Positions 1 to 64,000 of a stretch of DNA of 64,000 nt are shown here, piece by piece. How positions within the stretch are numbered: the first letter of the stretch is position 1; every line of letters starts with the position of its first letter. A program made the translations under genes and the position numbers. The notes beneath the pieces were generated by a model. The model searched no databases, was not told the DNA's origin, and saw nothing but the letters and a program-made list of their open reading frames with translations. Source of the stretch: Azonexaceae bacterium (GTDB lineage: Bacteria; Pseudomonadota; Gammaproteobacteria; Burkholderiales; Rhodocyclaceae); the NCBI GenBank assembly GCA_013335535.1, contig JAAXVL010000010.1, positions 78,992 to 142,991 on the forward strand, read 5' to 3'.

Positions 1-209
1 GCCGCCTTGCCATTGTGCAGCAAGGCCTCGCCCAGGCTCAGCCAGCCCCGTTCCGGCGCCAACGTCTCCGCCCTCGCCCACTGCTGGACGCGGCTCTGGT
101 TCAACTGCGAGGCATAGACGATCAGCAGCCCGGAGAAGAACCAGAGCACCATGAACAGGGCGAGCGCGACGCCGCCCCAGCGGTGGATGAGAAAGAGAAG
201 ACGTTTCAT
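1..209 (-). CDS. PepSY-associated TM-helix membrane protein, N-terminal part only (gene runs off the left window edge)
   Basis: Own minus-strand translation from ATG at 209: MKRLLFLIHRWGGVALALFMVLWFFSGLLIVYASQ... The HRWxG motif followed by a hydrophobic helix is typical of PepSY-TM proteins. Absent from the ORF track because it is truncated by the window edge. Confidence 0.5.
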   Translation of the reverse strand, partial: MKRLLFLIHRWGGVALALFMVLWFFSGLLIVYASQLNQSRVQQWARAETLAPERGWLSLGEALLHNGKA

Positions 210-257
210 GTTGGGCTTCCGGAAATGAGGTGGATCGCGGCGATGTCGCCGGTCTGG

Positions 258-725
258 TTAGTCCTTGACCTTGTAGTCGTCGTGGCACGCCTTGCAGGTT
301 TGGCCGAGCTTGCCGAACTGCGCCTTGACGGCGGCCTGGTCGCCATTCACGGCGATCTTGGCCAGTTCATTGGCCTCGCGGACGAAGTTGCCAGCCAGGT
401 CGCCGACCTTCTTGCCGTCCTTGAAGATTTCCGGTTTGGCCGAGGTGTCGTGCCAGCCCTTGCCCTGTTCGGTGCCCGGTGCGTAAAGCGCGCCGAGACC
501 GGAGTTGGCGATGGCGGCCGTACTGTTCGCGGCACGGACGACTTCCTCGCGGTTGAACTGGCCGTCAACATTGGCCTTGATGCGGCTGCTATTCCAGGCC
601 AGCACTTGATAGACCGACTGGCGCCACTTGATGACCGTTTCCGGCTTCGGGGCGGCCTGCTGGGCGAATGCGCTGGCGGTGACGGACAGTGCCACGGCGA
701 TGAGGAAGGGTTTTACTTGCTTCAT
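258..725 (-). CDS. cytochrome c-prime (class II c-type cytochrome)
   Basis: 155 aa with a signal peptide (ALSVTASAFA-QQ) and a single C-terminal heme motif CKACH. Length and four-helix-type composition fit cytochrome c-prime. Confidence 0.88.
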   Translation of the reverse strand: MKQVKPFLIAVALSVTASAFAQQAAPKPETVIKWRQSVYQVLAWNSSRIKANVDGQFNREEVVRAANSTAAIANSGLGALYAPGTEQGKGWHDTSAKPEIFKDGKKVGDLAGNFVREANELAKIAVNGDQAAVKAQFGKLGQTCKACHDDYKVKD

Positions 726-769
726 GAATGCTCCTTGAACGGATTGGGGATGATTTAGTGGGGGTTGAA

Positions 770-1480
770 TTACCAGGCCGGTGCGGCCTGATGGTCGGCT
801 GGTGGCGGCGCTGGCTGACCGATGAAGCCACCGGCCGCCGCATAAACGCCAGCCGAGGCAATCGCACTGGCTGCCACAAAGGCGGCGAGACGCAGAACGA
901 AGGAATGCTTGTGATGCGGCACGACGGGCGTTCCCTCGTTCAGCGCCTGATAGCCGGTGATCATGGGCAGGACGAGGTTGGTTTTCTTGACGCGGGCGTA
1001 GAAGACGATGGCCGCCACATGCAGCCCGACCACGGCGAGCAAGCCGTTGAACAGCCAGACGTGGGCGCCGGTGATCTGGCCGGACAACTCGGTGCTGACC
1101 AGGGTGGCCAGAGGACCGGCGAAGGCGATGTCATCGTTGGCGAACAGGCCGCTGAAGACCTGGATGGCCGTGAGCGTCAGCAAGCCAATCACGGCCAGCG
1201 CACCGAGCGGGTTGTGCCCGACGCCATGCCATTCACCCTTGAGATAGGCCTTGATGGCACGCGGTCCACGAATGAAATTGGCGAAGCGGGCCGTCGGCGA
1301 CCCGACAAAACCCCAGATCACCCGGAAGATGATCAGGCCGAGGATGAACAGGCCGCTCCGGCCATGCCACTCGATCCAGTTGCCGCCGATCTTGCCGGAG
1401 ACCACGGCGAAGACAATGGCGCCGACCAGCGACCAGTGGAACAGGCGGGTCGGCAGATCCCAAATGCGTTGACGACTCAT
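770..1480 (-). CDS. cytochrome b561 / Ni-hydrogenase-type cytochrome b family membrane protein
   Basis: N-terminus IWDLPTRLFHWSLV, conserved His in TM helices, AGGAGGA RBS before ATG 1480. Sits directly upstream of cytochrome c-prime, a common pairing. Confidence 0.82.
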   Translation of the reverse strand: MSRQRIWDLPTRLFHWSLVGAIVFAVVSGKIGGNWIEWHGRSGLFILGLIIFRVIWGFVGSPTARFANFIRGPRAIKAYLKGEWHGVGHNPLGALAVIGLLTLTAIQVFSGLFANDDIAFAGPLATLVSTELSGQITGAHVWLFNGLLAVVGLHVAAIVFYARVKKTNLVLPMITGYQALNEGTPVVPHHKHSFVLRLAAFVAASAIASAGVYAAAGGFIGQPAPPPADHQAAPAW

Positions 1481-1493
1481 GATGTCCTCCTGC

Positions 1494-2384
1494 TCAGGCT
1501 TTCAGATGCTGTTTGAAGAAATTCACCGTGCGCGACCAGGCCAGCTTGGCAGCTGCCTCGTCGAAACGTGGGGTGGTGTCGTTGTTGAAACCGTGCTGGA
1601 CGCCGGCGTAGATGTAGGCTTCGTAGCGAATACCGGCAGCCTTCAGCGCGGCTTCATACTTCGGCCAGCCGGCGTTGATGCGCTCGTCGTTCTCGGCGTA
1701 ATGAATGAGCAGCGGCGCCTTGATCCGCGCCACCTCCTCGGCTGGCGGCTGGTTGCCGTAGAACGGCACGGCCGCACCGAGATCGGGGACGCGGGAGGCG
1801 AGGAAATTGGCGATACCGCCGCCGTAGCAAAAGCCGACGGCGCCGACCTTGCCGTTGCCTTCCGGCAATTGCTTGAGCCATTCAGCCGAAGCGAGGAAAT
1901 CCTCGCGCGTCTTGGCCTGATCAAGCTTGGGAAACAGTTCGCGGGCCTTGTCCTCGTCGCCGGGATAGCCGCCGAGCGGGAACAATGCATCCGGCGCGAA
2001 GGCGATGAAGCCGTCGAGCGCCAAACGACGGGCGATGTCCTCGATGTGCGGATTGAGGCCACGGTTTTCATGGACGACCAGCACGGTCGGCAGCTTGCCC
2101 TTGGCGTTGGCCGGTTGCACGAGGTAGCCGCGCACGCTGCCGTCGCCCTTGGGCGACGGCAGCTCGACGAAGCGGGTCCTGATGCGCGGGTCGCCGTTGG
2201 AAACCTGCTGCGCTTCGGCGAAGCGAGGACTGAGCGCCTGCAACAGGCCTTCGGCCGTCGCTGCGCCGACGGCGAACTTGCCGGCCGACTTGAGGAATTC
2301 ACGGCGCGGCAGCAGGCCGTGCACGTATTTGTCGAACAATTTGAGGACTTCCGGGTGAAAGTCCTTGGCGGTCTGTCGGGTCAT
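1494..2384 (-). CDS. dienelactone hydrolase family protein (Tat-type signal)
   Basis: RREFLKSAGKFAVGAA twin-arginine-like leader; GAVGFCYGG nucleophile-elbow region; HGF near the C-terminus. Confidence 0.82.
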   Translation of the reverse strand: MTRQTAKDFHPEVLKLFDKYVHGLLPRREFLKSAGKFAVGAATAEGLLQALSPRFAEAQQVSNGDPRIRTRFVELPSPKGDGSVRGYLVQPANAKGKLPTVLVVHENRGLNPHIEDIARRLALDGFIAFAPDALFPLGGYPGDEDKARELFPKLDQAKTREDFLASAEWLKQLPEGNGKVGAVGFCYGGGIANFLASRVPDLGAAVPFYGNQPPAEEVARIKAPLLIHYAENDERINAGWPKYEAALKAAGIRYEAYIYAGVQHGFNNDTTPRFDEAAAKLAWSRTVNFFKQHLKA

Positions 2385-2410
2385 GGGGATGGCTCTCTTT
2401 TTTGGAAAAA

Positions 2411-3418
2411 TTATTTGGCGCGACCGGTGTAGCCGGCCGTCTGGGTGACGATGCGGTAGGCGGCGCCGCGCCCGACGATGTAGAGCGATTTCTTGCCGGC
2501 GCCGGCGAAGGCCAGGTTCTGCGGCTTTCTGGGCAGGGCGATGGCGCCCAGCGCCTCGCCGGACGAACTGAAGACTTCAATCCCGGCGTTGGACGCCACG
2601 TAGAGGCGACCCAATTCATCGACGGCCAGGCCATCGGCCCCGCTCGACCAGACGCCGCTGTCGTTCTTGCTCCAGCCGGCCAGTTTGGCGAAATTGCGCC
2701 GGGCACCGACGGAACCGTCGGCCGCCAAGTCGTAGGCCAGCACATGCTCGCCGAGCGTATTGGCGACGTAGAGCACCTTTTCGTCCGGGCTCAACTGGAT
2801 GCCGTTCGGGCGTTCGATATCGGCCGCCAGGCGCTTCAGAACACCTTCCGGCGAAATGCGATAGACCGCCGGCTTGGCAAACACCTTGGTCGGCCCCGGC
2901 TGGCCCGGTGGGACATTGACGCCGGAGTCGGTGAAATAGACGCCACCGCGCTTGTCGACGACGAGGTCGTTGGGACGACCGAAGGGCAAGCCCTCGTAGC
3001 TGCTGGCCAGCGTCCGTTCATGGCCTTGCGGATAAACGACGCCGACGCGGGTATCGTCCACCTGCACGCTGATCAGCTCACCCTTGGCATTGAAGCCGAG
3101 GCCGTTCGAGCCGTTGCTGTTCTCGAGGAAGGTCGAGGTCGTGCCGTCGGCGGCAATGCGCGTGATGCGGCTGGCCTGGGTTTCGGTAAAGGCCAGGCTG
3201 CCGTCCGGCAGCGCGACCGGGCCTTCGGTGCCTTTGAAGCCATCCTTGATCTGCTCGATTTTCGTGCCGGCCGCCACAACGCCGGGAATGGCCTGGCTGA
3301 CGGCTTCCTGGGCATGGGCAGCGCTGATCGCCACTACACCGCCGAGCAAGACCACCAGGCCCAGCGTCAGGCGAGACAGCGCGGGACGGACAACATGGCG
3401 GTTCGAACGAAAAGACAT
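2411..3418 (-). CDS. SMP-30/gluconolactonase/LRE-like beta-propeller protein
   Basis: Start moved to ATG 3418 (MSFRSNRHVV...AAHAQEA signal peptide). Motifs EGPVALPDGSL, RPNDLVVD, PNGIQLSPDEKVLYV, ADGLAVDELGRLYVA. Confidence 0.8.
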   Translation of the reverse strand: MSFRSNRHVVRPALSRLTLGLVVLLGGVVAISAAHAQEAVSQAIPGVVAAGTKIEQIKDGFKGTEGPVALPDGSLAFTETQASRITRIAADGTTSTFLENSNGSNGLGFNAKGELISVQVDDTRVGVVYPQGHERTLASSYEGLPFGRPNDLVVDKRGGVYFTDSGVNVPPGQPGPTKVFAKPAVYRISPEGVLKRLAADIERPNGIQLSPDEKVLYVANTLGEHVLAYDLAADGSVGARRNFAKLAGWSKNDSGVWSSGADGLAVDELGRLYVASNAGIEVFSSSGEALGAIALPRKPQNLAFAGAGKKSLYIVGRGAAYRIVTQTAGYTGRAK

Positions 3419-3708
3419 CGAATACTCCTGAAATTGGGTTGGCGGGCATAAGCCCGGTGGCCGGCAGCCCATCGCTGCGGCGTTTGCGCCTTATCAGCAG
3501 CAAATGTGCCAAATGCCAGCCCAACCCTCTTCGTCTTTAAAACCACCAGGAACGGAGGCGCCAATTCCATGATTTCAATAGGGATTTAGCCGGCGCTTAT
3601 CGAGTCGGGAAGGAGCCATCGCCATCCACCCTAGCCCGCCCGAGTGCTGCCTGCGAAGCATCCGCCGCCGCCAGCTGTTGCCCACGCAACAGGTGCCGCA
3701 AGCAGGCG

Positions 3709-3738
3709 AAAAAAAACCCGCCATCTTTCGACGGCGGG
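3709..3738 (-). terminator. candidate rho-independent terminator about 190 nt downstream of cysW
   Basis: On the minus strand: CCCGCC-10 nt loop-GGCGGG followed by T8 (the plus strand shows an A8 run at 3709-3716). Confidence 0.55.
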
Positions 3739-3818
3739 CAATCAGAGGAGACGAGACAGAGAACAGCACCCATCGGATAGCCGCTGCGATCAAGTTAAGG
3801 CATCAGGATCGGCCGTGA

Positions 3819-3848
3819 AACGAATTTGTCCTGATATGCAAATTCGTT
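3819..3848. other. perfect 10-bp inverted repeat (AACGAATTTG-N10-CAAATTCGTT) in the cysW 3' region
   Basis: Read directly from the sequence; function unknown. Confidence 0.5.
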
Positions 3849-3886
3849 CCGTGGATTTGGGCAGGCCGGATCGACGCAAACCTGAC

Positions 3887-3926
3887 TTCCACGGTCAACC
3901 GGAAAAACTGCCCAAAATTGAAATCC
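3887..3926 (-). repeat. dispersed 40-bp repeat, copy 1 (core CCACGGTCAACCGGAA)
   Basis: ttccacggtcaaccggaaaaactgcccaaaattgaaatcc; abuts the cysW stop codon. Confidence 0.85.
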
Positions 3927-3930
3927 TTCA

Positions 3931-4824
3931 TCAGGCTTCGCTGTCTTCCTTGGCCGCCTGCGCGGCACGCCATTCGATGAAACTCTTGATGACCAGCGTG
4001 AGCAGCGCGAGGATGGCGAGCAGTGAGGCCACGGCGAAAGCCGCGGCGAACTTGTATTCGCTGTAGACGATCTCGACGTGCAGCGGCATGGTGTTGGTCT
4101 CGCCGCGAATGTGGCCGGACACCACCGACACCGCGCCGAACTCGCCCATGGCGCGGGCGTTGCAAAGGATCACGCCGTAGAGCAGACCCCATTTCACATT
4201 GGGAATGGTGACATGCCAGAAGGTCTGCCAGCCGGACGCACCGAGCACCGTCGACGCCTCTTCCTCGTCCCGGCCCTGGGCCTCCATGAGCGGAATGAGT
4301 TCGCGGGCGACGAAGGGAAAGGTCACGAAAATGGTGGCCAGTACGATGCCGGGCACGGCGAAGATGACCTTCATGTCATTGTCGATGAACCACGAGCCGA
4401 GCCAGCCGGTACGCCCGAAGACGAGGACGAAGATGAGGCCGGCGACGACAGGCGAAACCGAGAACGGCAGGTCGATCAGCGTAATCAGGAAGGATTTCCC
4501 CGGAAAGTTGAATTTGGCAATGGCCCAGGCCGCCGCCACGCCGAAGGCCAGATTGAGCGGCACCGCGATGATCGCGGCAGTCAGGGTCAGACGTATGGCG
4601 CTCAGGGCATCCGGCTCGACCAGAGCGACCAGATAGGCATCCCAGCCCTTGCGCAGCGCCTCGTAAAAAACGACGACCAGCGGCAGCAGCAGGAACAGGG
4701 CGAAGAAGCTCAGCGAAATGCCGATGACGGTCCATTTGACCCAGTTGCTCTCCCGGGTGGCCGGATTGCTTTCGTAACGCTCGGCATGTGCCGGCCCAAG
4801 ATGTAATGAGATTGCGGCAGCCAT
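3931..4824 (-). CDS. cysW: sulfate/thiosulfate ABC transporter permease CysW
   Basis: Start set at ATG 4824, overlapping the cysT stop (TAATG). Typical CysW sequence including the EAA-loop region GASGWQTFWHVTIPNVKWGLLYG. Confidence 0.9.
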   Translation of the reverse strand: MAAAISLHLGPAHAERYESNPATRESNWVKWTVIGISLSFFALFLLLPLVVVFYEALRKGWDAYLVALVEPDALSAIRLTLTAAIIAVPLNLAFGVAAAWAIAKFNFPGKSFLITLIDLPFSVSPVVAGLIFVLVFGRTGWLGSWFIDNDMKVIFAVPGIVLATIFVTFPFVARELIPLMEAQGRDEEEASTVLGASGWQTFWHVTIPNVKWGLLYGVILCNARAMGEFGAVSVVSGHIRGETNTMPLHVEIVYSEYKFAAAFAVASLLAILALLTLVIKSFIEWRAAQAAKEDSEA

Positions 4825-5651
4825 TAGGTAGACCTTCCGGTACGTTTCGCCGTCCACGCCTGGAGGCTGTTGATGGTGATAAGCAGGATGAAGGAAACGA
4901 TCAGCATGACGGCCGCGATGGCCGTCGCGCCACGGTAATCGTACTGCTCGAGCTTGGTGATGATCATGAGCGGGGTGATTTCGGAGACCATCGGGATGTT
5001 GCCGGCGATGAAGATCACCGAGCCGTATTCGCCGACCGCGCGGGCGAAAGCGAGCGCGAAGCCGGTCAGCAAAGCCGGAAACAGCGTCGGGAAAATCACC
5101 TTGCTGATCGTCTGCCAGCGGTTCGCACCGAGGCTGGCGGCCGCTTCTTCAATCTCGATCTGCAGATCCTCCAGCACCGGCTGCACGGTCCGCACGACGA
5201 ATGGCAGGCCAATGAACACCAGCGCCAGCAAAACGCCGAGCGGCGTGAAGGCCACCTTGATGCCGAACGATTCGACAATGCTGCCGATCCAGCCATTTCC
5301 GGCCCACAGCGCAGTCAAGGCAATGCCGGCCACCGCCGTGGGCAGTGCAAACGGCAGATCGACCAGCGAATCGACGATTTTCTTGCCCGGAAAGGTGTAG
5401 CGCACGAGGCTCCAGGCCAGCAACAGCCCGAACACCGCATTGATCGCCGCCGCCGCCAGCGAGGCGCCGAAGGTCAGCTTGTACGAAGCCACCACGCGCG
5501 GCGTCGTCACCACGTACCAGAACTGGTCCAACGTCAGTTCGGCCGACTTGATGAACACCGCCGCCAGAGGGATCAGCACGATCAACGACAGCCAGGTCAG
5601 CGTATAACCGAGCGAAAGCTTGAAGCCGGGCAAGGCATTGCGATTGCTCAT
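4824..5651 (-). CDS. cysT: sulfate/thiosulfate ABC transporter permease CysT (CysU)
   Basis: Start set at ATG 5651 (MSNRNALPGFKLSLGYTLTWLSL...). EAAASLGANRWQT loop motif. Confidence 0.9.
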   Translation of the reverse strand: MSNRNALPGFKLSLGYTLTWLSLIVLIPLAAVFIKSAELTLDQFWYVVTTPRVVASYKLTFGASLAAAAINAVFGLLLAWSLVRYTFPGKKIVDSLVDLPFALPTAVAGIALTALWAGNGWIGSIVESFGIKVAFTPLGVLLALVFIGLPFVVRTVQPVLEDLQIEIEEAAASLGANRWQTISKVIFPTLFPALLTGFALAFARAVGEYGSVIFIAGNIPMVSEITPLMIITKLEQYDYRGATAIAAVMLIVSFILLITINSLQAWTAKRTGRST

Positions 5652-5821
5652 CGCGCCACCTCGCCGAGCCGAGTATTTCTGTAAAACACTGAAAACATGA
5701 GAACTCCGAAACGCTTCTGACAAGCCCAAAGCTTAGAGAGTGCCCGGTCAATCCATAACCAATTTATTCCTCTTTGCTTATTCCGATTGCTGCAATACGC
5801 AGAGGAACGACGGGGCCTGGT

Positions 5822-5860
5822 ATTTCAAAATTGGCCGTTTTTTCCGGTTGACCGTGGCAA
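5822..5860 (+). repeat. dispersed 40-bp repeat, copy 2
   Basis: atttcaaaattggccgttttttccggttgaccgtggcaa; lies between sbp and cysT. Confidence 0.85.
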
Positions 5861-5864
5861 GGCA

Positions 5865-5904
5865 ACAAAAAAGCCCCGGCGACCTTGAAAGGCCGACCGG
5901 GGCT
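5865..5904 (-). terminator. hairpin plus T-run after sbp (terminator or attenuator inside the sbp-cysTW cluster)
   Basis: Minus strand: AGCCCCGGTCGGCC-loop-GGTCGCCGGGGCT followed by TTTTTT. Confidence 0.6.
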
Positions 5905-5947
5905 TTCCGGACAGCGCCCCCAAGCGCCGCCCGTTCCGCAACAAAAC

Positions 5948-6952
5948 TTACTTGATGTAGATCTGGTCGAAAACACCGCCGTCGTCGAAGTGGTCCTTCT
6001 GCACCTTGGTCCAGCCACCGAACTCCTTGTCGATGGTGACCAGCTTGAGCTTGGCGAACTGCTTGGCGTACTTGGCTGCCACCTTCGCATCGGTCGGGCG
6101 ATAGAAGTTCTTGCCCGCGATGTCCTGACCTTCCGGCGTGTAGAGATAGTTCAGGTACTCGGTTGCGACCTTGCGCGTCCCCTTCTTGTCGACCACCTTG
6201 TCGACCACGGCCACCGGCGGCTCAGCCAGGACGGAGATGGACGGCGTGATGATTTCAAACTTGTCCGGCCCCAGTTCCTTGACCGACAGGTAGGCTTCGT
6301 TTTCCCAAGCGATCAGCACGTCACCGATACCGCGCTCGACGAAAGTCGTCGTCGAACCACGAGCGCCGGAATCGAGCACCTTCACATTGCCATAGAGCTT
6401 CTTGACGAATTCCTTGGCCGTTGCATCGCTACCGCCCGGCAATTGCTTGGCGTAAGCCCAGGCCGCCAGGTAGTTCCAGCGGGCGCCGCCGGAGGTCTTC
6501 GGATTCGGGGTCACCACTTCAATACCCGGCTTGACGAGATCACCCCAGTCCTTGATGCCCTTGGGGTTACCCTTGCGGACGAGCAGGACGATGGTCGAGG
6601 TATACGGCGAAGCGTTGAGCGGCAACTTCTTCTGCCAGTCCTTCGCCAGCAGGCCGGCATTGGCCACGGCGTCAATATCACCACCCAGGGCCAGAGTCAC
6701 CACATCGGCATCCAGACCATCGATCACGGCCCGCGCCTGCTTGCCGGAACCGCCGTGGGCAGCCTTGATCGTAACCGTCTCGCCCGTCTTGGCTTTCCAG
6801 TGCTTGGCGAACGCAGCGTTGTACTCCTGATAGAGTTCGCGCGTCGGATCATAGGAGACGTTGAGCAGATTGACGTCAGCGAAAGCGTTGCCGCCGAAGG
6901 CAAGGCCAAGAGCCAGAGCGATCAGGCCGCGGCGGGTGTTGTTGAACTGCAT
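5948..6952 (-). CDS. sbp: periplasmic sulfate-binding protein
   Basis: 334 aa with a signal peptide. Sulfate-binding-protein-like sequence along the whole length ([11 protein letters not shown]..., [11 protein letters not shown]). Confidence 0.9.
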
Positions 6953-7550
6953 TTGCGTAATCCCTGTTTAGTTGTGGAAGCCTTAATTTAAGGAAGCATC
7001 CACACGCCAGGAACGACGATATTTTTATTTAGTTATGCAAAGCTGGCACTCGATTTGTTCAACATTGCTTATATTCAATCGCACCAAGCCGTCTCTTTCG
7101 CAAGATTGCAGGCACAACCAGAGCCTCCGCTAAAAAGGCAACAAAAAACCCGCCGAGCTTTGCGCTGATGTGCCGTTAAGTATTTCCCGGCCCGAAATAA
7201 AGCATTAACTGACCAAGCAGCCCATTAGAGGGGCGAAATTTTAGCCCAGCCCCCCCTCGAAACCCACCCAAAACACGCCTCTCACAACCATTGAAAAGCA
7301 TATCTTGGCCATTCGTGACGAAATAAAGCAATTCTTGTCCAAAAAATATCCCTGAAAATTCAATGATTTTTCGGACATGAAGCACCCTGACCATGCCATT
7401 GACCACCTGACAACCTGACAACCAATAAAACTTCACAAACAGCCATCATCGATTCGATTTTTTCGAACCATCACTCAGAAGTGGATTGATTTCTTAGTAA
7501 CAAGCCCCGACTTACAGTGGCATCACCAACCACTGGAGGAACAATCCACC

Positions 7551-8225
7551 ATGCGCACTGAAGCACGTGTTATCGACCTGAGCAGAACCGAATATGGCAC
7601 GTATGCGGCGCCCGACAGCACCCGTGTCATTCGCAACACTTACCAACTGCTCGCTCTTTCGACTGCGGTAGCCGGCGTAGGGGCTGGTATCACCATGCTG
7701 GCCGGCTTTGGCCCGCTGGCCGGTATTCTATTTACGCTGCTCGGTCTGGTTCCGCTGTTCTATCTGCACAAGAAACGAAATGCCGCAGCAGCCGTGCCGG
7801 CCATGCTGACCTTTACCGCCCTCAGCGGTCTGGGCCTCGGTCCGACGCTAACTCACTACATCAACATGCCGGGTGGAAGCAGTACGGTGCTGACGGCTGC
7901 GGTCATCACGACGGCAGTCACCTTAGCGCTCACGGCTTATGTTCATAAGACCGGCAAGGATTTCTCGCGCATGGGCGGCTTCCTGTTCGCAGGCCTTATT
8001 GTTGTCATCCTGGCCAGCATTGCTGCGATTTTCGTCCCAGCCATGCAGGCTGGTGTATCCGCTGTCGCCGCGCTGCTGTTCTCTGGCTTCATTCTTTACG
8101 ACACCAGCCGTTTGGTGCGTGGTGAAGAAGACAACTACGTGATGGCTGCGGTCAGCATGTACCTGAATGTGCTGAACCTCTTCCTGTCGGTACTGCAACT
8201 GCTCGGCTTCTCCAGCAACGACTAA
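7551..8225 (+). CDS. BAX inhibitor-1 / YccA family membrane protein
   Basis: 224 aa, 7 predicted TM helices. C-terminal LYLNVLNLFLSVLQLLG motif; GGAGGA RBS. Confidence 0.88.
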   Translation: MRTEARVIDLSRTEYGTYAAPDSTRVIRNTYQLLALSTAVAGVGAGITMLAGFGPLAGILFTLLGLVPLFYLHKKRNAAAAVPAMLTFTALSGLGLGPTLTHYINMPGGSSTVLTAAVITTAVTLALTAYVHKTGKDFSRMGGFLFAGLIVVILASIAAIFVPAMQAGVSAVAALLFSGFILYDTSRLVRGEEDNYVMAAVSMYLNVLNLFLSVLQLLGFSSND

Positions 8226-8253
8226 CCCAGTTCGCCACAGACAGGTACCACAA

Positions 8254-8282
8254 CGGCTCGCCAATTGGCGGGCCGTTTTTCC
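8254..8282 (+). terminator. candidate terminator after the YccA-family gene
   Basis: CGGCTCGCC-AATT-GGCGGGCCG stem followed by TTTTT. Overlaps a degenerate copy of the dispersed repeat. Confidence 0.5.
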
Positions 8283-8296
8283 GTTCTACCAGTGGA
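8262..8296 (+). repeat. dispersed repeat, degenerate copy
   Basis: caattggcgggccgtttttccgttctaccagtgga versus consensus CAATTTTGGCCGTTTTTTCCGGTTGACCGTGGA; several indels and mismatches. Confidence 0.4.
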
Positions 8297-8547
8297 CTTT
8301 TTAATCCGGAGGGGTAATCTGGAATCGAAGCCTGACGGGCAGTTGGTCAGGCCCTTCAGGAACAACGCGATTGGAGGCAGCATGACTGAAAATCCGCCGC
8401 AGTTCGACAAGATGAGTGAGTAGCACCCAACGGCAATAAACCGTTCGCCTTGGCCGTGAGCGCTAAGGATCGATATTTACGAAGCCCATGTTTAGCAGAC
8501 ATGGGCTTTATGCATTTATGGATATGTGAATTAGGGTGTGTGGACTA

Positions 8548-8748
8548 TCAGGCGAGCCAAATTAGAGCGGCTACGATTGAAATGAATACTTCAAAGCGGA
8601 CATCGAGTTTGTCATAGCGCGTAGCGATGCGGCGAAACTGCTTCAGGCGGGCAAAGAACCTTTCGATGAGATTTCGACTTTTATAGACATGCTTGTCATA
8701 GCTTCTGAGCACCTTCCGATTGGCTTTTGGCGGAATGACGGCCGCCGT
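8548..8748 (-). pseudogene. IS5-family (DDE) transposase, C-terminal remnant (about 66 codons)
   Basis: Own translation: TAAVIPPKANRKVLRSYDKHVYKSRNLIERFFARLKQFRRIATRYDKLDVRFEVFISIVAALIWLA*. The IERFF..LKxFRRIATRYDK motif is diagnostic. An in-frame stop lies immediately upstream and no N-terminal part is present. Confidence 0.75.
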
Positions 8749-9015
8749 TCAAATTCGCGATATTTCGACAAGCTACGATAAGTAGCACGAATTAAAGGGA
8801 AAAGCAGACAACGAACCGCTAGCCATGAGTGCAGACCTCGAAGGTCTATCGTGGAATCTGATAGTGCAGTGAAGATGCGGGAATCAGATTGCCAATTTTT
8901 GTTCCGCCCCCATCTCTGGACCGCTACTGACACCTTCGCACTCCTCGAAAATTCGGCTCGCCTGCCTTGGTTGTCGTACGACTGCGCAAGGATTGAACAG
9001 TCAGCCACGAAAAAA

Positions 9016-9852
9016 TTAGTCGTCAGTATCGGTTGCAAATGCGCTCTCACGTTGAGATTCGATTGCCGCCAACCGGGCGCACAATATAGCCTGCATGCGA
9101 GTGTAGGCATCACTGCCCAGTACCAGACGTCGGGGCGGATTTTCAGACAGTGCACACTTGATCATCGCGGCAACCATGCGAGCGGGATCTCCGGGGCGCC
9201 TGAAGGAAGGAGATGCAATCTTGCGCCTAAACTCCCCCACCGGTCCCGTTTCGTACTCTTGCATAACATCAGCCTGTACAGCACTTGTACCACTAAAATT
9301 TGTGCGTGCGCTTCCTGGCTCAACTAATGTTACTTGGATATTGAAACCTGTAACCTCCTGAGCCACCGACTCATAAAAACCTTCTACCGCCCATTTGGTC
9401 GCGTGATATAGGCTCAGCGCAGGCAGTGCAATTTGTCCGCCCATGCTCGATAACTGGAGAATGCGACCTGCGCCTTGGCGTCGCAGGTGTGGTATGACCG
9501 CACGTGCAAGCTGAATAGAGCCGATAAGATTTGTATCTATCTGTGCCCGGATTTGCGCGTCAGTTAGCTCTTCCGCTGCCCCGAACAAACCGTAACCTGC
9601 GTTGCTAACGACCACATCTATACGCCCCATCTCAGCAAACGCTTCATTGACAGTTTTACGAAGGTTCTCCGTATCGGTGATATCGAGGATTCCCACCCGT
9701 AGTCGATCGCCATAGCTAGCCTTTAAATCGGCTAGCGCATCAGCCTTGCGAACTGTCGCAGTTACACGGTGCCCGTTTGCCAGTAATTGCTCGACAAACT
9801 GACGACCAAAACCGCTTGATGCGCCTGTAATGAACCATGTCTTAATTGTCAT
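9016..9852 (-). CDS. short-chain dehydrogenase/reductase (classical SDR)
   Basis: TGASSGFG cofactor motif, NAG, and the YHATK catalytic Tyr-x3-Lys. Visibly lower GC than its neighbours. Confidence 0.85.
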   Translation of the reverse strand: MTIKTWFITGASSGFGRQFVEQLLANGHRVTATVRKADALADLKASYGDRLRVGILDITDTENLRKTVNEAFAEMGRIDVVVSNAGYGLFGAAEELTDAQIRAQIDTNLIGSIQLARAVIPHLRRQGAGRILQLSSMGGQIALPALSLYHATKWAVEGFYESVAQEVTGFNIQVTLVEPGSARTNFSGTSAVQADVMQEYETGPVGEFRRKIASPSFRRPGDPARMVAAMIKCALSENPPRRLVLGSDAYTRMQAILCARLAAIESQRESAFATDTDD

Positions 9853-9959
9853 TGCCTTCCTTTCGAGTAAAAGTTAGCCCGCTTGACTCCGAAGCGATCC
9901 TTGAAACACCGGGCAAAAGAGTTCTTGGCGATGAGAGACTCGAAGCCAGCCTCGGTAAA
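9849..9959 (-). pseudogene. AraC-family HTH regulator, C-terminal remnant (36 codons)
   Basis: Own translation: FTEAGFESLIAKNSFARCFKDRFGVKRANFYSKGRQ*, matching the second HTH of AraC/XylS proteins. Its stop overlaps the SDR start (ATGA) and an in-frame stop lies directly upstream. Confidence 0.5.
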
Positions 9960-9994
9960 TTAACGACACTAAAAAATCGAGAAACATCGGTGAC

Positions 9995-12079
9995 TCAGAA
10001 ACTGTAGCGGGCGCTGACGCCAGCCAGCCAGGTGCGCCCCGGCGCCGCTTCGTAGTAGCGGTTGTTGCCGTCGCCGACGATGACCGAGCCGACGTACTGG
10101 CGATCGAAAATATTGTCGAAGCGCAGGAAGGTGCGCAGGTTCACATCGCCGACTTTGCGGTCGAGCCCGAAGCGCAGGTTGGCGATGGCGTAGCCCGGCG
10201 CCGCCTGCCTGGTGTTGGTATCCTCGACGTACACCTTGCTCCGGGCAATGCCTTCAACGGCGGCATGGAAGCCGCTGGCCGGATGTTTCCAGGCCAGTTC
10301 GCCGAACAGGCTCTGGGCGGGAACGCCGGGCAGTCGGCTGTCAGCATTGACCAGACCGGACGAGGAGGTGAAGGCTTCGTCGTAGCGAGCGTCGAGCAGC
10401 GTGTAGGCGAGGCGGGTCGACAGGTTGTTGGCCCAGCGGCTGTCGAGCCCGGCTTCGATACCACGACGCAGGGTCTGCCCGGCATTGCGGTAGGTCGTCC
10501 GGCCGCCGGAGGCCGAATCGACGACCAGTTCGTCCTCGGTCTCGATCTGGAAGACCGCCAGATCAAGGCGGCTGTCGTTGCCGATAAAGGCTTTCAAGCC
10601 GGTTTCGTAGTGCGTGCTGGTGGACGGCTTGAGGTTATAGCTGAAGGTGCCGCCGACGCCGGAATAGAACAGTTCGTTGAAGGTCGGCGCCTCGAAGCCG
10701 CGCGCCGCGCTGGCGTAGATGTTCACCGTTGGCGTCAGGCGGAACATCGCGGCGATGGTCGGCGTGGTCTTCTCGTAGCTGACGCTGCCACCATCGTTGC
10801 CGTTGCTCAGGTAGGCATCCTTGACGCTGAACGAGACATTGCTGTGCCGAACGCCACCGCTGAAGGTCCAGCGCTCCCCCTGCCATTCGGCCTGGGCGTA
10901 CTGGTCGAAGCTGGACACGCGATCCTCTTCGGCCCGGCGCTGGACGCCCTTGACACCGAGCGTGGCGCCGATGAAATTCTCGTAACCGCGCCGATTGTCG
11001 ATCGACTGATCATAATCGACACCGACCGTCGTCGTCAGCTTGCCGCCGGCCAGCTGAAAGCGGCCGATCCAGCGCGTCGAGGCGCCGGCGAAGTCGCGGT
11101 CGAAATCGATGATGCCGCCGGAGTGCTTCACGTTGCCTTGCGGGCCGGGTGGAATCGACTGGTACTGAATGGTCGAGCGCTGCCCGGCGTAAGCCGAGGC
11201 CAGCACGGAATGATCGCCAAAACGGTGCTCGTAGGTCAGCCCGCCCTGCATGTGGTCGATGCTCTTGCGCGTGTTGTAGTCGAGCGCCAGCTGAGCAACG
11301 CTGCGCGGATCAGCCTGGTAGCCAGCCCAGGTCTGGCCCTGCGGGTCTTCGGCCGTCTGCTTGAAACTATTGGCGATGAAGGTCAGCTTGCCGTCCTCGC
11401 TCGGGCGGTAGGTCAGCTTGACCATGGTCTGATCACGTTCGGCCTTGCTGTGCTGGCGATAGCCGTCGGTCGTGAAATGCGAGGCGTCGATGACGTAGCC
11501 GAGGCCGCCGACTTCGCCCTGGGCGCTGACGTCTTCTTTCCACGTATTGTTGCTGCCGGCGACCAGGCCGCCTTCGACGCTCGGTGCACCCTTGCCGTCC
11601 GGCGTGAACATCTGGATGACACCACCGGCATGGTTGCCATAAACCACGGCCATAGGACCGCGCAGAACTTCGATGCGTTCGGCACGATCAAGGTTGAAGG
11701 TCGCCGCCTGCCCCTGGCCGTCGGGCATCGAGGCCGGAATGCCGTCGGAAATGAGGCGAATGCCGCGCACGCCAAAGGCGGATCGGGCACCGAAGCCGCG
11801 CGACGAAATCTGCAGGTCCTGCGCGTAATTCTGGCGGTTCTGCACGGTGATGCCGGGCACCGCGATGAGCGCTTCGGAGGCATTGACCCGCGCCTGATCG
11901 GCGCCGATGCGTGCAGCATCGACCACATCGACGGCCGCCGGCAGGTCGAAGGTGTTGTGCTCGACCCGGCTGCCGCTGACGACGACCGAATCGAGCGTCA
12001 GCGCCGTTTCGGCAGCGATGCCGAGGCAGGGAAAGGTGGCGGCGAGGATGACGGCAAGGCGTTTCGGGTGATGTCTCAT
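9995..12079 (-). CDS. TonB-dependent outer-membrane receptor
   Basis: Start moved to ATG 12079 (MRHHPKRLAVILAATFPCLGIAAETA). TonB-box/plug region (LDSVVVSGSR, IEVLRGP) and a C-terminal ...RYSF. The longer ORF-track N-terminus only reads through two repeat copies. Confidence 0.85.
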   Translation of the reverse strand: MRHHPKRLAVILAATFPCLGIAAETALTLDSVVVSGSRVEHNTFDLPAAVDVVDAARIGADQARVNASEALIAVPGITVQNRQNYAQDLQISSRGFGARSAFGVRGIRLISDGIPASMPDGQGQAATFNLDRAERIEVLRGPMAVVYGNHAGGVIQMFTPDGKGAPSVEGGLVAGSNNTWKEDVSAQGEVGGLGYVIDASHFTTDGYRQHSKAERDQTMVKLTYRPSEDGKLTFIANSFKQTAEDPQGQTWAGYQADPRSVAQLALDYNTRKSIDHMQGGLTYEHRFGDHSVLASAYAGQRSTIQYQSIPPGPQGNVKHSGGIIDFDRDFAGASTRWIGRFQLAGGKLTTTVGVDYDQSIDNRRGYENFIGATLGVKGVQRRAEEDRVSSFDQYAQAEWQGERWTFSGGVRHSNVSFSVKDAYLSNGNDGGSVSYEKTTPTIAAMFRLTPTVNIYASAARGFEAPTFNELFYSGVGGTFSYNLKPSTSTHYETGLKAFIGNDSRLDLAVFQIETEDELVVDSASGGRTTYRNAGQTLRRGIEAGLDSRWANNLSTRLAYTLLDARYDEAFTSSSGLVNADSRLPGVPAQSLFGELAWKHPASGFHAAVEGIARSKVYVEDTNTRQAAPGYAIANLRFGLDRKVGDVNLRTFLRFDNIFDRQYVGSVIVGDGNNRYYEAAPGRTWLAGVSARYSF

Positions 12080-12107
12080 GATTTTTGTCTTATTCAGGTT
12101 GATGCGT

Positions 12108-12148
12108 GATTTCGTTTTTGGCCAAATTTTCCGGTCGACCGTGGAAGG
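12108..12148 (+). repeat. dispersed 40-bp repeat, copy 3
   Basis: gatttcgtttttggccaaattttccggtcgaccgtggaagg. Confidence 0.8.
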
Positions 12149-12212
12149 CGACCTCGATCCGATTATCGGCAAAGCGCGCGCGACCGACGACGAGGCAATC
12201 GCCAAATGAGCC

Positions 12213-12227
12213 TCATGAAAATCATGA
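12213..12227. promoter_or_regulatory. Fur-box-like palindrome TCATGAAAATCATGA upstream of the receptor gene
   Basis: About 10/12 match to the TGATAATCATTA Fur-box core, read by eye. Located between the two tandem repeat copies. Confidence 0.3.
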
Positions 12228-12235
12228 GACAGCGG

Positions 12236-12276
12236 GATTTCGTTTTTGGCCTTTTTTTTCCGGTTGACCGTGGCAA
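12236..12276 (+). repeat. dispersed 40-bp repeat, copy 4
   Basis: gatttcgtttttggccttttttttccggttgaccgtggcaa; same orientation as copy 3, 128 bp away. Confidence 0.85.
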
Positions 12277-12372
12277 TCGACTGCGCCGACACACCACCGA
12301 TTGCCACGCTCACCACTTCCCGCTAACGTGCGCCCTGAACATTTTTTCAACCTCGCACCAAAGGCTCCCAAT

Positions 12373-12780
12373 ATGCAGAAACGCTTCATCGCCAGCGCCG
12401 TCCTCCTCCTCGCCCTCTCCGCTCAGGCCACGGCCGCAGAGCCGAAGGAAGAAATGACCGCCTCGGGCATCGCCATCACGATGCTCAAGGAAGGCAGCGG
12501 CGCCAGCCCGAAGGCCAGCGACACGGTCAAGGTGCACTACCGCGGCACGCTGACCAACGGCCAGGAATTCGACAGTTCGTACAAGCGCAACGAGCCGGCC
12601 GCCTTCCCGCTCAACCGCGTCATTCCGTGCTGGACCGAAGGCGTGCAGAAGATCAAGGTCGGCGGCAAGGCCAAGCTCGTCTGCCCGTCCAACCTGGCCT
12701 ACGGCAGCCGCGGCGTGCCGGGCATCCCGCCCAATTCGACGCTGATTTTCGAAGTCGAATTGCTCGACATCGCCAAGTAA
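12373..12780 (+). CDS. FKBP-type peptidyl-prolyl cis-trans isomerase (periplasmic)
   Basis: Start moved to ATG 12373 (MQKRFIASAVLLLALSAQA signal peptide). VKVHYRGTLTNGQEFDSSY and LIFEVELLDI motifs. Confidence 0.85.
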   Translation: MQKRFIASAVLLLALSAQATAAEPKEEMTASGIAITMLKEGSGASPKASDTVKVHYRGTLTNGQEFDSSYKRNEPAAFPLNRVIPCWTEGVQKIKVGGKAKLVCPSNLAYGSRGVPGIPPNSTLIFEVELLDIAK

Positions 12781-12783
12781 AGA

Positions 12784-12810
12784 AAAAGCCGGCTCCCGCC
12801 GGCTTTTTTA
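12784..12810. terminator. bidirectional hairpin terminator between convergent genes
   Basis: AAAAAGCCGGC-TCCC-GCCGGCTTTTTT; overlaps the stop codon of the DsbA-like gene. Confidence 0.6.
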
Positions 12811-13446
12811 CACCAGCGTCCGGCGGATTGCCGCCGCCAAAATGGCCGGATCTTCTGCTCCAACCACGATCTCCCGGCCATCGACGATGAAGGTCGGCAC
12901 CATCGAAATGCCCATCGCCCGGTAACGTCGCTCCACCGCCCGCACCTCGTCGCTGTCCTGGCCAGAAGTCAGATAGGACTCGACTTCGTCGCCCGGATAG
13001 CCGCATTCGACAGCAGCCCGAACCAGCAACGCCGTATCGCCGACATGCTCGCCGCGCTGGAACTGGGCGACAAACAGCCGCTCGACCAACCGGGCGGCAT
13101 CGCCGCGTTGCTGCGCCCAGTGGATCAGCCTGTGCGCCTGCTGGGTATTAGCGCGATACTCGATTTTCTCGAAAGCGTAGTCGATACCCCAGGCCCGGCC
13201 GGCGGCACGCACGCGCTCGAACAAGGCGGCGACCGGGGCCGGTCCCCCAAATTTCTTTTCCAGAAACGGCAGATACGGCTCGCCTTCGGGCGGCGTGTCG
13301 GGATTCAGGAAAAACGGGCGCCAGCGCTTCTCGCAGGAAAAGTCGGGCATCTCCCGACGAACTTCGGCAATGGCTGCATCAAGCCGGCGCAGGCCGATGT
13401 AGCACCACGGGCAAACGAGGTCGGAAACGATTTCAATGGAGGTCAT
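12808..13446 (-). CDS. DsbA-family oxidoreductase (FrnE / 2-hydroxychromene-2-carboxylate isomerase-like)
   Basis: Start at ATG 13446 ([18 protein letters not shown]). The CPWC thioredoxin-fold motif lies at the N-terminus. Confidence 0.8.
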
Positions 13447-13561
13447 GACGCAAATAATAGCGGCCTTTTCGAGCAAAGACAGTTTGCCCGGAGATACACA
13501 CCTTCGTCGTATGGCGAATGCATGGTCAGAAGCCTATACTGGTTTGAGCAAAGGGTCATCG

Positions 13562-16500
13562 ATGACCAGCGGAGGATTTGTGGTTTCGTCATTACTCACC
13601 GTCAGTTGCATACGGCAGGCTTTCCGTAATGCCCTGCTCTGCATGCTGCTTGCGTCCTGCCCAGCCATTGCCCAGTACCTGCCCGAACCCGAGCCATACC
13701 CGGCCAGATCGATCACGGTCGTTCTCGGCGACGCCTCGCCGCCCTTCATCTTTCGCGACGCCAGCGGCCAGTTGCGCGGGGAATTGAAGGATTTATGGAC
13801 GCTGTGGGAAGAGCGCAACGGCATCAGGGTCAATCTGCTCTCTTCAGAACCTTCGCTGGCCTGGGAACGGATCAACTACGGCAAGGCCGATGTGATCGAC
13901 ATGATCACGGCCAGCCAGGAGCGCAAGACGACAGTTGTTTTCTCGCTGCCCTACCTGACGGTCAATGCCATGCTGTATTTCCACGAGAGCATCTCGGGGA
14001 TCGTCGATGCCGCGACGGCCAGAGGATTCCTGGTCGGCGTCGACGAGGGCGACGCCTGCGCGGACAAACTTCTGGCGGAAGGCGTCGTCAACCTCAAGAA
14101 ATACGCCAATCACGAAACGATGGTCAAAGCCGCGGTCAACGGCGACATTCACGTATTTTGTGGCCACGAGCCGCAAGTCAATTACTTCCTGGCCCGCGCC
14201 GGGAAAGCCCGGGAATTCCGGCACTCTCCGCCTTTGTATCAAGCCAGCATGCACTGGGCCGTGCGCAAGGGCGACGATGCGACGAGAGCGCTGGTGGCCG
14301 AAGGTTTTGCCAAAATCACGCCTGACGAGCGCCAGCAAATCACCCGGAAATGGACTGGTGCCTATATCCAGTCACCCGACACGCCACCCCGTCTCGATTT
14401 CGCCGGTTACATCCTGCTCGCCCTGACCGCGCTAGGCCTGTTGCTCCTCGGCTGGACCCGGATGCTCCAGCGGGAAGTGGCCTCCCGCACGGCCGACCTA
14501 AATCTCACCCTCGACTCCCTGCAAGCCGCACAGCAGGCCAGCGAAGCGGCGAACCAGCAACTGGCTGCCACCCTCGAAGCCATTCCCGACCTGCTGCTTG
14601 AAATTAGCGCGGATGGCCTGGTGCTCGACGCGCGCACCAGCCGGAAAACCCCGCTCGCTCCCTCGGCCCGCCAGCTGATCGGCCAGAACTATCACGCCTT
14701 CCTTCCGCTGGCAGCGGCGGCGACCGTTGACGAATCAATTGCTGCCGCGTCGCGCCATGGCAACGACTACGGTCGGACCTTTTCGCTGACCGACAGCGAA
14801 GGGGAACACTGGCTGGACTTCTCGGTAGCCCGAAAAAGAGCCCCGGGAACGGAGCAAGCGACATTCATCGTCATTTCACGCGACGTCACCGAGCACGTCA
14901 GATCGGAGCAGACAAGTCGTGCCGCCAGCCGCGCCCTGCGCCTTGTCTCCGACTGCAACATTGCGCTCTTCCGCGCCGAGGATGAAAAGTGGCTGCTCGG
15001 CGAAGTTTGCCGCCTGCTCTGCGAATCGGGCGACTACCGCATGGCCTGGGTCGGCTACGCCCGCAACGACGCCGAAAAATCGGTCACGCCGGTTGCCCAC
15101 TGGGGCTTCAATGACGGCTATCTCGACCACATCCGTATCTCCTGGAGCGATCTTTCCGAGTTCGGCCGAGGCCCGACCGGAACCGCCATTCGAACAGCCA
15201 CCTGCCAGGTCAACCAGGACTTCCACAACAACCCGAACATGGCACCGTGGCGGGCAACGGCGCTGGCCCGCGGCTACCAGTCGAGCATTGCCTTGCCGCT
15301 GCATGGCAAGGACCGCGTTCTGGGCGCCCTGACGATCTACTCTGCGGCCCCCGATGCCTTTGCCAGCGACGAAGTGGAACTGCTCGAAGAACTGGCCAAC
15401 AATCTGGCCTTCGGCATCATCACCATCGAAGAACGCCAGCGCCGCCAGAAAGCCGAGTCGGCGACGCAAGCCAAGAGCGAATTTCTGGCCAACATGAGCC
15501 ACGAAATCCGTACGCCGATGAACGCGATCATCGGCCTGGCCTATCTGCTGCGCAAAAAAACGACCAATGAGGAGCAGATCGACAAGCTCGAGAAAATCAG
15601 TCGTTCGGGCGAACACCTGCTGGCCATCATCAACGACATTCTCGACTTTTCCAAAATCGAGGCCGGCCAACTGATGCTCGAAAAACGTGACGTCGATTTG
15701 CGCAGCCTGGCCAGCAACATCGTGTCGATGCTGGCCGAACCGGCCCGGCTGAAGGGAATCCAGCTCAAAGTCGAACTCGACCAACTGCCCCGCAACGTGT
15801 GCGGCGATATCACGCGCCTGACCCAGGCCTTTCTCAATCTGGCCAACAATGCCGTCAAATTCACCACCCACGGCTCGGTCACGCTGCGCACGCTCAAGCT
15901 GGCCGAAACCGCCGACGCGGTCCACGTCCGCTTCGAGGTCATCGACACCGGCATCGGCATCCCGCCCGACACCATGGCGCGGCTTTTTGCCCCTTTTCAA
16001 CAGGCCGACAGTTCGACCACCCGAAAATTTGGCGGAACCGGGCTCGGCCTGGCCATCACCCGTCGCCTGGCTGAACTGATGGGCGGCGAAGCGGGCGCCG
16101 AGAGCACACCCGGCCGGGGCAGCACCTTCTGGTTTTCCGCCGTGCTCGAAAAGGCCGATGTCGCGGGCAAGACCTCAGCCACCAGCCAGCCGGGTGAATC
16201 GCCCAGCCACGTACTGGCCCGTGACTTTTCGGGAACCCGGCTGTTGCTGGTCGAGGACGACAGGATCAATCAGGAAGTCGGCCGCGAGCTGCTCGAAGAA
16301 GTCGGGATGGTCATCGATATCGCCGAAGACGGCGTCGAGGCCGTAGCCCGGATTCGCGACGCCCACCCCTGCCCCTACGCGCTGATCCTGATGGACATGC
16401 AGATGCCGCGCATGGATGGGGTGGAAGCGACGCGGCATATTCGCGCCCTGCCCGGCCGGCCCAGCGTGCCCATCATCGCCATGACGGCGAATGCTTTCAG

Positions 16501-16618
16501 CGAAGACCAGAATCGCTGCGTCAGTGCCGGCATGAACGACTATGTGACCAAGCCAGTCGATCCCGACGTGCTCTACGCCACCCTGCTCAAGTGGCTACGG
16601 CAGAAAAAAACGGACTGA
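13562..16618 (+). CDS. hybrid sensor histidine kinase (periplasmic family-3 SBP domain, TM, PAS, GAF, HisKA, HATPase_c, REC)
   Basis: H-box [13 protein letters not shown]; N/G boxes ([23 protein letters not shown]); receiver region DMQMPRMDG...TANA. The start is uncertain (13436, 13511 or 13562); 13562 gives a plausible signal/TM start. Confidence 0.85.
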
Positions 16619-16623
16619 CCGCA

Positions 16624-17532
16624 TCAGACCTGCGCGCACTCGGCCATCCAGCCCAGCGCCTTGACGCAGGCGCGGGCCATGGCCGGTGACAGGGCATCGT
16701 GGCCGGCGCTGGCCACCGGCACCCAGGCCGCTTCCGGCCAGGCCCGATGCAGGGTTTCGGCCGCAATCGGCGGGCAAACCGGGTCGGCCATGCCTTGAAC
16801 GATGACGGCCGGCAGATGGTGGATGCGGGCAATACCGGCCAGTAGCTGGCCGGGCACGAGAAAGCAGTCGCGCGTCAGGTAATGCATCTGGATGCGCGCC
16901 CGGGCCAGTTGCATCGCATCGAGCGTGCCGTCGAGCGGTGCCTTGCCGACCAGTTGGCGCTGATAGTTGAGCCAGAGCCGCGCCGTCTGCTGCGCCGTTT
17001 CCGGCTCATCGCCGAGGATGCGCCGGGCAAACGCCGTCAGCGGATGCGCCTGCTCGGCTGGCGGCAGCAAGCCGCCCAGACCACGCGCGTAGGCGACGAT
17101 TTCGTCGTGCGAGCCGAGAAAGATGCCGTGCATGATCAGGCCATACACGCTTTCGGGATAAATCTGGGCATAGGCCAGCGCCAAAAGGCTGCCCCACGAA
17201 CCGCCGAAAACGATCCAGCCGGGTATGCCGAGCGCCTCGCGCACGTAGTCGAGATCGGCCACCAGATCGAGCGTCGTGTTCGCCCCCAGCTCGCCACTGG
17301 GCAGGCTGCGCCCGGCGCCGCGCTGGTCGATCAGGACAACGCGAAAAATGGCGGGGTCGAACAGCCGGCGATGTTCGGTCAGGCAGCCACCACCCGGCCC
17401 GCCGTGCAGGAACAACACAGGAATCCCGTCAACCGGGCCGCATTCCTCGACGTGCAGGATATGCCCGTCGCCGACGGCCATCTGCCGGACGCAGCGCGGC
17501 CGGCACTCGGGAAAGAGATGATCGTCTGACAT
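16624..17532 (-). CDS. pip: proline iminopeptidase (alpha/beta hydrolase)
   Basis: LFLHGGPGGG, DQRGAGRS and GGSWGS nucleophile motifs. The start overlaps the response-regulator stop. Confidence 0.85.
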   Translation of the reverse strand: MSDDHLFPECRPRCVRQMAVGDGHILHVEECGPVDGIPVLFLHGGPGGGCLTEHRRLFDPAIFRVVLIDQRGAGRSLPSGELGANTTLDLVADLDYVREALGIPGWIVFGGSWGSLLALAYAQIYPESVYGLIMHGIFLGSHDEIVAYARGLGGLLPPAEQAHPLTAFARRILGDEPETAQQTARLWLNYQRQLVGKAPLDGTLDAMQLARARIQMHYLTRDCFLVPGQLLAGIARIHHLPAVIVQGMADPVCPPIAAETLHRAWPEAAWVPVASAGHDALSPAMARACVKALGWMAECAQV

Positions 17533-18179
17533 CAGGCCTCGATCAGTCCGTTGCGGACGGCGACCAGCGTCAGCTCGGCGGCGTTCTGCACGTTGAGCTT
17601 CTGCTTGATGTGATACAGATGGGTGCCGACCGTGCTCGGGCTCAGGCAGAAATCCTCGGCCACGTCATTGACTGAGCGGCCTTCGGCCAGCTTCATGAAG
17701 ACAGCCAGTTCCTTCTCGGTCAGCGTGTCGACCGGGCTGCTCGAGCCGGAAAGCTGGGCCAGCGCGACAGCCTGTGCCAGTTCCGGGTCGAGGTAACGAC
17801 GGTCACTGGCCACCTGGCCGACAGCGCGCAGAAATTCCTCCGGCGATGCCCGCTTGCACAGGTAACCACGGGCACCGAGGCGCAGGGCGCGCACCGGCAC
17901 GACGTCGTCGTTGTGTGCCGAAAGCATGAGCACCTTCGCCTTCGCCTCCCAGGCGATGAGCCGTTCGAGCGCGGCGAGACCGCCAATGCCGGGCATCGAG
18001 ACGTCCATCACGACGACATCCGGGTTGGTTTCGGCGTAGAGGCGGACAGCGCTTTCGCCGTTTTCGGCTTCGCCGACCACCGTCGCGCCAGCTCCTTCGA
18101 GCAGGCAACGGAAGCCAAGGCGAACCATCGCGTGGTCGTCGGCGAGCAGGACGCGCTTGCCGTGCAGTGCGTTGTTCAT
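17532..18179 (-). CDS. NarL/LuxR-family response regulator (REC plus HTH)
   Basis: VLLADDH...DVVVMDVSMPG receiver region and a C-terminal LTEKELAVFMKLAEGRSVNDVAEDFCLSPSTVGTHLYHIKQKL. Resembles ExaE/PedR2-type regulators found next to PQQ-ADH genes. Confidence 0.9.
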   Translation of the reverse strand: MNNALHGKRVLLADDHAMVRLGFRCLLEGAGATVVGEAENGESAVRLYAETNPDVVVMDVSMPGIGGLAALERLIAWEAKAKVLMLSAHNDDVVPVRALRLGARGYLCKRASPEEFLRAVGQVASDRRYLDPELAQAVALAQLSGSSSPVDTLTEKELAVFMKLAEGRSVNDVAEDFCLSPSTVGTHLYHIKQKLNVQNAAELTLVAVRNGLIEA

Positions 18180-19585
18180 GCGAATTCCTCCGGTGAAGGT
18201 TGAAGCGCTGCATCCGGCAGGCGGGCAAAAATGCGGAAGCCGCCGCCGGCCGGTTGTTCGAATTGAAGATCGCCACCCAGCGCGGCAATGCGCTCGGCCA
18301 TGCCCGCCAGGCCAAGGCCGCAGCCGGGTTGCGTCGAAGGCTGGCCGGAACGGCCGCGACCGTTGTCGGACAGCGTCAGCTGCAGGCAGCCAGCCACACG
18401 GCTGATGGCCAGATCGACCTGCGAAGCGTGGGCGTGGCGCACGACATTGGTCAGGCCTTCCTGAACGATACGGACGACGGCCATGGCCAGATCGTCGGCG
18501 ACGGGCTGGGGGCCGATGGCGAGCTGGCTGTTGACGGTGATGTCCGGGTGCTGCACCTGCCAGCCGGCGAGCTGGCGCTCGAGCCTCACGGACAGACTGT
18601 TGCCGGCCACCGGGCGCAGGCGATGCAGTATATTGCGCACGCCGTCCTGCATTTCGCCGGTGACAGCGACGATGCCCTGAGCCGGAATGTGCAGCGATGG
18701 CGCGTCGCCGGTACGCTGGACGATGGCGCCGGCCAGCGCGCGGACAGCGGTGATGCCCTGAGCCAGTTCATCGTGCAGTTCGCGGGCGATGACCCGGCGC
18801 TCCTCTTCGAGGCGATCATGCATCTGGCGGTCGACTTCGCGGGCGCTTTCGAGGCGGACGTTGTCGTCCACCGCCTCGCCCAGCCGGTCGGCCATGCCGT
18901 TGAAGGCGCGCGAAATGCGGCCGAGTTCGGGCGTCGCGAAGACCGGCAGACGGGTGTCGAAACGGCCGCGCGCCGTGCGGTCAAGCGCGCGCATGATCTG
19001 GGCAAGCGGGCGCAGGGCGCGCCCCAGCGCCGTGCGCGTCGCCACGAACAGCAGGCAAAGCAGGGCCAGCGCCCAACCCGCCATGGCCGCCAGATCGTCC
19101 CAGGCGTCGAGAATGGCGCGCGAATCATCAGGATGCAAAGTCAATGTATAGCCCTCGACAGCCAGCGTGCGCGCCGGCAATTCAGTAGCGAGCAGCCCGG
19201 CAAACCAGCCCGGCACGGTGCGCCCGGCCTTGTAGCTCGGACCGGGCGAGCGGTAGATGGATGCACCGGCCGCCGAGCGGATTTCCAGCTCGTTGGCGCG
19301 GACCCGGCCGATGGCGCGCACCACGCCGAGCAGGCGCTCGCCGCGCACAATCGGCGGCACGTCCTGGATCTCACCGATGACGGCCTTGAGCCATTGCTCG
19401 GAGACCCGCGTCGCCGCCTCGACCTCCTCGTGAATGGCATTGCGCGTGGCGTGCAGCCAGAAGCCGGCCATGACGACGAGCAGGCTGGCGGCTAGGGCGG
19501 TGAGGACGAGGCCGACACGGGTGTGGAGGCTCAAGCGCCGGCTTCCACGGTCAACCGGAAAAAATGGCCGAAATTTGAATTTCAT
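18176..19585 (-). CDS. NarX-type sensor histidine kinase (TM, HAMP, HisKA_3, HATPase_c)
   Basis: H-box ARELHDELAQ plus C-terminal ATPase motifs (DNGRG, GCGLGLAGM). ATG 19585 overlaps the receptor stop as ATGA, like every other junction in this operon, and then includes repeat copy 5 in frame. The alternative is TTG 19534. Confidence 0.8.
   Translation of the reverse strand: MKFKFRPFFPVDRGSRRLSLHTRVGLVLTALAASLLVVMAGFWLHATRNAIHEEVEAATRVSEQWLKAVIGEIQDVPPIVRGERLLGVVRAIGRVRANELEIRSAAGASIYRSPGPSYKAGRTVPGWFAGLLATELPARTLAVEGYTLTLHPDDSRAILDAWDDLAAMAGWALALLCLLFVATRTALGRALRPLAQIMRALDRTARGRFDTRLPVFATPELGRISRAFNGMADRLGEAVDDNVRLESAREVDRQMHDRLEEERRVIARELHDELAQGITAVRALAGAIVQRTGDAPSLHIPAQGIVAVTGEMQDGVRNILHRLRPVAGNSLSVRLERQLAGWQVQHPDITVNSQLAIGPQPVADDLAMAVVRIVQEGLTNVVRHAHASQVDLAISRVAGCLQLTLSDNGRGRSGQPSTQPGCGLGLAGMAERIAALGGDLQFEQPAGGGFRIFARLPDAALQPSPEEFA
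19543..19583 (-). repeat. dispersed 40-bp repeat, copy 5
   Basis: ttccacggtcaaccggaaaaaatggccgaaatttgaatttc; lies between the receptor stop and the first TM helix of the kinase. Confidence 0.85.
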
Positions 19586-21909
19586 TTTTCGCCTGCACCG
19601 CCAAAGGCGTAGCGCACGCCAATCCACGCAGCCCGCGGGGCGCCCGGAGCGACAAAGGTTTCCCGATGCCAGTTGTCAGGGTTGGTCTGAAAACCACCAA
19701 CGAAGGGATTCTCGGCCAGTGCGCCGGCTGTGGCGTAGCGCTTGTCGAAGACGTTGTTGACCTTGGCGAACATCTGCCAACCGCCGCCCAGCTTGGCCTC
19801 GGCATTGAGGTTGAGGATGGCGTAGCCGGGAATGCGCCCCGGGCCCTCGAAGGTACGCGTGTTGGCATTGACGTCGGTAAAGGTGCCACTCTGGTGCTGG
19901 TTGTTCTCGTTGCCGCGCACGTACTGGCCGGAAAAGGCCTGCACGTCGCCGCCGACGCGCAGCCAGTCGGTGGCGCGCCAGGCCAGGCCGAACTTGAGGC
20001 TGTGCTGCGGCAGGCCGGGAATGCGGTTGCCCTTTTTCACGAGAATCTCATCATCCTGGCCAGCCCCCGTGCATTCGGCAGTCGTGCCGCGTGTGCTGTT
20101 GTTGGCACCGAGCAGACAGGCATCGGAACGGAACGTGGCCTGCAGCCAGGTGTAGTTGGCGTACCAGTCGACGCGATGGAGGTTGCCGTTGAGGCCAAGT
20201 TCGAGGCCCTGGCGCAGGGTCTTGCCGTAGTTGGTGAAGTAACCGGCGCTGGTCGACGTCCCGACGAACAGGATGTCGTCGCTGCTCATGGTGCGGAACA
20301 GGCCGGCGTTCCAGTTCGCGTCCCCCAACAACTCACCGGCCAGCTTGCCGCGCAGGCCAGCTTCGAGCGTGCGGGCGACGACCTGCTTGAGGTAGGGGTC
20401 GGACGCCATCGAATTGGGCAGGGTGCACGGGTTGGCCGGATCGGCGCAGCCCAGTTCGATTGGCGTCGGCACACGGTTGCCCTGGCTGAAGCCGGCATAG
20501 GCGTTGAGCGCCGGGACGATCTGCCAGCTCAGGCCAAGCGCCGGGTTGAGCTTGCGGTAATGGTGGTCGCCGTCGAGATTGGGCGCCGTGCGGGTAAGCT
20601 CGTCGAAGGTCATGACGTGGCTCAGGTTGTAGCGCGCCGAGCCGGTCAGGTGCAGGTTGTGCAACAGCGACCAGGTGTCGGTGACGAACAGGCTGGCGGT
20701 GCTGGTCTTGCCGTGGATCTGGTTCTCGACGGCCAGCGCCTGCAAGTTGCTGATGCCGCGGCTGTCGTCAAGTTCGCCGAGCTCCTGCGTCTGCTGAAAA
20801 TGAATGCGTGACTGATCGTAGGAGGCGCCAACCGCCAGCTGATGCTGCTGGCCGCTGAAATTCCACTGGCCGGCGACGCCCGTGCCGTGCTGCGAAGTCC
20901 TGGTCCGGTTATTCGCGCCGCTTGGCGTCGTCGGATCGCTTGCCCAATCGTTCTCGTAGTCGTCGTTCATGTCGCCGTTCAGCGTTCGCGTCTTGGTCCG
21001 GCGGTGATAGACGCTGCCGCTCAGGCTCTGCGTGTCGCTGAGCCAGAGTTTGCCATTGAGGGCGAGCTGGGTGAGGTCATTACGCGTCTCGTCGGGGTGT
21101 GTGAAGATATTTTCACGACGCTGGGCGAGCAGCGACTGCGGCACGAGGCCGTTGCCGATCAGGCGGCTGCGCGCCTTGGTCAGCGTCAGGTCGGCCTCGC
21201 CGGCAGCATTGCGGAAGGAGAGTTTGCCAAAAAACTGTTTGACGTCGGACGGTGAATGATCGCGCCAGCCGTCTTCGCGGAACCAGTCGCCGGCACCGTA
21301 CCAGCCGATGGTGCCGTTGTTGCCGCCGTATTCAAATTCGGTGTTGGTTCGGTTGAAACTGCCGCCCGAAACCTCGAGCTTGCCGCCCGGGTGCGAGAAG
21401 CCGCTCTTGGTCCGCATGGCCAGCGCGCCGCCCAGAGTGTTGAGGCCAAAGGCCGGGTTGGAACCGGGAACGAGGTCGATGCCGGCAATGGCCGAATGGG
21501 GTATCAGATCCCAGTTCACCGTGTCACCGAAGGGCTCGTTGATCCGCACGCCATCGACGTAGACCGACAGCCCCTGCGCCGTGCCGAGCAGCGGCGACGC
21601 GGTGAAACCACGGTAATTGAGGTCGACCTGATAAGGATTGCCCTGAATTTCATTGACCGTGACCGAGGGCATCTGGCGCACCATCTGTTCGGCGATGTTG
21701 AGGCTTTCGATTTCTTCTAGGCGCTGATCGTCGAAGGACTGGACATTGGCCGGCAGATGCAGGCGCGGCACACCGATGCCGGAGAGCGGCGTGGTGCCGA
21801 CGACTTCGACGGTCGCCGTGGTGACCACCGATTCGGCGGCGAAGGCCGGCGCGAAGGCGGCGGACAGGGCGATGGCGATCAGCGAGCGGGCTGGGGTTTG
21901 TCTCTTCAC
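19582..21909 (-). CDS. TonB-dependent outer-membrane receptor
   Basis: GTG start overlapping the tonB stop. Signal peptide, plug motifs (VEVVGTTPL, NYRGF, GVRINEPFGD) and a large beta-barrel with terminal aromatic-rich strands. Confidence 0.85.
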   Translation of the reverse strand: MKRQTPARSLIAIALSAAFAPAFAAESVVTTATVEVVGTTPLSGIGVPRLHLPANVQSFDDQRLEEIESLNIAEQMVRQMPSVTVNEIQGNPYQVDLNYRGFTASPLLGTAQGLSVYVDGVRINEPFGDTVNWDLIPHSAIAGIDLVPGSNPAFGLNTLGGALAMRTKSGFSHPGGKLEVSGGSFNRTNTEFEYGGNNGTIGWYGAGDWFREDGWRDHSPSDVKQFFGKLSFRNAAGEADLTLTKARSRLIGNGLVPQSLLAQRRENIFTHPDETRNDLTQLALNGKLWLSDTQSLSGSVYHRRTKTRTLNGDMNDDYENDWASDPTTPSGANNRTRTSQHGTGVAGQWNFSGQQHQLAVGASYDQSRIHFQQTQELGELDDSRGISNLQALAVENQIHGKTSTASLFVTDTWSLLHNLHLTGSARYNLSHVMTFDELTRTAPNLDGDHHYRKLNPALGLSWQIVPALNAYAGFSQGNRVPTPIELGCADPANPCTLPNSMASDPYLKQVVARTLEAGLRGKLAGELLGDANWNAGLFRTMSSDDILFVGTSTSAGYFTNYGKTLRQGLELGLNGNLHRVDWYANYTWLQATFRSDACLLGANNSTRGTTAECTGAGQDDEILVKKGNRIPGLPQHSLKFGLAWRATDWLRVGGDVQAFSGQYVRGNENNQHQSGTFTDVNANTRTFEGPGRIPGYAILNLNAEAKLGGGWQMFAKVNNVFDKRYATAGALAENPFVGGFQTNPDNWHRETFVAPGAPRAAWIGVRYAFGGAGEK

Positions 21910-22646
21910 GTTGTTTTTTTAAGTTTGTAATTGATCGGTACGACGACTTGAATTTCGTTGCTGTCGAGCGACTCGGGCAGCGGCGGCAAGCCGGCCAGCG
22001 CTTCGAGCATGGCCAGCGCGTGCTGGTCGAGCACCTCGAAACCGCTCGAACGGTCGAGGGCGATGCCGAGCAGGTTGCCCTTGCGGGCGACTTTCAGGCG
22101 CAGGCGAACCTCGCCTTCCCAGCCGCGCATGGCGGCGATGCGCGGGTATTCCTGATGGCGGGCGAGCAGTTCGCCGAGGCGCTGGCGGTAGCTGTCGAGG
22201 ATTTCGCTTTGCGGGCGCTGCGGGGCGACGGCGGGCGCCGGGCGGGCTGTTTCGGCAACGGGTGCCGCGGGTGCCGCGGGTGCCGATGCTAGCTTGTCGG
22301 AAGACGTTGCGACTGTCGACGACGCCACGGGTGCCGGCACATTGGCCGGCCCGGCAGTCTGCGTCACGCGCGGAGCCGGCCGCTCCGTGCGAATGGCTTC
22401 CTGCCGGGCCTTCTGGGGGACGGTTGCCGGCGCAGGGGCGGCAGCGGCAACGGGTCCGGATTCGGTAACGGCGACCAGGCGGATTGACGCCAGGATGGGC
22501 GGCAGGCTGATCGGGCCGTTCTTGCGTTGCCACGAAGTTACGGCGAACAGCGTGGCGTGGAGCAGGATGGACAAGGCCAGAATTGCCCAGAATTTCCGGT
22601 TGACCGTGGGAACCGCCGGCATATCGATGAGGGCCGCCGCCATCAT
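21906..22646 (-). CDS. tonB: TonB energy-transducer protein
   Basis: N-terminal TM helix with the SxxxH motif (ALSILLHA), a Pro/Ala-rich spacer, and a C-terminal TonB domain (YPRIAAMRGWEGEVRLRLKV...). ATGA overlap with the upstream MBL gene. Confidence 0.8.
   Translation of the reverse strand: MMAAALIDMPAVPTVNRKFWAILALSILLHATLFAVTSWQRKNGPISLPPILASIRLVAVTESGPVAAAAPAPATVPQKARQEAIRTERPAPRVTQTAGPANVPAPVASSTVATSSDKLASAPAAPAAPVAETARPAPAVAPQRPQSEILDSYRQRLGELLARHQEYPRIAAMRGWEGEVRLRLKVARKGNLLGIALDRSSGFEVLDQHALAMLEALAGLPPLPESLDSNEIQVVVPINYKLKKTT
22581..22612 (+). repeat. dispersed repeat, right-half copy inside the tonB coding region
   Basis: aattgcccagaatttccggttgaccgtgggaa; read on the minus strand it encodes TVNRKFWAI of TonB. 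Confidence 0.65.
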
Positions 22647-23581
22647 GGTTTTGCCCCCAATGCTTCCTGCTCGGCCGCCGGAAAAAGATGGCCAACCGAA
22701 CGGCGATATTCGCTGGCGGCGACCGGCAGGCGAGCAAACTCGGCGGGCAGCGGGCGAGCCAGCACGTCGTTCATGTCCAGCCCGGCTTTCGCCGCGTCGC
22801 GCATGGCGGCGGTCAGCCAGGTCAGCCAGGCGCGGGTCTGGCGAATCGGCGCGGCATCGCTGGTCGGCGCGCCGTGGCCGGGCAGCAACGCCTTGAAGCC
22901 GGCTTCGCGGGTCACCCCTTCGAGCTGGTCGAGCGCCTTGAGCCAGTGGGCGACGTCCGCGTGCGGCGTGGTCGGGGCGCGGCCGTTGAAGGCGAGATCG
23001 CCGGCGAAGACGACGCCGCTCGTTTCATCGACGATGACCAGGTCGGCGCCGGTATGGCCGTCGAGCCCGACGAGGCGCAGGCTCCGACCAGCCACCTCGA
23101 GGCGGCCGGCATTCAGCGTCTTGCCGGGCAGCTGAACTTCGGTGCCCTTCATCCAGTCGCCGCTCATGCGGAAGAGGTTCTCGGCGAAGGCGTTGCCATC
23201 GGCGGCGATGCCGTTACGCGTCTCGGCCAGCGCAGCGATGGGCACATCGGCAAAAGCCTGGTTGCCGAGAAAATGGTCGGGATGGTGGTGGGTGTTGATG
23301 ACCAGCGCGATGGGCTTGTTCGTCACGGCGGCAATGGCCCGGCGCATCTGCTGGCCGTAGCGCAGCGACGGGCCGCTGTCGATGACGATGACGCCCTGCG
23401 CAGCGACGATGAAGGCGGTGTTGACGATATTGCCGCCGTTGTCGGTGGTGAAATCCTCGGTCTTGCCGATGAAGGCGTAGACGTCCCTGGCGATCTCGAC
23501 CGGGCTCAGGCGATAGTCGAAATCGACCGCCCCGAGCTGGCCGGCGACGAGCATGAGTAACGCGCAGAGCAGGCGTTTCAC
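22643..23581 (-). CDS. periplasmic metallo-beta-lactamase-fold hydrolase (recalled family: quinoprotein relay system zinc metallohydrolase)
   Basis: HHHPDH zinc motif and a signal peptide. The family name is from memory of TIGRFAM-style PQQ-linked families and needs an HMM check. Confidence 0.7.
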   Translation of the reverse strand: MKRLLCALLMLVAGQLGAVDFDYRLSPVEIARDVYAFIGKTEDFTTDNGGNIVNTAFIVAAQGVIVIDSGPSLRYGQQMRRAIAAVTNKPIALVINTHHHPDHFLGNQAFADVPIAALAETRNGIAADGNAFAENLFRMSGDWMKGTEVQLPGKTLNAGRLEVAGRSLRLVGLDGHTGADLVIVDETSGVVFAGDLAFNGRAPTTPHADVAHWLKALDQLEGVTREAGFKALLPGHGAPTSDAAPIRQTRAWLTWLTAAMRDAAKAGLDMNDVLARPLPAEFARLPVAASEYRRSVGHLFPAAEQEALGAKP

Positions 23582-24348
23582 TGCGCAATCCTCGCTGTGA
23601 AGGCATTGCCGTTGTTGTCGCGGCCGCTCGCTTCGACCGGGCCGTCGGCGCTGGTCCGTTGCAGGGTGAATACCGGATTTTCGCTGACCGGCTCATAGGT
23701 CTGGACGCGCATCAGACGCTTGCCAGCGGCGTCGGCGAAGTTGATTTCCTCGAGAAAGAAGGCTGGCGTGCCGGCAACCAGGCCGGTATCCATCGGATGC
23801 ACGATGCGCATGCGCAGCCGGCCGGCGTTCGGGCCTTCGCTCCACTGGCGGCCGCTCACTTCGTTGAGGCGCTGCTGCCACTCCTTCGAACCACCGGCCG
23901 CCGACGGGGCCGTGCAGCCGCCGCCCACGGTGTTCACCCAGGTGCCGCCGACATGCCAGACGCCATCGGCCGTGCGCACGGCAGCGCGGACCGGCGTCGA
24001 TTGCTGCAGCTTGACGCGAAAGCCGAGGAAAGCCGGGGCATCTTCAGGAAAGAAGCGCAGCACCTGCACAATCGGATTGAAATCGGCAAAGACGACGACT
24101 TCGACAACCCCGGGCAGCGCCGTTGCATCGACGGTGACCGGCACCTGCATCGGATTTTCAGCCGTCGACGGGGCAACCACCTTGACGCGCGGGTCGAACA
24201 ACACCGGCGCGCCGGCCAGGAAAGCTTTCTGCATTTCCGACCAGCGCGCCGAGGCGAGCGGATCGCCGTTCTCGCGCAAGGCGGCAGCTTCGGCCGGGGG
24301 CATCAATGCCGCCAGGGCAATCGCCGCAATGGTCAGTGGGTATTTCAT
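23578..24348 (-). CDS. SoxYZ-like fusion protein (recalled family: quinoprotein dehydrogenase-associated SoxYZ-like carrier)
   Basis: Signal peptide and an internal GGGC motif (VNTVGGGCTAPS) resembling the SoxY carrier cysteine. The C-terminal half is SoxZ-like by composition. Confidence 0.55.
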   Translation of the reverse strand: MKYPLTIAAIALAALMPPAEAAALRENGDPLASARWSEMQKAFLAGAPVLFDPRVKVVAPSTAENPMQVPVTVDATALPGVVEVVVFADFNPIVQVLRFFPEDAPAFLGFRVKLQQSTPVRAAVRTADGVWHVGGTWVNTVGGGCTAPSAAGGSKEWQQRLNEVSGRQWSEGPNAGRLRMRIVHPMDTGLVAGTPAFFLEEINFADAAGKRLMRVQTYEPVSENPVFTLQRTSADGPVEASGRDNNGNAFTARIAQ

Positions 24349-24394
24349 CTTGTCTCACTCCTTTTGCCCTGTGGGCTCTTTGCCGAGAACCGTT

Positions 24395-24410
24395 TGCAAA
24401 GCGCGTGCCA
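24395..24410 (-). promoter_or_regulatory. sigma-54 (-24/-12) promoter for the 7-gene minus-strand operon
   Basis: Minus strand reads TTGGCACGCGCTTTGCA (TGGCAC-N5-TTGCA), about 50 nt upstream of ATG 24348. Confidence 0.65.
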
Positions 24411-24506
24411 AGAACCGCCGGTTTTGCCGAATCGCTGATCTGGCCAGCAAAGGCGCTGTGGCGCCGCACACTGTCACAGCACCTGATCAACCGGTGTGTG
24501 CAACTT

Positions 24507-24513
24507 TGGAGCA
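24507..24513. promoter_or_regulatory. TGGAGCA half-site (candidate enhancer/UAS element) between the divergent sigma-54 promoters
   Basis: The same heptamer forms a perfect palindrome at 26718-26738 and recurs at 35973-35979, each about 100-190 bp upstream of a sigma-54 promoter. Confidence 0.3.
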
Positions 24514-24623
24514 GGTGGTGACAATTGGAACAGCGCTCCTGCCAACTGCCCGGCCCGGCAAAAAATCCGCGAAATGCCGGCTTCAGCCCCGCCAACAGGA
24601 GCGCCGGGGGTTTCGGCCCGGCT

Positions 24624-24639
24624 TGGCACAGCCCTTGCA
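24624..24639 (+). promoter_or_regulatory. sigma-54 promoter upstream of the PQQ alcohol dehydrogenase gene
   Basis: TGGCACAGCCCTTGCA, a perfect TGGCAC-N5-TTGCA, about 130 nt upstream of ATG 24770. Confidence 0.7.
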
Positions 24640-24769
24640 GATTGTGTCCCCGCCAGCGAGCCGGTTCAGGGAATGGAGGTGGCTCGCCAGCATGTCATTC
24701 CACGCAGGCAGACCGTGTTCAGCACGGTTTTTCTGCGGAGGAACCATCGGATAATCAAGGAGACAATCC

Positions 24770-26551
24770 ATGCATAGTCATACCCCTTTCAAGCGGAGAG
24801 TCGTTACCCTCGCGCTTCTGACGGCAGCGGCATTTGCCGGCAGCCCGGCCAGCGCCGTCGTCACTGACGCCGACATCCTCAACGACGCCACGACCAAGGG
24901 CGACGTCGTCAGCTTCGGCCTCGGCACCCAGGGTCAGCGCTTCAGCCCGTCCACCCAGATCAACGCCAAGACGGTGAAGAACCTGGTCCCGGCCTGGTCG
25001 ATGTCCTTCGGCGGCGAGAAGCAGCGCGGCCAGGAATCGCAACCGGTCATCCACAACGGCAAGATGTTCGTCACCGCTTCCTACAGCCGCCTGTTCGCCA
25101 TCGACGCGAAGACCGGCAAGAAGCTGTGGAAGTACGAGCACCGCCTACCGGACGGCATCATGCCGTGCTGTGACGTGATCAACCGCGGCGCTGCCCTGTA
25201 CGACAACCTCGTCATCTTCGCGACGCTGGATGCCCAGCTCGTCGCCATGAACCAGGACACCGGCAAGGTCGTCTGGAAGGAAAAGCTCGGTGACTACGCT
25301 GCCGGCTACTCCGCTTCCGCTGCCCCGATCATTGCCAAGGGCAAGCTGATCACCGGTATCTCCGGTGGCGAATTCGGCGCCGTCGGCCGTATCGACGCCC
25401 GCGATCCGAAGACCGGCAAGCTGCTGTGGACGCGTCCGACCGTCGAAGGCCACATGGGCTATCGTTTCGACGCCGATGGCAAGCAGATCGAAAACGGCAT
25501 CTCCGGCACGACCAACGCCACCTGGACCGGCGACCTCTGGCAAACCGGCGGCGCAGCCACCTGGAACGGCGCCACCTACGATCCGGAAACCAACCTGATC
25601 TTCGCCGGCACCGGCAACCCGGCCCCGTGGAACAGCCACCTGCGTCCGGGCGACAACCTGTTCTCGTCCTCCACCGTGGCCATCGACGCCGACACCGGCA
25701 AGATCGCCTGGCACTACCAGAACACCCCGCACGACGGCTGGGACTTTGACGGCGTGAACGAATTCGTTTCCTTCGATTACAAGGATCCGAAGACGGGCAA
25801 GATCATCAAGGCCGGCGGCAAGGCCGACCGTAACGGTTTCTTCTTCGTGAACGACCGCACCAACGGCAAACTGCTCAACGCCTTCCCGTTCGTCAAGAAG
25901 ATCACCTGGGCTAGCGGCATCAACCTGGAAACGGGCCGTCCGAACTACATCGAAGAAGGCCGTCCGGGTGACCCGACCGCCAGCACCGATGGCAAGAAGG
26001 GCAAGGTCGTCTTCTCGGCTCCGTCCTTCCTCGGCGGCAAGAACCAGCAGCAGATGGCCTACTCGCCGCAGACCGGCCTGTTCTACGTGCCGGCCAACGA
26101 GTGGTCGATGGACATCTGGAATGAGCCGGTTTCGTACAAGAAGGGCGCGGCCTACCTGGGCGCCGGCTTCACCATCAAAGCGCTCAACGACGACCATATC
26201 GGCGTCCTGCGCGCTGTCGATCCGGCCACCGGCAAGATCGTCTGGGAAAACAAGAACTACGCCCCGCTCTGGGGTGGCGTCCTGACGACCGCTGGCGGCC
26301 TGATTTTCTACGGCACCCCGGAAGGCTTCCTGAAGGGTGTTGATGCCAAGACCGGCAAGGAACTGTGGTCCTTCAACGTCGGTACCGGCATCGTTGCACC
26401 GCCGGTCAGCTGGGAACAGGATGGCGAGCAGATGATCGCCGTGACGACTGGCTGGGGCGGCGCTGTTCCGCTCTGGGGCGGCGATGTGGCCAAGCGCGTG
26501 AACTTCCTCGAACAGGGTGGTTCCGTCTGGGTCTTCAAGCTGCACAAGTAA
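24770..26551 (+). CDS. PQQ-dependent alcohol dehydrogenase, methanol/ethanol family (type I quinoprotein), lanthanide-type active-site signature
   Basis: Signal peptide, vicinal-disulfide motif MPCCDV, W-motif propeller repeats, and the catalytic region [13 protein letters not shown] with D325 and D327. AAGGAGA RBS. Confidence 0.9.
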
Positions 26552-26592
26552 TCAATGCTCTGTCTTTCGGGCGCTTCGGCGCCCGATTGAAA

Positions 26593-26625
26593 CGGCGCGA
26601 TGACTTCGGTCCTCGCGCCGTTTTT
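26593..26625 (+). terminator. rho-independent terminator after the ADH gene
   Basis: CGGCGCGA-12 nt-TCGCGCCG followed by TTTTT. Preceded by a second small hairpin GGGCGC-TTCG-GCGCCC at 26569-26584. Confidence 0.65.
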
Positions 26626-26660
26626 CATTTTTGGGCGATTTTTCCGGTTGACCGTGGCAA
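26623..26660 (+). repeat. dispersed 40-bp repeat, copy 7
   Basis: tttcatttttgggcgatttttccggttgaccgtggcaa. Confidence 0.85.
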
Positions 26661-26717
26661 ACGCGCTGACTTCAATAAAGGCCAGCAGCGCGAGACTGTT
26701 CGACTTTGCACCACCCT

Positions 26718-26738
26718 GTTGCTCCATTCTGGAGCAAC
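26718..26738. promoter_or_regulatory. perfect palindrome GTTGCTCCA-TTC-TGGAGCAAC (candidate activator-binding site)
   Basis: Read directly from the sequence; about 190 bp upstream of the sigma-54 promoter at 26916. Confidence 0.35.
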
Positions 26739-26915
26739 TCTGCTCGTCGCCCGCAGATGGCGCCCGTGAGCCCGGCTCCGCGCAGGCAAGCCGGCGTCCG
26801 GCAAGGCTCGCTGGCCCTCGCCGGCAGGGTCGCAGCCGTCTCGCCGGGCCATCGACATGCCGCATAACGGGTCAAAACCGGTGCAGCCGCTGAATTATTC
26901 GGCAAAGCCCCTACC

Positions 26916-26931
26916 TGGCGCGGGATTTGCC
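26916..26931 (+). promoter_or_regulatory. sigma-54-type promoter upstream of the cytochrome c / Cache genes
   Basis: CTGGCGCGGGATTTGCC has the GG-N10-GC spacing and one mismatch in each element; about 118 nt upstream of ATG 27050. Confidence 0.55.
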
Positions 26932-27049
26932 TTTAGGGACTCAACGTCGTCAAGGAATTCGAAAAATCCTGGGCAATTTAGCCTTACATTTTTAATTGGG
27001 CCGCTCGGCATTATTTTTGAGCCGGCTTTTTAACCTTTGGGAGTAGAAC

Positions 27050-27427
27050 ATGTCATTGCTACGTCAACTGATCATCACCGCCGCACTCGCTGCCGCAGCG
27101 CAAACGGCCTGTGCCGATGCCGCCAACGACGAAAAGATGAAAAAACTGGCCGCCTACGCCGGCTGCTTTACCTGCCACACCATCGAGCACAAGGACAACC
27201 CGGATGGCAGCAAGCCGATCGGCCCGGCCTGGAAGGATGTGGCCGAGCAGTACCGCGGCAAACCCGGCGCCACCGATTTCCTGACCCGCGTCGTCCAGGA
27301 AGGCTCGAATCCCTATTCGAGCCACTGGAAGAACCGCGTTACCGGCATCGCCATGCCGCCGAACGCCGTCGCCATCAGCGCCAACGACACGCGCCAGCTC
27401 GTCTCGTGGATACTGTCGCTGAAATAA
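27050..27427 (+). CDS. mono-heme c-type cytochrome (c551/c552-like)
   Basis: Signal peptide, CFTCH heme motif and GPAWKDVAEQY, related to the GPAYKDVAAKY of the cytochrome at 38250. Confidence 0.8.
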   Translation: MSLLRQLIITAALAAAAQTACADAANDEKMKKLAAYAGCFTCHTIEHKDNPDGSKPIGPAWKDVAEQYRGKPGATDFLTRVVQEGSNPYSSHWKNRVTGIAMPPNAVAISANDTRQLVSWILSLK

Positions 27428-27485
27428 GCTGCTGCACCTTCATGCCGCGCCGGCTTGCCGGCCAACCCTTTTGGAGTTTCCGCGT

Positions 27486-28340
27486 ATGAGCACTTTCTCC
27501 CTCGCCCTTCGCCTGGCCGGCCTTCTGCTGGCGCTTGCTTGCGGCGTCGCAACGGCCGGCGAGCGCGCCACGCCGCGCGAAGCCCGCGCCTTTTTCGACC
27601 AGGCGGTGAAATACCTGCAGGCCAACGGCCCCGAAAAGTCATGGGCAGCCTTCAGCAATCGCAAAGGCCCGTTCGTCAAGAAGGACCTCTACGTTTACGT
27701 CATCGACCGGCAAGGCACCTACATCGCCAACGGTGCGTCGCCGGAGGCGCTGGTCGGGATGAACGTGCTCGACAGCGTCGATGCCTCGGGCACCCCCCTC
27801 TTCCGGCACATGATCGCTGTCACCGAGAAGCAGACCGAGGCGCGCATCCGCTACGTCTGGCTCAACCGCAAGACCAACCACGTCGAGCCGAAGAATGCCT
27901 GGCTGCACCGCGAAGGGGACTACATCCTCGGCGTCGGCTACTACTCTCCGCACGCCACAGCGCTCGATGCCCAGAAGCTCCTCGGCGATGCCGTCGCCTT
28001 CGCCATCAAGAACGGGATGAGCGTAGCCACCAAGGCTTTCAACGAGACCAAGGGAGCCTTTGTGCGCGACGATCTCTACGTCTTTGCCGTCAATCTCGAC
28101 AGCGGAAAATTCGAGGCGCACGGCGTGAACCCGGCCTGGACCGGAACCGATGCGCTGAGCCTCCACGATGTCGAAGGTCACGCCCTGATTCAGGACATGA
28201 TCGACCAGGCGAAGAGCAAGGGCACCGGCGTCGTCGATTATGTCTGGCGCAATCCGGTCACCAATGCTGTCGAGCGCAAGCGCTCCTTCATCCAGCGCGT
28301 CGATAACAGCCTGCTCGGCGTCGGTTACTACCTGGACTGA
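27486..28340 (+). CDS. secreted protein with two tandem single-Cache (sCache_2-like) domains and no output domain
   Basis: Start at ATG 27486 (MSTFSLALRLAGLLLALACG). There are two internally repeated halves, each with KG.F.(K/R)DLYV(Y/F).., Y(V)W.N(R/P).T and LGVGYY motifs. Confidence 0.7.
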   Translation: MSTFSLALRLAGLLLALACGVATAGERATPREARAFFDQAVKYLQANGPEKSWAAFSNRKGPFVKKDLYVYVIDRQGTYIANGASPEALVGMNVLDSVDASGTPLFRHMIAVTEKQTEARIRYVWLNRKTNHVEPKNAWLHREGDYILGVGYYSPHATALDAQKLLGDAVAFAIKNGMSVATKAFNETKGAFVRDDLYVFAVNLDSGKFEAHGVNPAWTGTDALSLHDVEGHALIQDMIDQAKSKGTGVVDYVWRNPVTNAVERKRSFIQRVDNSLLGVGYYLD

Positions 28341-28386
28341 TTCGATCGCGATCAATTCGGGGAAAACACCGGTTTTCCCGAACCCG

Positions 28387-28418
28387 AAACCGGCCCACGT
28401 GGCCGGTTTTGTTTTTTT
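28387..28418 (+). terminator. rho-independent terminator
   Basis: AAACCGGCC-CACGT-GGCCGGTTT followed by TGTTTTTTT. Confidence 0.7.
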
Positions 28419-28424
28419 GGGGCC

Positions 28425-28461
28425 GAAAAATAAGGCCCGGCAGGTTTCCCCGACGGGCCTT
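28425..28461 (-). terminator. candidate terminator after the hemerythrin gene
   Basis: Minus strand: AAGGCCCG-14 nt-CGGGCCTT followed by ATTTTT. Preceded by the perfect palindrome GGTCACCCGCGGGTGACC (28469-28486). Confidence 0.5.
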
Positions 28462-28503
28462 ACTCACAGGTCACCCGCGGGTGACCTCCTCCTTTGCTGC
28501 TCT

Positions 28504-28911
28504 TTAGTGGATGCCGTTGGCCGACAGGGTCGGGGCATACTTGAAATCGACTTTGGGGATGTGTTCGATCAGCCAGTCACGCAGGAAAGCGGTCGTCTGC
28601 TCGGAAATCTCGGCGGCGCCAGCATGAAATTTCGCTTGCAGATCGGCGCAGGTCTGCACCAGCTTGGCGTGCTCCAGTTTGTGCTGATCCAGGGCGGCGT
28701 ATCCCGCGGCAGCCATGTTCTTCTCTTCGGAAGAAAAGTGTTCGACGACATAGGCAATCAGTCCATCCAGCGATGCACCGATAGCGCTCCGCTCGTTCTT
28801 GCCAACATTCCTGTGCAGCTCGTTGAGCAGGTTGAACAGATGCTTATGTTCGTTGTCGTGGGTGACGACGTTGGTAGCGAATTGTTCCGGAGTCCAGGTG
28901 ATAAGAGACAT
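28504..28911 (-). CDS. bacteriohemerythrin
   Basis: Start moved to ATG 28911 (MSLITWTPEQFATNVVTHDNEHKHLFNLLNELH...). His/Glu iron ligand pattern H..H..E...H..H...D (HFSSEE, HKLEH, IEHIPKVD). Confidence 0.85.
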   Translation of the reverse strand: MSLITWTPEQFATNVVTHDNEHKHLFNLLNELHRNVGKNERSAIGASLDGLIAYVVEHFSSEEKNMAAAGYAALDQHKLEHAKLVQTCADLQAKFHAGAAEISEQTTAFLRDWLIEHIPKVDFKYAPTLSANGIH

Positions 28912-29221
28912 ATTGATCCTTTGCGTAGTTTGCAAATGGTGAAAATCCTGCCGCTTTTGCGGAAGGGCTGACAGCGGCTGCCGAGACTTTGCGCTGGCTG
29001 ACCGCTTGCATTGAACGCCCGGCGGCATCCTATAACATTACTTTGTCATATGCAATTATCATTATTGCGACATATTGCCGCAGTGAAAAACGCCTGCCGA
29101 GGCAAGCCGTGACTGGGTTTTTCGGGAAAATCCCATTGCTTTTTCTGCTTCCTGGGCACGCAGGTAAAAAAGCGGGGGCACACCTTGGCTGGCAGGAGCG
29201 CTGCCAGGCAACGGAAACAGC

Positions 29222-29260
29222 GATTTGAAATTTGGGCCAAATTTCCGGTTGACCGTGGAA
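29222..29260 (+). repeat. dispersed 40-bp repeat, copy 8
   Basis: gatttgaaatttgggccaaatttccggttgaccgtggaa. Confidence 0.85.
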
Positions 29261-29372
29261 AAGGCATCGCGGTCCCGGAAATGGATTCCGGCGAATTGAC
29301 GAAGAAAATCCCGCGCTGCTTTGCCGGGCGGGATTAACAGCCGATTGGCCTATCCCGGAAGAAAGGCCGGAG

Positions 29373-31907
29373 CTAATCGACCTGTGTGCGCAGTGCGATC
29401 AGGGTCTGCTCGGCGGTTTCGAAATCGAACATCTTGATCTGCCTCACCAGTTTTTCGCCTTCACCGGGGAAGGCGGCGCGCAGCAGGGCGGCGTGCTTGT
29501 CGAGCAGGCCGAGGGCGGCGGTGTCGCTCTGCTGGAGCAGCTCGCCGAGCTCGTCGAGGACGGCAAGCAGGGATTCGCGGGATACGCTGATTTCGCTGGC
29601 GACCGGCAGGCGGGTCTGCGTGGGCATGGCGCCAGCGAGCGTGGTGAATTCATCGCGGATGGCATCCATGACCTGGTAAACCTGATCGCCAACAGGCTCG
29701 CCGGCGCCAGCGAGACGCAATATCTCCTCGGCCTGGCGTGCCTTGTCGGCCAGCCGCACGATGCCCAGCGTGGCCGCCGCGCCTTTCAGGGAGTGCGCCA
29801 GGTGACGGGCCGGCTGGTAATCGCGCTCGGCCAGGTGGGTGGCAAGCTGCGTCATGTCGTCAGCGTGAGCATTGACGAAGAAACAGAGCAATTCGACGTA
29901 TTTCCCGGCCTTGCCACGCACGGCAGCGAGCCCCTGGGCGACGTCCATGCCGGGCAGGCATTTGAAACTGTTCAGGATATGTTCCACGTTCGCAGCCGGG
30001 ATCGCCGGCAGGCCTACCGGGGCAGATTTGATACCGGGCGGGGCAAGCGGCAGCGGCCGTTCGGCTTCGCGCCGGGGCAGCCAGCGCAGCAGCGTGGCGT
30101 AGAGATTGACCGGATCGACCGGTTTGGCGATGAAATCGCTCATGCCGGCCTGGCGGCAGGCCTCCCGGTCTTCATCGAAAGCGTTGGCGGTCATCGCCAG
30201 GATGGGCAGTCGCGCCATGCCGGGCTGCGCACGAAGAACCCGGGTTGCTTCAAGACCATCCATGTTGGGCATCTGGACGTCCATCAGGATCAGTTCATAG
30301 GGATGCCCCCCGGCTTTTTTGACTGCTTCCATGCCGTCAACCGCGACATCCACGGACAGGCCGACACCATGCAGCAGCTCCAGAGCAACTTCGGCATTGA
30401 TCGCGTTGTCCTCGGCGAGCAGCAGGCGGGCACCGGCATACTGCTCCCGCAGGCGCATCTCGGCATCGATGACTTCCGGCGCCAGTTCTTGCTGCGAGCT
30501 GCCATGGCCGCGCTGCAGGCGGGCAGTGAACCAGAAGGTACTGCCTTGACCCGGGGTGCTATCGACGCCGTATTTGCCGCCCATGAGCTGGGCGATGCGG
30601 CGAGTGATGACGAGGCCGAGTCCGGTGCCGCCGAATTTGCGGGTGGTCGACACATCGACCTGTTCGAAGGCGTGAAAGAGCCGGTCCACCTTGTCCGGCG
30701 CGATGCCGATGCCGGTGTCGGCAACTTCGAAACGGACCAGCAGTCCGTCGCCGCCGTCCTCGAGAAGCCGGGCGCGCAGACTGACGCTACCGCGTTCGGT
30801 GAACTTGATGGCATTGCTGGCGTAGTTGAGCAAGGCCTGACGCAGGCGGGTCGGATCGCCGCGCAGCCAAACAGGCACGTCGTCTTCGTCCACGAGAATG
30901 CTCAGCCCCTTGGCTTGCGCGGAATCCGAGATCATCGAGCGGACATGGTCGAGGACGGAGCCCAGGGCGAAATTGGTTTCGTCGAGATGGATCTTGCCGG
31001 CCTCGATTTTCGACAGGTCGAGAATGTCGTTGATGACTGACAGCAGGTGATGGCCGGCGCTGTTGATCTTGTCCAGGCGCTCGATCTGCTCCGGGCTGGC
31101 GCCGTTGTGCAGCAGGTGGGTGAGGCCGAGGATGGCGTTCATCGGCGTGCGGATTTCGTGGCTCATGTTGGCCAGGAAGATGCTCTTCGCCTCGTTGGCC
31201 GCCTCGGCCTGTTGCTTGGCGATGGTCAGGTCGGCGGTGCGAATCAGGACGAGATTTTCCAGATGGTCGCGGTGCCGCTTGAGCTCGGCTTCGGCCTTTT
31301 GCCGCTTGTAGTTGCGGATTTCGTTGCTGAGCAAAAGCGCGGCGTGGCTGAAGAAGATTGGCAGATAGTGGACCAGCGACGCCCCGATGATGTGGATGTT
31401 CTCCAGCTTGACGATGCCGATCAGCTCGTCGCCGAGCAGCAGCGGAAAACACCAGGTGCACGAGCCGGGCAAGGCCCCGTCGCGCAGCAGCGAATCGGCG
31501 GCGTCACCGTTGACTTCGACGAAGCGCCGGGTGGTCAAGAGCTGCCGGGCGACTGGGTCGTCAATTTCCCGGACGATGCGCATGTCGCCGAACAGCTCGG
31601 ACAAATAGAGGTCTTCGTCGATCCAGTACCAGATCTTGATATTGGTTCCGCCGATGGTCTCGATGATGTTGCGCAGCATGGCATTGACCATGTCGTGGAC
31701 GCCGGGCAAGGGGTCGAGCTGCTCGATCATGCGGACGATCAGCTGCAAATAGGACTTCTCCTCGGCCAACCGGCGCACGCGTCCGCGCAGGCGCTCGATT
31801 TCGGCCTGCGGACTATCGTTACCGGGGATCGGGAAATCAACTGGCAAGCTGTTTTTTCCGGGAAAGGGCGTCGGCGATGACCGCCTCGAGATGCGAGAGG
31901 TCGGCAT
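29373..31907 (-). CDS. soluble hybrid sensor histidine kinase (coiled coil, GAF, HisKA, HATPase_c, REC, HPt)
   Basis: H-box [13 protein letters not shown]; ATPase boxes; receiver region [11 protein letters not shown]; C-terminal HPt ([11 protein letters not shown]). No TM segment. The start is uncertain (31958 GTG, 31934, 31907 or TTG 31847), and all candidates overlap the end of the DUF1638 gene. Confidence 0.8.
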
Positions 31908-32460
31908 CCATCCACTGCAAAGGCAGGTCGACATAGGCCGCCGCCACTTCGGCAGCACGCGTGAAATCGCCGGAACAGGGCGTGCGGATCGCCGTCATGA
32001 ACTTATGGCTGCTGTGAAAGATTTCCCGGATCACGGCAGGATTGTCGCCAAAGCACTTGCTGATCATCGGTTCCCAGGTCAGCGCCCAGTCCTCGAGCAG
32101 AAAATAGGCACCCTTTTCGAGTTCCTCCATGAATTTCTCGTAGCCGATCAGCATGACGATGCAGTTCTGGCCCTGAGTACGCAGGGTGTGGTGTTTCTCG
32201 AGAATGCTGTCGATCTGCGGATGGCAGCAGCCGTAAAAAACCACCGTATCGCGCCCCTGCAACTCGTCGTTGGCCAGCGTCGCGTTGAGCTGCTCGGACA
32301 GCTTGCCCAGGTAGTTGTGCAGCGCCGAATCGAGAAACTGGGTTTCGACCTGCCAGCCGTTCTTCCTGACCAGCCAATCGACCTCCTTGTGCAGGATGCC
32401 GCAACCGACAATGGTCAACGGCTTGTCAGCGGCAACGACGGGGGGCATGACGGTTTTCAT
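31837..32460 (-). CDS. DUF1638-family protein
   Basis: Start at ATG 32460 overlapping the stop of the upstream gene (ATGA). [13 protein letters not shown] and [11 protein letters not shown] motifs fit DUF1638 as I recall it. The longer ORF-track N-terminus overlaps the upstream gene. Confidence 0.65.
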
Positions 32461-33485
32461 GAGTAACTCCCGAATTCGAAGGCGGCATCGAGCATGGCCT
32501 GGATATTGGCTGCCGGCACGCTGAGCGGCACAACCCCGGTGCCGAACAGGAAATGCTGCCCAACCTTGCCGATGTCGCACAGGCGTCTGACTTCGTCTCG
32601 CGTCTGTTCCGTTGTCCAGTGAATCATCTTGATGTCGTCGATGACGCCGCAGGTCAGCCCCTGGCTGCCGATGATCCCCTTGGCCTCGGCCAGGTCGGCC
32701 AGCGGGCTGATGTAATGGACATTGATTTTCAGTTCGTCCATGACCTGGGCAATGACGCTGTTGAACGGCGCCATGCCGCAGTAGTAGACGATGTCGCGGA
32801 TGCCACCCGGCGCCAGATCGCGCTGCATCCACGGCATGATCAGGGACTGGAAGCGCTTCATGCCGACGAAAGAGGTCGAGCCGAAGGGGGTCGAGTACAC
32901 CAGCACATTAGCCCCGGCGGCCCGGTAGGCAGCGACTTCCTTCTGATAGAAATCGGAACATTTCCGGAGCAGTTCGTCGCGCACGTCGGCCGGGCCGATC
33001 AGCAGCAATTCCAGCCATTTATCCATGCCCATGAGAATCGAGGGCAGCGTCGTCGAGGCGGTCAGGTAAGCGCAGATGGAGTGCGTCTTGCCCACCTCGT
33101 CGCGCAGGATGTTCAGGCAACGGGCCGTTTCCTGCCAGGCCGGATGGGCCGTGATGTCGTCCGGCACCTCGAGCTTGGCGATGTCGTCGTAACTCTTGAT
33201 GACGAAATCGCCAACATTGGGCGGGCCATCGTCGGCGAAGAGGATCTCGTTGCACCCCAACAGTTCGGCTTCCTTGCCGACGTAAAACAGGCTCCACACG
33301 TTGTCGTAGCCGTAGCGGGCGCGCAGTTTCAACTGGCCCGCGGCGACATGCTCGCCATTGGCAAAATATTCCCGGAACGACATGCCCAGTTCGCGCGGCC
33401 CCTGATCGAGCAGGCTGCAAAAGACCGGGATGCGCGGCGCCGGCGTGCCGTTGACGGCAGCGGCGAGAATGTCGCGCGGAGTCAT
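32457..33485 (-). CDS. uroporphyrinogen decarboxylase (URO-D) superfamily protein, MtaA/CmuA-like corrinoid methyltransferase candidate
   Basis: 342 aa with a URO-D-like layout and an ATGA overlap with the corrinoid-protein gene. The position where MtaA/MtbA carry HxCG appears to read YYCG (by-eye alignment, tentative). Confidence 0.75.
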   Translation of the reverse strand: MTPRDILAAAVNGTPAPRIPVFCSLLDQGPRELGMSFREYFANGEHVAAGQLKLRARYGYDNVWSLFYVGKEAELLGCNEILFADDGPPNVGDFVIKSYDDIAKLEVPDDITAHPAWQETARCLNILRDEVGKTHSICAYLTASTTLPSILMGMDKWLELLLIGPADVRDELLRKCSDFYQKEVAAYRAAGANVLVYSTPFGSTSFVGMKRFQSLIMPWMQRDLAPGGIRDIVYYCGMAPFNSVIAQVMDELKINVHYISPLADLAEAKGIIGSQGLTCGVIDDIKMIHWTTEQTRDEVRRLCDIGKVGQHFLFGTGVVPLSVPAANIQAMLDAAFEFGSYS

Positions 33486-34150
33486 GATTTTTTTATTCCC
33501 CGGATCAGGTCGACAATGATCCGCCCGGCGTTGACGCCATCGGCCGCCCAGGCATCGGCGCCCACCGTCTGGTAAAGGCCATCGTCGAAGCGATACGGCG
33601 CGCCGCCGACGACCAGCTTGATGCGGTCTTCGAGCCCCCGCTCGTGCAGGATGCGGCGCACCTTGCTGGCACCGTTCTCGCCGGTGGCGGTATGCACCAT
33701 CATGGCCGAGATGGCAATGACCTGGGCATTTTCGGCCTGCGCCACGTCGACGAATCGCTCGGCCGGCACATTGACGCCAAGGTCGACGACATCGACCATC
33801 AGCGCCTTGAGGCAGCCCATGACGATACGTTTGCCGAGCGAATGCAGGTCGCCGTGCGCGGTGCCCATGACGACCTTGCCAATGATTTCCGGCGGCTGCT
33901 TGAAACTGAGCAGCATCTTCTCGGTGACTTCGGCAGCGATCTGCGCCGTCATGAAGTGCTGGGCGAGGTTGGCGTCCGGGTCCTTGGTAATGTTGGACAT
34001 CATTTCCTCGACGGCCGGAATGACCACCTTGAACACGATGTCCTCGGCCGTCAGCCCCCCGGCCAGCGCGGCCTCGACCACCTCGAAGGCAGCCTCCTTG
34101 TCGGTCTCGAAAACGGCCTCGTTGTACGCTTTGACGATACGTTCAAGCAT
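33482..34150 (-). CDS. cobalamin-binding corrinoid protein (B12-binding_2 cap plus B12-binding Rossmann domain)
   Basis: DxHxxG motif present (GDLHSLGKRIV). 222 aa, the size of MtaC/MtbC/MttC-type corrinoid proteins; AGGAG RBS. Confidence 0.85.
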   Translation of the reverse strand: MLERIVKAYNEAVFETDKEAAFEVVEAALAGGLTAEDIVFKVVIPAVEEMMSNITKDPDANLAQHFMTAQIAAEVTEKMLLSFKQPPEIIGKVVMGTAHGDLHSLGKRIVMGCLKALMVDVVDLGVNVPAERFVDVAQAENAQVIAISAMMVHTATGENGASKVRRILHERGLEDRIKLVVGGAPYRFDDGLYQTVGADAWAADGVNAGRIIVDLIRGIKKS

Positions 34151-34164
34151 GTTGGCTCCTGACG

Positions 34165-35769
34165 CTAGGGAGACGGTGCGACGGCGATGGGCCGCAGGCG
34201 CAGGTGGTTGATATAGGCTTCGTCGTAGTCAGCGATCAGAGACAGATTGATCGCTTTGATTGTGTCCGTCAATGCCGCGAAGCGCTGTGCTCCATTCGGG
34301 CTGAGCAGCGCCCTTTCACCGCCGGCCAGACTGGCGTCGGCATGCAGTTCGACGTCTTGCGCAGCGATCGGCGGCAGCAGCCCGAGCGACTGCGCACGAC
34401 CGACATCGAGCGTATGGCCAAAGGCCCCGCAGATGCAGAGGCGCCGCAGCTCGCCCCAGCCCATCCCGGCCTGGCGCAGCAACACCTCCATGGCCGCGGC
34501 AATGGCCGCCTTGGCGCGCTGGAAGGCATCGACGTCGATGCCAGTGATGGCCGTCGCCGGATTGGCCGGATCGAGCGCGTAGCCCTCCGGCCCCGGCGAA
34601 ACAACAAAGCGGCCCGACGGCTTGAGGCGGCCGTCGGCGAGCAGCACGGCAATGGCGTCGGTCAGCCCGGAGCCGCAGAACCCACGGGCCGTTTCGCCGG
34701 CGAGGGTGGCGCAGGCATAGCCCGCGTCACTGCGGCTGACCCGGTAGATGGCACCCGGCTCGGCCGGCATGCCGTGACGAATGCCGACGCCTTCGAAGGC
34801 CGGGCCGCCCGGCACCGAGGTGACGTGCAGGCAGGCACCGTCCCACAGCGCGATTTCGGTATTGGTCCCGACGTCGAGCAGGAGCGAGCCGGGCGGCCCG
34901 TCGACCAGGCCGGTGGCGACTAGGTCGGCCACCAGGTCGGAGCCGACAAAGCCGGCGACCGGCCCGGGCAGCACGATCCGGGCGTTGGGCAGATGCCAGG
35001 GCTGTTGCCAGGCGCTGCGGTCGGCCGGCTGGAAATCGACTTTTTTCTGCCAGTAGGCGGGGTCGAGCAACGCGTCACCGCCCTGCCCGGTAAGCAAGGC
35101 AAGCATCGCGGTGTTGCCGACGATGAGGACTTCGCCGATCTCGGCCAGCATCGGCGTGACTTCGCCGATATCGCGCGCCAGGATGTCGCGCACGGCGTGC
35201 ATGATGGCCTCACGCGCGCTGGCGGCCAGTTCGGCGGCATGTTCGGGATGGGCGCGGGCGGCTTCCAGGCGATTCAGCACGTCAGCGCCGAAACTGCCTT
35301 GCGGATTGGCCCCGCGCCGGGTGGCGATGCGCTTGCCGGCGCGGCGGTCCCACAGGGCGAGGCGGATATGCGTCGTCCCCAGGTCGACGGCCAGGCCGTA
35401 GCGATGGGCCGACAGTTCCGGCCGGCAGGCCGTGATCTCGGCCAGGTTTTCAGGGACGATGCTTTTCCATGCCGACGGCGGCGCCGGGTGTTCCAGTTCG
35501 ATATGCACGTCGCCCTGGATGCGCAGCTGGCAGGCCAGGCGCTGGCCGGCGGCGCGTTCTTCCGGCGTGAGCTTGAGGTATTCGGCAACGGTCGGCGGCG
35601 ACACTTCGCCGGCGATCAGGCGCACGGAGCAGGCGCCGCAGGTGCCGCTGCCGCCGCAGGCCGCACGCACGCGCAGGGCCGTGGTGTCGAGCAGGTCGCG
35701 CACCGACTGGCCGTCGCTCGCCGGCAGGCGATGCAAGCCCGTCGCGCTGCTGACGAGCAGGACGCTCAT
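34165..35769 (-). CDS. corrinoid reductive activase (RACo/RACE-like: N-terminal [2Fe-2S] ferredoxin plus ASKHA ATPase domain)
   Basis: Plant-type ferredoxin cysteines CGGSGTCGACSV...LACQ, followed by a long ASKHA/DUF4445-like region (AVDLGTTHIRLAL, LLLDVGTNTEIAL). Confidence 0.8.
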   Translation of the reverse strand: MSVLLVSSATGLHRLPASDGQSVRDLLDTTALRVRAACGGSGTCGACSVRLIAGEVSPPTVAEYLKLTPEERAAGQRLACQLRIQGDVHIELEHPAPPSAWKSIVPENLAEITACRPELSAHRYGLAVDLGTTHIRLALWDRRAGKRIATRRGANPQGSFGADVLNRLEAARAHPEHAAELAASAREAIMHAVRDILARDIGEVTPMLAEIGEVLIVGNTAMLALLTGQGGDALLDPAYWQKKVDFQPADRSAWQQPWHLPNARIVLPGPVAGFVGSDLVADLVATGLVDGPPGSLLLDVGTNTEIALWDGACLHVTSVPGGPAFEGVGIRHGMPAEPGAIYRVSRSDAGYACATLAGETARGFCGSGLTDAIAVLLADGRLKPSGRFVVSPGPEGYALDPANPATAITGIDVDAFQRAKAAIAAAMEVLLRQAGMGWGELRRLCICGAFGHTLDVGRAQSLGLLPPIAAQDVELHADASLAGGERALLSPNGAQRFAALTDTIKAINLSLIADYDEAYINHLRLRPIAVAPSP

Positions 35770-35972
35770 GACATTTGGCCGTGAAATAAATGGATGTTGC
35801 GCACAGGGATCAATCGCGAACGGCTCACCCGAAAAAGCATACGCAATTTTTCACTTCGGTGGTGGTGGCGAAAGTTGGCTGGAAGCTCAATTTTTCAAAA
35901 TTTACGGCCGTCGCCGTGCGCCTCACCTCGGCGGCAATTGTGCGCAATCACGTTGTGCTCAGCCAAGGCGAC

Positions 35973-35979
35973 TGCTCCA
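35973..35979. promoter_or_regulatory. TGCTCCA half-site (candidate UAS) upstream of the aldehyde dehydrogenase promoter
   Basis: acTGCTCCAttcc matches the left half, including the TTC spacer, of the palindrome at 26718-26738. About 130 bp upstream of the sigma-54 promoter. Confidence 0.3.
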
Positions 35980-36060
35980 TTCCTGAACACCTGTTGAGCA
36001 GTTGATCACGCAAAAACCTCCTCCGGGTCATCTCGTGCACCGTCAACAAAATCTCAAGCC

Positions 36061-36097
36061 TTTGAAATTTGGCCATTTTTCCCGGTTGACCGTGGAA
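36061..36097 (+). repeat. dispersed 40-bp repeat, copy 9
   Basis: tttgaaatttggccatttttcccggttgaccgtggaa; ends 10 nt before the sigma-54 promoter. Confidence 0.85.
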
Positions 36098-36107
36098 GTG
36101 GCACGGC

Positions 36108-36123
36108 TGGCACACGGCATGCA
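36108..36123 (+). promoter_or_regulatory. sigma-54 promoter upstream of the aldehyde dehydrogenase gene
   Basis: TGGCACACGGCATGCA (TGGCAC-N5-aTGCA), about 115 nt upstream of ATG 36240. Confidence 0.6.
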
Positions 36124-36239
36124 CATTAGATGGCACGAGCACGGCAGGTCGCATCTTGAAACAACTGAACCGGCCGGCTTCGAGTTAGCCCTTTGAGTTA
36201 CCTGTTTTGCAACTTCATTCAAGAACACTGGAGACAAAC

Positions 36240-37760
<1,521 letters not shown>

Positions 37761-37859
37761 AACCGGGCATCTCCTCCACTGGCCGCATTTAGATTTGCGG
37801 GCAACTCTTGGGGGCGGGCAACCGCCCCCCTTTTTTAAACTCGTTTCCAGGAGAAATTC

Positions 37860-38231
37860 ATGGTCGACCGCGTCATCGCCACCCCGGCAACGCTGGAACT
37901 CATCGCGCTCCTGAAACAGCAATACGGCCCGGAACTGATGTTCCACCAGTCCGGCGGCTGCTGCGACAACAGCGCGCCCAACTGCTACCTGCCCACCGAC
38001 CTGACCGTCGGCGCCTACGATGTCCATCTCGGCGATATCGGCGGCGTTCCTTTCTACATCAATGCCTCGCAGTACGAGTACTGGAAACACACGCAACTGA
38101 TCATCGATGTCGTCGCCGGCCAAGGCGGCAATTTCTCGCTCGAAGGCAACACCGGCAAGGCTTTCCACACCCGTTCGCGGCTCTTTACCGATGCCGAATG
38201 GGCCGAACTGCAGGCGGCCGGCCTCGTTTAA
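37860..38231 (+). CDS. DUF779-family protein (usual partner of this aldehyde dehydrogenase type)
   Basis: 123 aa with the FHQSGGCCDNS motif; conserved adjacency to the ALDH gene. Confidence 0.8.
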   Translation: MVDRVIATPATLELIALLKQQYGPELMFHQSGGCCDNSAPNCYLPTDLTVGAYDVHLGDIGGVPFYINASQYEYWKHTQLIIDVVAGQGGNFSLEGNTGKAFHTRSRLFTDAEWAELQAAGLV

Positions 38232-38249
38232 ATCCAAGGAACCATTCAC

Positions 38250-38588
38250 ATGACCAAGCAACTGCGCACCACCCTGCTGCTGCCCCTGCTCGCAGCCGCC
38301 ACCTTCGCTGCCACCTTTCCGGCCCATGCCACCGATGGCGAAGCCGCCGTCAAGAAAGCCCGCTGCATCGCCTGCCATGCCGTTGACACAAAGCGCGTCG
38401 GCCCGGCCTACAAGGACGTCGCCGCCAAATACAAGGGTGACGCCAAGGCACCAGGCGTCCTCTTCGACAAGGTCCGCCACGGCGGCTCCGGCAATTGGGG
38501 CACGGTGCCGATGATTCCGCACCCGGCCGACAAGATCAGCGACGAAGAACTGCACGCAGCGATCCAGTGGATCCTCTCGCTGCACTGA
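38250..38588 (+). CDS. cytochrome c551/c552 family mono-heme cytochrome
   Basis: Signal peptide, CIACH heme motif, GPAYKDVAAKY, and Met ligand region GTVPMIPH. Confidence 0.85.
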   Translation: MTKQLRTTLLLPLLAAATFAATFPAHATDGEAAVKKARCIACHAVDTKRVGPAYKDVAAKYKGDAKAPGVLFDKVRHGGSGNWGTVPMIPHPADKISDEELHAAIQWILSLH

Positions 38589-38658
38589 GCAACAAGCGGT
38601 AATACGCTGCCAGACCAGGGGAGAACAGCAAGCCCCGGCATGTTGGCAGCACGAAATC

Positions 38659-38691
38659 GGGGAGAAGCGGCGTCGCTTCTCCCCTTTTTTT
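38659..38691 (+). terminator. rho-independent terminator
   Basis: GGGGAGAAGCG-GCGT-CGCTTCTCCCC followed by T7. Confidence 0.75.
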
Positions 38692-38798
38692 GCCCTTCGG
38701 CGGACGCATAAGCAAATAATAATCAAGTCGTTCGTCGGCAAATCCCTGCTTGGTAGCCTGTGCTTCCCCAAAGACACAGACCAACAGAGATACCCCTC

Positions 38799-40043
38799 AT
38801 GAACAAACATCAACTGCTCCCGATTGTCCTGGCGCTCGGGCTGGCCGCGCCGGGCGTGGCATTCGCCACCAATGGTTATCTGTCGCACGCCTACGGCGTC
38901 AAGGCGCAAGGCCTGGCCGGCGTCGGCATTGCCCTGCCACAGGACGGCCTGGCTGCCGCCACCAATCCGGCCGGCACAGCCTTCGTCGGCGACCGTGCCG
39001 ACATCGGCATCACCTGGTTCCAGCCGACGCGCGGCGTCGATATCAGCGGCAACGGCGCCGGGCTCGATGGCAGCTACGACGGGAACGACACGAAGAATTT
39101 CTTCATCCCCGAAATCGGCTACACCAAGCAGCTGAACCAGCAGTGGGCGGTCGGCGTCGCGGTCTATGGCAATGGTGGCATGAACACCGACTACGGCCGC
39201 AACCCGTGGGCGTCCTTCGGCGCCACCGGCTCGGCCGGGGTCAATCTCGAACAGCTCTTCGTCTCGCCCAACGTCGCCTTCAAGATCACCCCGGACCACG
39301 CCGTCGGCCTCGCCCTCAATCTCGCCTACCAGCGCTTCGAGGCCAAGGGCATCGGCATCTTCGCCGGCGGCGGCAATTCCGAATCGCCGGCCGATTTTTC
39401 CGACCGCGGCACCGACACATCCTACGGTGCGGGTGTGCGCATCGGCTACACCGGCAAGCTGACGCCCTCGCTGACCGTCGGCGCCACCTATTCCAGCAAG
39501 ACCAAGACGAGCAATTTCGACAAGTACAAGGGCCTCTTCGCCGAACAGGGCGGCTTCGACGTGCCGGCCAACTACGGCCTCGGCCTGGCCTGGCAGGCTA
39601 CCCGGCAACTGACGCTGGCCGCCGACGTGCAGCTCATCAAATACAGCGACGTCAAGTCGGTGGGCAATCCGCTGGTCACTGGCAGTCAGTTCGGTTCGTC
39701 GAACGGCCCCGGTTTCGGCTGGAAGGACGTGACAACCGTCAAGATCGGCGCCAGCTTCGAGCTCAATCCCGACCTCACGCTACGCGCCGGCTACAGCCAC
39801 GCCACCCAGCCGATTCCGTCTGACCAGGTATTCCTCAACATCCTCGCCCCCGGCGTCGTACAGGACCACCTGAGCCTGGGCGCCACCTGGAAACCGAGCA
39901 AGAACGGCGAACTGAGCGTGGCCTACACCCACGCCTTCAAGGAAACCGTGAGCGGCGCCATCCCCGCCGCCTACGCCGGCGGCCGGGCCGACATCCACCT
40001 GCAGGAAAACGTCCTCGGGATCGCCTACGGCTGGAAATACTGA
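38799..40043 (+). CDS. OmpP1/FadL/TodX-family outer-membrane transporter for hydrophobic compounds
   Basis: Start at ATG 38799 (MNKHQLLPIVLALGLAAPGVAFA). N-terminal hatch motif TNGY..H.YG.KA.G.AG; C-terminal GIAYGWKY. Confidence 0.85.
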   Translation: MNKHQLLPIVLALGLAAPGVAFATNGYLSHAYGVKAQGLAGVGIALPQDGLAAATNPAGTAFVGDRADIGITWFQPTRGVDISGNGAGLDGSYDGNDTKNFFIPEIGYTKQLNQQWAVGVAVYGNGGMNTDYGRNPWASFGATGSAGVNLEQLFVSPNVAFKITPDHAVGLALNLAYQRFEAKGIGIFAGGGNSESPADFSDRGTDTSYGAGVRIGYTGKLTPSLTVGATYSSKTKTSNFDKYKGLFAEQGGFDVPANYGLGLAWQATRQLTLAADVQLIKYSDVKSVGNPLVTGSQFGSSNGPGFGWKDVTTVKIGASFELNPDLTLRAGYSHATQPIPSDQVFLNILAPGVVQDHLSLGATWKPSKNGELSVAYTHAFKETVSGAIPAAYAGGRADIHLQENVLGIAYGWKY

Positions 40044-40063
40044 CACCGACCTGCGATCATCTC

Positions 40064-40098
40064 GCCCCCGGCTGCGCCGCCAGCCCGGGGCTTTTTTT
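40064..40098 (+). terminator. rho-independent terminator
   Basis: GCCCCCGGCTG-loop-CAGCCCGGGGC followed by T7. Confidence 0.7.
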
Positions 40099-40121
40099 GT
40101 AAACCAGCCCACCGCAGACCC

Positions 40122-40574
40122 ATGATCATCGACTGGAACCATTTCTCCCCGTGGAGCGCCCTGACCGGCGGCGCCCTGATCGGCCTGGCCGCTTCGCTAC
40201 TGCTCCTGGCCAATGGCCGGATTGCCGGCGTCAGCGGCATCCTGGGCGGCCTGCTGCGTCTGGACGAGAACGATACGCCATGGCAGGCCGCCTTCGTCGC
40301 CGGCCTGCTCTTCGCCCCGGCGCTGTGGGCCATCCTCATGCCCGGCGGCCTGCCGCTGCCCAGTTTCACGCCGGAAGACGGCGCCGGCTGGGGGGCGTTG
40401 ATCCTCGGCGGCCTGCTCGTCGGCATCGGCACCCGGCTCGCCAACGGCTGCACGAGTGGCCACGGCGTCTGCGGCCTGGCCCGCCTGTCGGTCCGTTCGC
40501 TTGCTGCCGTGCTCGTCTTCATGGCCTTCGGCTTCCTGACCGTTTTTGTCGTGCGGCACATTCTGGGGAACTGA
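40122..40574 (+). CDS. YeeE/YedE-family membrane protein (sulfur-compound transport component), half-size form
   Basis: GIGTRLANGCTSGHGVCG motif typical of YeeE/YedE. Confidence 0.8.
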   Translation: MIIDWNHFSPWSALTGGALIGLAASLLLLANGRIAGVSGILGGLLRLDENDTPWQAAFVAGLLFAPALWAILMPGGLPLPSFTPEDGAGWGALILGGLLVGIGTRLANGCTSGHGVCGLARLSVRSLAAVLVFMAFGFLTVFVVRHILGN

Positions 40575-40575
40575 C

Positions 40576-41016
40576 ATGGCAAAAACACTCGTCGCCCTGC
40601 TCAGCGGGCTGATCTTCGGTTTCGGCCTGATCGCCTCCGGCATGAGCAACCCTGGCAAGGTCAAGGGCTTTCTCGACCTCGCCGGCCAGTGGGACCCCTC
40701 GCTGGCGCTCGTCATGGCTGGCGCCTGCGGCGTTGCCCTTGTTCCGTTTGCCTGGGCGCGCCAGCGCACCACCAGCTGGCTCGGCGCCGCCATGCCCGAC
40801 AACAGTTTGCAGAGCATCGACCGCCGGCTGCTCATCGGCAGCGCCCTGTTCGGCGTCGGCTGGGGGCTATCCGGCTTCTGCCCTGGCCCCGCCGTCGTCG
40901 GCCTCGGCGCCGGCTACCAACCCGGCATCGTCTTCGTCATCGCCATGCTGCTCGGCATGGTGACGTTCGAATGGCGGCTGCGCAGGGGGGTTGCTGGCGC
41001 CAGGGGCGACGAATAA
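40576..41016 (+). CDS. YeeE/YedE-related membrane protein, second half-size subunit
   Basis: Start at ATG 40576, 1 nt after the upstream stop. Contains the GVGWGLSGFCPGPA motif. Confidence 0.8.
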   Translation: MAKTLVALLSGLIFGFGLIASGMSNPGKVKGFLDLAGQWDPSLALVMAGACGVALVPFAWARQRTTSWLGAAMPDNSLQSIDRRLLIGSALFGVGWGLSGFCPGPAVVGLGAGYQPGIVFVIAMLLGMVTFEWRLRRGVAGARGDE

Positions 41017-41043
41017 GCACGGGAATGACCTCGATCAGGCCAA

Positions 41044-41083
41044 TTCCACGGTCAACCGGAAAAAACGGCCAAAATTGAAATCC
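41044..41083 (-). repeat. dispersed 40-bp repeat, copy 10 (closest to consensus)
   Basis: ttccacggtcaaccggaaaaaacggccaaaattgaaatcc. Confidence 0.9.
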
Positions 41084-41154
41084 CGGCTTGCCTCGACAGA
41101 GGCCGGGAGACGCAACAAATTATCGAATCGGGTCTGCATTTCGGAGCCCATGAT

Positions 41155-41176
41155 AAAATTGGCCGCTTTTTCCGGT
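41155..41176 (+). repeat. dispersed repeat, left-half copy
   Basis: aaaattggccgctttttccggt then diverges. Inverted relative to copy 10, 72 bp away; ends 20 nt before ATG 41196. Confidence 0.5.
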
Positions 41177-41195
41177 AAAAGAAGCGGAGAGCAAG

Positions 41196-42056
41196 ATGAG
41201 CACCCTAACCACAGGCGATCGCGTGACGCACCCCAACCAGCAGGAATGGGGTCTGGGCAAAGTGCTTAGCGCAACCCCCGACAATCTCGATGTATTTTTT
41301 GTCGGCGCCGGCCGCAAGCGGCTTTCACGCTCCTTCATCAAACTCGAGAAAGCCGAAGGGGCTGCCTCGAAACACCGCCTGCTCGACAACCTGATCGAGA
41401 CCTCGCAAATTGTTGGCGACAGCTATGTCACCATCCCCATGGCGATTGATCGCTTCATGGCGAAATACCCGAACGGCTTCGAGGACGCTGATTTCATCAA
41501 ATCCGTGCGCGAAGCCAACATGCGCGGGCAAAAGATGTGCGCCCAGCTGCTCAGCCAGGACGAGCTGTCCCGGCTCATTGCCGACAGCAACTTCGACGCC
41601 GTCTGCGATCGAGCCCGGCACGTCGAATCCAGCACCAACCTGCTGACCAAGAGCGAACGCAAGGCACTCCACGAAGCACTCGAACTGCCCGCCTGCCAAA
41701 AGCTCTTCTCGCTGGCCCTGGCCGACCTGCTCTACGGCACCGAAACCGAAGAAGCGCGCTTCAAGCATTTCCTGCGCACGCTCGGCATCCTGGAACTGAA
41801 CAAATGGCAGTACGCCACGCTGTTCAGCTTCATCCGCCACCCGCAGCAATCGGCCTTCATCAAGCCGACCGTCATCCAGAATGCCGCCAAGGCACTTTGC
41901 TGGCGGATCAACTACAAGCCCGAGCCGAACTGGAAGACCTACGACGCTGTCACCCGGCTGTACAGCTACGTCCGCACCAATCTGCTTGAAGAAGGCCTGA
42001 TGCCGCGCGACCTGATCGACGTCCAGGCCTTCATCTGGTCCGTCGTCCAGAAATAA
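41196..42056 (+). CDS. hypothetical protein with an N-terminal DUF3553-like (UvrD/PcrA C-terminal tudor-like) motif
   Basis: GGAGAG RBS. GDRVTHPNQQEWGLGKVL resembles DUF3553. The C-terminal part (PRDLIDVQAFIWSV) resembles a motif I associate with N-terminal regions of McrB-type proteins, but I cannot assign it. Confidence 0.6.
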   Translation: MSTLTTGDRVTHPNQQEWGLGKVLSATPDNLDVFFVGAGRKRLSRSFIKLEKAEGAASKHRLLDNLIETSQIVGDSYVTIPMAIDRFMAKYPNGFEDADFIKSVREANMRGQKMCAQLLSQDELSRLIADSNFDAVCDRARHVESSTNLLTKSERKALHEALELPACQKLFSLALADLLYGTETEEARFKHFLRTLGILELNKWQYATLFSFIRHPQQSAFIKPTVIQNAAKALCWRINYKPEPNWKTYDAVTRLYSYVRTNLLEEGLMPRDLIDVQAFIWSVVQK

Positions 42057-42137
42057 TCCAGCCCGGACCACTACCGACTTTTTATCCGCAGGGGGCAGCC
42101 ATCATCAGGCTTCGCCCCACTATCCGAAAGGAAAAAC

Positions 42138-42404
42138 ATGAACGCCCAAGCCCTAGCCGAAAAACTGAACAAGCTCGGATTTACGCCCGTCGCCCTGAGC
42201 GAACCGTCGAAACGGGAGGACGGCATGATCGTTTTCACCAAGGGCGTGCACGTCCAGGTGCCGCTGCATGGCGACGAACCCAACGTCGTTCTGGAAAGTG
42301 ACGATGGCGACCTGGAGTTTTACGACGCCCAGCGCAACATTGAGGATCTGATCACCGATCTGAAGGCCGCCATGCAAAGCGAACAGGCCATGAATTCGCG
42401 CTGA
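42138..42404 (+). CDS. hypothetical small protein (88 aa)
   Basis: ATG with an upstream AAAGGAAAAA. Acidic, with no recognisable motif. Coding status rests on ORF length and codon look only. Confidence 0.4.
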   Translation: MNAQALAEKLNKLGFTPVALSEPSKREDGMIVFTKGVHVQVPLHGDEPNVVLESDDGDLEFYDAQRNIEDLITDLKAAMQSEQAMNSR

Positions 42405-42466
42405 ATCCGGGATAGCCGACAGCGCGAGCGGGGCCAGAACAGAGGCGTCTTCGGCGCCAGTGCCCC

Positions 42467-43093
42467 TCAGGCCACCCCAGCCAAAACCGAGTGCAGCACA
42501 CCCGCCCCCTTCGCCGTCAGCGACCAGGCCAGCACCCCGCAATTGATCAGTACCGTCGCCCAGAACGTCCTCTGAAACGAGGCCTTGCTCGACTTGTGGC
42601 GCAGCACGCGCTGCGCCACCAAAGCCCCCGGCCAGCCGCCAAACAGCGCGATCATGTGCAAGGTACTTTCCGCCGTCCGCCAGTGCCCGCCTCGTGCCGC
42701 CGACTTGTCCCAGGCATAGACCGCAAAAGCCAGCAAGCTCGCCCCGACGTACAGGCCGACCACCGCCACGGGCAACTTGCCGGCCAGCGCACAAGCACCG
42801 ACGAAAACAAAAAACAGCACGGCCAGCATCGGCAAACCGCTACCGGAACTTTTCCCACCGCCAGTAGCAACTCGCGACCGCGTCGACTCGACAAAAGCCA
42901 CACTTTCCGCCCGCGCCCGGCCCTTCGCATCCATCACCAGCTCGTAAGTCACGATCGCCCCCTCGACCGGCCGCCTGCCCCGCCGGGCGAAGGCCTTGAT
43001 GTGCAGAAAGACCTGCTCACCGCCGCCGTTGGGCGTGATGAAGCCAAAGCCCTGATCGTCCTTCCAGCTCGTTATTTTTCCCTGGTAGCGCAT
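42467..43093 (-). CDS. cold-shock domain plus DUF1294 membrane protein
   Basis: N-terminal CSD (GKITSWKDDQGFGFITP...VFLHIKAF) and a C-terminal DUF1294-like region (YAWDKSAARGGHWRTAESTLH). ATG 43093 preferred over TTG 43105. Confidence 0.8.
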   Translation of the reverse strand: MRYQGKITSWKDDQGFGFITPNGGGEQVFLHIKAFARRGRRPVEGAIVTYELVMDAKGRARAESVAFVESTRSRVATGGGKSSGSGLPMLAVLFFVFVGACALAGKLPVAVVGLYVGASLLAFAVYAWDKSAARGGHWRTAESTLHMIALFGGWPGALVAQRVLRHKSSKASFQRTFWATVLINCGVLAWSLTAKGAGVLHSVLAGVA

Positions 43094-43488
43094 GGATTTA
43101 TTCAAATTGAGGGGATTTAATCGATTTCGCCAGTCAAGATCATCGGCTCTGAGTAGTAATTATCAGATCAAGAGCAATGGCTGTTTTAGGCCATAGCAGT
43201 CGTTCTTCTTTCGGTTATTTGGCCTCACCGCTAACCAAGGCCATTGTCACCTTGAGGTGATCGAATGCTGAATTAGGTGCAACGTTATGCACTTCAATGC
43301 GGTAAGCCCCTTCTTTCAAAGGTAGGGGTGGGACACGTCGGTCCACTTTTCAGGTTCGCCGCCGGAAAGCGGTCGTGGTAGTTTCGCTTCCCGGAAGCTG
43401 TCATTCGTCACCTGGTGCGAGCGCACCAAAGCGGTACCTGGCGGATTAGGGAAGAGGACGTTCGGGAACGTGTAGGCGAGATGCTTTT

Positions 43489-44226
43489 TCATAATCCTGT
43501 CTCGACAATGCGTCGGTTAAGGATTGGCGCTGTCAAAGCCGAGAGTCGGGTCCTCTGGTTTCCTTGCTCGTTGAAGTTAGTGGGGCTAAGCCACTGTAAA
43601 AGCGCCTCTTTGAGAGCAGGCCATTCACAATCAATTGCGGCATACCAAGCTGTATCGCGGTTTCTTCCCTTGACGACTGTCGCTTGCCGAAAAACGCCCT
43701 CAAAAGAAAACCCCAATCTCTGCGCCGCGGCGCGCGATGGAGTATTTAATGCATCGCATTTCCACTCATAGCGCCGATAACCAAGCTCGAATGCCCTGGC
43801 CATCATGAGATACATGGCCTCGGTGGCTGCGGGAGTACGCTGAAGTAACGGCGAATAGTTGATGTGTCCCACTTCAATTGAGCCGCTACTCGGCGTAATT
43901 CGCAAATAGCTGGCGACGCCTACAGCTTCCTGTCTTGTAAGGTCAATAATTGCATAAAACTGCGGGTCATTTCCGCAACATTGCTGCTCAATCCAAGCGC
44001 GAAAGGCCGCCAGAGTCTCGAATGGCCCATACGGAAGATAGGTCCAATTCCTTCCTTCAACGTCCAGGCTATTTGCGGAATACAGGCTTTCGGCATGACG
44101 CGCATCAAGGGGTTCAAGACGGCAAAAACGCCCCTCAAGAATTTCTCGCCCCGGATGGGGCGGAGATTGCCACTCGCGGACCAAATGGCCAACCGCCTGG
44201 TTCAATTGATTCATCTCGCAATGCAT
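43489..44226 (-). CDS. GNAT-family N-acetyltransferase (RimJ/RimL-like, Acetyltransf_3)
   Basis: Motifs IEVGHINYSP, EAMYLMMARAFELGYRRYEWKCDALN.PS...A.RLGF.FEG. Embedded in AT-richer DNA; alternative start at 44214. Confidence 0.8.
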   Translation of the reverse strand: MHCEMNQLNQAVGHLVREWQSPPHPGREILEGRFCRLEPLDARHAESLYSANSLDVEGRNWTYLPYGPFETLAAFRAWIEQQCCGNDPQFYAIIDLTRQEAVGVASYLRITPSSGSIEVGHINYSPLLQRTPAATEAMYLMMARAFELGYRRYEWKCDALNTPSRAAAQRLGFSFEGVFRQATVVKGRNRDTAWYAAIDCEWPALKEALLQWLSPTNFNEQGNQRTRLSALTAPILNRRIVETGL

Positions 44227-44911
44227 TGGTGTGTTGCCTGACAGTGTTTACACGGACGCTGGGGTTTGTATACCAATTGATATTGGTAACGCTTGATTAG
44301 TAGCCCTAAACCCATGACTTTAAATCATTCGGAATATTGACTGTCAGTATAACAACATCAATATCCTGACAACTTCACCGAGCCAATGTCTGCTTTTTGG
44401 AACAGTATCCATGGGGCCGCTTCTGACCGGGTTGAGGCAATGACGGCAGCCATTTGCTCGCCGTAAACCGGCCGTTGAGCTGGGGTAACTGAGGCCCAGG
44501 TAATTCAACTTGAAAGGCAACCTCGACCGGCAGTTCTTGGCCGAGAGTGACTGTTGGGCGGTGTTGCCGCAAAGGCGCCGTTGGCATCCTGGGCAAAAAG
44601 TTGAGTGGTAGCTTACTGCCGTGAGAGCGAACTCACCCTACCAGCCAGGAGCGGAAATTCGAAACGGTGGATGAGCAGCCATTTAAGCGGATTCTCCACT
44701 CTGAAACCTGCCAGTTAGTGCCAAAGCTTGGTGAACAGCAGCCTCCTTACTCGGCTCGGTTCAAAGCAGACGTCGAAAGTCATAGCGCCACGAACTCTAT
44801 GAAGCAAAGCACCGATATCTCAGACCATACCTGAAGAGTACAGTGGGACGCAGCCATAGTGGCGGTACGCCGGCAATCCGCAGCGGACTGCCGGCGCACT
44901 GACTTCTGGTG

Positions 44912-47900
44912 CTAGGTCGCGACCGGTTCCGGCCGCACCGCAGGAACCGCTTGCCCGTCTCCCGCCGTTGGCTTTATCTTGAACCAGATCGCGTACAAGG
45001 CCGGCAGGAAGACCAGGGTCAGGATCGTCCCGGCGAAGGTGCCGCCGATGAGCGTATAGGCCAGCGTTCCCCAGAAAACCGAATGGGTGAGCGGAATGAA
45101 CGCCAGCATCGCGGCAAGCGCGGTGAGTATGACCGGGCGGGCACGCTGCACGGTGGCCTCGACGACGGCGTCGAAGGGCGTCAACCCATCCGCGATGTTG
45201 TCGCGGATCTGCCCGATCAGGATCAGCGTGTTGCGCATCAGGATGCCGGACAGCGCAATCAGGCCGACCAGCGCATTGATGCCGAACGGCTGCCCGAACA
45301 GCAACAGCGTCGGCACGACGCCGATCAGGCCGAGCGGTGCGGTGGCGAATACCATCATCATCGCGGCGATCGAGCGGACCTGGAAGATGATGGTGATCAG
45401 GGTCAGCGCGATCATGATCGGGAAGACCGGCGCCAGGGCCCGATTGGCCTTGCCCGACTCCTCGATGGCGCCGGCCATTTCGATCCGGTAACCGGCCGGC
45501 AGTTTGGCAATGATCGGCTGCAGATCCTGCCACACAGCGCTGGAGACATCCGGCGGCTGCAAGCCTTCGGCGATATCGCCACGCACGGTGATGGTTGGGG
45601 TGCGGTCGCGGCGGCGCAGGATGGGATCCTCCATGCGGACATCAACCTTGCCGACCTGTGACAGCGGAATCTTTTGACCGGCCGCGCCGACCAGGGTGAA
45701 GTCGCCTATCCTGCCCGGATCGAGCCGCGTGTTGCCGCCCGATCTGGCCGTGACCTGCACCGAACGGATGTCCTCGCGCACTTCCGTAATCGGGATGCCG
45801 CTCAGCAGGAACTGCAGTTGCTGGGCCACATCGCTGGACGTCAGGCCGATGCTCTGCAGGCGATCCTGGTCGAGCGAAAAGTGCAGTGCGGGCACGCGCT
45901 CGCCCCAGTCGGTGTTGACCGTCCGCATCTGGGCGGAGGCCTGCATGACGCCACGCACCTCGGCTGCGATGTCGCGCAGCTTGTCCGGGTCCGGCCCCAT
46001 GACGCGGAAGGCCACGGGGAACGGCGACGGGGGGCCGAAGACGATCTGGGTCACGCGCACCCGCGCCTCGGGCGCCAAGCCGTCGGCGGCCGCCTGGCGC
46101 AATCTGAACTTGAGGGCTTCGCGTTCCTTGTCATCGCCCGTCAGGACGACGATCTTGGCGAAGGACGGATCGGGCAATTCAGGCGACATCGCCAGGAAGA
46201 AGCGGGGCGCGCCCTGGCCGATGTAGGACGTCACGACCCTGGCCTCCTGCTGCTCTGCCAGCCAGGCTTCGACCTTGGCTGTCGCGGCGCTGGTTTGCGC
46301 GATCGAGGTGCCATACGGCATCTGCACCTCGACCAGCACCTCCGGCCGGTCGGAGGTCGGGAAGAATTGCTTGTTGACCACGCCCATGCCGAGAATCGCG
46401 ACCACGAAGGCGCCGATCACGCTTGCCGCGACCAGCCATTTGCGTCGGATCACCCAGCCTAGCAGCCGGCGGAAGCGCTCGTAGTTCGGCGTGCCGTAGA
46501 TAGCCCCGTGCCCGCCCGCATGCTTCTCGTAGTTTGGCAGCAGCTTGACCCCGAGGTAGGGTGTGAACACGACGGCAACGATCCACGAGGCGATCAAGGC
46601 CGTGCCGACGATCCAGAACATGTTGCTGGTGTACTCGCCGGCGGTCGACTTGGCAAAGCCGTTGGGCATGAAGCCGATCGCCGTCACCAGCGTACCGGCC
46701 AGCATCGGCGCGGCGGTGTGGCTCCAGGCATAGGCGGCGGCGCGGATGCGGTCGTAGCCTTCCTCCATCTTCACGACCATCATCTCGATGGCGATGATCA
46801 CGTCGTCGACCAGCAGCCCGAGGGCCAGGATCAAGGAGCCGAGTGTGATGCGGTCGAAATTCTTGCCGGTCGCCGCCATGATGATGAAGACAGCAGCGAG
46901 GGTCAGTGGAACAGCAGCCGCAACCACGATGCCGGCGCGCCAGCCCATGCTCAGGAAGCCGACCAGGATCACGACGCCGAGGGCGACCATGAACTTGACC
47001 ATGAACTCGCCGATGGCGGAATGGATATTGACTGCCTGGTCCGTTACCTTGGACAGGCTCATGCCGAGCGGCATTTCGGCGTTGATCGCCGCCGCTTCCG
47101 CCTCCAGCGCCTTGCCCAGATTGAGGCCGTTCCAGCCCTCGCGCATGACCACGCCGAGCAGCAAGGTCGGTTCGCCGTTGTTGCGAATCAGGAAGGTGGC
47201 CGGGTCTTCGTAGCCGCGCTTCACCTCGGCGATGTCGCCGAACTTTAGCGTCCGGCCGCGCGCCGCGACCGGCGTATTGCGGATCGCTTCCAGATCGTCG
47301 ATGGCGCCGTCCAGCCGGATGAAGACCTGCGGGCCCTTGGCTTCGATCGAGCCGGCCGGGGTCATGACATTGCGGCTGTTGAGCGCGGCGAAGAGGTCGC
47401 GCGGGGAGACGCCCAGCGTCGCCAGGCGGTCATGCGAGAACTCGACGAAAATCCGTTCCGCCTGCTCGCCGATGATGTTCACCTTCTTGACGCCGGGTAC
47501 GTGCAGCAGACGCTGACGCATGACCTCGGCGTCGCGCACCAGGTGACGATGCGGCTCGCCCTTGGCTTTCAAGGCGTAGAGCGCAAAGGTCACGTCGGCG
47601 TATTCGTCATTCACCATCGGGCCGATGACGCCGCGCGGCAGTTTGAGCGCCTCGTCGCCGAGCTTCTTGCGCGCCTGATAGAACTGGTCGGGGACGTCGG
47701 CCGGCGGCGTGCTGTCGAGCAGGACGACCGTGGTGAAAGCCAGCCCCGGCCGCGTAAAGGTCTCGGTCCGGTCATACCAGCGCAGCTCCTGCATGCGCTT
47801 TTCCAGCGGTTCGGCGACCAGTTCTTCCATCTCCTTGGCGGTCGCGCCGGGCCAGGCGGTGATCACGGTCATCTGCTTGATGGTAAAAGCCGGGTCCTCG

Positions 47901-48013
47901 GCTCGACCCAAGGTCAGGAAGGCGATGATGCCGGCGATGAAGATCGCCAGCATCAGGAACAGGGTGACCGGGCGCTCGCGGACGGCGAGGGCGGAGAGGT
48001 TGAAAGCACTCAT
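44912..48013 (-). CDS. RND-family efflux transporter permease (AcrB/ACR_tran type)
   Basis: 1033 aa, 12-TM architecture with two large periplasmic loops. The N-terminus reads FNLSALAVRERPVTLFLMLAIFIAG. ATGA overlap with the adaptor gene. Confidence 0.9.
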   Translation of the reverse strand: MSAFNLSALAVRERPVTLFLMLAIFIAGIIAFLTLGRAEDPAFTIKQMTVITAWPGATAKEMEELVAEPLEKRMQELRWYDRTETFTRPGLAFTTVVLLDSTPPADVPDQFYQARKKLGDEALKLPRGVIGPMVNDEYADVTFALYALKAKGEPHRHLVRDAEVMRQRLLHVPGVKKVNIIGEQAERIFVEFSHDRLATLGVSPRDLFAALNSRNVMTPAGSIEAKGPQVFIRLDGAIDDLEAIRNTPVAARGRTLKFGDIAEVKRGYEDPATFLIRNNGEPTLLLGVVMREGWNGLNLGKALEAEAAAINAEMPLGMSLSKVTDQAVNIHSAIGEFMVKFMVALGVVILVGFLSMGWRAGIVVAAAVPLTLAAVFIIMAATGKNFDRITLGSLILALGLLVDDVIIAIEMMVVKMEEGYDRIRAAAYAWSHTAAPMLAGTLVTAIGFMPNGFAKSTAGEYTSNMFWIVGTALIASWIVAVVFTPYLGVKLLPNYEKHAGGHGAIYGTPNYERFRRLLGWVIRRKWLVAASVIGAFVVAILGMGVVNKQFFPTSDRPEVLVEVQMPYGTSIAQTSAATAKVEAWLAEQQEARVVTSYIGQGAPRFFLAMSPELPDPSFAKIVVLTGDDKEREALKFRLRQAAADGLAPEARVRVTQIVFGPPSPFPVAFRVMGPDPDKLRDIAAEVRGVMQASAQMRTVNTDWGERVPALHFSLDQDRLQSIGLTSSDVAQQLQFLLSGIPITEVREDIRSVQVTARSGGNTRLDPGRIGDFTLVGAAGQKIPLSQVGKVDVRMEDPILRRRDRTPTITVRGDIAEGLQPPDVSSAVWQDLQPIIAKLPAGYRIEMAGAIEESGKANRALAPVFPIMIALTLITIIFQVRSIAAMMMVFATAPLGLIGVVPTLLLFGQPFGINALVGLIALSGILMRNTLILIGQIRDNIADGLTPFDAVVEATVQRARPVILTALAAMLAFIPLTHSVFWGTLAYTLIGGTFAGTILTLVFLPALYAIWFKIKPTAGDGQAVPAVRPEPVAT

Positions 48014-49140
48014 TTCGGTGCCCCACCGTTTGCCGCTGCGCCGGGCGCGCCGTCAGCCAGTCGAACCGCCTCGCCTTCGTGCAGCAGATGGGCGCCGAGC
48101 ACGACGACACGATCACCCGTCGCCAGCCCTCCGCTGATCGCAGCGGATTCACTGCTGAGGCCGGCTACCTGCACGGCGCGCCAGCTTGCCTGAAGCCCCT
48201 GTCCTTGCTCCTCCTGACCTTTGACCAGCCAGACGCCGGGCCCCTTGCCCTGATCGAAGAGCGCGCTGACAGGAATCTGGAGCACCGGGGTGGCGCGGCT
48301 GCTTTGAATTTCGATGGAAACGGTCGAGCCGAGCGGCGCGGCGGCCAGTTGGCCCTCCAGTACGTAGCGCCCCTCGAAAGTACGTGTCTGTGGGTTGGCG
48401 GCATCCGACAACTGACGCAGTTTCGCGGCGCCGGTCAGCCCGCTGCCATACAAGGTGGCGCGCCCCGCGGAGCCGATTGCCGGACGCAGGTTTTCGGGGA
48501 GCGCAATGAGCGCTTCGCGGCGCCCGGCGTGCGCCACGCGAACGACGACCTGGCCAGCGCCGACCACCTGGCCCGGCTCGGCCAGGGTATCGACGACGAC
48601 CCCGTCCGCATCGGCGAGCAGGACGGCATAACCCGTTTCGTTGTGGGCCACGTCGGCCTGGGCCTGGGCCGCCTTGAGCTCGGCCCGTGCCGAATCGGCG
48701 GCCGCCTTGATCTTGTCGTAGGCGGAAGCCGACACTGCGCCCGCCGCGACGAGATCGCGGTAGCGCGCCTCATCCTCGGCGGTCTGGCGCGCGCGCGCCG
48801 TGGCGGCGGCAACGGCCTCGTCGCGGGCATGCGTGGCGAGCCGCAAGTCGGTGGGGTCTATGCGCATCAGTGCCTGACCGCGCTTGACGGTCTGGCCAGC
48901 ATCGACCAGGCGCTCCAGAATTTTGCCCGGAACGCGAAAACCCAGGTCGCTCTGCACCCGTGCCGCGATGACGCCGCTGAACGTAGGCTCGGACTGGGTG
49001 GCGCTGGCAACCGGTGCGACCCGGACGAGTGGCGCCTGGGTCCGCGGATCGAGTGAAGAAGTGGCATCGCTGCAGGCTGCCAAGGCGACAGGCAACAGAC
49101 CGACGACGGCGAGGAAGGGAATATTGCGGCGCTGAAACAT
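48010..49140 (-). CDS. RND efflux periplasmic adaptor (membrane fusion protein), lipoprotein
   Basis: Start at ATG 49140 (MFQRRNIPFLAVVGLLPVALAAC lipobox). Contains a coiled-coil hairpin region. Confidence 0.85.
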   Translation of the reverse strand: MFQRRNIPFLAVVGLLPVALAACSDATSSLDPRTQAPLVRVAPVASATQSEPTFSGVIAARVQSDLGFRVPGKILERLVDAGQTVKRGQALMRIDPTDLRLATHARDEAVAAATARARQTAEDEARYRDLVAAGAVSASAYDKIKAAADSARAELKAAQAQADVAHNETGYAVLLADADGVVVDTLAEPGQVVGAGQVVVRVAHAGRREALIALPENLRPAIGSAGRATLYGSGLTGAAKLRQLSDAANPQTRTFEGRYVLEGQLAAAPLGSTVSIEIQSSRATPVLQIPVSALFDQGKGPGVWLVKGQEEQGQGLQASWRAVQVAGLSSESAAISGGLATGDRVVVLGAHLLHEGEAVRLADGAPGAAANGGAPK

Positions 49141-49179
49141 GACGACCTCCATTAATGCGAAGGCCTTCATCTTCTATCT

Positions 49180-49205
49180 AGTGACTATTATTGTCAATAG
49201 TCACT
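49180..49205. promoter_or_regulatory. candidate TetR operator: AGTGACTA-N10-TAGTCACT
   Basis: Perfect 8-bp inverted arms between tetR and the adaptor gene. Confidence 0.55.
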
Positions 49206-49223
49206 TATTGCCCAGACAGCGTT

Positions 49224-49841
49224 CTAGGGGGCTAGGCTACGCAGCACGAGATTCGAAAGCTGCGTGGGCGCCTCATCGACGCGGTCGAGGTTGTACTGGA
49301 GCAGCAACGGATTGGCAAAGGGCAGCATGACGAGATAGATCGCATGCGCCGTCTCGTCGAGCGGTGTCTTGCGCTCGAACTCGCCCACTTCCCGCCCTTC
49401 ACGGACGATCTCTGTCAGGGTCTGCCGAATGCGCTGTCCGTAGGCAACGGCGGACGGCCAACCCTCGCCGGCGGAATGCGCGGCAATGTCATACAGCTTG
49501 CGGTCGTTGAAGAAGAGTTCCACGCTCGTAGCCACCATAGCCTTGAATAATCGACGGAATTTCTCCGTCGGCGTACTGGCGCCGGCAACTGCTTCATCGA
49601 CTGCGGCGAGGATGGTGTTCAAGGTCTTGCTGCAGATGGCTTCGCCGATCGCCTGCTTGGAATCGAAGAACTTGTAGATATAAGCCTTGGAAAAGCCTAT
49701 CGCCTTGGCCAGGTCGGAGACCGTGGTCTTGTCGTAGCCGTAGTGGCTGAAGTGCGCCTCGGCCGCCTCGACGATCTGGTCGCGAACGCTATGGTCGATG
49801 GGGCCGCGGGCCTGGGGGGTGGAAGATTCGATTTCGCTCAT
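49224..49841 (-). CDS. TetR/AcrR-family transcriptional repressor
   Basis: N-terminal HTH YDKTTVSDLAKAIGFSKAYIYKFF. Confidence 0.85.
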   Translation of the reverse strand: MSEIESSTPQARGPIDHSVRDQIVEAAEAHFSHYGYDKTTVSDLAKAIGFSKAYIYKFFDSKQAIGEAICSKTLNTILAAVDEAVAGASTPTEKFRRLFKAMVATSVELFFNDRKLYDIAAHSAGEGWPSAVAYGQRIRQTLTEIVREGREVGEFERKTPLDETAHAIYLVMLPFANPLLLQYNLDRVDEAPTQLSNLVLRSLAP

Positions 49842-49878
49842 GGGAAAACAATACCGCGTTTGCCGCTGGTTGACAACC

Positions 49879-49904
49879 AGTGACTAATTTGGGTTATAGT
49901 CACT
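49879..49904. promoter_or_regulatory. second candidate TetR operator: AGTGACTA-N10-TAGTCACT
   Basis: Same arms and spacing as 49180-49205, located in the tetR / outer-membrane-factor divergent region. Confidence 0.55.
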
Positions 49905-49932
49905 TCCGCAAACCAAACCCCGAAGGACTCCC

Positions 49933-51411
49933 ATGTTTCCCCATCCCCGCTCTCTTGCTCTACTTTTGGGTGCCGGCATCTTGTCGGGCTGCGCTGTCGG
50001 CCCCGACTACCAGCCTCCCCTGGTCGAGCTGACATCGACCTTTGTCGGGCAGAAGGGCGTCGAGCAACGTTCGGTGCAAGGCAAGGCAGACCTGCAACGC
50101 TGGTGGGCCGCCTTTGACGATGCTTTGCTCGCGCACTATGTTGCTCTTGCACTCGAGCAGAATCTAGACATCGCCCAGGCTACGGCGCGCCTCGCCCAGT
50201 CGCGGGCGGCATTGCGCTACGCCGATGCGGCCTTGTTGCCCGCGGGCAATGTGAGTGCGAGCGCCGGGCGAGGCTACCTGTCGGTGGAGACACCGCTCGG
50301 GCAGGTGCTCAATAGCAGGCCCGGCTTCGACCGCTGGGGCGGCGCTTACGAGGCCAATCTCGGGGCGAGTTGGGAGATCGACCTGTTCGGCGGTCTGCAG
50401 CGATGGCGGGAGACTGCCCGCGCCGAATACGAGGCGTCCGAAGCTGGCGTTGCGGCGACACGGCTGGCCATCGCCGCGCAGACCGCGGACGTGTACGTCA
50501 TGATCCGTGGCCTGCAGGCGCGCATTGCGATTGCCCAACAGCAGGTCGAGACCCGACGCCGCTTGCTCGCCATGATCCAGCTCCAATACGAGAAGGGAAT
50601 CGCCGCCGAACTCCAGAAGAACCAGGCTGAGGGTTCGCTGACCCAGGCCGAGGCACAGATTCCCGTCCTCGACGCCGGCCTCGATTCGGCGATGAACGCG
50701 CTCGACGTGCTGCTCGGCGTGCAGCCGGGAACCCATCGCGCCGAACTGGCGCCGGTGAAGCCGATCCCGGCCGCGCCGGCCATGGCCGAGACCGGCACCC
50801 CGGCCGAGATGCGGCGCCGCCGGCCGGACCTCATTGCCGCCGAACGCCGTCTGGCTGCGGCCAATGCGCGCATCGGCGTGGCAGTCGCGGAGTATTACCC
50901 GAAGTTCTCGCTCGGCGCGCTGCTCGGCAGCGCCACCGCAATCGCCAGCGGCAACCTGTTCACCGGGGGCGCCAGCCAGGCCCAGGGCGTGCTCGGGCTG
51001 CGCTGGCGGCTGTTCGACTTCGGCCGTGTCGACGCGCAGATCGCTGCCGCGCGCGGCCAGGAGGCCGAAGCCCTGGCGGCCTACCGGCTGGCCGTATTGC
51101 GGGCGACCGAGGATGTCGAGAACGCCTTCTCCGCCCTGGTCAACCGCGAGGCCCAGGTTGGCATCCTGACCCGGGGTGAGGCGTCGTTTGCCAGGGCGCG
51201 CGAAAACTCGTTTGCCGCCTATCAGGGCGGCGTCGTCAGCCTGATCGAGGTGCTCGATGCCGACGGCAACCTGCTGCAGGCGCGCGATGCCAAGGCCCAG
51301 GCACAAACCGAGGCGGCGCGTGCCGCCATCGCCTCCTTTCGGGCCTTGGGCGGCGGCTGGGATACCCCATCGACAAACACCATCAAGCCCTCCACCAACG
51401 AAAACAGGTAA
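49933..51411 (+). CDS. efflux outer-membrane factor lipoprotein (NodT/OprM family)
   Basis: Lipobox LSGC followed by AVGPDYQPP, the hallmark N-terminus of NodT-family proteins. Confidence 0.85.
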   Translation: MFPHPRSLALLLGAGILSGCAVGPDYQPPLVELTSTFVGQKGVEQRSVQGKADLQRWWAAFDDALLAHYVALALEQNLDIAQATARLAQSRAALRYADAALLPAGNVSASAGRGYLSVETPLGQVLNSRPGFDRWGGAYEANLGASWEIDLFGGLQRWRETARAEYEASEAGVAATRLAIAAQTADVYVMIRGLQARIAIAQQQVETRRRLLAMIQLQYEKGIAAELQKNQAEGSLTQAEAQIPVLDAGLDSAMNALDVLLGVQPGTHRAELAPVKPIPAAPAMAETGTPAEMRRRRPDLIAAERRLAAANARIGVAVAEYYPKFSLGALLGSATAIASGNLFTGGASQAQGVLGLRWRLFDFGRVDAQIAAARGQEAEALAAYRLAVLRATEDVENAFSALVNREAQVGILTRGEASFARARENSFAAYQGGVVSLIEVLDADGNLLQARDAKAQAQTEAARAAIASFRALGGGWDTPSTNTIKPSTNENR

Positions 51412-51416
51412 GTAAA

Positions 51417-52202
51417 ATGACCTCAACCAATAATTCATGGGTACTCATCACGGGCGCATCGAGCGGCTTCGGCGAGGAATTCGCCCGCCAATATGCCGAA
51501 CAAGGTCACTCGCTGGTCCTCGTGGCGCGCCGGCTGGACCGCCTGGAAGCACTTGCCGAGACGCTGCGCCGGCAATACCGCGTCGAAATCGCGGTCGAGC
51601 AGGTCGATCTCTCCGATATTGAAGCGATCACCCAACTGCATCGGCGCCTCCGCGAGCGCGGCATTGCCATTGAAATCCTGATCAACAATGCCGGTCATGG
51701 ATTGCAAGGCCCTTTCGTGGACAGCCCGTTGGACGCAACCCTGGCCATGGTGCAGCTCGATGTGGCCAGCCTGACTGCGGTCACCCATGTCTTCGCCCAG
51801 GACATGCGGGCGCGAAAACGCGGGAAGGTCCTGCTGGTCGCCAGCCTGCTGGCCTACCAGGGCGTGCAGAACTTCGCCGTCTATGCCGCCGCCAAGGCCT
51901 ACGTGTTGCGTCTGGGTGAAGCGTTGCATCGCGAACTCAAGCGCGATGGCGTTACCGTGACGACGCTGTGTCCCGGCATGTCGGATACCGGCTTCGCCAC
52001 CGCCGCGCAGCAGAGGCTGACGCCCGCATTGAAGCTGTTGATGATGCAGCCGGCGCCCGTCGTGCGCGCCGGTATTCGCGCCTTGCAGGCCGGACGCATC
52101 AGCGTTGTGGCGGGCTGGGCGAACAAGGCCCTGGTGATCCTGACCTGGGCGACGCCGCGCTGGCTGCACCAGGCCTTCATGTCGCAAGCGATGAATGGAT
52201 GA
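51417..52202 (+). CDS. short-chain dehydrogenase/reductase
   Basis: TGASSGFG, NNAG and YAAAKAY motifs. Confidence 0.85.
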   Translation: MTSTNNSWVLITGASSGFGEEFARQYAEQGHSLVLVARRLDRLEALAETLRRQYRVEIAVEQVDLSDIEAITQLHRRLRERGIAIEILINNAGHGLQGPFVDSPLDATLAMVQLDVASLTAVTHVFAQDMRARKRGKVLLVASLLAYQGVQNFAVYAAAKAYVLRLGEALHRELKRDGVTVTTLCPGMSDTGFATAAQQRLTPALKLLMMQPAPVVRAGIRALQAGRISVVAGWANKALVILTWATPRWLHQAFMSQAMNG

Positions 52203-52252
52203 GCGAGTCGGTCAAACGCTCACAACGAATATCCACAGTAAGGAGTGGCCCC

Positions 52253-52807
52253 ATGACAGCACCAACCGACGCGATGAATCCTGAAGACACGCTTGCCCGC
52301 TGGCGGGCCGAGGAAGCGGCCGTACGCGCCCGCTTGCAGAAGGCTCCCGGCTTGGCCACGCCTGCCCAAATCGCCGGACGCTCCGGATTGGCGGTGTTTC
52401 AGGCGCTGCTCGCCGGGGAAATTCCTCCCCCGCCAATGGCCGTCACCCTCGACTTCACCCTGCTTCGCATCGAGCCCGGATTCGCGGTGTTTCAGGGGCA
52501 GCCAGGGTTCAGTCATTACAACCCGATGGGCACGGTGCACGGCGGCTGGTTCGCAACCATGCTCGACAGCGCCCTGGGATGCGCCGTGCATTCCACGCTA
52601 TCGGCGGGCAGGGCCTACACCACCCTGGAACTGAAGCTCAACATTGTCCGCGCTCTCACCAACGCCGTTCCGCTGGTGCGCGCGGAAGCACGGCTGGTCC
52701 ACGGCGGCCGCCAGGTGGCGACCGCAGAAGCCCGGCTGGTCGGACCGGATGGCAAACTCTATGCCCATGCGACCACCACTTGCCTGATCTTTGATCTCGC
52801 TTCATAG
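52253..52807 (+). CDS. PaaI-family (hotdog fold) thioesterase
   Basis: Start at ATG 52253 with an AAGGAG RBS. Contains the NPMGTVHGGWFATMLDSALG motif. The ORF-track version from 51968 overlaps the SDR gene. Confidence 0.8.
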   Translation: MTAPTDAMNPEDTLARWRAEEAAVRARLQKAPGLATPAQIAGRSGLAVFQALLAGEIPPPPMAVTLDFTLLRIEPGFAVFQGQPGFSHYNPMGTVHGGWFATMLDSALGCAVHSTLSAGRAYTTLELKLNIVRALTNAVPLVRAEARLVHGGRQVATAEARLVGPDGKLYAHATTTCLIFDLAS

Positions 52808-53172
52808 GGCGGCACTAAAGCGTTCAGTCCTGTGGGGATACCTTAGCCCAGCAAACAGTAGCTTTCGCTTGGCGTAGCGTTACCCTGAATGGCCGCTTTT
52901 GAAATCTTCAAGCGGCGGGTAACCGCCCCAATACCGCCGGGCTTTCGGATGATGTCCAGGATCGGCTTTGGCCGATGTCCCGTCGGTCGCCCAAATTTCC
53001 AATCGGACAACGCTTAACCTCAACGCACATTCGGGGATCACAGATTGAGTGCGCAAATGGGCCGTAGATCTCTTTGTCCGATTAGTAGGCTTACTATGCC
53101 GAAATCCTTGCCATGACTCACTCACACAGCAATAGTGGCGTTTTTACACGGCATAGGCTGCGGTGGCGTTTA

Positions 53173-53211
53173 ATTTCAATTTTGGCTGTTTTTCCCGGTT
53201 GACCGTGGCAA
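53173..53211 (+). repeat. dispersed 40-bp repeat, copy 11
   Basis: atttcaattttggctgtttttcccggttgaccgtggcaa. Confidence 0.85.
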
Positions 53212-53259
53212 CGACTATTACTTTGGTCAGAGCACCTTGCTCCGTCGTGGAGCAGTTGT

Positions 53260-53793
53260 TCAGTTTTTGAACAGCCCACCGGGCAACATGCGTTGCAAGG
53301 TGCCGTCACGGTTGAACAAGTGTTTGAGCGCGCCGGCGATGTGCAGGGCGATGAGGCCAGCGAGGCCCCAGACGAAGGCGACGTGTGCCAGTTTGAAAGC
53401 GCCGTTGAGCGACTCGTCGGGCCAGCCCATCCTGGGCAGTTCGATGCCGAAGAACTTGATGGCGTAGGGCGTGAAGGACGAGGCGAGGAAGCCGGCCAGC
53501 GGCGCCATGAACAACAGGGCGTAGAGCGCGTGATGAACCGCCGTGGCCAGTTTGGCTTCCCAGCCGGTGGCCAGCGGCTTTGGGGCTGGATGACCACGGC
53601 GCCAGGCGAGGCGGGCAACGATGAGGAGCAGCGCGAGCAGGCCGAGCGATTTGTGCAGGCCGTAGGCGGCGCTGCGCTCAGCGCCCTTGGGCAGATCGAC
53701 CATGGTCCAGCCCAGCCAGAGCAGCCAGATCACGACGATGGCCTGCGCCCAGTGCAGCACGATGGCCGGTAATGTGTAGCGTTGCGCGCTCAT
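53260..53793 (-). CDS. cytochrome b561 family protein (CybB-like)
   Basis: Motifs YTLPAIVLHWAQAIV, HKSLGLL, HHALY and ALHIAGALKH. ATGA overlap with the propeller gene. Confidence 0.85.
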   Translation of the reverse strand: MSAQRYTLPAIVLHWAQAIVVIWLLWLGWTMVDLPKGAERSAAYGLHKSLGLLALLLIVARLAWRRGHPAPKPLATGWEAKLATAVHHALYALLFMAPLAGFLASSFTPYAIKFFGIELPRMGWPDESLNGAFKLAHVAFVWGLAGLIALHIAGALKHLFNRDGTLQRMLPGGLFKN

Positions 53794-54725
53794 CGGATGC
53801 TCACACCCCAGGGCAATTCGCCGACTTCGATATCAGAGAGCTTCTTGAAGCTGGCGGTATCGATGACGGAAACAGTGCCGGAACGGCCATTGGCGACGTA
53901 AAGCTTGGCGCCGTCTGGCGTGATCGCCATGTTCCACGGGCGTTTGCCGACTTCGACAGTGGCGACGACGGCATTGCTGGCAACATCGATAGCCATCACC
54001 GACGGGTCGCGCCCGTTGGAAACGAAGATCCGCTTGCCGTCCGGATGCACGGCGATCCCGTTCGGATACTGGCCGGCAGTGATTTCAGCGATGACGCGGC
54101 GCTCGGCAACGTCGATGGCGTACACCTTGCCGGCCATTTCGCTGGCCACATAGGCCCGGCTACCGTCGGGCAGGAAGCCGATGCCGCGCGGCCGCTTGCC
54201 GACCGCAATGCTGGCCACCTGTTTGCGCGCCTTGACGTCGACCACATCGACCTGCTCCGCCTCCTCTGCGCTCACATAAAGCCAGCGGCCGTCCGGGCTG
54301 AACACGGCGTGTTCCGGGTTCTTGCCCTGCACCTTGATGCGCGCCAGCTCCTTGCCCTGCGGCGCGGCGAGCAGGACAACGCTGTTGTCGTCCTCGACAG
54401 CCACGGCAAGCCGCGTACCGTCGGCCGAAAGGCTCACGCCTTCAGGCGAATCACCGACCTTGACGGTCTTCAGCAATTTGCCGGAAGCGCCGTCAACAAC
54501 GAGCAGGCTGCCCGTCTTGCCATCCGTCAGATAAACCTGCCCCGCCCCGCTGGCAATGCCGCGCGGCCGTTCGCCGACGGGAAAGTCGCCGACGCGCTGG
54601 TCGGTAGCGGTGTCGATGATGCTCAGCGTGGCCGTCTTTTCATTGGGCACATAGGCCATCGGCCCGGCCAGAACAGCGCCGGAAAACACCGCAAACAGTA
54701 CAGCCAGAAGGCGTTTGGGGGACAT
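53790..54725 (-). CDS. YVTN-repeat beta-propeller protein (PQQ-dependent-catabolism-associated type)
   Basis: Repeated V.VGxxPxGIA / LYV.N motifs; signal peptide. Confidence 0.8.
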   Translation of the reverse strand: MSPKRLLAVLFAVFSGAVLAGPMAYVPNEKTATLSIIDTATDQRVGDFPVGERPRGIASGAGQVYLTDGKTGSLLVVDGASGKLLKTVKVGDSPEGVSLSADGTRLAVAVEDDNSVVLLAAPQGKELARIKVQGKNPEHAVFSPDGRWLYVSAEEAEQVDVVDVKARKQVASIAVGKRPRGIGFLPDGSRAYVASEMAGKVYAIDVAERRVIAEITAGQYPNGIAVHPDGKRIFVSNGRDPSVMAIDVASNAVVATVEVGKRPWNMAITPDGAKLYVANGRSGTVSVIDTASFKKLSDIEVGELPWGVSIR

Positions 54726-54727
54726 CG

Positions 54728-55576
54728 TCAGCTCGCCTGATGGGTAATGCCGTGACGTTTGAAGATGCCGGCGATGGTGCCGTCGTTCTTCAGTTCCGCC
54801 ATGGCGCGCCCGAGGGCTTCGGCCAGCGCCTGATCCTCGACCTTGACTGCCATGCCGAGCGGCCAGCTGTCGACCTTCAGTTCGGCGAATTTCGGGCTGT
54901 CGAGAACGACATTGCCCTGCCCCTTGGTCGCTGCTTCAAGTTCGGCACGCGAGCCGAGCACCGCCGCCACCTTGCCATCGGCCATACCCTTGGCGGCATC
55001 GGCCACCGTCTTGAAATGCACGACGTTCTCGCGCAAGCGGCCATTCAGCACGCCCAGCAGGAAGGAGTCAGCCAGCGAGGTGGTTTCAACACCGATCTTT
55101 TCGCGCGTGAAAATTTCCAGCGCAACGGCCGCCGAGCCTGCGAGCGCCTTCGGCACACGTTCCGGATTGCGCGCCAGGGCCAGCGTTTCGACGTGATAGG
55201 CGCCAAAAATGCGGACCTTGTCGTTGGCGCGCGCCAGATATTCGTCGACTGGCACGTGCATCATGACGTCGGACGGCTGGGTGCCCAGATAATGGCCCTT
55301 CCAAACCATGTTGCGCAGGTCGTCGTTCATGTCCTCGTCGGCGTTGTAGCCGACGACTTCGGCCGTCAGACCGATCTTGGCGGCGAGCGCCCGGGCGATG
55401 TCGGCATCGATGCCCTTGCCGCCCGCCATCGAGTACGGCGCGAAGTCGTTATAGACCGCAACGCGCAGACGACCGCGCTGACGGATATCTTCGAAGCCAT
55501 CGGCCATGGCCGGCAAAGCTGCAGCCATGGGCAGCGCGGCCAGCGCCTTCAACCAGAGACGACGATCATTCTTCAT
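54728..55576 (-). CDS. periplasmic family-3 substrate-binding protein, MoxJ-like / quinoprotein-dehydrogenase-associated
   Basis: Signal peptide followed by LRVAVYNDFAPYS. No ABC permease or ATPase is adjacent. Confidence 0.75.
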   Translation of the reverse strand: MKNDRRLWLKALAALPMAAALPAMADGFEDIRQRGRLRVAVYNDFAPYSMAGGKGIDADIARALAAKIGLTAEVVGYNADEDMNDDLRNMVWKGHYLGTQPSDVMMHVPVDEYLARANDKVRIFGAYHVETLALARNPERVPKALAGSAAVALEIFTREKIGVETTSLADSFLLGVLNGRLRENVVHFKTVADAAKGMADGKVAAVLGSRAELEAATKGQGNVVLDSPKFAELKVDSWPLGMAVKVEDQALAEALGRAMAELKNDGTIAGIFKRHGITHQAS

Positions 55577-55994
55577 GGACAGTTTCCAACCAGGTGCGGA
55601 TGGCCCACATGGCCTCCTGACTCAGTGTACCTTCGAACGGCGGCATGTAAACACGGCCGTCGCGCACAGCGCCCTTGCGGATGCGCTGCAGGAAAACCTC
55701 GTCGCCTTCGTCGCCGAGCGGCAGGAAACGCAGATCGGGGGCAATACCGCCGGAGATGGCGCCCAGGCCGTGGCAGCGGGCACAGTTCTGGTTAAAGGCG
55801 GAATCTCCAATGCGAATCGCGGTCTTATCCTTGCGGTAAGGATTGCTCGGCAGGAAATCGGCGCCCAGGTTTTTCAGGCCGGTCGTATCGACGGCCTGCG
55901 GCACGACGTCACCGTGGGCGAAAACCTGGGACGCGGCCGTGCAAATGAGAAGGGCTGCGGCAACAGCACCGAGTTGTCGGAAGGGATGTTTCAC
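55566..55994 (-). CDS. cytochrome c550 of the ExaB/PedF type (electron acceptor of quinoprotein ADH)
   Basis: GTG 55994 preceded by AAGGAGA. Signal peptide (AAALLICTAASQVFA), CARCH heme motif and MPPF Met-ligand region. Confidence 0.75.
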   Translation of the reverse strand: MKHPFRQLGAVAAALLICTAASQVFAHGDVVPQAVDTTGLKNLGADFLPSNPYRKDKTAIRIGDSAFNQNCARCHGLGAISGGIAPDLRFLPLGDEGDEVFLQRIRKGAVRDGRVYMPPFEGTLSQEAMWAIRTWLETVHEE

Positions 55995-56042
55995 AATGTC
56001 TCCTTGTTTGATTGCGGGGTACTGCCTTTGTGACAAGGCATC

Positions 56043-56058
56043 TGCAAACCCTGTGCCA
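56043..56058 (-). promoter_or_regulatory. sigma-54 promoter for the cytochrome c550 / SBP / propeller / b561 operon
   Basis: Minus strand reads CTGGCACAGGGTTTGCA, about 50 nt upstream of GTG 55994. Confidence 0.7.
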
Positions 56059-56139
56059 GCTCGCCGGGCAAACCGCAAAATCCCTTTGCTGGCGGCTTTC
56101 AGCGGAGACTGCGCAAAAATGGCAACATTTGCCAGTGCA

Positions 56140-56155
56140 TGGCACGGCATTTGCT
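56140..56155 (+). promoter_or_regulatory. sigma-54 promoter upstream of the activator gene itself
   Basis: TGGCACGGCATTTGCT, about 105 nt upstream of ATG 56261. Confidence 0.6.
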
Positions 56156-56260
56156 GAAAGGTGTAGCGCACTGCTCGCTTCATTGCTAATAAAAAGGGCA
56201 GGTGTTACGTTATGAAGCAATAAAACTATAAATAGAGTTAGAGAAGACGCCGGAGGAGAG

Positions 56261-58246
56261 ATGGGACAGATTCAATTAGTGGCCGAAATTCACGGCCAGC
56301 GCCTGGAACAGGCACGACAGCTGTTTTTTGATCAGGGCAGCCTGCCCGATGGTTTGATCGATCCGGTGATCGTCCGTTCGTGGGAACGTTGCCGGCGCTT
56401 CGGGCTGGGCGAAGCCCACGCCATTCCGGCCGTCGATGCCATGGACCGCGTCGCCCTGAAAACCGAGCAGGACCGCAATCGCCTCCTGCTCGCCCAAGGC
56501 CGGCCGATCATGGAGCATGTTTACGAGCAGATCCGCGAATCCGGCAGCATGGTCATTCTTGCCGACGCCAACGGTCTGCTCCTCGAAACCGTTGGCGATG
56601 CCGACTTCGTCAACCGCGCCGACCGCGTTGCGCTGTCGGCCGGCGCTTCGTGGGACGAGAACCTGCGCGGCACCAATGCCATCGGTACCGCCCTGTCCGA
56701 AGAAAGCCCCGTCTCCATCCTCGGCGGCGAGCACTTCCTCGAACACAACAGTTTCCTGACCTGCTGCGCCAGCCCCATCTTCGGGCCGGACGGCCGGCTG
56801 ATCGGCGTTCTCGACATTTCCGGCGATTACCGCAGCTACCAGCGCCACACGCTGGGCCTGGTCCGCATGTCCTCGGCCATCGTCGAGCGGCGCCTCTTTG
56901 AATCGGTCCACACCCGCGACATCCTCGTCTGCTTCCACCACCGTGCCGACTACCTAGGCAGCCCGAAGGAAGGCATCGCTGCCGTTTCGCCGGACGGCCA
57001 GGTGCTGGCCATGAATCGCAACGGCACCGAACTGCTTGGCATCCGCCAGGTAGACGCCGTGCGCCGCGACTTTTCGATGGTTTTCGAAAGCAACCTGTCG
57101 GCGCTTGTCGACCGTCTGCGCCATACGCCATTCGGCAGCTACGAGATCAACGTCAATGGCAAATCCCTGCACGTCCAACTGCGCGGCCAGTTGCCGCCGC
57201 TCGCCATGGCCGGCCGGGTGTACGACGAACCGGCCGCCATCCGCGCCCCGCGCCGGCCCGAAGCCGCCGCCCCTTCCGGCCCGACGCTCGACACGCTGAA
57301 CACCGGCGATGCCCGCCTGCAGGCCGCCATCGAGCGCGCCCGACGCATCCTCGGCAAGGACATTCCCATCCTCATCCAGGGCGAATCGGGTGCCGGCAAG
57401 GAAATGTTCGCCAAGGGCTTCCACAACAGCGGCCCGCGCAGCACCGGCCCCTTTGTTGCCCTCAACTGCGCGTCGATCCCGGAAACACTCATCGAATCCG
57501 AACTCTTCGGCTACCAGGGCGGCGCCTTCACCGGCGCCCGCAAGGAAGGCGCCCCGGGCAAGATCCAGCAGGCGCACGGGGGTACCCTCTTCCTCGACGA
57601 AATCGGCGACATGCCGCTCAACCTGCAGGCCCGACTGCTGCGCGTGCTGCAGGAACGTTGCGTCACGCCGCTGGGCAGCACACGGGCGATCCAGGTCGAT
57701 ATTTCGCTGGTCTGCGCCACCCACCGAAAATTGCGCGAAGAAGTCGCCCGTGGCGCCTTCCGCGAAGACCTTTATTACCGGCTCAACGGCATGAGCGTCA
57801 CCATGCCAGCCCTGCGCGAGCGCACCGACATTCGCGCCCTGGTCACCAAGATCGCCGCCTCGGAAACGACGAACCGCAGCCTGCAGGTCCGTTTCTCCGA
57901 AAAGGCCCAGCACGCCATTGAGAACTATGCCTGGCCGGGCAACATCCGCCAGCTGTTCAACGTTATCCGCGTCGCCATCGCGCTACTCGACGACGACGAA
58001 GCCGTCATCAACGAAAGCCATCTGCCGGAAGAACTGTTCGAAACCATCATCGCCAGCCCCCCCAACGCGCCGCAAGGCTTCGACCCGTGGGCAGCAGCGC
58101 CGCTCGAAGGTGCCAACAGCATGGATGCGATCAGTCGTCAGGCCGCGATGCGCGCCCTCGACGCCGCTGGCGGCAACATCTCGTCAGCCGCGCGCCAGCT
58201 CGGCATCAGCCGCAACACGCTGTACCGCAAGCTGGGACGGATGTAG
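56261..58246 (+). CDS. sigma-54-dependent transcriptional activator, AcoR type (N-terminal GAF-like sensor, AAA+, Fis-type HTH)
   Basis: Walker A GESGAGKE, the GAFTGA loop (YQGGAFTGA), RVLQE, and C-terminal HTH AARQLGISRNTLYRKL. Confidence 0.9.
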   Translation: MGQIQLVAEIHGQRLEQARQLFFDQGSLPDGLIDPVIVRSWERCRRFGLGEAHAIPAVDAMDRVALKTEQDRNRLLLAQGRPIMEHVYEQIRESGSMVILADANGLLLETVGDADFVNRADRVALSAGASWDENLRGTNAIGTALSEESPVSILGGEHFLEHNSFLTCCASPIFGPDGRLIGVLDISGDYRSYQRHTLGLVRMSSAIVERRLFESVHTRDILVCFHHRADYLGSPKEGIAAVSPDGQVLAMNRNGTELLGIRQVDAVRRDFSMVFESNLSALVDRLRHTPFGSYEINVNGKSLHVQLRGQLPPLAMAGRVYDEPAAIRAPRRPEAAAPSGPTLDTLNTGDARLQAAIERARRILGKDIPILIQGESGAGKEMFAKGFHNSGPRSTGPFVALNCASIPETLIESELFGYQGGAFTGARKEGAPGKIQQAHGGTLFLDEIGDMPLNLQARLLRVLQERCVTPLGSTRAIQVDISLVCATHRKLREEVARGAFREDLYYRLNGMSVTMPALRERTDIRALVTKIAASETTNRSLQVRFSEKAQHAIENYAWPGNIRQLFNVIRVAIALLDDDEAVINESHLPEELFETIIASPPNAPQGFDPWAAAPLEGANSMDAISRQAAMRALDAAGGNISSAARQLGISRNTLYRKLGRM

Positions 58247-58248
58247 GG

Positions 58249-58629
58249 CTAGAGGCCGAGCAGCGGGCTACGCGTCAGTGCCACACTGACGATGTAGCCG
58301 TAGGCCAGCACGGCCAACCCGAGGTAGCGCGTCCGGATTGACTTGGTTCGGCCGCGCTTGAGCGCCATCATGCCGAACAAAATGTAGGCGAGCAGGCCGA
58401 AGAGCTTGGCGGTCAGCCAGCCGTTCACAAACGGGTACTGGCCGCTCAGCCAGGCCATGGTCAGCGCGCTGCCGAGCAGCAGCGTATCGACGATGTGGGG
58501 CAGGATGCGCGTCAGGCGGTGCTGGCGCAGCGGCGATTCGCGCAGCATCCACCAGCCACGCAGGCCAAAACCCAGGCCACTGAGCACGACGCAGGTAACG
58601 TGCAGATGTTTGAGGGCGAGATAGCTCAT
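58249..58629 (-). CDS. SirB2-family small membrane protein
   Basis: Start at ATG 58629 overlapping the upstream stop (ATGA). MSYLALKHLHVTCVVLSGLGFGLRG is typical of SirB2/YchQ-like proteins. Confidence 0.65.
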   Translation of the reverse strand: MSYLALKHLHVTCVVLSGLGFGLRGWWMLRESPLRQHRLTRILPHIVDTLLLGSALTMAWLSGQYPFVNGWLTAKLFGLLAYILFGMMALKRGRTKSIRTRYLGLAVLAYGYIVSVALTRSPLLGL

Positions 58630-59927
58630 GGCGCCGTCAGCTTGGCGGCGAGTTTGGCCTCGATGTCTGCCTGATGGTGACGATAGCGCCCGATGGCACC
58701 GGCCAGATTCCACCACAGCCAGCCATTGGCCACGGCAAAAGCCAGCCCGGCTGGTCGGGCCAGCCAGGCCGGGATGACGATGGCGGCGAGAAGCAGAGCC
58801 AGGGCGGCGGCGTAAGCCAGCAACTGCCGGTGCATGGCGGGTTCGGCGAGAATCTTGTTCATGGCCGGGGCCGGCACCTTGGCCTGGCCGCAAGTCTGCA
58901 GGTGCGTCCAGGATAAAAAGGGAACGATCTTGTAGAGCATGCCGGTGATGAAGGGGATGAATCCGCCGGCAATGAGCAAAACACCGAACATGAGGGTCCA
59001 GCCATCGATGTCAGCCAGCGCCGGCCGGATTGCCACGGTCAACAGGAAAAACAGCCCAAAAATGGAAAGTATCAAACCGAGCTGCCAGTAGCGGTAGGTG
59101 GCATCCGGCCGCGCCCGCCGCCGCTGCCCCTGCAGGCGCAGGGTCAGCCCGGCGAAGGCCATGCCGGCCAATGCCGCGCCAAGCTGGCCGAGGCGGACGA
59201 GCAGTGACCAGTCGCCGAGCACGCCGATGCTCCACAGCAGCAGCATGAGCAGCATGAAGAGCGGGAACCACCAGCTGGCGCGCGCCGGGTAGCCGGGCGT
59301 CAACTGGAACATCGGCACCACGACGTAGGCCATGGCCGCCAGCAGGACACCGGCCCAGCCGCCCAGCCCCCAACCGGCGTGCAGGTCAGCCAGCGCCATG
59401 AGGGGCAATGGCCAGCCATAGGCCAGCGCCAGTGCCAGAACGACGCCGAGCCCGACGACACCGGACAAGCCGAACAGCGCGACCTTGATGCCGCGGATGG
59501 TCGGGCTGGTTGTCGGGACGGCGATCAGGGCGCTGACGGTTACCGCCAGGAAGAACAGCATGCTCAGACCGAGCGTCAGGGCCGCGATGCCGAGCAGCGC
59601 AGGTGCCCCGAAAAAGAACCCGGCAGCCAGCAGGAGCGCCCCGACCGTGAGGCCGACATGGACGACGCGGGCTACGGCCACCGGCCGTTTCAGGCTAGCA
59701 CCGGCGACCACTGGCAGAATCTGGATGAGCGCGCCGAGCATGACCTGCAGCATGAAGCCGATGGTGATCAGATGCGTCGCCGCCAGGGCGCCGGGCGTCC
59801 ACCGCGAGGCGAAGATATCCGGCCCTTCGAAGGCGACGAGCAGGCCGGCCAGTGCTGCAAAGAGCGGCGCGGTCAGAAAGAAGCGCAGCGGCGCGGCGAA
59901 GGGCGGTGCGTTTTCGAAGGCCAGCAT
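58626..59927 (-). CDS. polytopic inner-membrane protein of unknown function (about 12 TM)
   Basis: 433 aa, almost entirely hydrophobic helices. No motif I can assign. Confidence 0.7.
   Translation of the reverse strand: MLAFENAPPFAAPLRFFLTAPLFAALAGLLVAFEGPDIFASRWTPGALAATHLITIGFMLQVMLGALIQILPVVAGASLKRPVAVARVVHVGLTVGALLLAAGFFFGAPALLGIAALTLGLSMLFFLAVTVSALIAVPTTSPTIRGIKVALFGLSGVVGLGVVLALALAYGWPLPLMALADLHAGWGLGGWAGVLLAAMAYVVVPMFQLTPGYPARASWWFPLFMLLMLLLWSIGVLGDWSLLVRLGQLGAALAGMAFAGLTLRLQGQRRRARPDATYRYWQLGLILSIFGLFFLLTVAIRPALADIDGWTLMFGVLLIAGGFIPFITGMLYKIVPFLSWTHLQTCGQAKVPAPAMNKILAEPAMHRQLLAYAAALALLLAAIVIPAWLARPAGLAFAVANGWLWWNLAGAIGRYRHHQADIEAKLAAKLTAP
59030..59073 (-). repeat. dispersed repeat, degenerate copy inside the membrane-protein coding region
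   Basis: ttgccacggtcaacaggaaaaacagcccaaaaatggaaagtatc; encodes LSIFGLFFLLTVAI within a predicted TM helix. Confidence 0.6.
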
Positions 59928-59966
59928 CGCTTGAATGGAACCTGAATTGTCGGAAAAACCGCTGGT

Positions 59967-60194
59967 CTAGCGTGAAATCAGGATTTCGAAGGTGCCGTCG
60001 GGCAGCAACTCGGTTTCGTAATTGTGGCCATTCTGGCGCAGCACCTTGTAGAGCGGGTGCGGCTCGCGGAAGAGCAAAAGCAGCATCTTCTCGCCCTCCT
60101 TCAGCGTGTCGAGCATTTCCATGGTGGCCACGAAGGGGCCGGGCGGCTCCATGTAGCGGGCGTCGACAACGTGCGGGGTCTTGGGGTGGGTCAT
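59967..60194 (-). CDS. DUF2249-family protein
   Basis: ATG 60194 overlaps the hemerythrin-like gene stop (ATGA). HVVDARYMEPPGPFVATMEMLDTL matches the DUF2249 pattern as I recall it. Confidence 0.8.
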   Translation of the reverse strand: MTHPKTPHVVDARYMEPPGPFVATMEMLDTLKEGEKMLLLLFREPHPLYKVLRQNGHNYETELLPDGTFEILISR

Positions 60195-60637
60195 TGTTCG
60201 CAAAGTTCCGTTTCCAGCCGCTCGAGAATGGCCGGCAGTTCAGCCGTCAGATGCTGGTCGCACATCGGGTAGAGCATGTTCTCTTCCTTCATGTTGTGCT
60301 GCTGCATCATGATGACCAGCGTATCGGCCAGCCCGAGGTAGTCTTCGGCATTGGCCATCTTCAGGGCTTCGGCGGCATCGTCGAGCAGGCTGCGCAGTTG
60401 CTCGTGTTCCATGCGCATGACCTGGGTCGGTCCCATGCGCATGCCGGTCTTCGCTTCGAAGGTCGGGAAAAGCGTCTTTTCCTCGCTGTCGAAGTGCGCC
60501 AGCATGGCTGAATGAAAATGCCCGAAGGCGGCGCGGGCAAGGTCGAAACTGCCCTTGCCGACAGCCTGTTCGGCTTCGGCAAAAAGATCGTCGCAACGGC
60601 GATGATCGTCGGTCATGAAACTGCGAATGGTGGTCAT
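60191..60637 (-). CDS. hemerythrin HHE cation-binding domain protein
   Basis: Motifs MTDDHRRCDDLF, HFDSEEKTLFP, MRMEHEQL and HNMKEENMLYP (H/E iron ligands). Confidence 0.85.
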   Translation of the reverse strand: MTTIRSFMTDDHRRCDDLFAEAEQAVGKGSFDLARAAFGHFHSAMLAHFDSEEKTLFPTFEAKTGMRMGPTQVMRMEHEQLRSLLDDAAEALKMANAEDYLGLADTLVIMMQQHNMKEENMLYPMCDQHLTAELPAILERLETELCEQ

Positions 60638-60693
60638 GGACGGCTCAATGGCTAAGGATGAGCCATTCTCGGGGTAGCCCCCCGAGCGGCACC

Positions 60694-60707
60694 TTGACCG
60701 CCATCAA
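60694..60707. promoter_or_regulatory. FNR/Dnr/NnrR-type box TTGAC-CGCC-ATCAA
   Basis: One mismatch to TTGAT-N4-ATCAA; centred about 63 nt upstream of ATG 60637. Confidence 0.5.
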
Positions 60708-60718
60708 ATCCGGTTCAA

Positions 60719-61459
60719 TCAGCCGCCGCAGATGCCAACCTGCAAATCGTCGAACCAGTTGATGAAGCGCTGCACATCAGCCCCCTGGTAGATCGCCCCG
60801 TGCTGCGGGCAGAGCATGTCGATCTCCATTTGCGAAACCCGCTCGCACCAGCGGCGCTTGGCCTCGTTGGAACCCATCCAGCGGCGGTGGAAACCCTCGG
60901 CATGACGAATGTGCTTGTCAAAACTTTCCACGAACAGGCCATCTTCGCCCGGCGGCAACAGGGCCGCGCCGACGTCACCGGAAAACAGCACCTTGGCGAC
61001 CTTGTCATAGAGGTGCAAATTGCCCGACGAATGCAGGTAATGCGCCGGAATGGCCTTGAGCATCAGGCCGTCAAGCGAGATGTCGGCACCTTCGTCGGGC
61101 ATCGAGACGAAAGTTTCTGCCGTACCACCAAAATGCGGAATGAAGCTGCTCCACAGCCAGCTGACGTAGCAACGCATCTTCGGATTGAATTCGAGCCACA
61201 GGGCCAGTGAAGAACAGATATCAGGGTCCTGGTGCGAGGCGAAAATGGCGCTCAACGCCGACGGATCGAACTCCGACGACAAGGCCGAGAAAACCGCCGG
61301 GAACACTTCGGCGCCGCCCGGGTCGAGCAGAATCCCCTGGCCGCCATGGGTCACCAGGTATTCATTGGTATCGATCAGGTAGTTCGGCTTGTCCGGATCG
61401 CGCACGATAGCGACCCATTTGTGGTTGCCATCCTGAAAGATCGTTTTTGTTTTTTTCAC
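60719..61459 (-). CDS. metallo-beta-lactamase-fold di-iron protein without a flavodoxin domain (ODP / FprA-core-like)
   Basis: 246 aa with a GTG start. Ligand-like positions SHQDPD, PAHYLHS, FSGDVG and CPQHG are in the order of flavodiiron/ODP di-iron sites. Confidence 0.65.
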   Translation of the reverse strand: MKKTKTIFQDGNHKWVAIVRDPDKPNYLIDTNEYLVTHGGQGILLDPGGAEVFPAVFSALSSEFDPSALSAIFASHQDPDICSSLALWLEFNPKMRCYVSWLWSSFIPHFGGTAETFVSMPDEGADISLDGLMLKAIPAHYLHSSGNLHLYDKVAKVLFSGDVGAALLPPGEDGLFVESFDKHIRHAEGFHRRWMGSNEAKRRWCERVSQMEIDMLCPQHGAIYQGADVQRFINWFDDLQVGICGG

Positions 61460-61477
61460 GCATCCGCTCCCGTATTC

Positions 61478-62107
61478 TCAGTTGCCGGCAAAAAAGGCTG
61501 ACCGGCGCAGCGCTTCCAGTGAAGCACGAATTTCTTCGACGACGCCGTCGAATTCCCCCGAAACCTGCGACAGCGGCACGGCAAAACTCTGGCCGTAAGC
61601 CGCTTCGATCTTGGCCGACTTGGCCAGCACGCCCCCCAGCTCGACCATCCTGAAGGCATCGTCGAGCGCCCCCCGGAGCTGTTTGCGCAAGCGGGCCAGA
61701 CGCTCGGCGTGGCGGTTATTCTCGACTTCACGTGCGGCCAGCACGTCACGCCCGCAACCGGCCGGCGACAGGTCGACAGCCCGCCGCAACAGCGCGGTAT
61801 GGCGGATATCCTGCAGGACCAGCGACACCTCGGTAACGCAGCCGTGGATAAGGCTGGTCAGCGATGACATGCCGTCGCGCAGATCCTGCGAAAACACCCG
61901 CAGTTCATTGGACAGCACACCAAAGCCCCGCGCCGCCGTCCCCGCCCGTTTGGCCAGGAAAATGGCGTTGAGGGCCATGATATTGATCTTGAAGGCGACG
62001 CCGACGACCGACTTGATCTCCTCGTTAATGCGGACGATGCGCAACAGGTCGACGCCGGCCTGCTGCGTCTTGGTCGGTAGGGTGGTCAGTGCAGTCGTCA
62101 TGGTCAT
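61478..62107 (-). CDS. soluble mini-MCP: methyl-accepting-chemotaxis signalling-tip domain only (209 aa)
   Basis: INIMALNAIFLAKRAGTAARGFGVLSNELRVFS aligns by eye to the MCP hairpin-tip consensus (LALNAAIEAARAGE.GRGFAVVADEVR.LA). No TM or sensor domain. Confidence 0.6.
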   Translation of the reverse strand: MTMTTALTTLPTKTQQAGVDLLRIVRINEEIKSVVGVAFKINIMALNAIFLAKRAGTAARGFGVLSNELRVFSQDLRDGMSSLTSLIHGCVTEVSLVLQDIRHTALLRRAVDLSPAGCGRDVLAAREVENNRHAERLARLRKQLRGALDDAFRMVELGGVLAKSAKIEAAYGQSFAVPLSQVSGEFDGVVEEIRASLEALRRSAFFAGN

Positions 62108-62185
62108 TGCGCAGCCGGTTGTTCAGTCAGATAGCAATGTATCAATTTCAGCAAGGAACAACCAGAAGACTGTTGATTTTGCCAC

Positions 62186-63934
62186 TTATTTTTCGAGCAC
62201 ATAGCTACCGGGCGCATCGGCCAGGGCCGGGAACTTGCGGTTGGCCGCCGGGTAAGCCGCGACCAGATCGCCGGTCCGTTCGCCGAGCCAGCGCGTCCAG
62301 TCTTCCCACCAGGTGCCGGGCTTTTTCTCGGCACGCTCGAACCAGTGTTCCCAGTGCTCGTTGCGTTCGGGTTCGCCGATCCAGTAGGCACGCTTGGGCG
62401 GGTTGGCCGGTGGATTGACGATGCCGAGAATGTGCCCCGAGGTCGACAGCACGAAGCGCACCGGCGCCTTGACGTTGATCTGCTTGCGAATGCGGTAGCA
62501 CTGTTTCCACGGCGCGATATGGTCGTCTTCGGCGGTCACGGCGTAGAGCGGCTGCTCGATGAGGTCAAGGTCAATGGACTCGCCACCGATGGTCAGCTTG
62601 TCGCGCTTGATCAGGTTGTTGTTGAGGTACAACTCGCGCAGGTAGTAGGAATGCATGGCCTGCGGCATGCGCGTCGTGTCCATGTTCCAGAACAGGACGT
62701 CGAACGGGGGCAGCGGCTGGCCGAGCAGATAGCTGTTGACCCAGTAGTTCCAGATCAGCGGGTTCGAACGCAGCATGCGGAAGGAACTGGCCATTTCGCT
62801 GCCATCGAGGAAACCCTTCTTGGCCATCGACTCTTCGAGCGCGTTGATACAGGCTTCGTCGATGAAGACATCAATGTCGCCCGGATGAGCAAAATCGGTC
62901 AGCGTTGTAAACAACGTCCAGTGGGCAACCGGCACCTTGTCGACACCAAAATGCTTGTTGGCCCAGGCCATGTAGGTGCTGACCAGCGTGCCGCCGATGC
63001 AGTAGCCGACCAGATGGACCTTGGGCACCTTGCAGAATTCGGTCACGACGCGCACGACCTCGTTGACGCCTTCGAGCAGGTAATCGTCGAAGCGGACGTC
63101 GGACAGATCCTCGCCCGGATTCTTCCAGCTCGTGATGAAGACCGAGAAGCCCTGATCGGTCAGATACTTGACCATGCTCTTCTTGGCCGTAAGGTCGAGG
63201 ATGTAGAACTTGTTGATCCACGGCGTGATGATGACGATGGGCATCGCCCGTACTTTTTCGGTGGTCGGCGTGTAGTGGATCAGTTCGACCAGACGATTGC
63301 GGAAAACCACCTTGCCCGGCGTCGTTGCGAGATCCTCGCCAACCTTGAAGGCGTCCGGTTCGACCATCAGGATGTTCTTGGCCTTGACGTCGCGCTGGAA
63401 GTTTTCCCATCCCTGCTTGAGGCTGCCGCCATTGGTTTCGACGAAGCGCTTCATGGCCACCGGATTGAGCCAGAAGAAATTGGTCGGTGCCACCATGTTG
63501 AGCCAGTTCCGCAGCCAGAAGGCGGAGCGACGACGTTCCTTGTCGGAGAGCCCCGGGGTTTCAAACAGCATGTCCTCGAAGCGGTGCTCGAAGGCGACGT
63601 ACCATTCCTTGACGATGTCCCAGCTCGCCGATTCGGTCCAGATCGGGTCCGCGAAGCGGGCGTCGTCGGCACTCGGCCGGACCACATCGCCGGACGGAAT
63701 CCCCAACGCCCTACGCATGACGTGCGACTGAAGCGCAACGAGGTCGCCGGACAGTGCGCTCATGGCGCGGGTCAGCTCCTGCGGGTGCATCAACCAGGCC
63801 ATTTGTGCATTGAGTAGCGAGGTCGTCACGCCATAGGGATCGATGGCGTTGCTGACGGCCTTGCCGAGCGATTCAACCGGACTCAGAGTGTTGATATCGA
63901 CGCCGTTGTGGCGCGCGGTTCCATTGCCAGACAT
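62186..63934 (-). CDS. phaC: class I poly(3-hydroxyalkanoate) synthase
   Basis: 582 aa with the lipase-box GYCIGG (catalytic Cys) and PhaC N-terminal domain motifs; conserved His region near the C-terminus (SGHI). Confidence 0.9.
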   Translation of the reverse strand: MSGNGTARHNGVDINTLSPVESLGKAVSNAIDPYGVTTSLLNAQMAWLMHPQELTRAMSALSGDLVALQSHVMRRALGIPSGDVVRPSADDARFADPIWTESASWDIVKEWYVAFEHRFEDMLFETPGLSDKERRRSAFWLRNWLNMVAPTNFFWLNPVAMKRFVETNGGSLKQGWENFQRDVKAKNILMVEPDAFKVGEDLATTPGKVVFRNRLVELIHYTPTTEKVRAMPIVIITPWINKFYILDLTAKKSMVKYLTDQGFSVFITSWKNPGEDLSDVRFDDYLLEGVNEVVRVVTEFCKVPKVHLVGYCIGGTLVSTYMAWANKHFGVDKVPVAHWTLFTTLTDFAHPGDIDVFIDEACINALEESMAKKGFLDGSEMASSFRMLRSNPLIWNYWVNSYLLGQPLPPFDVLFWNMDTTRMPQAMHSYYLRELYLNNNLIKRDKLTIGGESIDLDLIEQPLYAVTAEDDHIAPWKQCYRIRKQINVKAPVRFVLSTSGHILGIVNPPANPPKRAYWIGEPERNEHWEHWFERAEKKPGTWWEDWTRWLGERTGDLVAAYPAANRKFPALADAPGSYVLEK

Positions 63935-64000
63935 GAGATTTCCTCTTACTGATTCAGTGTGAATACAACGAATTGATGTTACGCCGATATGAACTCACCG

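Follow-up and report, generated by a model that had tools for sequence, protein, structure and literature searches.

The 64-kb stretch of Azonexaceae DNA analysed here (64,000 nucleotides, hereafter the window) carries a motif at the double-stranded-DNA level, 41 bp long and asymmetric, which occurs on both strands in one Azonexaceae subclade. Base substitutions, some of which change amino acids in genes, have created the motif where it stands and keep it there, and it decays in sister lineages after loss of whatever maintains it. Taken by itself, such substitution in place is a sign of some drive or selection on the DNA sequence and does not single out uptake as the force. Tentatively, the best reading is that the motif may act as a signal in DNA uptake or self-recognition, with molecular drive as the force behind its upkeep.

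A search with the 16-nt core TTCCGGTTGACCGTGG, allowing up to two mismatches, returned 12 matches in the 64-kb window against 0.06 expected from dinucleotide-preserving shuffles. A PWM of 42 columns, trained only on copies from other genomes, recovered exactly the same 12 sites with scores of 37-70 bits; no site in the window scored between 5 and 37 bits, and in ten Markov-randomised windows the score never reached 0 bits. The dispersed repeat family with a near-invariant core proposed in the initial annotation is thus real, and the eleven copies listed there as near full length had been placed on the right strand and within 1-5 bases of the right position. Its three partial copies fared unequally: the one at 22581-22612 (+) has a perfect core and lies in a gene, that at 41155-41176 (+) is real-looking and truncated, and that at 8262-8296 is doubtful. 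The window tally is 12 solid copies, one truncated and one doubtful.

The top copy of the window, at 41041..41082 (-), is identical to the consensus (70 bits) and lies in intergenic DNA, 24 bp past the stop of a DUF6691 gene on the plus strand. Full intergenic copies with a perfect core are also present at 3884..3925 (-) (0 mismatches, 66 bits), 6 bp past the stop of an ABC-permease gene (3931-4857, minus strand) and co-oriented with the flanking genes; at 5821..5862 (+) (63 bits), antisense to both flanking minus-strand genes and adjoining the terminator hairpin of a solute-binding-protein gene (5948-6952, minus strand); at 26621..26662 (+) (61 bits), 70 bp past a PQQ-alcohol-dehydrogenase stop, with its T-rich left arm directly against the second of two terminator hairpins and kept at this site in L118, L116, L133 and L104; and at 29222..29263 (+) (56 bits), in which the AT tract takes its AAA form (GGGCCAAATTTCC), 109 bp past the stop of a minus-strand hybrid histidine kinase gene and antisense to both neighbours. 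Full copies with one mismatch were found at 36059..36100 (+) (TCCCGG..., 57 bits), between divergent genes, 139 bp ahead of the aldehyde dehydrogenase gene and with a sigma-54-like TGGCAC-N5-(A)TGCA element immediately 3' of the copy, and at 53172..53213 (+) (60 bits), in the intergenic DNA between convergent genes, 46 bp past the stop of a cytochrome b561 gene; D. aromatica has a decayed relic of the same length at the orthologous position. Two full copies stand in direct orientation 129 bp apart: 12108..12149 (+), with one core mismatch (TTCCGGTCGACCGTGG, 57 bits), 29 bp upstream of the start of a TonB-dependent receptor gene (about 12079, minus strand), and 12237..12278 (+), with a perfect core and one additional T in the left arm (47.7 bits), upstream of an FKBP isomerase gene. 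The truncated copy at 41153..41178 (+), read directly from the sequence, consists of the left arm and the first 7 core bases, TTCCGGT (AAAATTGGCCGCTTTTTCCGGT), followed by unrelated DNA; it ends up about 20 bp short of where gene 41196 starts, and falls under the PWM threshold. The degenerate sequence at 8262..8296 (+) (GGCCGTTTTTCCGTTCTACCAGTGGA) has an indel in the core, is absent from the PWM matches, overlaps a terminator-like hairpin and may be a chance resemblance or a decayed relic.

Most copies had initially been described as lying close to gene ends, which is confirmed, but coding sequence contains 3 of the 12 found in the window (19545, 22594 and 59033). The full copy at 19540..19581 (-), with a perfect core (59 bits), forms residues 2-15 of a histidine kinase (MKFKFRPFFPVDRGSRR...) whose start codon shares bases with the stop codon of the receptor gene (ATGA); the orthologous N-termini are about as long and lack the motif (e.g. 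MKKFRHFFAVDRNRR in L112 and MRFWPIFPVDRAAQ in L116). The copy at 22573..22614 (+), with a perfect core and a weak left arm (37 bits), lies in a TonB gene (21906-22646, minus strand) and encodes PTVNRKFWAIL, the orthologues having PAVDRRFW with GCGGTCGACCGNCG at the same codons. The third, at 59028..59069 (-), has one core mismatch (TTCCTG..., 53 bits) and encodes LSIFGLFFLLTVAI in a transmembrane segment of a 433-aa membrane protein (gene 58626-59927, minus strand), aligning gap-free with 12 orthologues.

Consensus and position composition were built from 177 copies. The 41-bp consensus for the window and about 17 related genomes, with which the original by-eye version agrees, is ATTTCAATTTTGGCCGTTTT-TTCCGGTTGACCGTGG-cAatC. 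The GC-rich core is near-invariant (9 of its 16 nt fully so), its most constant part being GGTTGACCG, and there are two GC clamps (CCGG and GGCC) and three AT tracts, all on one side of the core, with AT-tract centres about 9.5 and 20.5 bp away from the centre of GGTTGACCG. The edges are sharp, with information content jumping exactly at positions -20 and +20, from about 0 to above 1 bit, and the 3' edge differs between lineages as GTGG, GTAG, GTCA, GCAG or GCAA dialects. Composition was T121/A55/C0/G1 at position -13 and T143/A34/C0/G0 at position -2: at the AT positions interchange of T and A is tolerated and G or C almost never occurs, which is selection for AT and for no specific base. Tolerated T/A exchange with transitions excluded indicates, as read from these counts, purifying selection and not neutral decay of an insertion. 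Folding of the motif gave no significant hairpin (z-scores -0.3 to +0.9), as the initial annotation had judged; its impression that this is not a named family is consistent with our Rfam search, which returned no match, and with literature searches, in which the motif was not described as one.

The same consensus was found in about 17 Azonexus/Ferribacterium/Dechloromonas genomes. At loci not chosen by motif (the window, L101, L104, L107, L154 and L155) there were 32 copies in 163 kb, or about one per 5 kb. By comparison, essentially no copies turned up in the syntenic DNA of other relatives (about 175 kb), among them D. aromatica RCB and D. denitrificans, two close relatives in which only decayed relics remain, and viral DNA (2.9 million contigs) was practically free of the motif. 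Relative to genes, the copies are randomly oriented (28 sense, 33 antisense, 29 convergent and 14 divergent), bearing out the early observation that both orientations occur without consistent polarity. Most copies are intergenic and close to gene ends: about two thirds fall in non-coding DNA, which makes up roughly 12% of the sequence, and one third in genes, where TGA-containing frames are avoided or the TGA serves as stop codon. Close inverted pairs are rare (5 among about 280 copies).

Comparison of orthologous sites revealed how the copies arose. At 7 coding and 2 intergenic sites the counterpart of the motif in relatives is ordinary sequence of equal length (apart from a 4-residue loop indel at one site), and the motif was therefore made by substitutions, not by insertion. 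Gap-free examples are transaldolase (AFFRLTVEG vs ALETLVSDG) and a beta-CASP hydrolase (YGESLQPAES to YGQPEKTAEN); in the TonB gene PAVDRRFW became PTVNRKFW, and in MurU 19 of 20 left-arm bases match, the loop indel being the sole difference in length. The intergenic sites 12129 and 53193 equal in length the diverged or decayed sequence of motif-free relatives; in motif-free L102 the counterpart of 12108..12149 is identical at 26/41 positions with 0 gaps (flanks 96/121). Identity in motif and flank was 0.81 and 0.76 in motif-bearing relatives, against 0.51 and 0.68 in motif-free ones (p = 8e-6). A clean 41-bp presence/absence was seen at none of the orthologous sites compared.

Among the interpretations offered initially, an uptake-signal-like sequence appears best supported by this evolutionary behaviour, a protein-binding site is a generic rival, and a mobile element is not supported. 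Under the uptake reading, the maintaining force would be the same as for the USS of Pasteurellaceae and the DUS of Neisseriaceae: a surface component of the competence or type IV pilus machinery would favour motif-bearing fragments in binding and import, and their homologous recombination would let any match-improving mutation spread by molecular drive. Matches would then pile up where tolerated, downstream of genes and in N-terminal tails, loops, linkers and transmembrane helices. The AT tracts, accepting T or A and not G or C, might aid bending or kinking of the DNA in binding or passage, as proposed for USS; the dialects could stem from drift of receptor specificity, and loss of receptor or competence could explain why the motif has decayed in D. 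aromatica and D. denitrificans. Several points count against this reading. Literature searches on this clade brought up no experiment or publication showing natural competence or selective uptake, and genes for competence or pilins are missing from the window; a crude scan for the N-terminal motif of type IV pilins gave 0 matches in the sampled loci, a result that says nothing either way. The motif is much longer and richer in information than known uptake sequences (16-nt core and 41 bp, vs cores of 9-12 nt), its density is about five times below that typical of DUS and USS, inverted pairs are scarce, unlike those of DUS/USS in terminators, and its bias towards intergenic DNA exceeds that of the H. 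influenzae USS. To our knowledge, two bacterial families are the only ones in which DNA uptake signal sequences have been described up to now.

The main rival, possible but less likely, is that an abundant DNA-binding protein inside the cell has its site here: a nucleoid-associated or DNA-bending protein specific to the lineage, a gyrase or topoisomerase for which the site is a strong one, or a factor of chromosome organisation. The motif would then be kept up by selection for regularly spaced sites or by a protein-linked repair or gene-conversion bias instead of uptake. An asymmetric 41-bp footprint with phased A-or-T tracts is typical of shape readout and bending, the spacing of about 5 kb resembles that of REP/BIME elements, the gyrase- and IHF-binding repeats of E. 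coli, and independence of orientation, loss and decay in lineages from which the protein could have disappeared, and a length and information content above those of known uptake sequences would all fit. The selective value per site would, however, be tiny, yet in-gene motifs cost several amino-acid changes, which drive would explain more easily than site-by-site selection. By inspection, the motif does not match the consensus of IHF (WATCAANNNNTTR) and matches that of Fis only in part; Chi and KOPS, genome-wide functional motifs that do enter genes, are 5-8 nt long and strand-polar, unlike ours, and we know of no precedent for a nucleoid-associated-protein site with a 16-nt core spread through coding regions.

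An unlikely origin is a tiny REP/REPIN- or MITE-like mobile element, non-autonomous, which a transposase acting in trans would copy into intergenic DNA, with in-gene copies arising secondarily through short-patch gene conversion from the many intergenic ones. Sharp boundaries, the close similarity of copies, their mostly intergenic position near gene ends, indels of about 38 nt against a relative at the intergenic site 12258, and several intergenic sites that cannot be aligned with motif-free relatives would agree with it. This explanation is already largely refuted by the same-length sequence at orthologous sites and the missing presence/absence cases, by T/A swaps without transitions, and by coding copies that keep frame without indels although 41 is not divisible by 3; no target-site duplication (TSD) or terminal inverted repeat (TIR) was found around the copies, and the window has no transposase or RAYT gene. 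A MITE, REP or RNA element was rejected on the lack of hairpin, TIR, TSD and Rfam match, the random orientation and the third of copies in genes. A polar, selected recombination or segregation signal (Chi-like for RecBCD/AddAB or KOPS-like for FtsK) is very improbable: the density is close to that of E. coli Chi and the motif is lineage-specific and enters genes by substitution, but known Chi and KOPS motifs have 5-8 nt against 16-41 nt, no strand bias was seen relative to majority gene strand or, with a noisy proxy, to local GC skew (69 against 54, p = 0.21), and two thirds of copies in so little non-coding DNA would be unexpected of a signal needed evenly along the chromosome.

Among known systems, the candidate uptake signal resembles, in layout, the Haemophilus influenzae-type USS of Pasteurellaceae, which has a 9-nt core and two helically phased AT regions and reaches 32 nt (PMC12616744). 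Both have a conserved GC-rich core with AT tracts on one side, about one and two helical turns away, extend over tens of base pairs, occur on both strands, in genes and between them, acquire coding copies by substitution in permissive protein segments, and are lineage-specific with dialects. The Azonexaceae motif differs in its longer core (16 nt, 9 of them invariant, and 41 bp in total), lower density (about 1 per 5 kb vs about 1 per 1.2 kb), more intergenic placement, rare inverted terminator pairs, unrelated sequence and host, an environmental betaproteobacterial clade without documented competence, its uptake role being only a candidate one. Neisseriaceae DUS share a betaproteobacterial host, a constant core with dialects between related lineages, frequent location near gene 3' ends and absence or decay in neighbouring lineages. 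About one third of DUS copies lie in genes, as here. DUS differ in being continuous 10-13-mers without AT tracts, at about 1 per kb, with a CTG core dissimilar in sequence and the minor pilin ComP as receptor, whereas our motif has no known receptor. Unlike our motif, DUS have roughly half of their copies within terminators, many as inverted repeats; its coding share and TGA-frame pattern are qualitatively as in DUS/USS (bioRxiv 10.1101/2025.10.24.684340). The REP/BIME/REPIN elements of Enterobacteria and Pseudomonas likewise number hundreds of copies of about 35-40 bp, mostly intergenic and downstream of genes, with a species-specific consensus and possible protein-binding sites (gyrase, IHF), but they are imperfect palindromes with hairpins, strictly extragenic and RAYT-mobilised, whereas the Azonexaceae motif is non-palindromic, enters coding sequence and arises by substitution in place. 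In this last respect it is like HIP1, the highly iterated palindrome GCGATCGC of cyanobacteria, which is abundant in genes and spacers, evolves in place, is lineage-restricted and has a debated function; HIP1 is, however, an 8-bp palindrome and far denser, the Azonexaceae motif being 41 bp long, asymmetric and five or more times rarer.

The 16-nt core of the repeat, TTCCGGTTGACCGTGG, was matched with two or fewer mismatches at 12 sites in the 64 kb of the window, compared to 0.06 expected, and the same 12 sites were recovered at 37-70 bits by a position weight matrix (PWM) made only from copies in other genomes. All the remaining window sequence scored 5 bits or less with this matrix, randomised windows never scored above 0, and the motif was the sole over-represented 12-mer in the window. 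The repeat claimed in the initial annotation is therefore real, the enrichment it had proposed to verify holds in the window, and its coordinates, strands and by-eye consensus were correct. As for the three copies it had listed as partial, the one at 22581-22612 has in fact a perfect core and the one at 41155-41176 (+) is a convincing truncated copy, while that at 8262-8296 is doubtful, as it overlaps a terminator-like hairpin.

Alignment of 177 copies on the core defined the anatomy of the motif. At exactly position -20 the information content leaps past 1 bit from about 0, and it drops again after +20, delimiting a 41-bp unit composed of ATTTCAATTTTGGCCGTTTT, the core TTCCGGTTGACCGTGG and cAatC, in which GGTTGACCG is the essentially invariant part. 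To the left of GGTTGACCG lie CCGG, an AT tract (-4 to +1), GGCC and two further AT tracts (-15 to -10 and -20 to -17). The midpoints of the first two tracts are about 9.5 and 20.5 bp away from that of the invariant core, close to one and two turns of the helix. Within these tracts T and A exchange freely and G or C almost never appears (T121/A55/C0/G1 at position -13; T143/A34/C0/G0 at position -2), and an entire tract may read AAAA in place of TTTT. Since neutral decay is expected to favour transitions, this pattern indicates that AT character (groove shape, bendability) is under selection on double-stranded DNA.

Copies were evenly distributed between strands (88 plus, 90 minus). Among the intergenic copies of the loci fetched from other genomes, 28 were sense and 33 antisense between tandem genes, 29 lay between convergent and 14 between divergent genes, indicating no polarity relative to transcription; copies did favour the 3' sides of genes, and no strand bias was found relative to the majority gene strand. 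About one third of the copies fell within confidently predicted genes. In the window, copy 22594 encodes the N-terminus of a TonB protein, copy 59033 lies in a transmembrane helix, and copy 19545, which had been taken as intergenic, in fact codes for residues 2-15 of a histidine kinase. The gene of this kinase spans 18176-19585 (-), and its ATG shares bases with the TGA that ends the TonB-dependent receptor gene upstream (ATGA, 19582-19585). Mechanical ORF lists start it at an earlier GTG (19627) and the gene caller trims it to 19534, the motif copy making both misleading. The motif can be read through in four of its six frames. The TGA-containing frame was used by one copy (L002), where it provides the stop codon of the gene, and the sole other case (L074) has 2 core mismatches.

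Close inverted pairs were found 5 times among about 280 copies (L024 ~4928-5002, L054 ~5969-6039, L068 ~673-717, L082 ~5165-5227 and L088 ~1725-1760); in these the inverted copies are 20-59 bp apart and would form long palindromes. Terminator hairpins adjoin several copies, namely 5842 and 26642 in the window and one in L012. At the L104 locus orthologous to window ~26600, downstream of the PQQ alcohol dehydrogenase gene, an insertion of ~1 kb (4283-5264) carrying a gene for a 247-aa lipoprotein-like protein is flanked by a duplicated terminator hairpin, the motif being kept only at the distal duplicate. Directly 3' of the copy at 36059-36100, a sigma-54-type promoter-like element, TGGCACGGCTGGCACACGGCATGCA (36100-36135, +), sits upstream of aldehyde dehydrogenase, DUF779 and cytochrome c genes; the gene at 56261-58246 encodes a sigma-54 activator that has a GAF domain.

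The key result, drawn from alignments of orthologous sites, is that copies are made in place through substitution. A transaldolase bearing the core reads ...GIEAFFRLTVEGISVN... and aligns without gaps to ...GIDALETLVSDGISVN... of the best-matching solved transaldolase (PDB 7bbw). In a MurU-type nucleotidyltransferase the left arm of the motif matches at 19/20 positions, the only length change with respect to solved Pseudomonas homologues being a 4-residue loop indel, and the ancestral D-Y/F-D-F-A/G-R was already similar to the left arm. From 35 metagenomic loci orthologous to the receptor gene of the window, both the kinase and the TonB sites were compared. At the kinase N-terminus, relatives showed similar-length peptides of graded resemblance (MKKFRHFFAVDRNRR, MRFWPIFPVDRAAQ, MRFWPSARRDR) or unrelated short tails, and never a 41-bp gap among the orthologous loci compared. 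In TonB, PAVDRRFW (GCGGTCGACCGNCG) is the widespread reading, and the lineage of the window has turned it into PTVNRKFW (CCACGGTCAACCGGAA), altering a conserved Asp. The membrane-protein copy was gap-free against 12 orthologues (SIFGLFFLLTVAI versus SIFALFLLSTVAV versus SIVALLMLASAAL, the last from D. aromatica), and a beta-CASP hydrolase reads YGESLQPAES in D. aromatica and YGEILQPAAT in D. denitrificans versus YGQPEKTAEN, also gap-free, in two motif-bearing relatives, a change that makes about 30 nt of motif. Concerning intergenic copies, a motif-free relative carries at site 12129 a segment of the same length (26/41 identical, with flanks 79% identical) and D. aromatica carries at 53193 a same-length relic, TTTTCATTTTTGACGATTTATTTCTATTGGCCGTAGCAAC; relatives were unalignable at 26642 and differed by indels at 12258. 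Clean insertion of the unit was found at none of the orthologous sites compared.

The gene content of the window (62% G+C) is that of an ordinary Gram-negative chromosome, with genes for TonB-dependent receptors, PQQ alcohol dehydrogenase, an RND efflux pump, two-component systems and PhaC. One window protein has homologues named Ferribacterium limneticum and Dechloromonas spp., and the nearest DNA fetched was 87-91% identical to the window. A corrinoid methyltransferase-type cluster at 31837-35769 (-), comprising a RACo-like reductive activase, a B12-binding protein, a URO-D/MtaA-like methyltransferase and DUF1638, adjoins a hybrid histidine kinase; in this clade such a metabolic module is unusual. 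The stretch ~7000-9990 has a lower GC content (58%) and few confident genes, and may be an island or rearrangement; synteny with L012, the closest genome fragment, is lost precisely at the stop codon of the receptor gene (9989), where L012 carries a motif copy and a terminator while the sequence of the window is unrelated.

When one genome per species was scanned for exact occurrences of TTTTCCGGTTGACCGTGG, at least 99 tiles were matched; among the matches listed, nearly all were Azonexus, Ferribacterium, Dechloromonas or Rhodocyclaceae MAGs, with the motif in about 17 Azonexus/Ferribacterium/Dechloromonas genomes, and four singleton matches in unrelated phyla all lacked the flanks. In loci picked by protein homology, not by motif, the motif-bearing lineages (the window, L101, L104, L107, L154 and L155) contained 32 copies in 163 kb, whereas essentially no copy was present in about 175 kb of other relatives, D. 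aromatica RCB and D. denitrificans among them; the syntenic loci of ~21 kb sampled from these two lacked the motif, as did several metagenomic relatives. The 3' edge varies by lineage (GTGG, GTAG, GTCA, GCAG, GCAA), and farther relatives retain only T-rich...GGTTGACCGCAAC. A diverged form, T-rich...GG(A/C)CGGTTGACCG(C/T)AACAAT(C/T), occurs in relatives ~72% identical in the receptor protein (L110 12211; L112 21357 and 12333), hinting at an older family whose dialect differs. A scan of 2.9 million viral contigs returned only 17 exact cores, mostly without the left arm and estimated at about chance level; a phage element was rejected on this count, which is all that the scan tells. Five IMG/VR contigs (L137, L139, L149, L146 and L148; 59-63% G+C) each carry one perfect core beside a left arm that matches in part, and probably represent (pro)phages of this host clade.

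Conservation was then compared at four alignable orthologous sites (37 locus comparisons). In motif-bearing relatives the motif segment was conserved equally to or better than its flanks (0.81 versus 0.76), whereas in motif-free relatives it was much less conserved (0.51 versus 0.68; p = 8e-6, from lineages that are not independent). Once the readings rejected below are set aside, what remains is some active process that keeps writing a DNA-level motif into the genomes of one clade wherever it is tolerated, the motif decaying once that process stops.

We rank first, as a plausible reading held just short of even confidence, an uptake or self-recognition signal maintained by molecular drive. 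Its rank follows from the over-representation on both strands, the frame-constrained, substitution-made copies in genes, the preference for permissive segments and 3' ends, the dialects, the lineage restriction and the USS-like architecture. To our knowledge, biased DNA uptake followed by recombination is the sole well-understood process with exactly these signatures, and it underlies the uptake signals of both Pasteurellaceae (USS) and Neisseriaceae (DUS); from drive we infer uptake, in which biased uptake of motif-bearing DNA and subsequent recombination would write the motif into the genome. Against uptake, competence is undocumented in the clade: no literature on it was found for Dechloromonas, Azonexus or Rhodocyclales. 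A crude regular expression over the fetched loci returned no type IV pilin N-termini, an uninformative scan. The main rival, which we regard as rather unlikely, would be a site for an abundant intracellular DNA-bending or DNA-organising protein, kept by selection or repair bias. Inspection against consensus sequences gave no convincing core match to IHF/Fis, to an FNR/CRP-like palindrome or to sigma-54.

A mobile element combined with gene conversion is a weak alternative. The initial annotation had offered a MITE/REP-like mobile element as an option, but the motif forms no hairpin, neither a target-site duplication of 3-8 bp nor a flanking inverted repeat was found above chance in 138 copies, and orthologous sites hold same-length sequence rather than the empty sites of a MITE. 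REP/REPIN elements are extragenic only and RAYT-linked, whereas here about one third of the copies are coding, and no transposase-like gene was present among the window proteins. A Chi/KOPS-like signal is likewise weak, such polar motifs being 5-8 nt long and co-oriented with replication, whereas this one spans 16-41 nt and is unbiased with respect to local GC skew (69:54, p = 0.21, a noisy proxy taken from fetched loci). A REP hairpin, a terminator and a structured RNA were rejected, as RNA and DNA folds of both strands (-1.9 to -7.6 kcal/mol, z -0.28 to +0.93) were no better than shuffled controls. The Rfam search suggested in the initial annotation placed the motif in no family: nothing in the whole window reached a gathering threshold, and a permissive search of the surroundings of one copy gave only potC (E = 0.47, 18 bits versus a gathering score of 44). 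No tRNA or tmRNA was detected. A promoter with TTGACC as -35 and a T-rich UP element was rejected because +29 to +34, where the -10 would lie, holds less than 0.1 bit, and is also countered by the many copies between convergent genes or within genes. Transposition (MITE/REP), structured RNA, promoter or operator, and terminator are excluded or strongly disfavoured.

Sequence-specific DNA uptake is textbook biology. In the known cases, competent cells prefer motif-bearing DNA by means of a dedicated receptor, ComP in Neisseria and, as predicted, ComN/PpdA in Pasteurellaceae. Neither a paper containing the core sequence nor a description of uptake sequences or of such a repeat in Dechloromonas, Azonexus or Rhodocyclales was found in the searchable literature, and a 41-bp asymmetric motif arising by substitution inside genes, whatever the force, appears to be undescribed. 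More tentatively still, we propose that a third uptake signal system evolved independently in an Azonexaceae subclade (Ferribacterium, Azonexus and part of 'Dechloromonas') and was recently lost in D. aromatica and D. denitrificans. If so, no such system would have been known before beyond Neisseriaceae and Pasteurellaceae, or in free-living bacteria of the environment and of wastewater, and its signal, a bent-DNA motif of 41 bp with a 16-nt core and lineage dialects, would be the longest on record. A third case would be valuable, as these are abundant environmental and wastewater denitrifiers with a different, much longer signal architecture, and species-biased gene exchange would be implied where they dominate communities. 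The visible loss in sister lineages would provide a natural gain/loss series for tests of molecular-drive theory. With it the receptor could be found, and the origin and evolutionary maintenance of the signal tested directly, through comparative genomics and simple assays of uptake. If the motif is not an uptake signal it is still unusual, as a 41-bp asymmetric motif substituted into genes would point to a new drive or to a new abundant DNA-binding protein. In practice, it distorts ORF calling through shared peptides and false N-terminal extensions, and it also serves as a clade marker.

The two established signals, the DNA uptake sequence (DUS) of Neisseriaceae and the uptake signal sequence (USS) of Pasteurellaceae, belong to host-associated families described as 'the only families known' for sequence-specific uptake (PMC12616744). 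The motif is at most a candidate member of this class, whose defining feature is functional. DUS and USS have short cores (9-12 nt) at about one per kb, whereas the motif has a near-invariant 16-nt core, 41 bp in total, at about 1 per 5 kb. This longer core and lower density count against uptake, as does the rarity of terminator-forming inverted pairs, which are frequent in DUS and USS, as is location at terminators; here close pairs are few, with several copies adjoining hairpins. Conversely, the motif shares with both systems a single, strongly over-represented sequence equally present on both strands; copies in and between genes, the intragenic ones made by substitution in permissive segments and avoiding stop-codon frames (transaldolase, MurU, histidine kinase, TonB, membrane protein and beta-CASP hydrolase, gap-free or nearly so); and a range restricted to one lineage, with dialects among related lineages. 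With USS only, it shares a core with helically phased AT-rich tracts on one side, USS, which extends to 32 nt, being described as a core of 9 nt plus two AT regions in helical phase (PMC12616744).

Follow-up and report, generated by a model that had tools for sequence, protein, structure and literature searches.

The closest described systems that accompany periplasmic quinoproteins each resemble part of the locus analysed here. In P. putida, the known relay pair, a SoxYZ-like carrier and a metallo-beta-lactamase-fold (MBL) hydrolase of the families TIGR04557 and TIGR04558, is encoded by mutually adjacent genes that adjoin a lanthanide-type PQQ alcohol dehydrogenase (ADH); RB-TnSeq of the relay-pair genes has given minimal phenotypes in the absence of lanthanides, and the hypotheses that a 2026 review puts forward for their role include maturation of disulfides and shielding of PQQ from sulfur adducts (PMC12997753). 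P. putida is stated to have no LutH homologue. LutH (MexAM1_META1p1785), from the lut cluster that also holds lanmodulin, is one of several lanthanide transporters with experimental support; it is an outer-membrane TonB-dependent transporter (TBDT) with a genomic link to a lanthanide-dependent PQQ dehydrogenase. PqqU/YncD (E. coli; PA2289 in P. aeruginosa) scavenges a cofactor for periplasmic quinoproteins, and a three-residue PqqU signature has been published (PMC12124388). Finally, PedS2/PedR2 of P. putida and EraSR/ExaDE of P. aeruginosa combine a HisKA_3 kinase with a LuxR/NarL-type regulator beside a PQQ ADH.

The locus lies in a 64,000-nucleotide stretch of contig DNA, hereafter the window, whose host is an Azonexaceae bacterium of the Dechloromonas/Azonexus group. 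Seven minus-strand open reading frames run from 24348 to 16624, divergently from a PQQ ADH gene (Table 1). A sequence-only reading of the window had described them as one operon with 1-4 nt overlaps and a sigma-54 promoter of its own, and both points were confirmed: according to the ORF coordinates the junctions overlap, from carrier to peptidase, by 4, 4, 4, 4, 4 and 1 nt, and the promoter element is perfect. The kinase starts at ATG 19585, whose ATGA overlaps the receptor stop codon, and not at the upstream GTG 19627. The 421-bp region between the carrier and ADH genes holds two perfect -24/-12 elements, one for each direction; the window contains four such matches against 0.13 expected (0 of 100 shuffles reach four), all confined to two divergent intergenic regions. 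In related loci the operon-side element is conserved as TGGCA[CT]-N5-TTGC in 51 of 53, with a variable spacer; in 46 of these it precedes the carrier gene by 57-68 nt, and in the others by up to 224 nt. The ADH-side element has a strict match in 43 of 53 and is found 102-147 nt (mostly ~145 nt) before the start of the ADH gene. The conserved block in the centre of this intergenic region may be the enhancer (UAS) for a sigma-54 activator. Within the operon no sigma-70-like promoter was found on the operon strand, and terminator-like sites show no excess over chance. The sequence places all seven genes, predicted to be translationally coupled, behind a conserved sigma-54 promoter.

Table 1. Features of the operon, the divergent dehydrogenase and associated loci in the window
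Feature	Position	Strand	Basis
PqqU-type PQQ importer, 4.3 kb downstream of the operon, same strand	9995..12082	-	PQQ signature
Cytoplasmic prolyl-aminopeptidase-like alpha/beta hydrolase, 302 aa	16624..17532	-	GGSWGS nucleophile elbow
NarL/LuxR-type response regulator	17532..18179	-	REC + GerE HTH
Sensor histidine kinase, 469 aa, start ATG 19585	18176..19585	-	HAMP, HisKA_3, HATPase
TonB-dependent outer-membrane transporter, 775 aa	19582..21909	-	Plug + beta-barrel domains
Dedicated TonB, 246 aa	21906..22646	-	TIGR01352, 61 bits; PF03544 C-terminal domain
SoxH-like periplasmic zinc MBL-fold hydrolase, 312 aa	22643..23581	-	TIGR04558; HHHPDH metal motif
Fused SoxY-SoxZ-like periplasmic carrier, 256 aa, signal peptide	23578..24348	-	TIGR04557; Pfam SoxY + SoxZ
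Sigma-54 (-24/-12) promoter of the seven-gene operon, TGGCACGCGCTTTGCA	24410-24395	-	Perfect element; -12 end 46 nt upstream of carrier ATG
Conserved central block of the divergent intergenic region	24493..24533	.	Conservation profile, 44 aligned intergenic regions
Sigma-54 promoter of the ADH gene, TGGCACAGCCCTTGCA	24624-24639	+	Perfect -24/-12 element
PedH-type lanthanide-dependent PQQ ADH, 593 aa, vicinal Cys-Cys	24770..26551	+	TIGR03075, 775 bits; WDFDG
Small periplasmic c-type cytochrome (CFTCH), downstream of ADH	27050..27427	+	PF00034
Second sigma-54-driven quinoprotein accessory cluster	53260..56058	-	Promoter 56058-56043
Second-cluster members: PedF cytochrome c-550 (~55994-55566), SBP_bac_3 protein, YVTN beta-propeller, cytochrome b561		-	
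Sole sigma-54 enhancer-binding protein in the window, GAF-PAS-AAA+-HTH	56261..58246	+	GAFTGA motif; Pfam domains

The exact seven-gene architecture recurs in 26 of 59 informative Rhodocyclales loci; these 26 are species-level loci with 64-89% receptor identity, except for one outlier at 43%. The receptor is kept in 41 of the 59, and eight related loci have the operon, TonB included, after loss of the receptor. HMM searches upheld the seven family calls made beforehand, the peptidase scoring under its TIGR01249 cut-off, and a neighbourhood survey found the expected co-conservation with D-x-D ADHs, a WD[FY]DG enzyme being present in 54 Rhodocyclales loci.

We read the locus, with a probability of about 0.58, as a composite accessory operon for a PedH-type lanthanide/PQQ ADH, which joins the relay pair to probable lanthanide uptake and sensing. 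The lanthanide type claimed for the enzyme is supported by its D-x-D signature WDFDG: around the lanthanide-Asp position of the alignment PedH has the same residues, ExaA has WDFSG and XoxF has WDYDG; the P. putida quinoprotein EDH (PedH) structures 6zcv/6zcw match at 847 bits. The small c-type cytochrome gene is kept beside the ADH in several relatives, and its product is possibly the electron acceptor. The second accessory cluster is recognised by TIGR04494 (210.8 bits, cut-off 122) and by a TIGR03866-like match of 212.6 bits. In the proposed mechanism an enhancer-binding protein, possibly the one encoded in the window, would activate ADH and operon jointly; the dedicated TonB would energise the operon transporter, bringing lanthanide, free or chelated, into the periplasm, a separate PqqU-type transporter would import PQQ, and the exported apo-ADH would acquire the two cofactors in that compartment. 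A periplasmic signal, most likely the transporter substrate, would be sensed by the two-component pair of HisKA_3 kinase and NarL-type regulator, which would adjust other promoters. Carrier and zinc hydrolase would work through the invariant carrier cysteine, probably by forming and hydrolysing a thiol adduct, and might mature, protect or repair PQQ or the vicinal-disulfide site, which is the least certain step; the prolyl aminopeptidase would be a loosely attached cytoplasmic passenger.

Judged from its sequence, the operon receptor is a member of a PqqU-related clade without the PQQ-binding signature. According to a 2026 preprint (10.64898/2026.07.10.737718), lanthanide TBDTs have PqqU as their best PDB match and lack the PQQ-binding residues, and the operon receptor, whose sole PDB matches at E<=1e-5 are YncD/PqqU (6v81, 9c4o), shows both traits; it is proposed as a candidate importer of lanthanide or a lanthanide chelate. 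The parallel with LutH is plausible in terms of genomic association, although the operon lacks a Lut-type ABC transporter and lanmodulin, includes a TonB and a two-component system of its own, and accompanies a PedH-type and not a XoxF-type enzyme; the small periplasmic cargo protein reported beside lanthanide TBDTs was looked for here and is absent. Receptor homologues are found beside D-x-D ADHs and/or pqq genes in B. multivorans, Variovorax and P. largidicola, beside SoxYZ-MBL pairs within ped-like clusters of Sphingobium (2 records), Novosphingobium (2 records) and Ralstonia, and, in M. nodulans, two genes from a lanmodulin homologue (133 bits to 6MI5). The ped-like clusters of Sphingobium indicum pSRL2 and Novosphingobium ES2-1 p1 have a SoxYZ-like carrier, metallohydrolase 1 and a same-clade receptor immediately adjacent, and also hold pedF, an SBP, a YVTN propeller and a D-x-D ADH; they differ in a convergent receptor gene that is not co-transcribed, in the presence of a rhodanese and a porin, and in having no TonB, two-component system or peptidase. 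Both clusters are annotated and have not been described as a system.

It is also conceivable, though unlikely, that the genes from TonB to the regulator, receptor and kinase included, constitute a module that handles a different metal, be it Cu, Ni, Fe or Mn, as free ion or chelate. Such a module would merely have been recruited beside the ADH and might provide metal for electron-transfer partners or have no relation to ADH function. The closest receptor homologue in the plasmid collection, from Ideonella (51% identity), has no PQQ enzyme nearby; its neighbours are a kinase and a regulator homologous to those of the operon, ApbE/FMN-binding proteins, a cytochrome c peroxidase and a 'nickel transporter'. 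An M. salsuginis member of the M. nodulans receptor subfamily adjoins VIT1, cytochrome b561 and Czc-type efflux, and in Variovorax the genes after the receptor encode ApbE and a 4Fe-4S protein. The Caballeronia and Methylocalor homologues also stand without PQQ context, and two Methylobacteriaceae members of the M. nodulans subfamily lie outside lut clusters. Against such a module, the receptor clade repeatedly adjoins D-x-D ADHs, pqq operons, SoxYZ-MBL pairs or lanmodulin across four orders, and the operon receptor shares a predicted transcript with the relay pair, under the promoter type that also serves the ADH.

The relay pair itself bears on a second alternative. The sequence-only reading had invoked computationally defined 'quinoprotein relay' families, correctly, since both proteins exceed the cut-offs: the carrier reaches 220.8 bits with TIGR04557 (cut-off 140) and the hydrolase 427.6 bits with TIGR04558, 'quinoprotein relay system zinc metallohydrolase 1' (cut-off 300). 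The carrier residues G142-G143-G144-C145 (GGGC145 motif) are invariant in 18 homologues, and the signal peptide and HHHPDH motif of the hydrolase were read off the translation. Compared with the known pair, the one described here heads an operon that continues into TonB, TBDT, two-component system and peptidase, is preceded by a sigma-54 promoter and has no rhodanese (PP_2666-like) gene nearby; elsewhere the pair occurs without any receptor in Azospirillum and P. putida (PMC12997753), and without a nearby ADH in Zoogloea. The homology of carrier and hydrolase to SoxY/SoxZ and SoxH, the rhodanese gene that adjoins the pair in Sphingomonadales and the sulfur-related hypotheses of the review cited above (PMC12997753) would suit a periplasmic sulfur/thiol system, devoted to detoxification of sulfur nucleophiles or to carriage of aldehyde-derived thio-adducts, whose receptor imports a related small molecule and in which lanthanide supply has no part. 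This is rather improbable: neither the window nor 80 related loci contain a rhodanese or other sox gene, the carrier falls far below the cut-offs of the true SoxY and SoxZ models (63 vs 125 and 29 vs 76), and homologue contexts give no support to TonB-dependent import of sulfur compounds.

The PqqU/YncD precedent invoked for the operon receptor did not survive, in spite of the shared fold and nearest solved structure. At the positions of PqqU Y99/K274/R304/R365/R536, where PqqU carries four positive charges, L/N/T/F/A is found in the operon receptor; these are mismatches in both alignments, with some variation in the last two, and with all five contact residues missing the receptor was rejected as a PQQ importer. 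The true PqqU-type gene is its neighbour, which probably starts at the ATG at 12082: this receptor has the complete set of five, with F/K/R/R/R at the same positions, passes the published signature (PMC12124388), is 40% identical to E. coli PqqU (491 bits) and falls short of the NF041535 cut-off (640 bits against 1200). In 17 of 59 related loci the operon genes are immediately followed by a PqqU-like gene. Since the operon receptor lacks the PQQ signature and the second receptor carries it, the two cofactors appear, from these residues, to have two separate importers. Uptake of PQQ, alone or complexed with metal, by the operon receptor, which would make the whole operon a PQQ-scavenging unit, is consequently very doubtful. 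The receptor's exclusive PDB matches at E<=1e-5 to PqqU/YncD, the absence of pqq biosynthesis genes from the window, where, as had been noted before, no pqqB/C/D/E homologue is found, and the metal co-transport proposed by Munder et al. for some PqqU variants speak for it; against it stand the failed signature, 108 bits on NF041535 (cut-off 1200), an identity to E. coli PqqU of only 23% and the coexistence of both receptor types in the same loci.

A NarL-type regulator is unable to drive a sigma-54 promoter, and a separate enhancer-binding protein is therefore required; the one encoded in the window, 46% identical over its full length to that by the B. multivorans ADH-receptor-pqq cluster, is a candidate for activating both the ADH promoter and that of the operon, although it lies 32 kb away and shows no synteny in relatives. 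The kinase has two TM segments and a periplasmic domain without Pfam match. The suggested resemblance to PedS2/PedR2 stood only at class level (HisKA_3/NarL); the pair differs from PedS2/PedR2 and EraSR/ExaDE in its position inside a sigma-54 operon, after the receptor gene, and is nearest to the receptor-associated pair of Ideonella (38/41% identity for kinase/regulator). The association of receptor and HisKA_3/NarL pair recurs in Ideonella, M. nodulans and P. largidicola. In TonB itself an Ala/Pro-rich linker joins the N-terminal anchor, which contains S-x-x-x-H, to the TonB C-terminal domain.

The last gene, of a generic pip-like kind, is not a constant member of the operon. Its product scores 226 bits with TIGR01249, just under the cut-off of 259.75, which the L044 orthologue passes (275.9), and is ~40% identical to ordinary pip genes; it is missing from 12 of 49 informative loci that extend beyond SoxYZ-MBL, ten of which end in a PqqU-like gene instead, directly after the regulator in 7-8. 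Chance juxtaposition of an independently expressed relay pair, uptake/sensing module and housekeeping peptidase that form no single unit, for which one may cite the occurrence of the modules separately elsewhere and the dispensability of the last gene and the receptor, each in some relatives, is scarcely credible in view of the overlap at 6/6 junctions, internal promoter and terminator signals not above chance, and the exact order kept in the 26 loci.

All parts of the operon come from known families; full-text literature searches gave no description of their combination, as the sequence-only reading had supposed. The operon offers a handle on metal supply to lanthanide-type ADHs in non-methylotrophs.

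The seven minus-strand genes that diverge from the PedH-like PQQ alcohol dehydrogenase (ADH) encode, in order, a SoxYZ-like carrier, an MBL hydrolase, a TonB, a TonB-dependent receptor, a kinase, a regulator and a peptidase. ORF listing and translation bear out the overlapping operon proposed in the sequence-only reading, with junction overlaps of 4, 4, 4, 4, 4 and 1 nt, given that translation places the kinase start at ATG 19585 and not at an upstream GTG. All seven family names were upheld by NCBIfam and Pfam, which describe, besides TonB, a Plug + barrel receptor, a HAMP-HisKA_3 kinase and a REC-GerE regulator. No sigma-70-like promoter was found on the operon strand inside the operon, terminator-like sites within it are in no excess over chance, and an Rfam scan of the window returned zero matches. 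The intergenic region that separates the operon from the ADH gene spans 421 bp and carries two perfect -24/-12 elements, one in each direction. The window has four matches to the motif TGGCAC-N5-TTGCW where 0.13 would be expected; 0 of 100 shuffles gave as many, and all four are confined to two divergent intergenic regions. The sigma-54 promoter earlier assigned to the operon (GG at -24, GC at -12, canonical spacing) is kept in relatives: as TGGCA[CT]-N5-TTGC, with a variable 5-nt spacer, it was recovered in 51 of 53 related loci, lying 57-68 nt from the carrier gene in 46 of these 51 and up to 224 nt away in the rest, and the ADH-side element has a strict match in 43 of the 53.

Features of the window that bear on the operon and its dehydrogenase
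Feature	Position	Strand	Remarks
PqqU-type importer	9995-12082	-	4.3 kb downstream of operon, same strand
Seven-gene operon	24348-16624	-	
Operon receptor	19582-21909	-	
ADH mRNA leader	24640-24772	+	two strong hairpins
First leader hairpin	about 24655-24690	+	
ADH gene	24770-26551	+	
ADH stop to small c-type cytochrome	26552-27049		about 500 nt
Cache-domain protein	27471-28340	+	exported
Hybrid histidine kinase	29373-31958		
Corrinoid methyltransferase module	31837-35769	-	adjoins hybrid histidine kinase
Second sigma-54 cluster with enhancer-binding protein	53260-58246		PedF cytochrome c-550, SBP, YVTN propeller, cytochrome b561
Second divergent pair of perfect sigma-54 promoters	56043-56058	-	between PedF cluster and enhancer-binding protein
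	56140-56155	+	
Sigma-54 enhancer-binding protein (EBP)	56261-58246		GAF-PAS-AAA-HTH

The dehydrogenase belongs to the methanol/ethanol family of PQQ enzymes (TIGR03075, 775 bits), and among solved structures it comes closest to 6zcv and 6zcw, entries for the quinoprotein ethanol dehydrogenase of P. putida (847 bits). At the diagnostic position the alignment gives WDFDG, as in PedH, against WDFSG in the Ca-dependent ExaA and WDYDG in XoxF; with this D-x-D arrangement, in which an extra Asp stands two residues past the catalytic Asp, the enzyme is of the lanthanide type, as had been claimed, and it also has the vicinal Cys-Cys. The hairpins of its mRNA leader (-58.5 kcal/mol, z = -4.8 vs shuffles), of which the first falls within a block conserved in relatives and the second includes a short stem followed by UUUUU, match no Rfam family and may constitute an attenuator or a stability element. 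The stretch between the ADH stop and the small cytochrome gene holds no credible ORF; a 159-aa ORF annotated after the ADH in one relative (L081) is of low complexity and unconserved, and was treated as spurious. Further on lies a protein that consists solely of a pair of Cache-type sensor domains and lacks any kinase or transducer module; it is kept near the ADH in many relatives at 69-89% identity and may be a periplasmic ligand-binding partner for a flanking hybrid kinase. The neighbouring corrinoid module comprises a DUF1638 protein, an MtaA/CmuA-family methyltransferase, a B12-binding corrinoid protein and a RACo-type reductive activase.

The first two operon genes encode a pair of families that the sequence-only reading linked, correctly, to the 'quinoprotein relay system'. 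The carrier scores above the TIGR04557 cut-off over the full model length (220.8 bits vs 140), fuses SoxY and SoxZ domains (PF13501 + PF08770), shows a signal peptide in translation and has a G142-G143-G144-C145 motif that is invariant in 18 homologues. The hydrolase is 'quinoprotein relay system zinc metallohydrolase 1' (TIGR04558, 427.6 bits vs a cut-off of 300), its HxHxDH metal site being intact as HHHPDH. A true SoxY/SoxZ of thiosulfate oxidation was rejected for the carrier, which reaches 63.2 bits against a cut-off of 125 and 28.9 against 76, and whose cysteine is internal (GGGC at residue 145/256), unlike the C-terminal GGCGG arm by which true SoxY is recognized. The literature assigns no biochemical function to either relay protein. 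A 2026 review of the ped cluster lists PP_2677 and PP_2678 (together with META1p1703-1705) as conserved with lanthanide-type ADHs, reports minimal RB-TnSeq phenotypes for the relay proteins in the absence of lanthanides, and considers disulfide maturation, cofactor stabilisation or the shielding of PQQ from sulfur nucleophiles as possible roles (PMC12997753).

Conservation of the operon was surveyed in a one-genome-per-species scan, whose best 80 loci were all from Rhodocyclales, with wider taxa drawn from a plasmid collection and Pfam-annotated neighbours taken from the locus of an 87% identical homologue (P0004). Receptor and carrier homologues come from Dechloromonas, Azonexus, Ferribacterium, Quatrionicoccus and Zoogloea, and in 54 related loci, as here, the carrier and ADH genes diverge and the carrier gene shares 4 nt with the MBL gene. 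Among the 59 loci whose downstream flank extends for 8.2 kb or more, the neighbourhood survey recovered the exact seven-gene order in 26, with a divergent ADH verified in 23. The same seven genes are followed by an appended PqqU-like receptor gene in four, such a gene replaces the peptidase in seven, and four more keep the receptor in other orders (regulator-terminal, TonB undetected, or no kinase/regulator), the receptor being retained in 41 of the 59. Eight loci have lost the receptor and keep TonB and the remaining operon genes, and the SoxYZ-MBL pair stands alone in a non-PQQ context in ten, all Zoogloea-like. The peptidase is a variable member: it scores 226.1 bits on TIGR01249, below the cut-off of 259.75 (275.9 for the orthologue in relative L044), and shares about 40% identity, at about 210-220 bits, with ordinary pip genes. 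A B. multivorans hydrolase (40% identity, 128 bits) was discarded as evidence of a conserved peptidase partner, ordinary pip genes being the better match.

PQQ import by PqqU/YncD had been offered as one precedent for the operon receptor. PQQ importers have been defined by Y/F/W99, R304 and R365, and K274 and R536 of PqqU likewise contact PQQ (Munder et al. 2025, PMC12124388). When both receptors of the window were aligned to E. coli PqqU, the operon receptor showed L, N, T, F/L and A/gap at the five positions; the signature is absent from all 13 members of its clade that were examined, and the receptor obtains 108 bits on NF041535 against a cut-off of 1200. The neighbouring receptor has F, K, R, R and R, carries the signature and shares 40% identity (491 bits) with E. 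coli PqqU; on NF041535 it reaches 640 bits, under the same equivalog cut-off. It is thus the neighbouring gene to which the PQQ-import precedent applies, and on sequence grounds the import role appears to be filled by this separate PqqU-type gene and not by the operon receptor. In 17 of the 59 related loci the operon genes have a PqqU-like gene immediately after them. The ORF listed for the importer at 9995-12316(-) has a spurious 78-codon N-terminal extension, the likely start being 12082. As noted earlier, the window has no pqq genes (no pqqB, C, D or E homologue). One relative (L044 15533-16705) encodes PqqE (TIGR02109, 493 bits vs a cut-off of 381) 110 nt past the peptidase gene, the genes beyond it being unrelated (serC and others), and PqqE homologues also lie downstream in L048, L056, L026, L041 and L038; the operon receptor is lost in four of these six relatives, and pqqB, C and D were undetectable in 1.39 Mb of related loci. 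In Novosphingobium ES2-1 p1 (L088 10608-14899) two adjacent receptors, both lacking the PqqU signature, follow the relay pair.

As to what the operon receptor may carry, YncD/PqqU structures alone match it in the PDB at E<=1e-5, and the positively charged PQQ pocket is missing. The same combination of a PqqU best PDB match and absent PQQ-binding residues was described in a July 2026 preprint for receptors clustering with five experimentally supported lanthanide importers, near which pqq genes are found (10.64898/2026.07.10.737718). The operon receptor shares this trait with the LutH/LanA class and differs from it in its surroundings: members of the class are expected to adjoin a periplasmic cargo protein of ~120 aa or a lanmodulin, whereas no small periplasmic cargo protein lies beside the operon receptor, where gene junctions overlap, and the small ORFs beside its homologues are mutually unrelated. 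Several homologues from an annotated plasmid and secondary-replicon collection occur in PQQ or lanthanide settings. That of B. multivorans (38% identity) is divergent from a WDYDG ADH and adjoins a sigma-54 EBP and pqqABCDE; that of Variovorax (41%) lies in an ADH-HiPIP-receptor order with Ped-type ABC/propeller genes and pqqE nearby; and that of P. largidicola (37%) adjoins pqqBCDE and a HisKA_3 kinase. The M. nodulans homologue (32%) has a lanmodulin homologue beside it (133 bits to 6MI5), the only nearby lanmodulin among the homologue contexts examined, and also adjoins a NarL-type regulator. In Sphingobium (two records), Novosphingobium (two) and Ralstonia, which make up 5 of the 22 carrier-bearing plasmid records, carrier and metallohydrolase 1 belong to ped-like clusters and have a receptor of the clade no more than 3 kb away. 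The ADHs beside these receptor modules are D-x-D in every case.

Other contexts point away from lanthanides. The Ideonella receptor, the closest in the plasmid collection (51%), shares its locus with a 'nickel transporter', ApbE/FMN-binding proteins and homologues of the operon kinase and regulator, and with no PQQ enzyme; the Caballeronia and Methylocalor homologues have no PQQ context; and the relatives of the M. nodulans receptor in M. extorquens (P0280) and M. salsuginis (P0354) lie outside lut clusters. Membership of the LutH family was dropped on account of these last two proxies, whose accessions are not the published LutH reference. By analogy the operon receptor may nevertheless work like the LutH class and, considering its PDB match and residue traits together with the homologue contexts, lanthanide import is the best-supported of its putative functions.

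The kinase and regulator most resemble pairs that accompany receptors, with 38% and 41% identity to those of Ideonella, which suggests that they sense the substrate of the transporter. At the class level, a HisKA_3 kinase and a NarL/LuxR regulator beside an ADH resemble PedS2/PedR2; the regulator beside an Azospirillum ADH is just 31% identical. NarL-type regulators cannot activate sigma-54, so an AAA+ EBP is needed, and the activator of the operon must be an EBP encoded elsewhere. The sole EBP of the window is found 32 kb from the operon, adjoining a second sigma-54-driven quinoprotein cluster, and is 46% identical to the B. multivorans EBP. It is only a candidate activator of the operon and ADH promoters, since its synteny with the operon is absent from relatives. 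The central block of the operon/ADH intergenic region is conserved in relatives; inspection revealed no motif common to both sigma-54 regions, and searching this intergenic region for inverted repeats likewise yielded no shared enhancer motif. The PedF cytochrome c-550 of the second cluster (TIGR04494, 210.8 bits vs a cut-off of 122), 30 kb from the ADH and under the same promoter type, is likely to be its electron acceptor. In many relatives (L007-L045, around 7200-7680, +) a PedF-like cytochrome about 40% identical to that of the window is convergent with the ADH 3' end, a slot held in the window by a different cytochrome c of 125 aa.

What is new for the relay pair is its linkage, since in Azonexaceae it is co-transcribed with uptake and sensing genes, and members of the same receptor clade adjoin it in two further taxonomic orders. 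It might be speculated, at odds of perhaps one in seven, that the pair forms the periplasmic half of a lanthanide supply line for PedH/ExaF-type enzymes and is not a sulfur-cycle relic. In this scheme the two proteins would accept cargo from the co-transcribed TonB-dependent transporter, or set that cargo free; they might, for instance, hydrolyse a lanthanophore or pass the metal or cofactor to the apo-enzyme. Such a role would explain why the pair occurs only with D-x-D dehydrogenases and why it adjoins the receptor clade in Rhodocyclales, Sphingomonadales and Ralstonia. Relay pairs of Zoogloea spp. (L060-L078, e.g. L076 9947-11658) have no PQQ dehydrogenase within 10 kb, so that physical linkage between the pair and its presumed client is not universal; the neighbours at these loci, glmS, katG and a TetR-like regulator among them, offer no hint of function. 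In Ralstonia RRA.1 (L089 10726-12346) a second MBL-like gene, 28% identical to the MBL of the window, directly follows metallohydrolase 1.

Comparative genomics thus favours the general proposal of a metal/cofactor acquisition-and-sensing system, with three amendments: the operon receptor is not a PQQ importer, PQQ has a separate PqqU-type gene, and an EBP encoded elsewhere has to be the activator. Each component comes from a known or computationally defined family, and the combination is, as had been supposed, undescribed, the operonic arrangement not being found in the searchable literature. The presence of a separate PqqU-type importer alongside the operon receptor suggests a division of labour in which each cofactor has its own receptor. 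Lanthanide-dependent PQQ dehydrogenases occur widely beyond the methylotrophs, and a 2026 review regards outer-membrane lanthanide entry for PedH-type enzymes as unresolved in P. putida. Here one promoter beside the enzyme unites the relay proteins with a sensor pair and with a candidate importer that has a dedicated TonB, in an operon found in cultivable genera such as Dechloromonas and Azonexus, and in Zoogloea ramigera. If confirmed, the proposed function would add denitrifying and wastewater Betaproteobacteria to the organisms in which lanthanide uptake is recognised, and provide the first functional context for TIGR04557 and TIGR04558; the main value of the finding is that cultivable Dechloromonas and Azonexus strains make both lanthanide uptake for PedH-type enzymes and the role of these two families accessible to direct genetic testing.

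Follow-up and report, generated by a model that had tools for sequence, protein, structure and literature searches.

Two genes of one operon in the 64-kb stretch of Azonexaceae DNA analysed here (the window), encoding a sensor histidine kinase and TonB, probably each carry near the 5′ end a genuine, translated copy of a dispersed 41-bp motif, in which the DNA word would be the thing maintained and the encoded peptide merely tolerated; in TonB, the motif does not appear to have been inserted. Judging from sequence comparisons, we put the probability of this reading at roughly 0.75. Both sites are family members (43.2 and 31.5 bits, respectively), in agreement with a previous sequence-only reading of the same DNA, in which repeat copies were proposed to be translated at these two N-termini. 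The accompanying idea of in-frame insertion in the manner of Rickettsia palindromic elements (RPEs) is not supported, as alignments are gap-free in TonB, in a membrane protein and in TrpC, and the motif forms no hairpin.

Dispersed motif and its distribution

A profile HMM of 44 positions, trained solely on copies from other genomes (n = 119), was used with nhmmer to locate the motif, yielding 12 family copies in the window, four in plus and eight in minus orientation:

3884..3925, plus strand, intergenic family copy, 47.5 bits
5822..5861, minus strand, intergenic family copy, 48.3 bits
12108..12149, minus strand, intergenic family copy in the FKBP/receptor divergent region, 42.8 bits
12236..12278, minus strand, intergenic family copy, 37.3 bits
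19540..19580, plus strand (core orientation), copy at the 5′ end of the kinase gene, 43.2 bits, E 1.5e-12, profile positions 2-42
22582..22614, minus strand (core orientation, same as that of the gene), copy in the TonB gene, 31.5 bits, E 6.6e-9, profile positions 2-34 of 44
26623..26662, minus strand, intergenic family copy, 44.1 bits
29222..29261, minus strand, intergenic family copy, 41.1 bits
36061..36099, minus strand, intergenic family copy, 42.8 bits
41042..41082, plus strand, intergenic family copy, 50.7 bits
53172..53212, minus strand, intergenic family copy, 44.3 bits
59028..59067, plus strand, coding copy in a TM helix of a membrane-protein gene, 28.5 bits

The core with up to 3 mismatches is found 12 times per 64 kb, against an expectation of 0.18, and none of 100 shuffles reached this number. 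The site occupied by the 12108..12149 copy is also filled in the orthologous locus L104, while the alignment shows a decayed form of equal length in L105.

The consensus of the motif is gaNT.CCACGGTCAACCGGAAA-(A/T)3-n-GGCCAAA(A/T)TtGAAAT. In a logo built from 138 unique copies, the core occupies positions 0-16, followed by an A/T tract (14-19), GGCC (21-24), a second A/T tract (25-30) and GAAAT (31-35); the edges of the unit are sharp, its length is fixed, and no inverted ends are present. Both A/T tracts lie on one side of the core, spaced by about 11 nt. The palindrome TTTTGGCCAAAA is present in about 28% of the copies. In folding, neither the consensus nor three copies of the window outdid shuffled sequences (z from -0.2 to +0.95), and Rfam at gathering thresholds revealed no family in the window. 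REP/BIME and MITE units were discarded as candidates, since the motif is neither a palindromic unit nor a carrier of terminal inverted repeats. A sigma-70 -35 box or UP element, a sigma-54 promoter and an IHF site, inspected by eye, were discarded as well, because there is no conserved partner element and orientation is not linked to genes.

In the Azonexaceae clade (Azonexus, Ferribacterium, Dechloromonas) the motif is spaced at about one per 5 kb, and two loci, L103 and L104, have 4 copies per 11.4 kb. Among the matches listed in a scan of species genomes (at least 102 stretches), nearly all belong to Azonexus, Ferribacterium, Dechloromonas or Rhodocyclaceae MAGs, with single chance matches elsewhere. 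The source genome itself is Dechloromonas/Ferribacterium-like. A plasmid search for the motif yielded no copies, and a scan of viral contigs yielded 8 stretches, mostly with single copies. The motif occurs on both strands, unlinked to gene direction, in every kind of intergenic setting as well as in TM helices, signal peptides and enzyme cores. About 81% of 155 classified copies are intergenic, according to a rough sorting by a GC3-based heuristic; stop-to-stop ORF spans are uninformative in such high-GC DNA.

The kinase copy is probably translated from a stop-overlapping start

The sequence-only reading described a seven-gene operon in which every junction is a 1-4 nt overlap, and ORF coordinates bear this out (23578-23581, 22643-22646, 21906-21909, 19582-19585, 18176-18179 and 17532). 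The features of relevance are:

18176..19585, minus strand, sensor histidine kinase, 469 aa, with HAMP, HisKA_3 and HATPase_c, UhpB/NarX-like
19582..21909, minus strand, TonB-dependent receptor, 775 aa, C-terminus ...RYAFGGAGEK
21906..22646, minus strand, TonB, 246 aa, with the ATG overlapping the stop of the upstream metallohydrolase gene
22557..22571, minus strand, SxxxH (S26-I-L-L-H30) of the TonB TM helix, directly downstream of the motif
19583..19585, minus strand, kinase start ATG, overlapping the TGA stop of the receptor (ATGA), favoured by junction comparison
19534..19536, minus strand, alternative kinase start TTG (L of LSLHTR), with GGAAG 7 nt upstream, disfavoured

An identical 469-aa kinase product is recorded in a public protein collection (P0122). 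The copy at its 5′ end is of full length, with an exact core at 19545-19561. Translation from the ATG at 19585-19583 yields MKFKFRPFFPVDRGSRRLSLHTR..., in which residues 2-15 correspond to the reverse strand of the motif, read as KFKFRPFFPVDRG; the N-terminal peptide expected with this start is MKFKFRPFFPVDR.... The earlier placement of the repeat in frame at residues 2-15 was confirmed both by translation and by orthologue junctions. The TTG at 19534, on the other hand, is not the sole alternative start, as had been stated: there is a further in-frame start, a GTG at 19627, and since it lies upstream, the motif would be translated from it as well.

We compared 30 distinct orthologous receptor-kinase junctions, which fall into 12 length classes ranging from 8 to 287 nt. 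In all 30, the receptor stop and the conserved LSLHTR codon are separated by a distance of 2 mod 3 and the frame is open up to LSLHTR, even in a 96-codon tail, which contains no stop. In 23 of the 30 junctions, among them 16 of the 18 with long tails (at least 13 codons), there is an ATG or GTG that is in frame and overlaps the stop of the receptor. A TTG at the LSLHTR codon is found in four junctions only (the window, L120, L104 and L113), the other orthologues having CTC, CTG, CTT, TTT, TTC, GTC or TGG as the first codon. The rarity of TTG, the constant distance of 2 mod 3 and the frequent stop-overlapping ATG or GTG together indicate that the motif in the kinase gene is translated, and the junction comparison favours the stop-overlapping ATG, rather than TTG, as the predicted start. 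If the kinase began at TTG 19536 instead, the motif would be part of a 47-nt untranslated receptor-kinase spacer, open in frame by accident. Such an arrangement could draw on the GGAAG, on the annotation of one close orthologue (P0130) from MSLHTR, and on the rare codons in the motif segment. It is nevertheless very unlikely: most motif-bearing orthologues have neither TTG nor any other in-frame start before TM1, tail lengths all differ by multiples of 3 and are always stop-free, and GGAAG is part of the motif flank, being present in L103 where no start follows. With the start settled comparatively in favour of the ATG, short repeat-encoded N-terminal extensions and signal peptides would have to be regarded as real in annotation, and their trimming as unwarranted.

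The origin of the kinase tail is a separate matter. It is 5-12 codons longer than the tails of motif-free orthologues (17 vs. 5-11 codons), and tail length among orthologues varies in many 3-nt steps. With its 41 nt, the unit does not make up a whole number of codons and cannot by itself constitute an in-frame insert; on these comparisons, insertion of the motif into the tail is neither shown nor excluded. On the kinase tree, the motif label has to change 9 or more times, so that one old origin followed by losses and several independent gains are indistinguishable. No record was found for the kinase of Ferribacterium limneticum (P0124).

The TonB copy probably overwrites ancestral sequence

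In TonB, the copy is situated after the conserved N-terminus and before the SxxxH helix; it comprises the 17-nt core without mismatch (22593-22609), along with three quarters of the unit. The stretch CCCACGGTCAACCGGAAATTCTGG, which matches the core at 17/17 positions, codes for residues 13-20 (PTVNRKFW), and the gene reads (V)PTVNRKFWAI. The sequence-only reading had assigned to TonB the “right half” of the element, encoding TVNRKFWAI; the in-frame peptide stands, but the match is wider, taking in the core together with the first A/T tract and the GGCC block.

Motif-free TonB orthologues have the homologous residues AVDRRFW or AVDRKFW at this position, and alignments with orthologues of 55-100% identity have no gap at the motif, hence the motif is not an insertion here; as judged from these alignments, it is an overwriting of ancestral sequence. 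The search for lineage-specific insertions, recommended with the insertion proposal, thus came out negative for TonB, while in the kinase it revealed only the longer tail considered above. Among 34 orthologues, S26 and H30 never vary, and R17 and F19 hardly do. The core match in orthologues is graded, from 10/17 through 15/17 to 17/17, and the probability of finding these particular codons given the residues PTVNRK is 1.6e-3 under the codon usage of the window.

That the TonB match is due to chance, or is a by-product of protein constraint and not a family copy at all, is extremely improbable. This TonB family did have V-D/N-R-R/K-F-W in its ancestral state, with DNA that already agreed with the core at 10/17 positions, and E. 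coli TonB carries LPRRFPW. Against this, the E-value of 6.6e-9 was obtained with a profile trained elsewhere, the match extends beyond the core, the codon choice has the low probability given above, and high scores at the TonB site are found almost exclusively in lineages that keep the kinase copy or other copies. The presence of the same residues in motif-free orthologues, which the sequence-only reading had named as refuting its proposal, is real in part, as far as residue homology is concerned, but the DNA identity with the motif is, by the same comparisons, derived and not a chance resemblance.

The DNA word, rather than the peptide, is probably maintained

GC3 of the motif codons in the kinase gene is 0.44, as compared with about 0.8 for genes. 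The motif segment is 78-82% identical to that of the window in L120, L103 and L138, where kinases share 66-85% protein identity; in lineages with decayed copies the segment is only 42-56% identical, with kinases 69-81% identical. Identity at four-fold sites is saturated by codon bias at 0.57-0.70 and is unusable as a clock. With a threshold of 18 bits, the TonB and kinase sites both pass in 6 loci, both fall short in 18 and disagree in 2, so that they are shown to keep or lose the motif jointly across the lineages compared, although these lineages are phylogenetically non-independent in the co-variation test as well as in the conservation test. Given that the motif persists in spite of codon bias, and that the kinase peptide can vary freely, it is the DNA word that appears to be maintained. 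This would make it a clean case in which a DNA-level force prevails over codon usage and moulds the N-terminal ends of two proteins, a sensor kinase and TonB.

Other coding copies and the insertion alternative

The coding copy at 59028..59067 is located in an uncharacterised membrane-protein gene (58626-59927, minus strand), where it is read as SIFGLFFLLTVAI. No gap is seen at the motif in comparison with 120 orthologues, and across equal-length orthologues the match to the consensus climbs from 16/40 to 32/40, with intermediates at 26/40 and 30/40. Differences between L191 and the window are clustered, and 6 out of 6 are toward the consensus. TrpC likewise has no gap at IAEIKKASPSKG, while the MurU-like and HisC copies coincide with gaps of 4-9 aa in alignments with distant PDB homologues. 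Partial similarity to the motif pre-existed in TonB, LysR and TrpC.

These copies bear directly on the possibility that an RPE- or MITE-like mobile element was inserted in frame into both operon genes. It would account for the sharp boundaries and fixed length of the unit, the longer kinase tail and the small gaps in the MurU-like and HisC proteins, but is hard to reconcile with gap-free alignments in three other proteins (TonB, the membrane protein and TrpC), with graded consensus matches among orthologues of equal length, with a unit length of 41 nt, which is not a multiple of 3, and with a motif that has no hairpin or inverted logo ends, is absent from plasmids and is rare in viral contigs. 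We consider such insertion quite unlikely. RPEs are palindromic insertions of roughly 100-150 bp, adding a peptide segment; the present motif resembles them as a dispersed repeat that is translated in frame inside functional genes, but it is 41 bp long and non-palindromic, and TonB, the membrane protein and TrpC have gained no residues through it. The analogy with RPEs is thereby corrected, and in-frame residence of dispersed repeats, which the sequence-only reading knew from Rickettsia, is also known beyond it, in uptake sequences (PMC2817400).

Short-patch ectopic gene conversion, or templated repair, could also have written the coding copies onto partly similar sequence. The clustered differences in the membrane protein, all in the direction of the consensus, and the prior similarity in TonB, LysR and TrpC would be in line with such events, but this homology amounts to 10-12 nt, which is short for recombination, and the intermediates (15/17 in TonB, 26/40 and 30/40 in the membrane protein) fit stepwise change; this route seems doubtful.

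Possible mechanism of maintenance

The maintenance of the word would be best explained by a genome-wide force that keeps or creates it wherever the peptide is tolerated, as in N-terminal tails, signal peptides, TM helices and loops. In the kinase, the reverse strand of the motif is read as part of the cytoplasmic tail before TM1; in TonB, the forward strand is read as PTVNRKFW, at the very place where every TonB of this operon needs basic residues and F-W before the SxxxH helix, and the motif was probably written over the compatible AVDRRFW by substitutions. Where the force lapses, all copies would decay together, and their codons would drift back to normal usage.

By analogy with known systems, the mechanism we tentatively favour, at somewhat less than even odds, is a molecular drive of the DNA-uptake-signal type, in which word-bearing fragments would be preferentially taken up and recombined. 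With a similar degree of reserve, the motif may be proposed as an undescribed uptake signal of Azonexaceae, with the kinase and TonB copies resulting from a drive that may have lapsed in, e.g., Dechloromonas sp. HYN0024, a lineage with joint decay of all copies. ComEC/Rec2 (TIGR00361, 358 bits vs. a cut-off of 190) is encoded in a motif-bearing Azonexus MAG (L089), and ComEC is widespread; our literature search yielded no report of natural competence in these genera, and a search for the core sequence and for Dechloromonas uptake sequences found nothing. Should the uptake signal prove true, it would represent a third, independent system of self-DNA recognition, and the first in environmental Rhodocyclales, for which cultured strains are available. 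A unit this long and information-rich is hard to build by point mutation, and this counts against our main reading, as do the high intergenic share and the low density of the motif in comparison with known uptake sequences.

The same property speaks for a different source of maintenance, per-site selection on a putative site for an abundant chromosomal DNA-binding protein, with coding copies arising where the protein allowed. The strongly conserved core, the subset of palindromic copies, the mostly intergenic location and a density below that of uptake signal sequences (USS) would all be consistent with a binding site. Its copies, however, occur in all intergenic contexts and, within genes, in TM helices, signal peptides and enzyme cores, where they entail rare codons; they take both orientations, irrespective of gene direction, and we regard a binding site as possible, yet on the unlikely side. 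The joint decay of all copies in some lineages fits the loss of a single system, whether of uptake or of binding.

Comparison with known sequence words

The closest analogue of this putative uptake signal is the coding-region uptake signal sequences of the Haemophilus and Neisseria type. Between 34 and 65% of uptake sequences are located in ORFs in Haemophilus, Actinobacillus and Neisseria (PMC2817400). The Pasteurellaceae USS (Hin-type AAGTGCGGT and Apl-type ACAAGCGGT) similarly consist of a core followed on one side by two A/T segments about one helical turn apart (PMC1626085), and are similarly clade-specific and found in both orientations. A gap test has shown that USS are not insertions, their coding copies being gap-free with respect to homologues and having arisen by substitution (PMC1626085), as is seen here in TonB, the membrane protein and TrpC; the peptides are tolerated and the codons suboptimal (PMC2817400). 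This classical evidence against insertion is now extended to a motif family without a description in the literature searched. Unlike USS, the motif, known here from sequence alone, is longer (41 bp) and has an extra conserved GGCC block, and the kinase tail that holds one of its copies exceeds those of motif-free orthologues in length. The intergenic share is also higher, about 81% by the GC3 heuristic vs. 35-51% for USS and 35-66% across known uptake sequences, and the density of about one per 5 kb is about 5-fold lower than that of USS and DUS (about one per kb).

In Neisseria, DUS often occur as inverted pairs forming terminators, whereas the copies of our motif are single and hairpin-free. 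The two are alike in that DUS (GCCGTCTGAA and dialects) are a short genome-wide word in a betaproteobacterial family, with a “dialect” distribution at the family level. About a third of Neisseria DUS copies are in ORFs (PMC2817400), which likens them to the motif; DUS differ in having no flanking A/T motifs (PMC1626085).

Cyanobacterial HIP1 (GCGATCGC) is an over-represented 8-bp palindrome that occurs in coding as well as non-coding DNA and arises in place. The motif is like it in these respects except for being a 41-bp asymmetric unit and not a short palindrome.

The repeat family and its setting

Two copies of a dispersed repeat lie within genes of a seven-gene minus-strand operon whose proteins have their nearest relatives in Ferribacterium, Dechloromonas and Azonexus. 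The ORF coordinates agree with the 1-4 nt overlap that had been proposed for every gene junction, and a gene for a PQQ-dependent dehydrogenase of the methanol/ethanol family adjoins the operon in divergent orientation.

Genes of the operon
Minus strand, quinoprotein-dehydrogenase-associated SoxYZ-like carrier (TIGR04557)
Minus strand, quinoprotein relay system zinc metallohydrolase 1 (TIGR04558)
Minus strand, TonB
Minus strand, TonB-dependent receptor
Minus strand, HisKA_3 sensor kinase
Minus strand, LuxR-type response regulator
Minus strand, prolyl-aminopeptidase-like hydrolase

Positions 16624-26551 hold a "quinoprotein relay system" that includes a TonB, a receptor and a two-component pair of its own, with the PQQ dehydrogenase as neighbor. 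Similarity of the receptor to PqqU is weak, at 108 bits where the cut-off is 1200.

With up to three mismatches, the 17-nt core of the repeat, CCACGGTCAACCGGAAA, occurs 12 times in the 64-kb window, against 0.18 expected. A scan of one genome per species found the motif in at least 102 stretches; among the matches listed, almost every one belongs to Azonexus, Ferribacterium, Dechloromonas or Rhodocyclaceae MAGs. The plasmid collection searched has no copy of the motif, and viral contigs have very few. The logo of 138 unique copies delineates a sharp-edged 41-nt unit consisting of gaNT.CCACGGTCAACCGGAAA, three A or T, one free base, GGCC, AAA(A/T)Tt and GAAAT. The unit has no hairpin (folding against shuffles, z about 0) and no inverted ends, and matches no Rfam family. 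When 155 copies were classified by a rough GC3-based heuristic, 125 came out as intergenic, about 20 gene-internal, 7 at 5′ ends and 3 at 3′ ends. In about 28% of copies (e.g. window 29222-29261, and L010, one of the homologous stretches retrieved from other genomes, which carry L numbers), TTT replaces AAA after the core (logo positions 17-30), yielding a perfect palindrome, AATTTTGGCCAAAATT, centered on GGCC, which could signal a dimeric binding site or two sub-families.

A profile HMM trained on 119 copies, all from other genomes, gave 12 significant matches in the window. They include the kinase and TonB copies, so that their presence where the sequence-only reading had placed them is confirmed.

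Coding copies in the window
19540-19580, kinase copy, full-length profile match, 43.2 bits
22582-22614, TonB copy, profile positions 2-34 of 44, 31.5 bits
59028-59067, third coding copy, in a TM helix of an uncharacterised membrane protein

The kinase copy

Read from the ATG at 19585, which overlaps the receptor stop, the kinase starts with MKFKFRPFFPVDRGSRRLSLHTR, followed by TM1; another candidate start is a TTG (19536-19534), the L codon of LSLHTR. Orthologous operons were gathered through exact-protein look-ups and a metagenome scan with TonB alignment, and in each the receptor stop and the conserved LSLHTR codon were located. The 30 distinct junctions fall into 12 classes of stop-to-L-codon length (8, 17, 23, 26, 32, 41, 50, 53, 65, 77, 110 and 287 nt), and the distance is 2 mod 3 in all 30. 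An in-frame ATG or GTG overlaps the receptor stop in 23 junctions (16 of the 18 with tails of at least 13 codons), the remaining seven have a start 5 or 11 nt past the stop in the same frame, and the frame is open through to LSLHTR in every case, including a 96-codon tail. Were the spacer non-coding, the seven length classes of at least 41 nt by themselves would show this with a chance of ~(1/3)^6. Among the orthologues examined, the TTG is found only in the window, L120, L104 and L113, the others having CTC, CTG, CTT, TTT, TTC, GTC or TGG in its place; L103, L111, L128 and L138 have no further in-frame start ahead of TM1. Because the frame is kept, stop-overlapping starts are common and the TTG is rare, we conclude from this comparison that the kinase tail, motif included, is translated, as had been proposed on the strength of the ATG overlap. 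The TTG is not favored as the start, although an additional product may be initiated from it in the window organism.

Motif-free orthologues have 3-11 residues ahead of LSLHTR (MIKRR, MPGRHQ, MMRQLLPSRER), and motif-bearing ones mostly 13-26, with a maximum of 96. The motif peptide varies freely (MTFQIWPISQVDR, MTMPVWPLSSTNR, MIMRLLPDILVDG) in kinases 77-84% identical overall, and its codons in the window have a GC3 of 0.44, versus ~0.8 for the genes of this genome. Compared with the window, a 45-nt kinase segment is 78-82% identical in L120, L103 and L138 (kinase proteins 66-85% identical) and 42-56% identical in L105 (Dechloromonas sp. HYN0024), L108, L109 and L121 (kinases 69-81% identical), where it has drifted toward ordinary codon usage. 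Since segment identity differs at similar kinase identity, some lineages retain the DNA word and others have let it go, and this does not depend on the protein. In a tree of 117 kinases, motif-bearing tails form two large groups with decayed forms interspersed, which fits one old origin followed by losses and several gains alike.

The 96-codon tail belongs to L119, in which the motif, ~290 nt ahead of the LSLHTR codon, precedes an in-frame G-rich insert of 237 nt that encodes GGVGG, GEGRGGDG and EGGGA repeats; it looks like a second, different element tolerated within the same tail.

The TonB copy

The TonB copy, which like the kinase copy belongs to the family and is translated, encodes PTVNRKFW, which the SxxxH helix immediately follows. 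No gap occurs at the motif across 120 TonB orthologues, L105 having a single-codon difference upstream of it. Close orthologues read PTVNRKFWAIL and more distant ones AVDRKFW, AVDRRFW, VERRF and similar; S26 and H30 never vary, and R17 and F19 hardly ever do. E. coli TonB has LPRRFPW at the corresponding place. The residues are therefore ancestral and the copy is no insert; the lineage-specific insertion suggested earlier does not hold, as motif-free orthologues keep homologous residues.

At the DNA level, the core matches at 17/17 positions in the window, L103, L104 (where the match extends through TTTTGG), L115 and L118, at 15/17 in L126, L129 and L138, and at 10/17 in L106-L108 (GCG GTC GAC CGG CGT), which have no live motif family. 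Given PTVNRK and the codon usage of the window, the probability of these six codons is 1.6e-3, and the identity to the motif is derived, rather than a side effect of the residues. Among the loci with scorable TonB and kinase sites, 6 reach 18 bits at both, 18 at neither, and 2 are discordant (Fisher p ~2e-4 by hand calculation, with non-independent lineages). Loci with motif-like TonB tend to hold more intact copies, and the other loci hold none in ~10 kb.

Other sites with orthologous comparisons

The membrane-protein copy is likewise gap-free across 120 orthologues, and DNA of equal length matches the consensus at 16/40 positions in L192 (whose product shares 76% identity with the window protein and is attributed in UniRef to D. 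aromatica RCB), 26/40 in L191, 30/40 in L190 and the window, and 32/40 in L189. In a TrpC gene (L044, 6789-7601), a one-mismatch core with a repeat-like tail lies exactly over the conserved IAEIKKASPSKG motif, with no gap relative to the P. aeruginosa TrpC structure sequence (6y88); this copy uses rare codons (GGT CAA CCG GGA ATA). Copies in a MurU-like transferase gene and in HisC show small gaps relative to distant homologues.

A copy at the FKBP/receptor intergenic site is intact in the window and L104, and has a decayed form of the same length in HYN0024 (CP031842.1). In the latter, each of the four orthologous sites compared (one in the kinase tail, one in TonB and two between the FKBP and receptor genes) has a decayed or partly deleted copy, and 11.4 kb contain no intact core; the maintaining force, whatever it is, seems to be lost from this lineage.

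Comparison with known systems

Rickettsia palindromic elements are palindromic insertions adding residues. The unit described here is non-palindromic and adds no residues at three of the four most closely tested coding sites; the proposed analogy therefore fails as to membership and largely as to mechanism. Nor is in-frame residence unusual outside Rickettsia, a view which overlooked the uptake signal sequences of Pasteurellaceae (USS) and Neisseria (DUS). The observation made in the sequence-only reading stands, and its interpretation is supported in part: the feature is a genome-wide DNA word written into coding sequence, a kind already known.

Conservation of this word runs counter to codon bias, and its presence at separate sites waxes and wanes jointly. 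As to the maintaining force, we infer that it may be of the DNA uptake type, with a probability of about 0.4, because the pattern matches the description of USS by Redfield and colleagues: a strong core accompanied by two A/T tracts spaced by one helical turn, copies that the gap test shows to arise in place, confinement to a clade, and presence or decay in concert (PMC1626085). Uptake sequences in coding regions also limit the proteome and are written in poorer codons (PMC2817400). Against uptake speak the low density of copies, their marked preference for intergenic DNA, a long and information-rich unit, and a literature search that found no competence report for these genera. A site for a putative chromosomal binding protein is a somewhat less probable explanation, and the generation of coding copies by conversion from the many genomic ones is less probable still.

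Additional coding copies and sequence features

LysR regulator genes of motif-bearing genomes carry copies at ARHGQPE.PA.L. In LysR-type genes of L056, L057, L098 (1454-2338) and L101, the exact 17-mer is in frame as ARHGQPE, coincides with the usual LysR P.YL..HG.P..P.DL region, and is followed by bases, AAAATCCGGCCGAATTGCAAAA, resembling the remainder of the unit. A motif-bearing Azonexus MAG has a ComEC/Rec2 competence gene (L089, 1838-4162; TIGR00361, 358 bits), ComEC being a common gene; it bears a copy itself, translated as FEFDVNFRLTVATE near residue 101.

In several signal peptides, the n- and h-regions are formed by copies. Genes starting with motif-encoded signal peptides, such as MKHFIFACFFGLTVGAAQA and MNFGRFFRSTVGIGLAAAFLVAL, are found in L017, L036, L050 and L009/L093, the reverse strand of the unit supplying the n-region and part of the h-region.

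At the kinase junction, the receptor C-terminus (19585-19602) reads ...RYAFGGAGEK, with ...F-G-G-K in relatives and GGGEEK in L103; all run a few residues beyond the aromatic residue that usually closes a TonB-dependent barrel.
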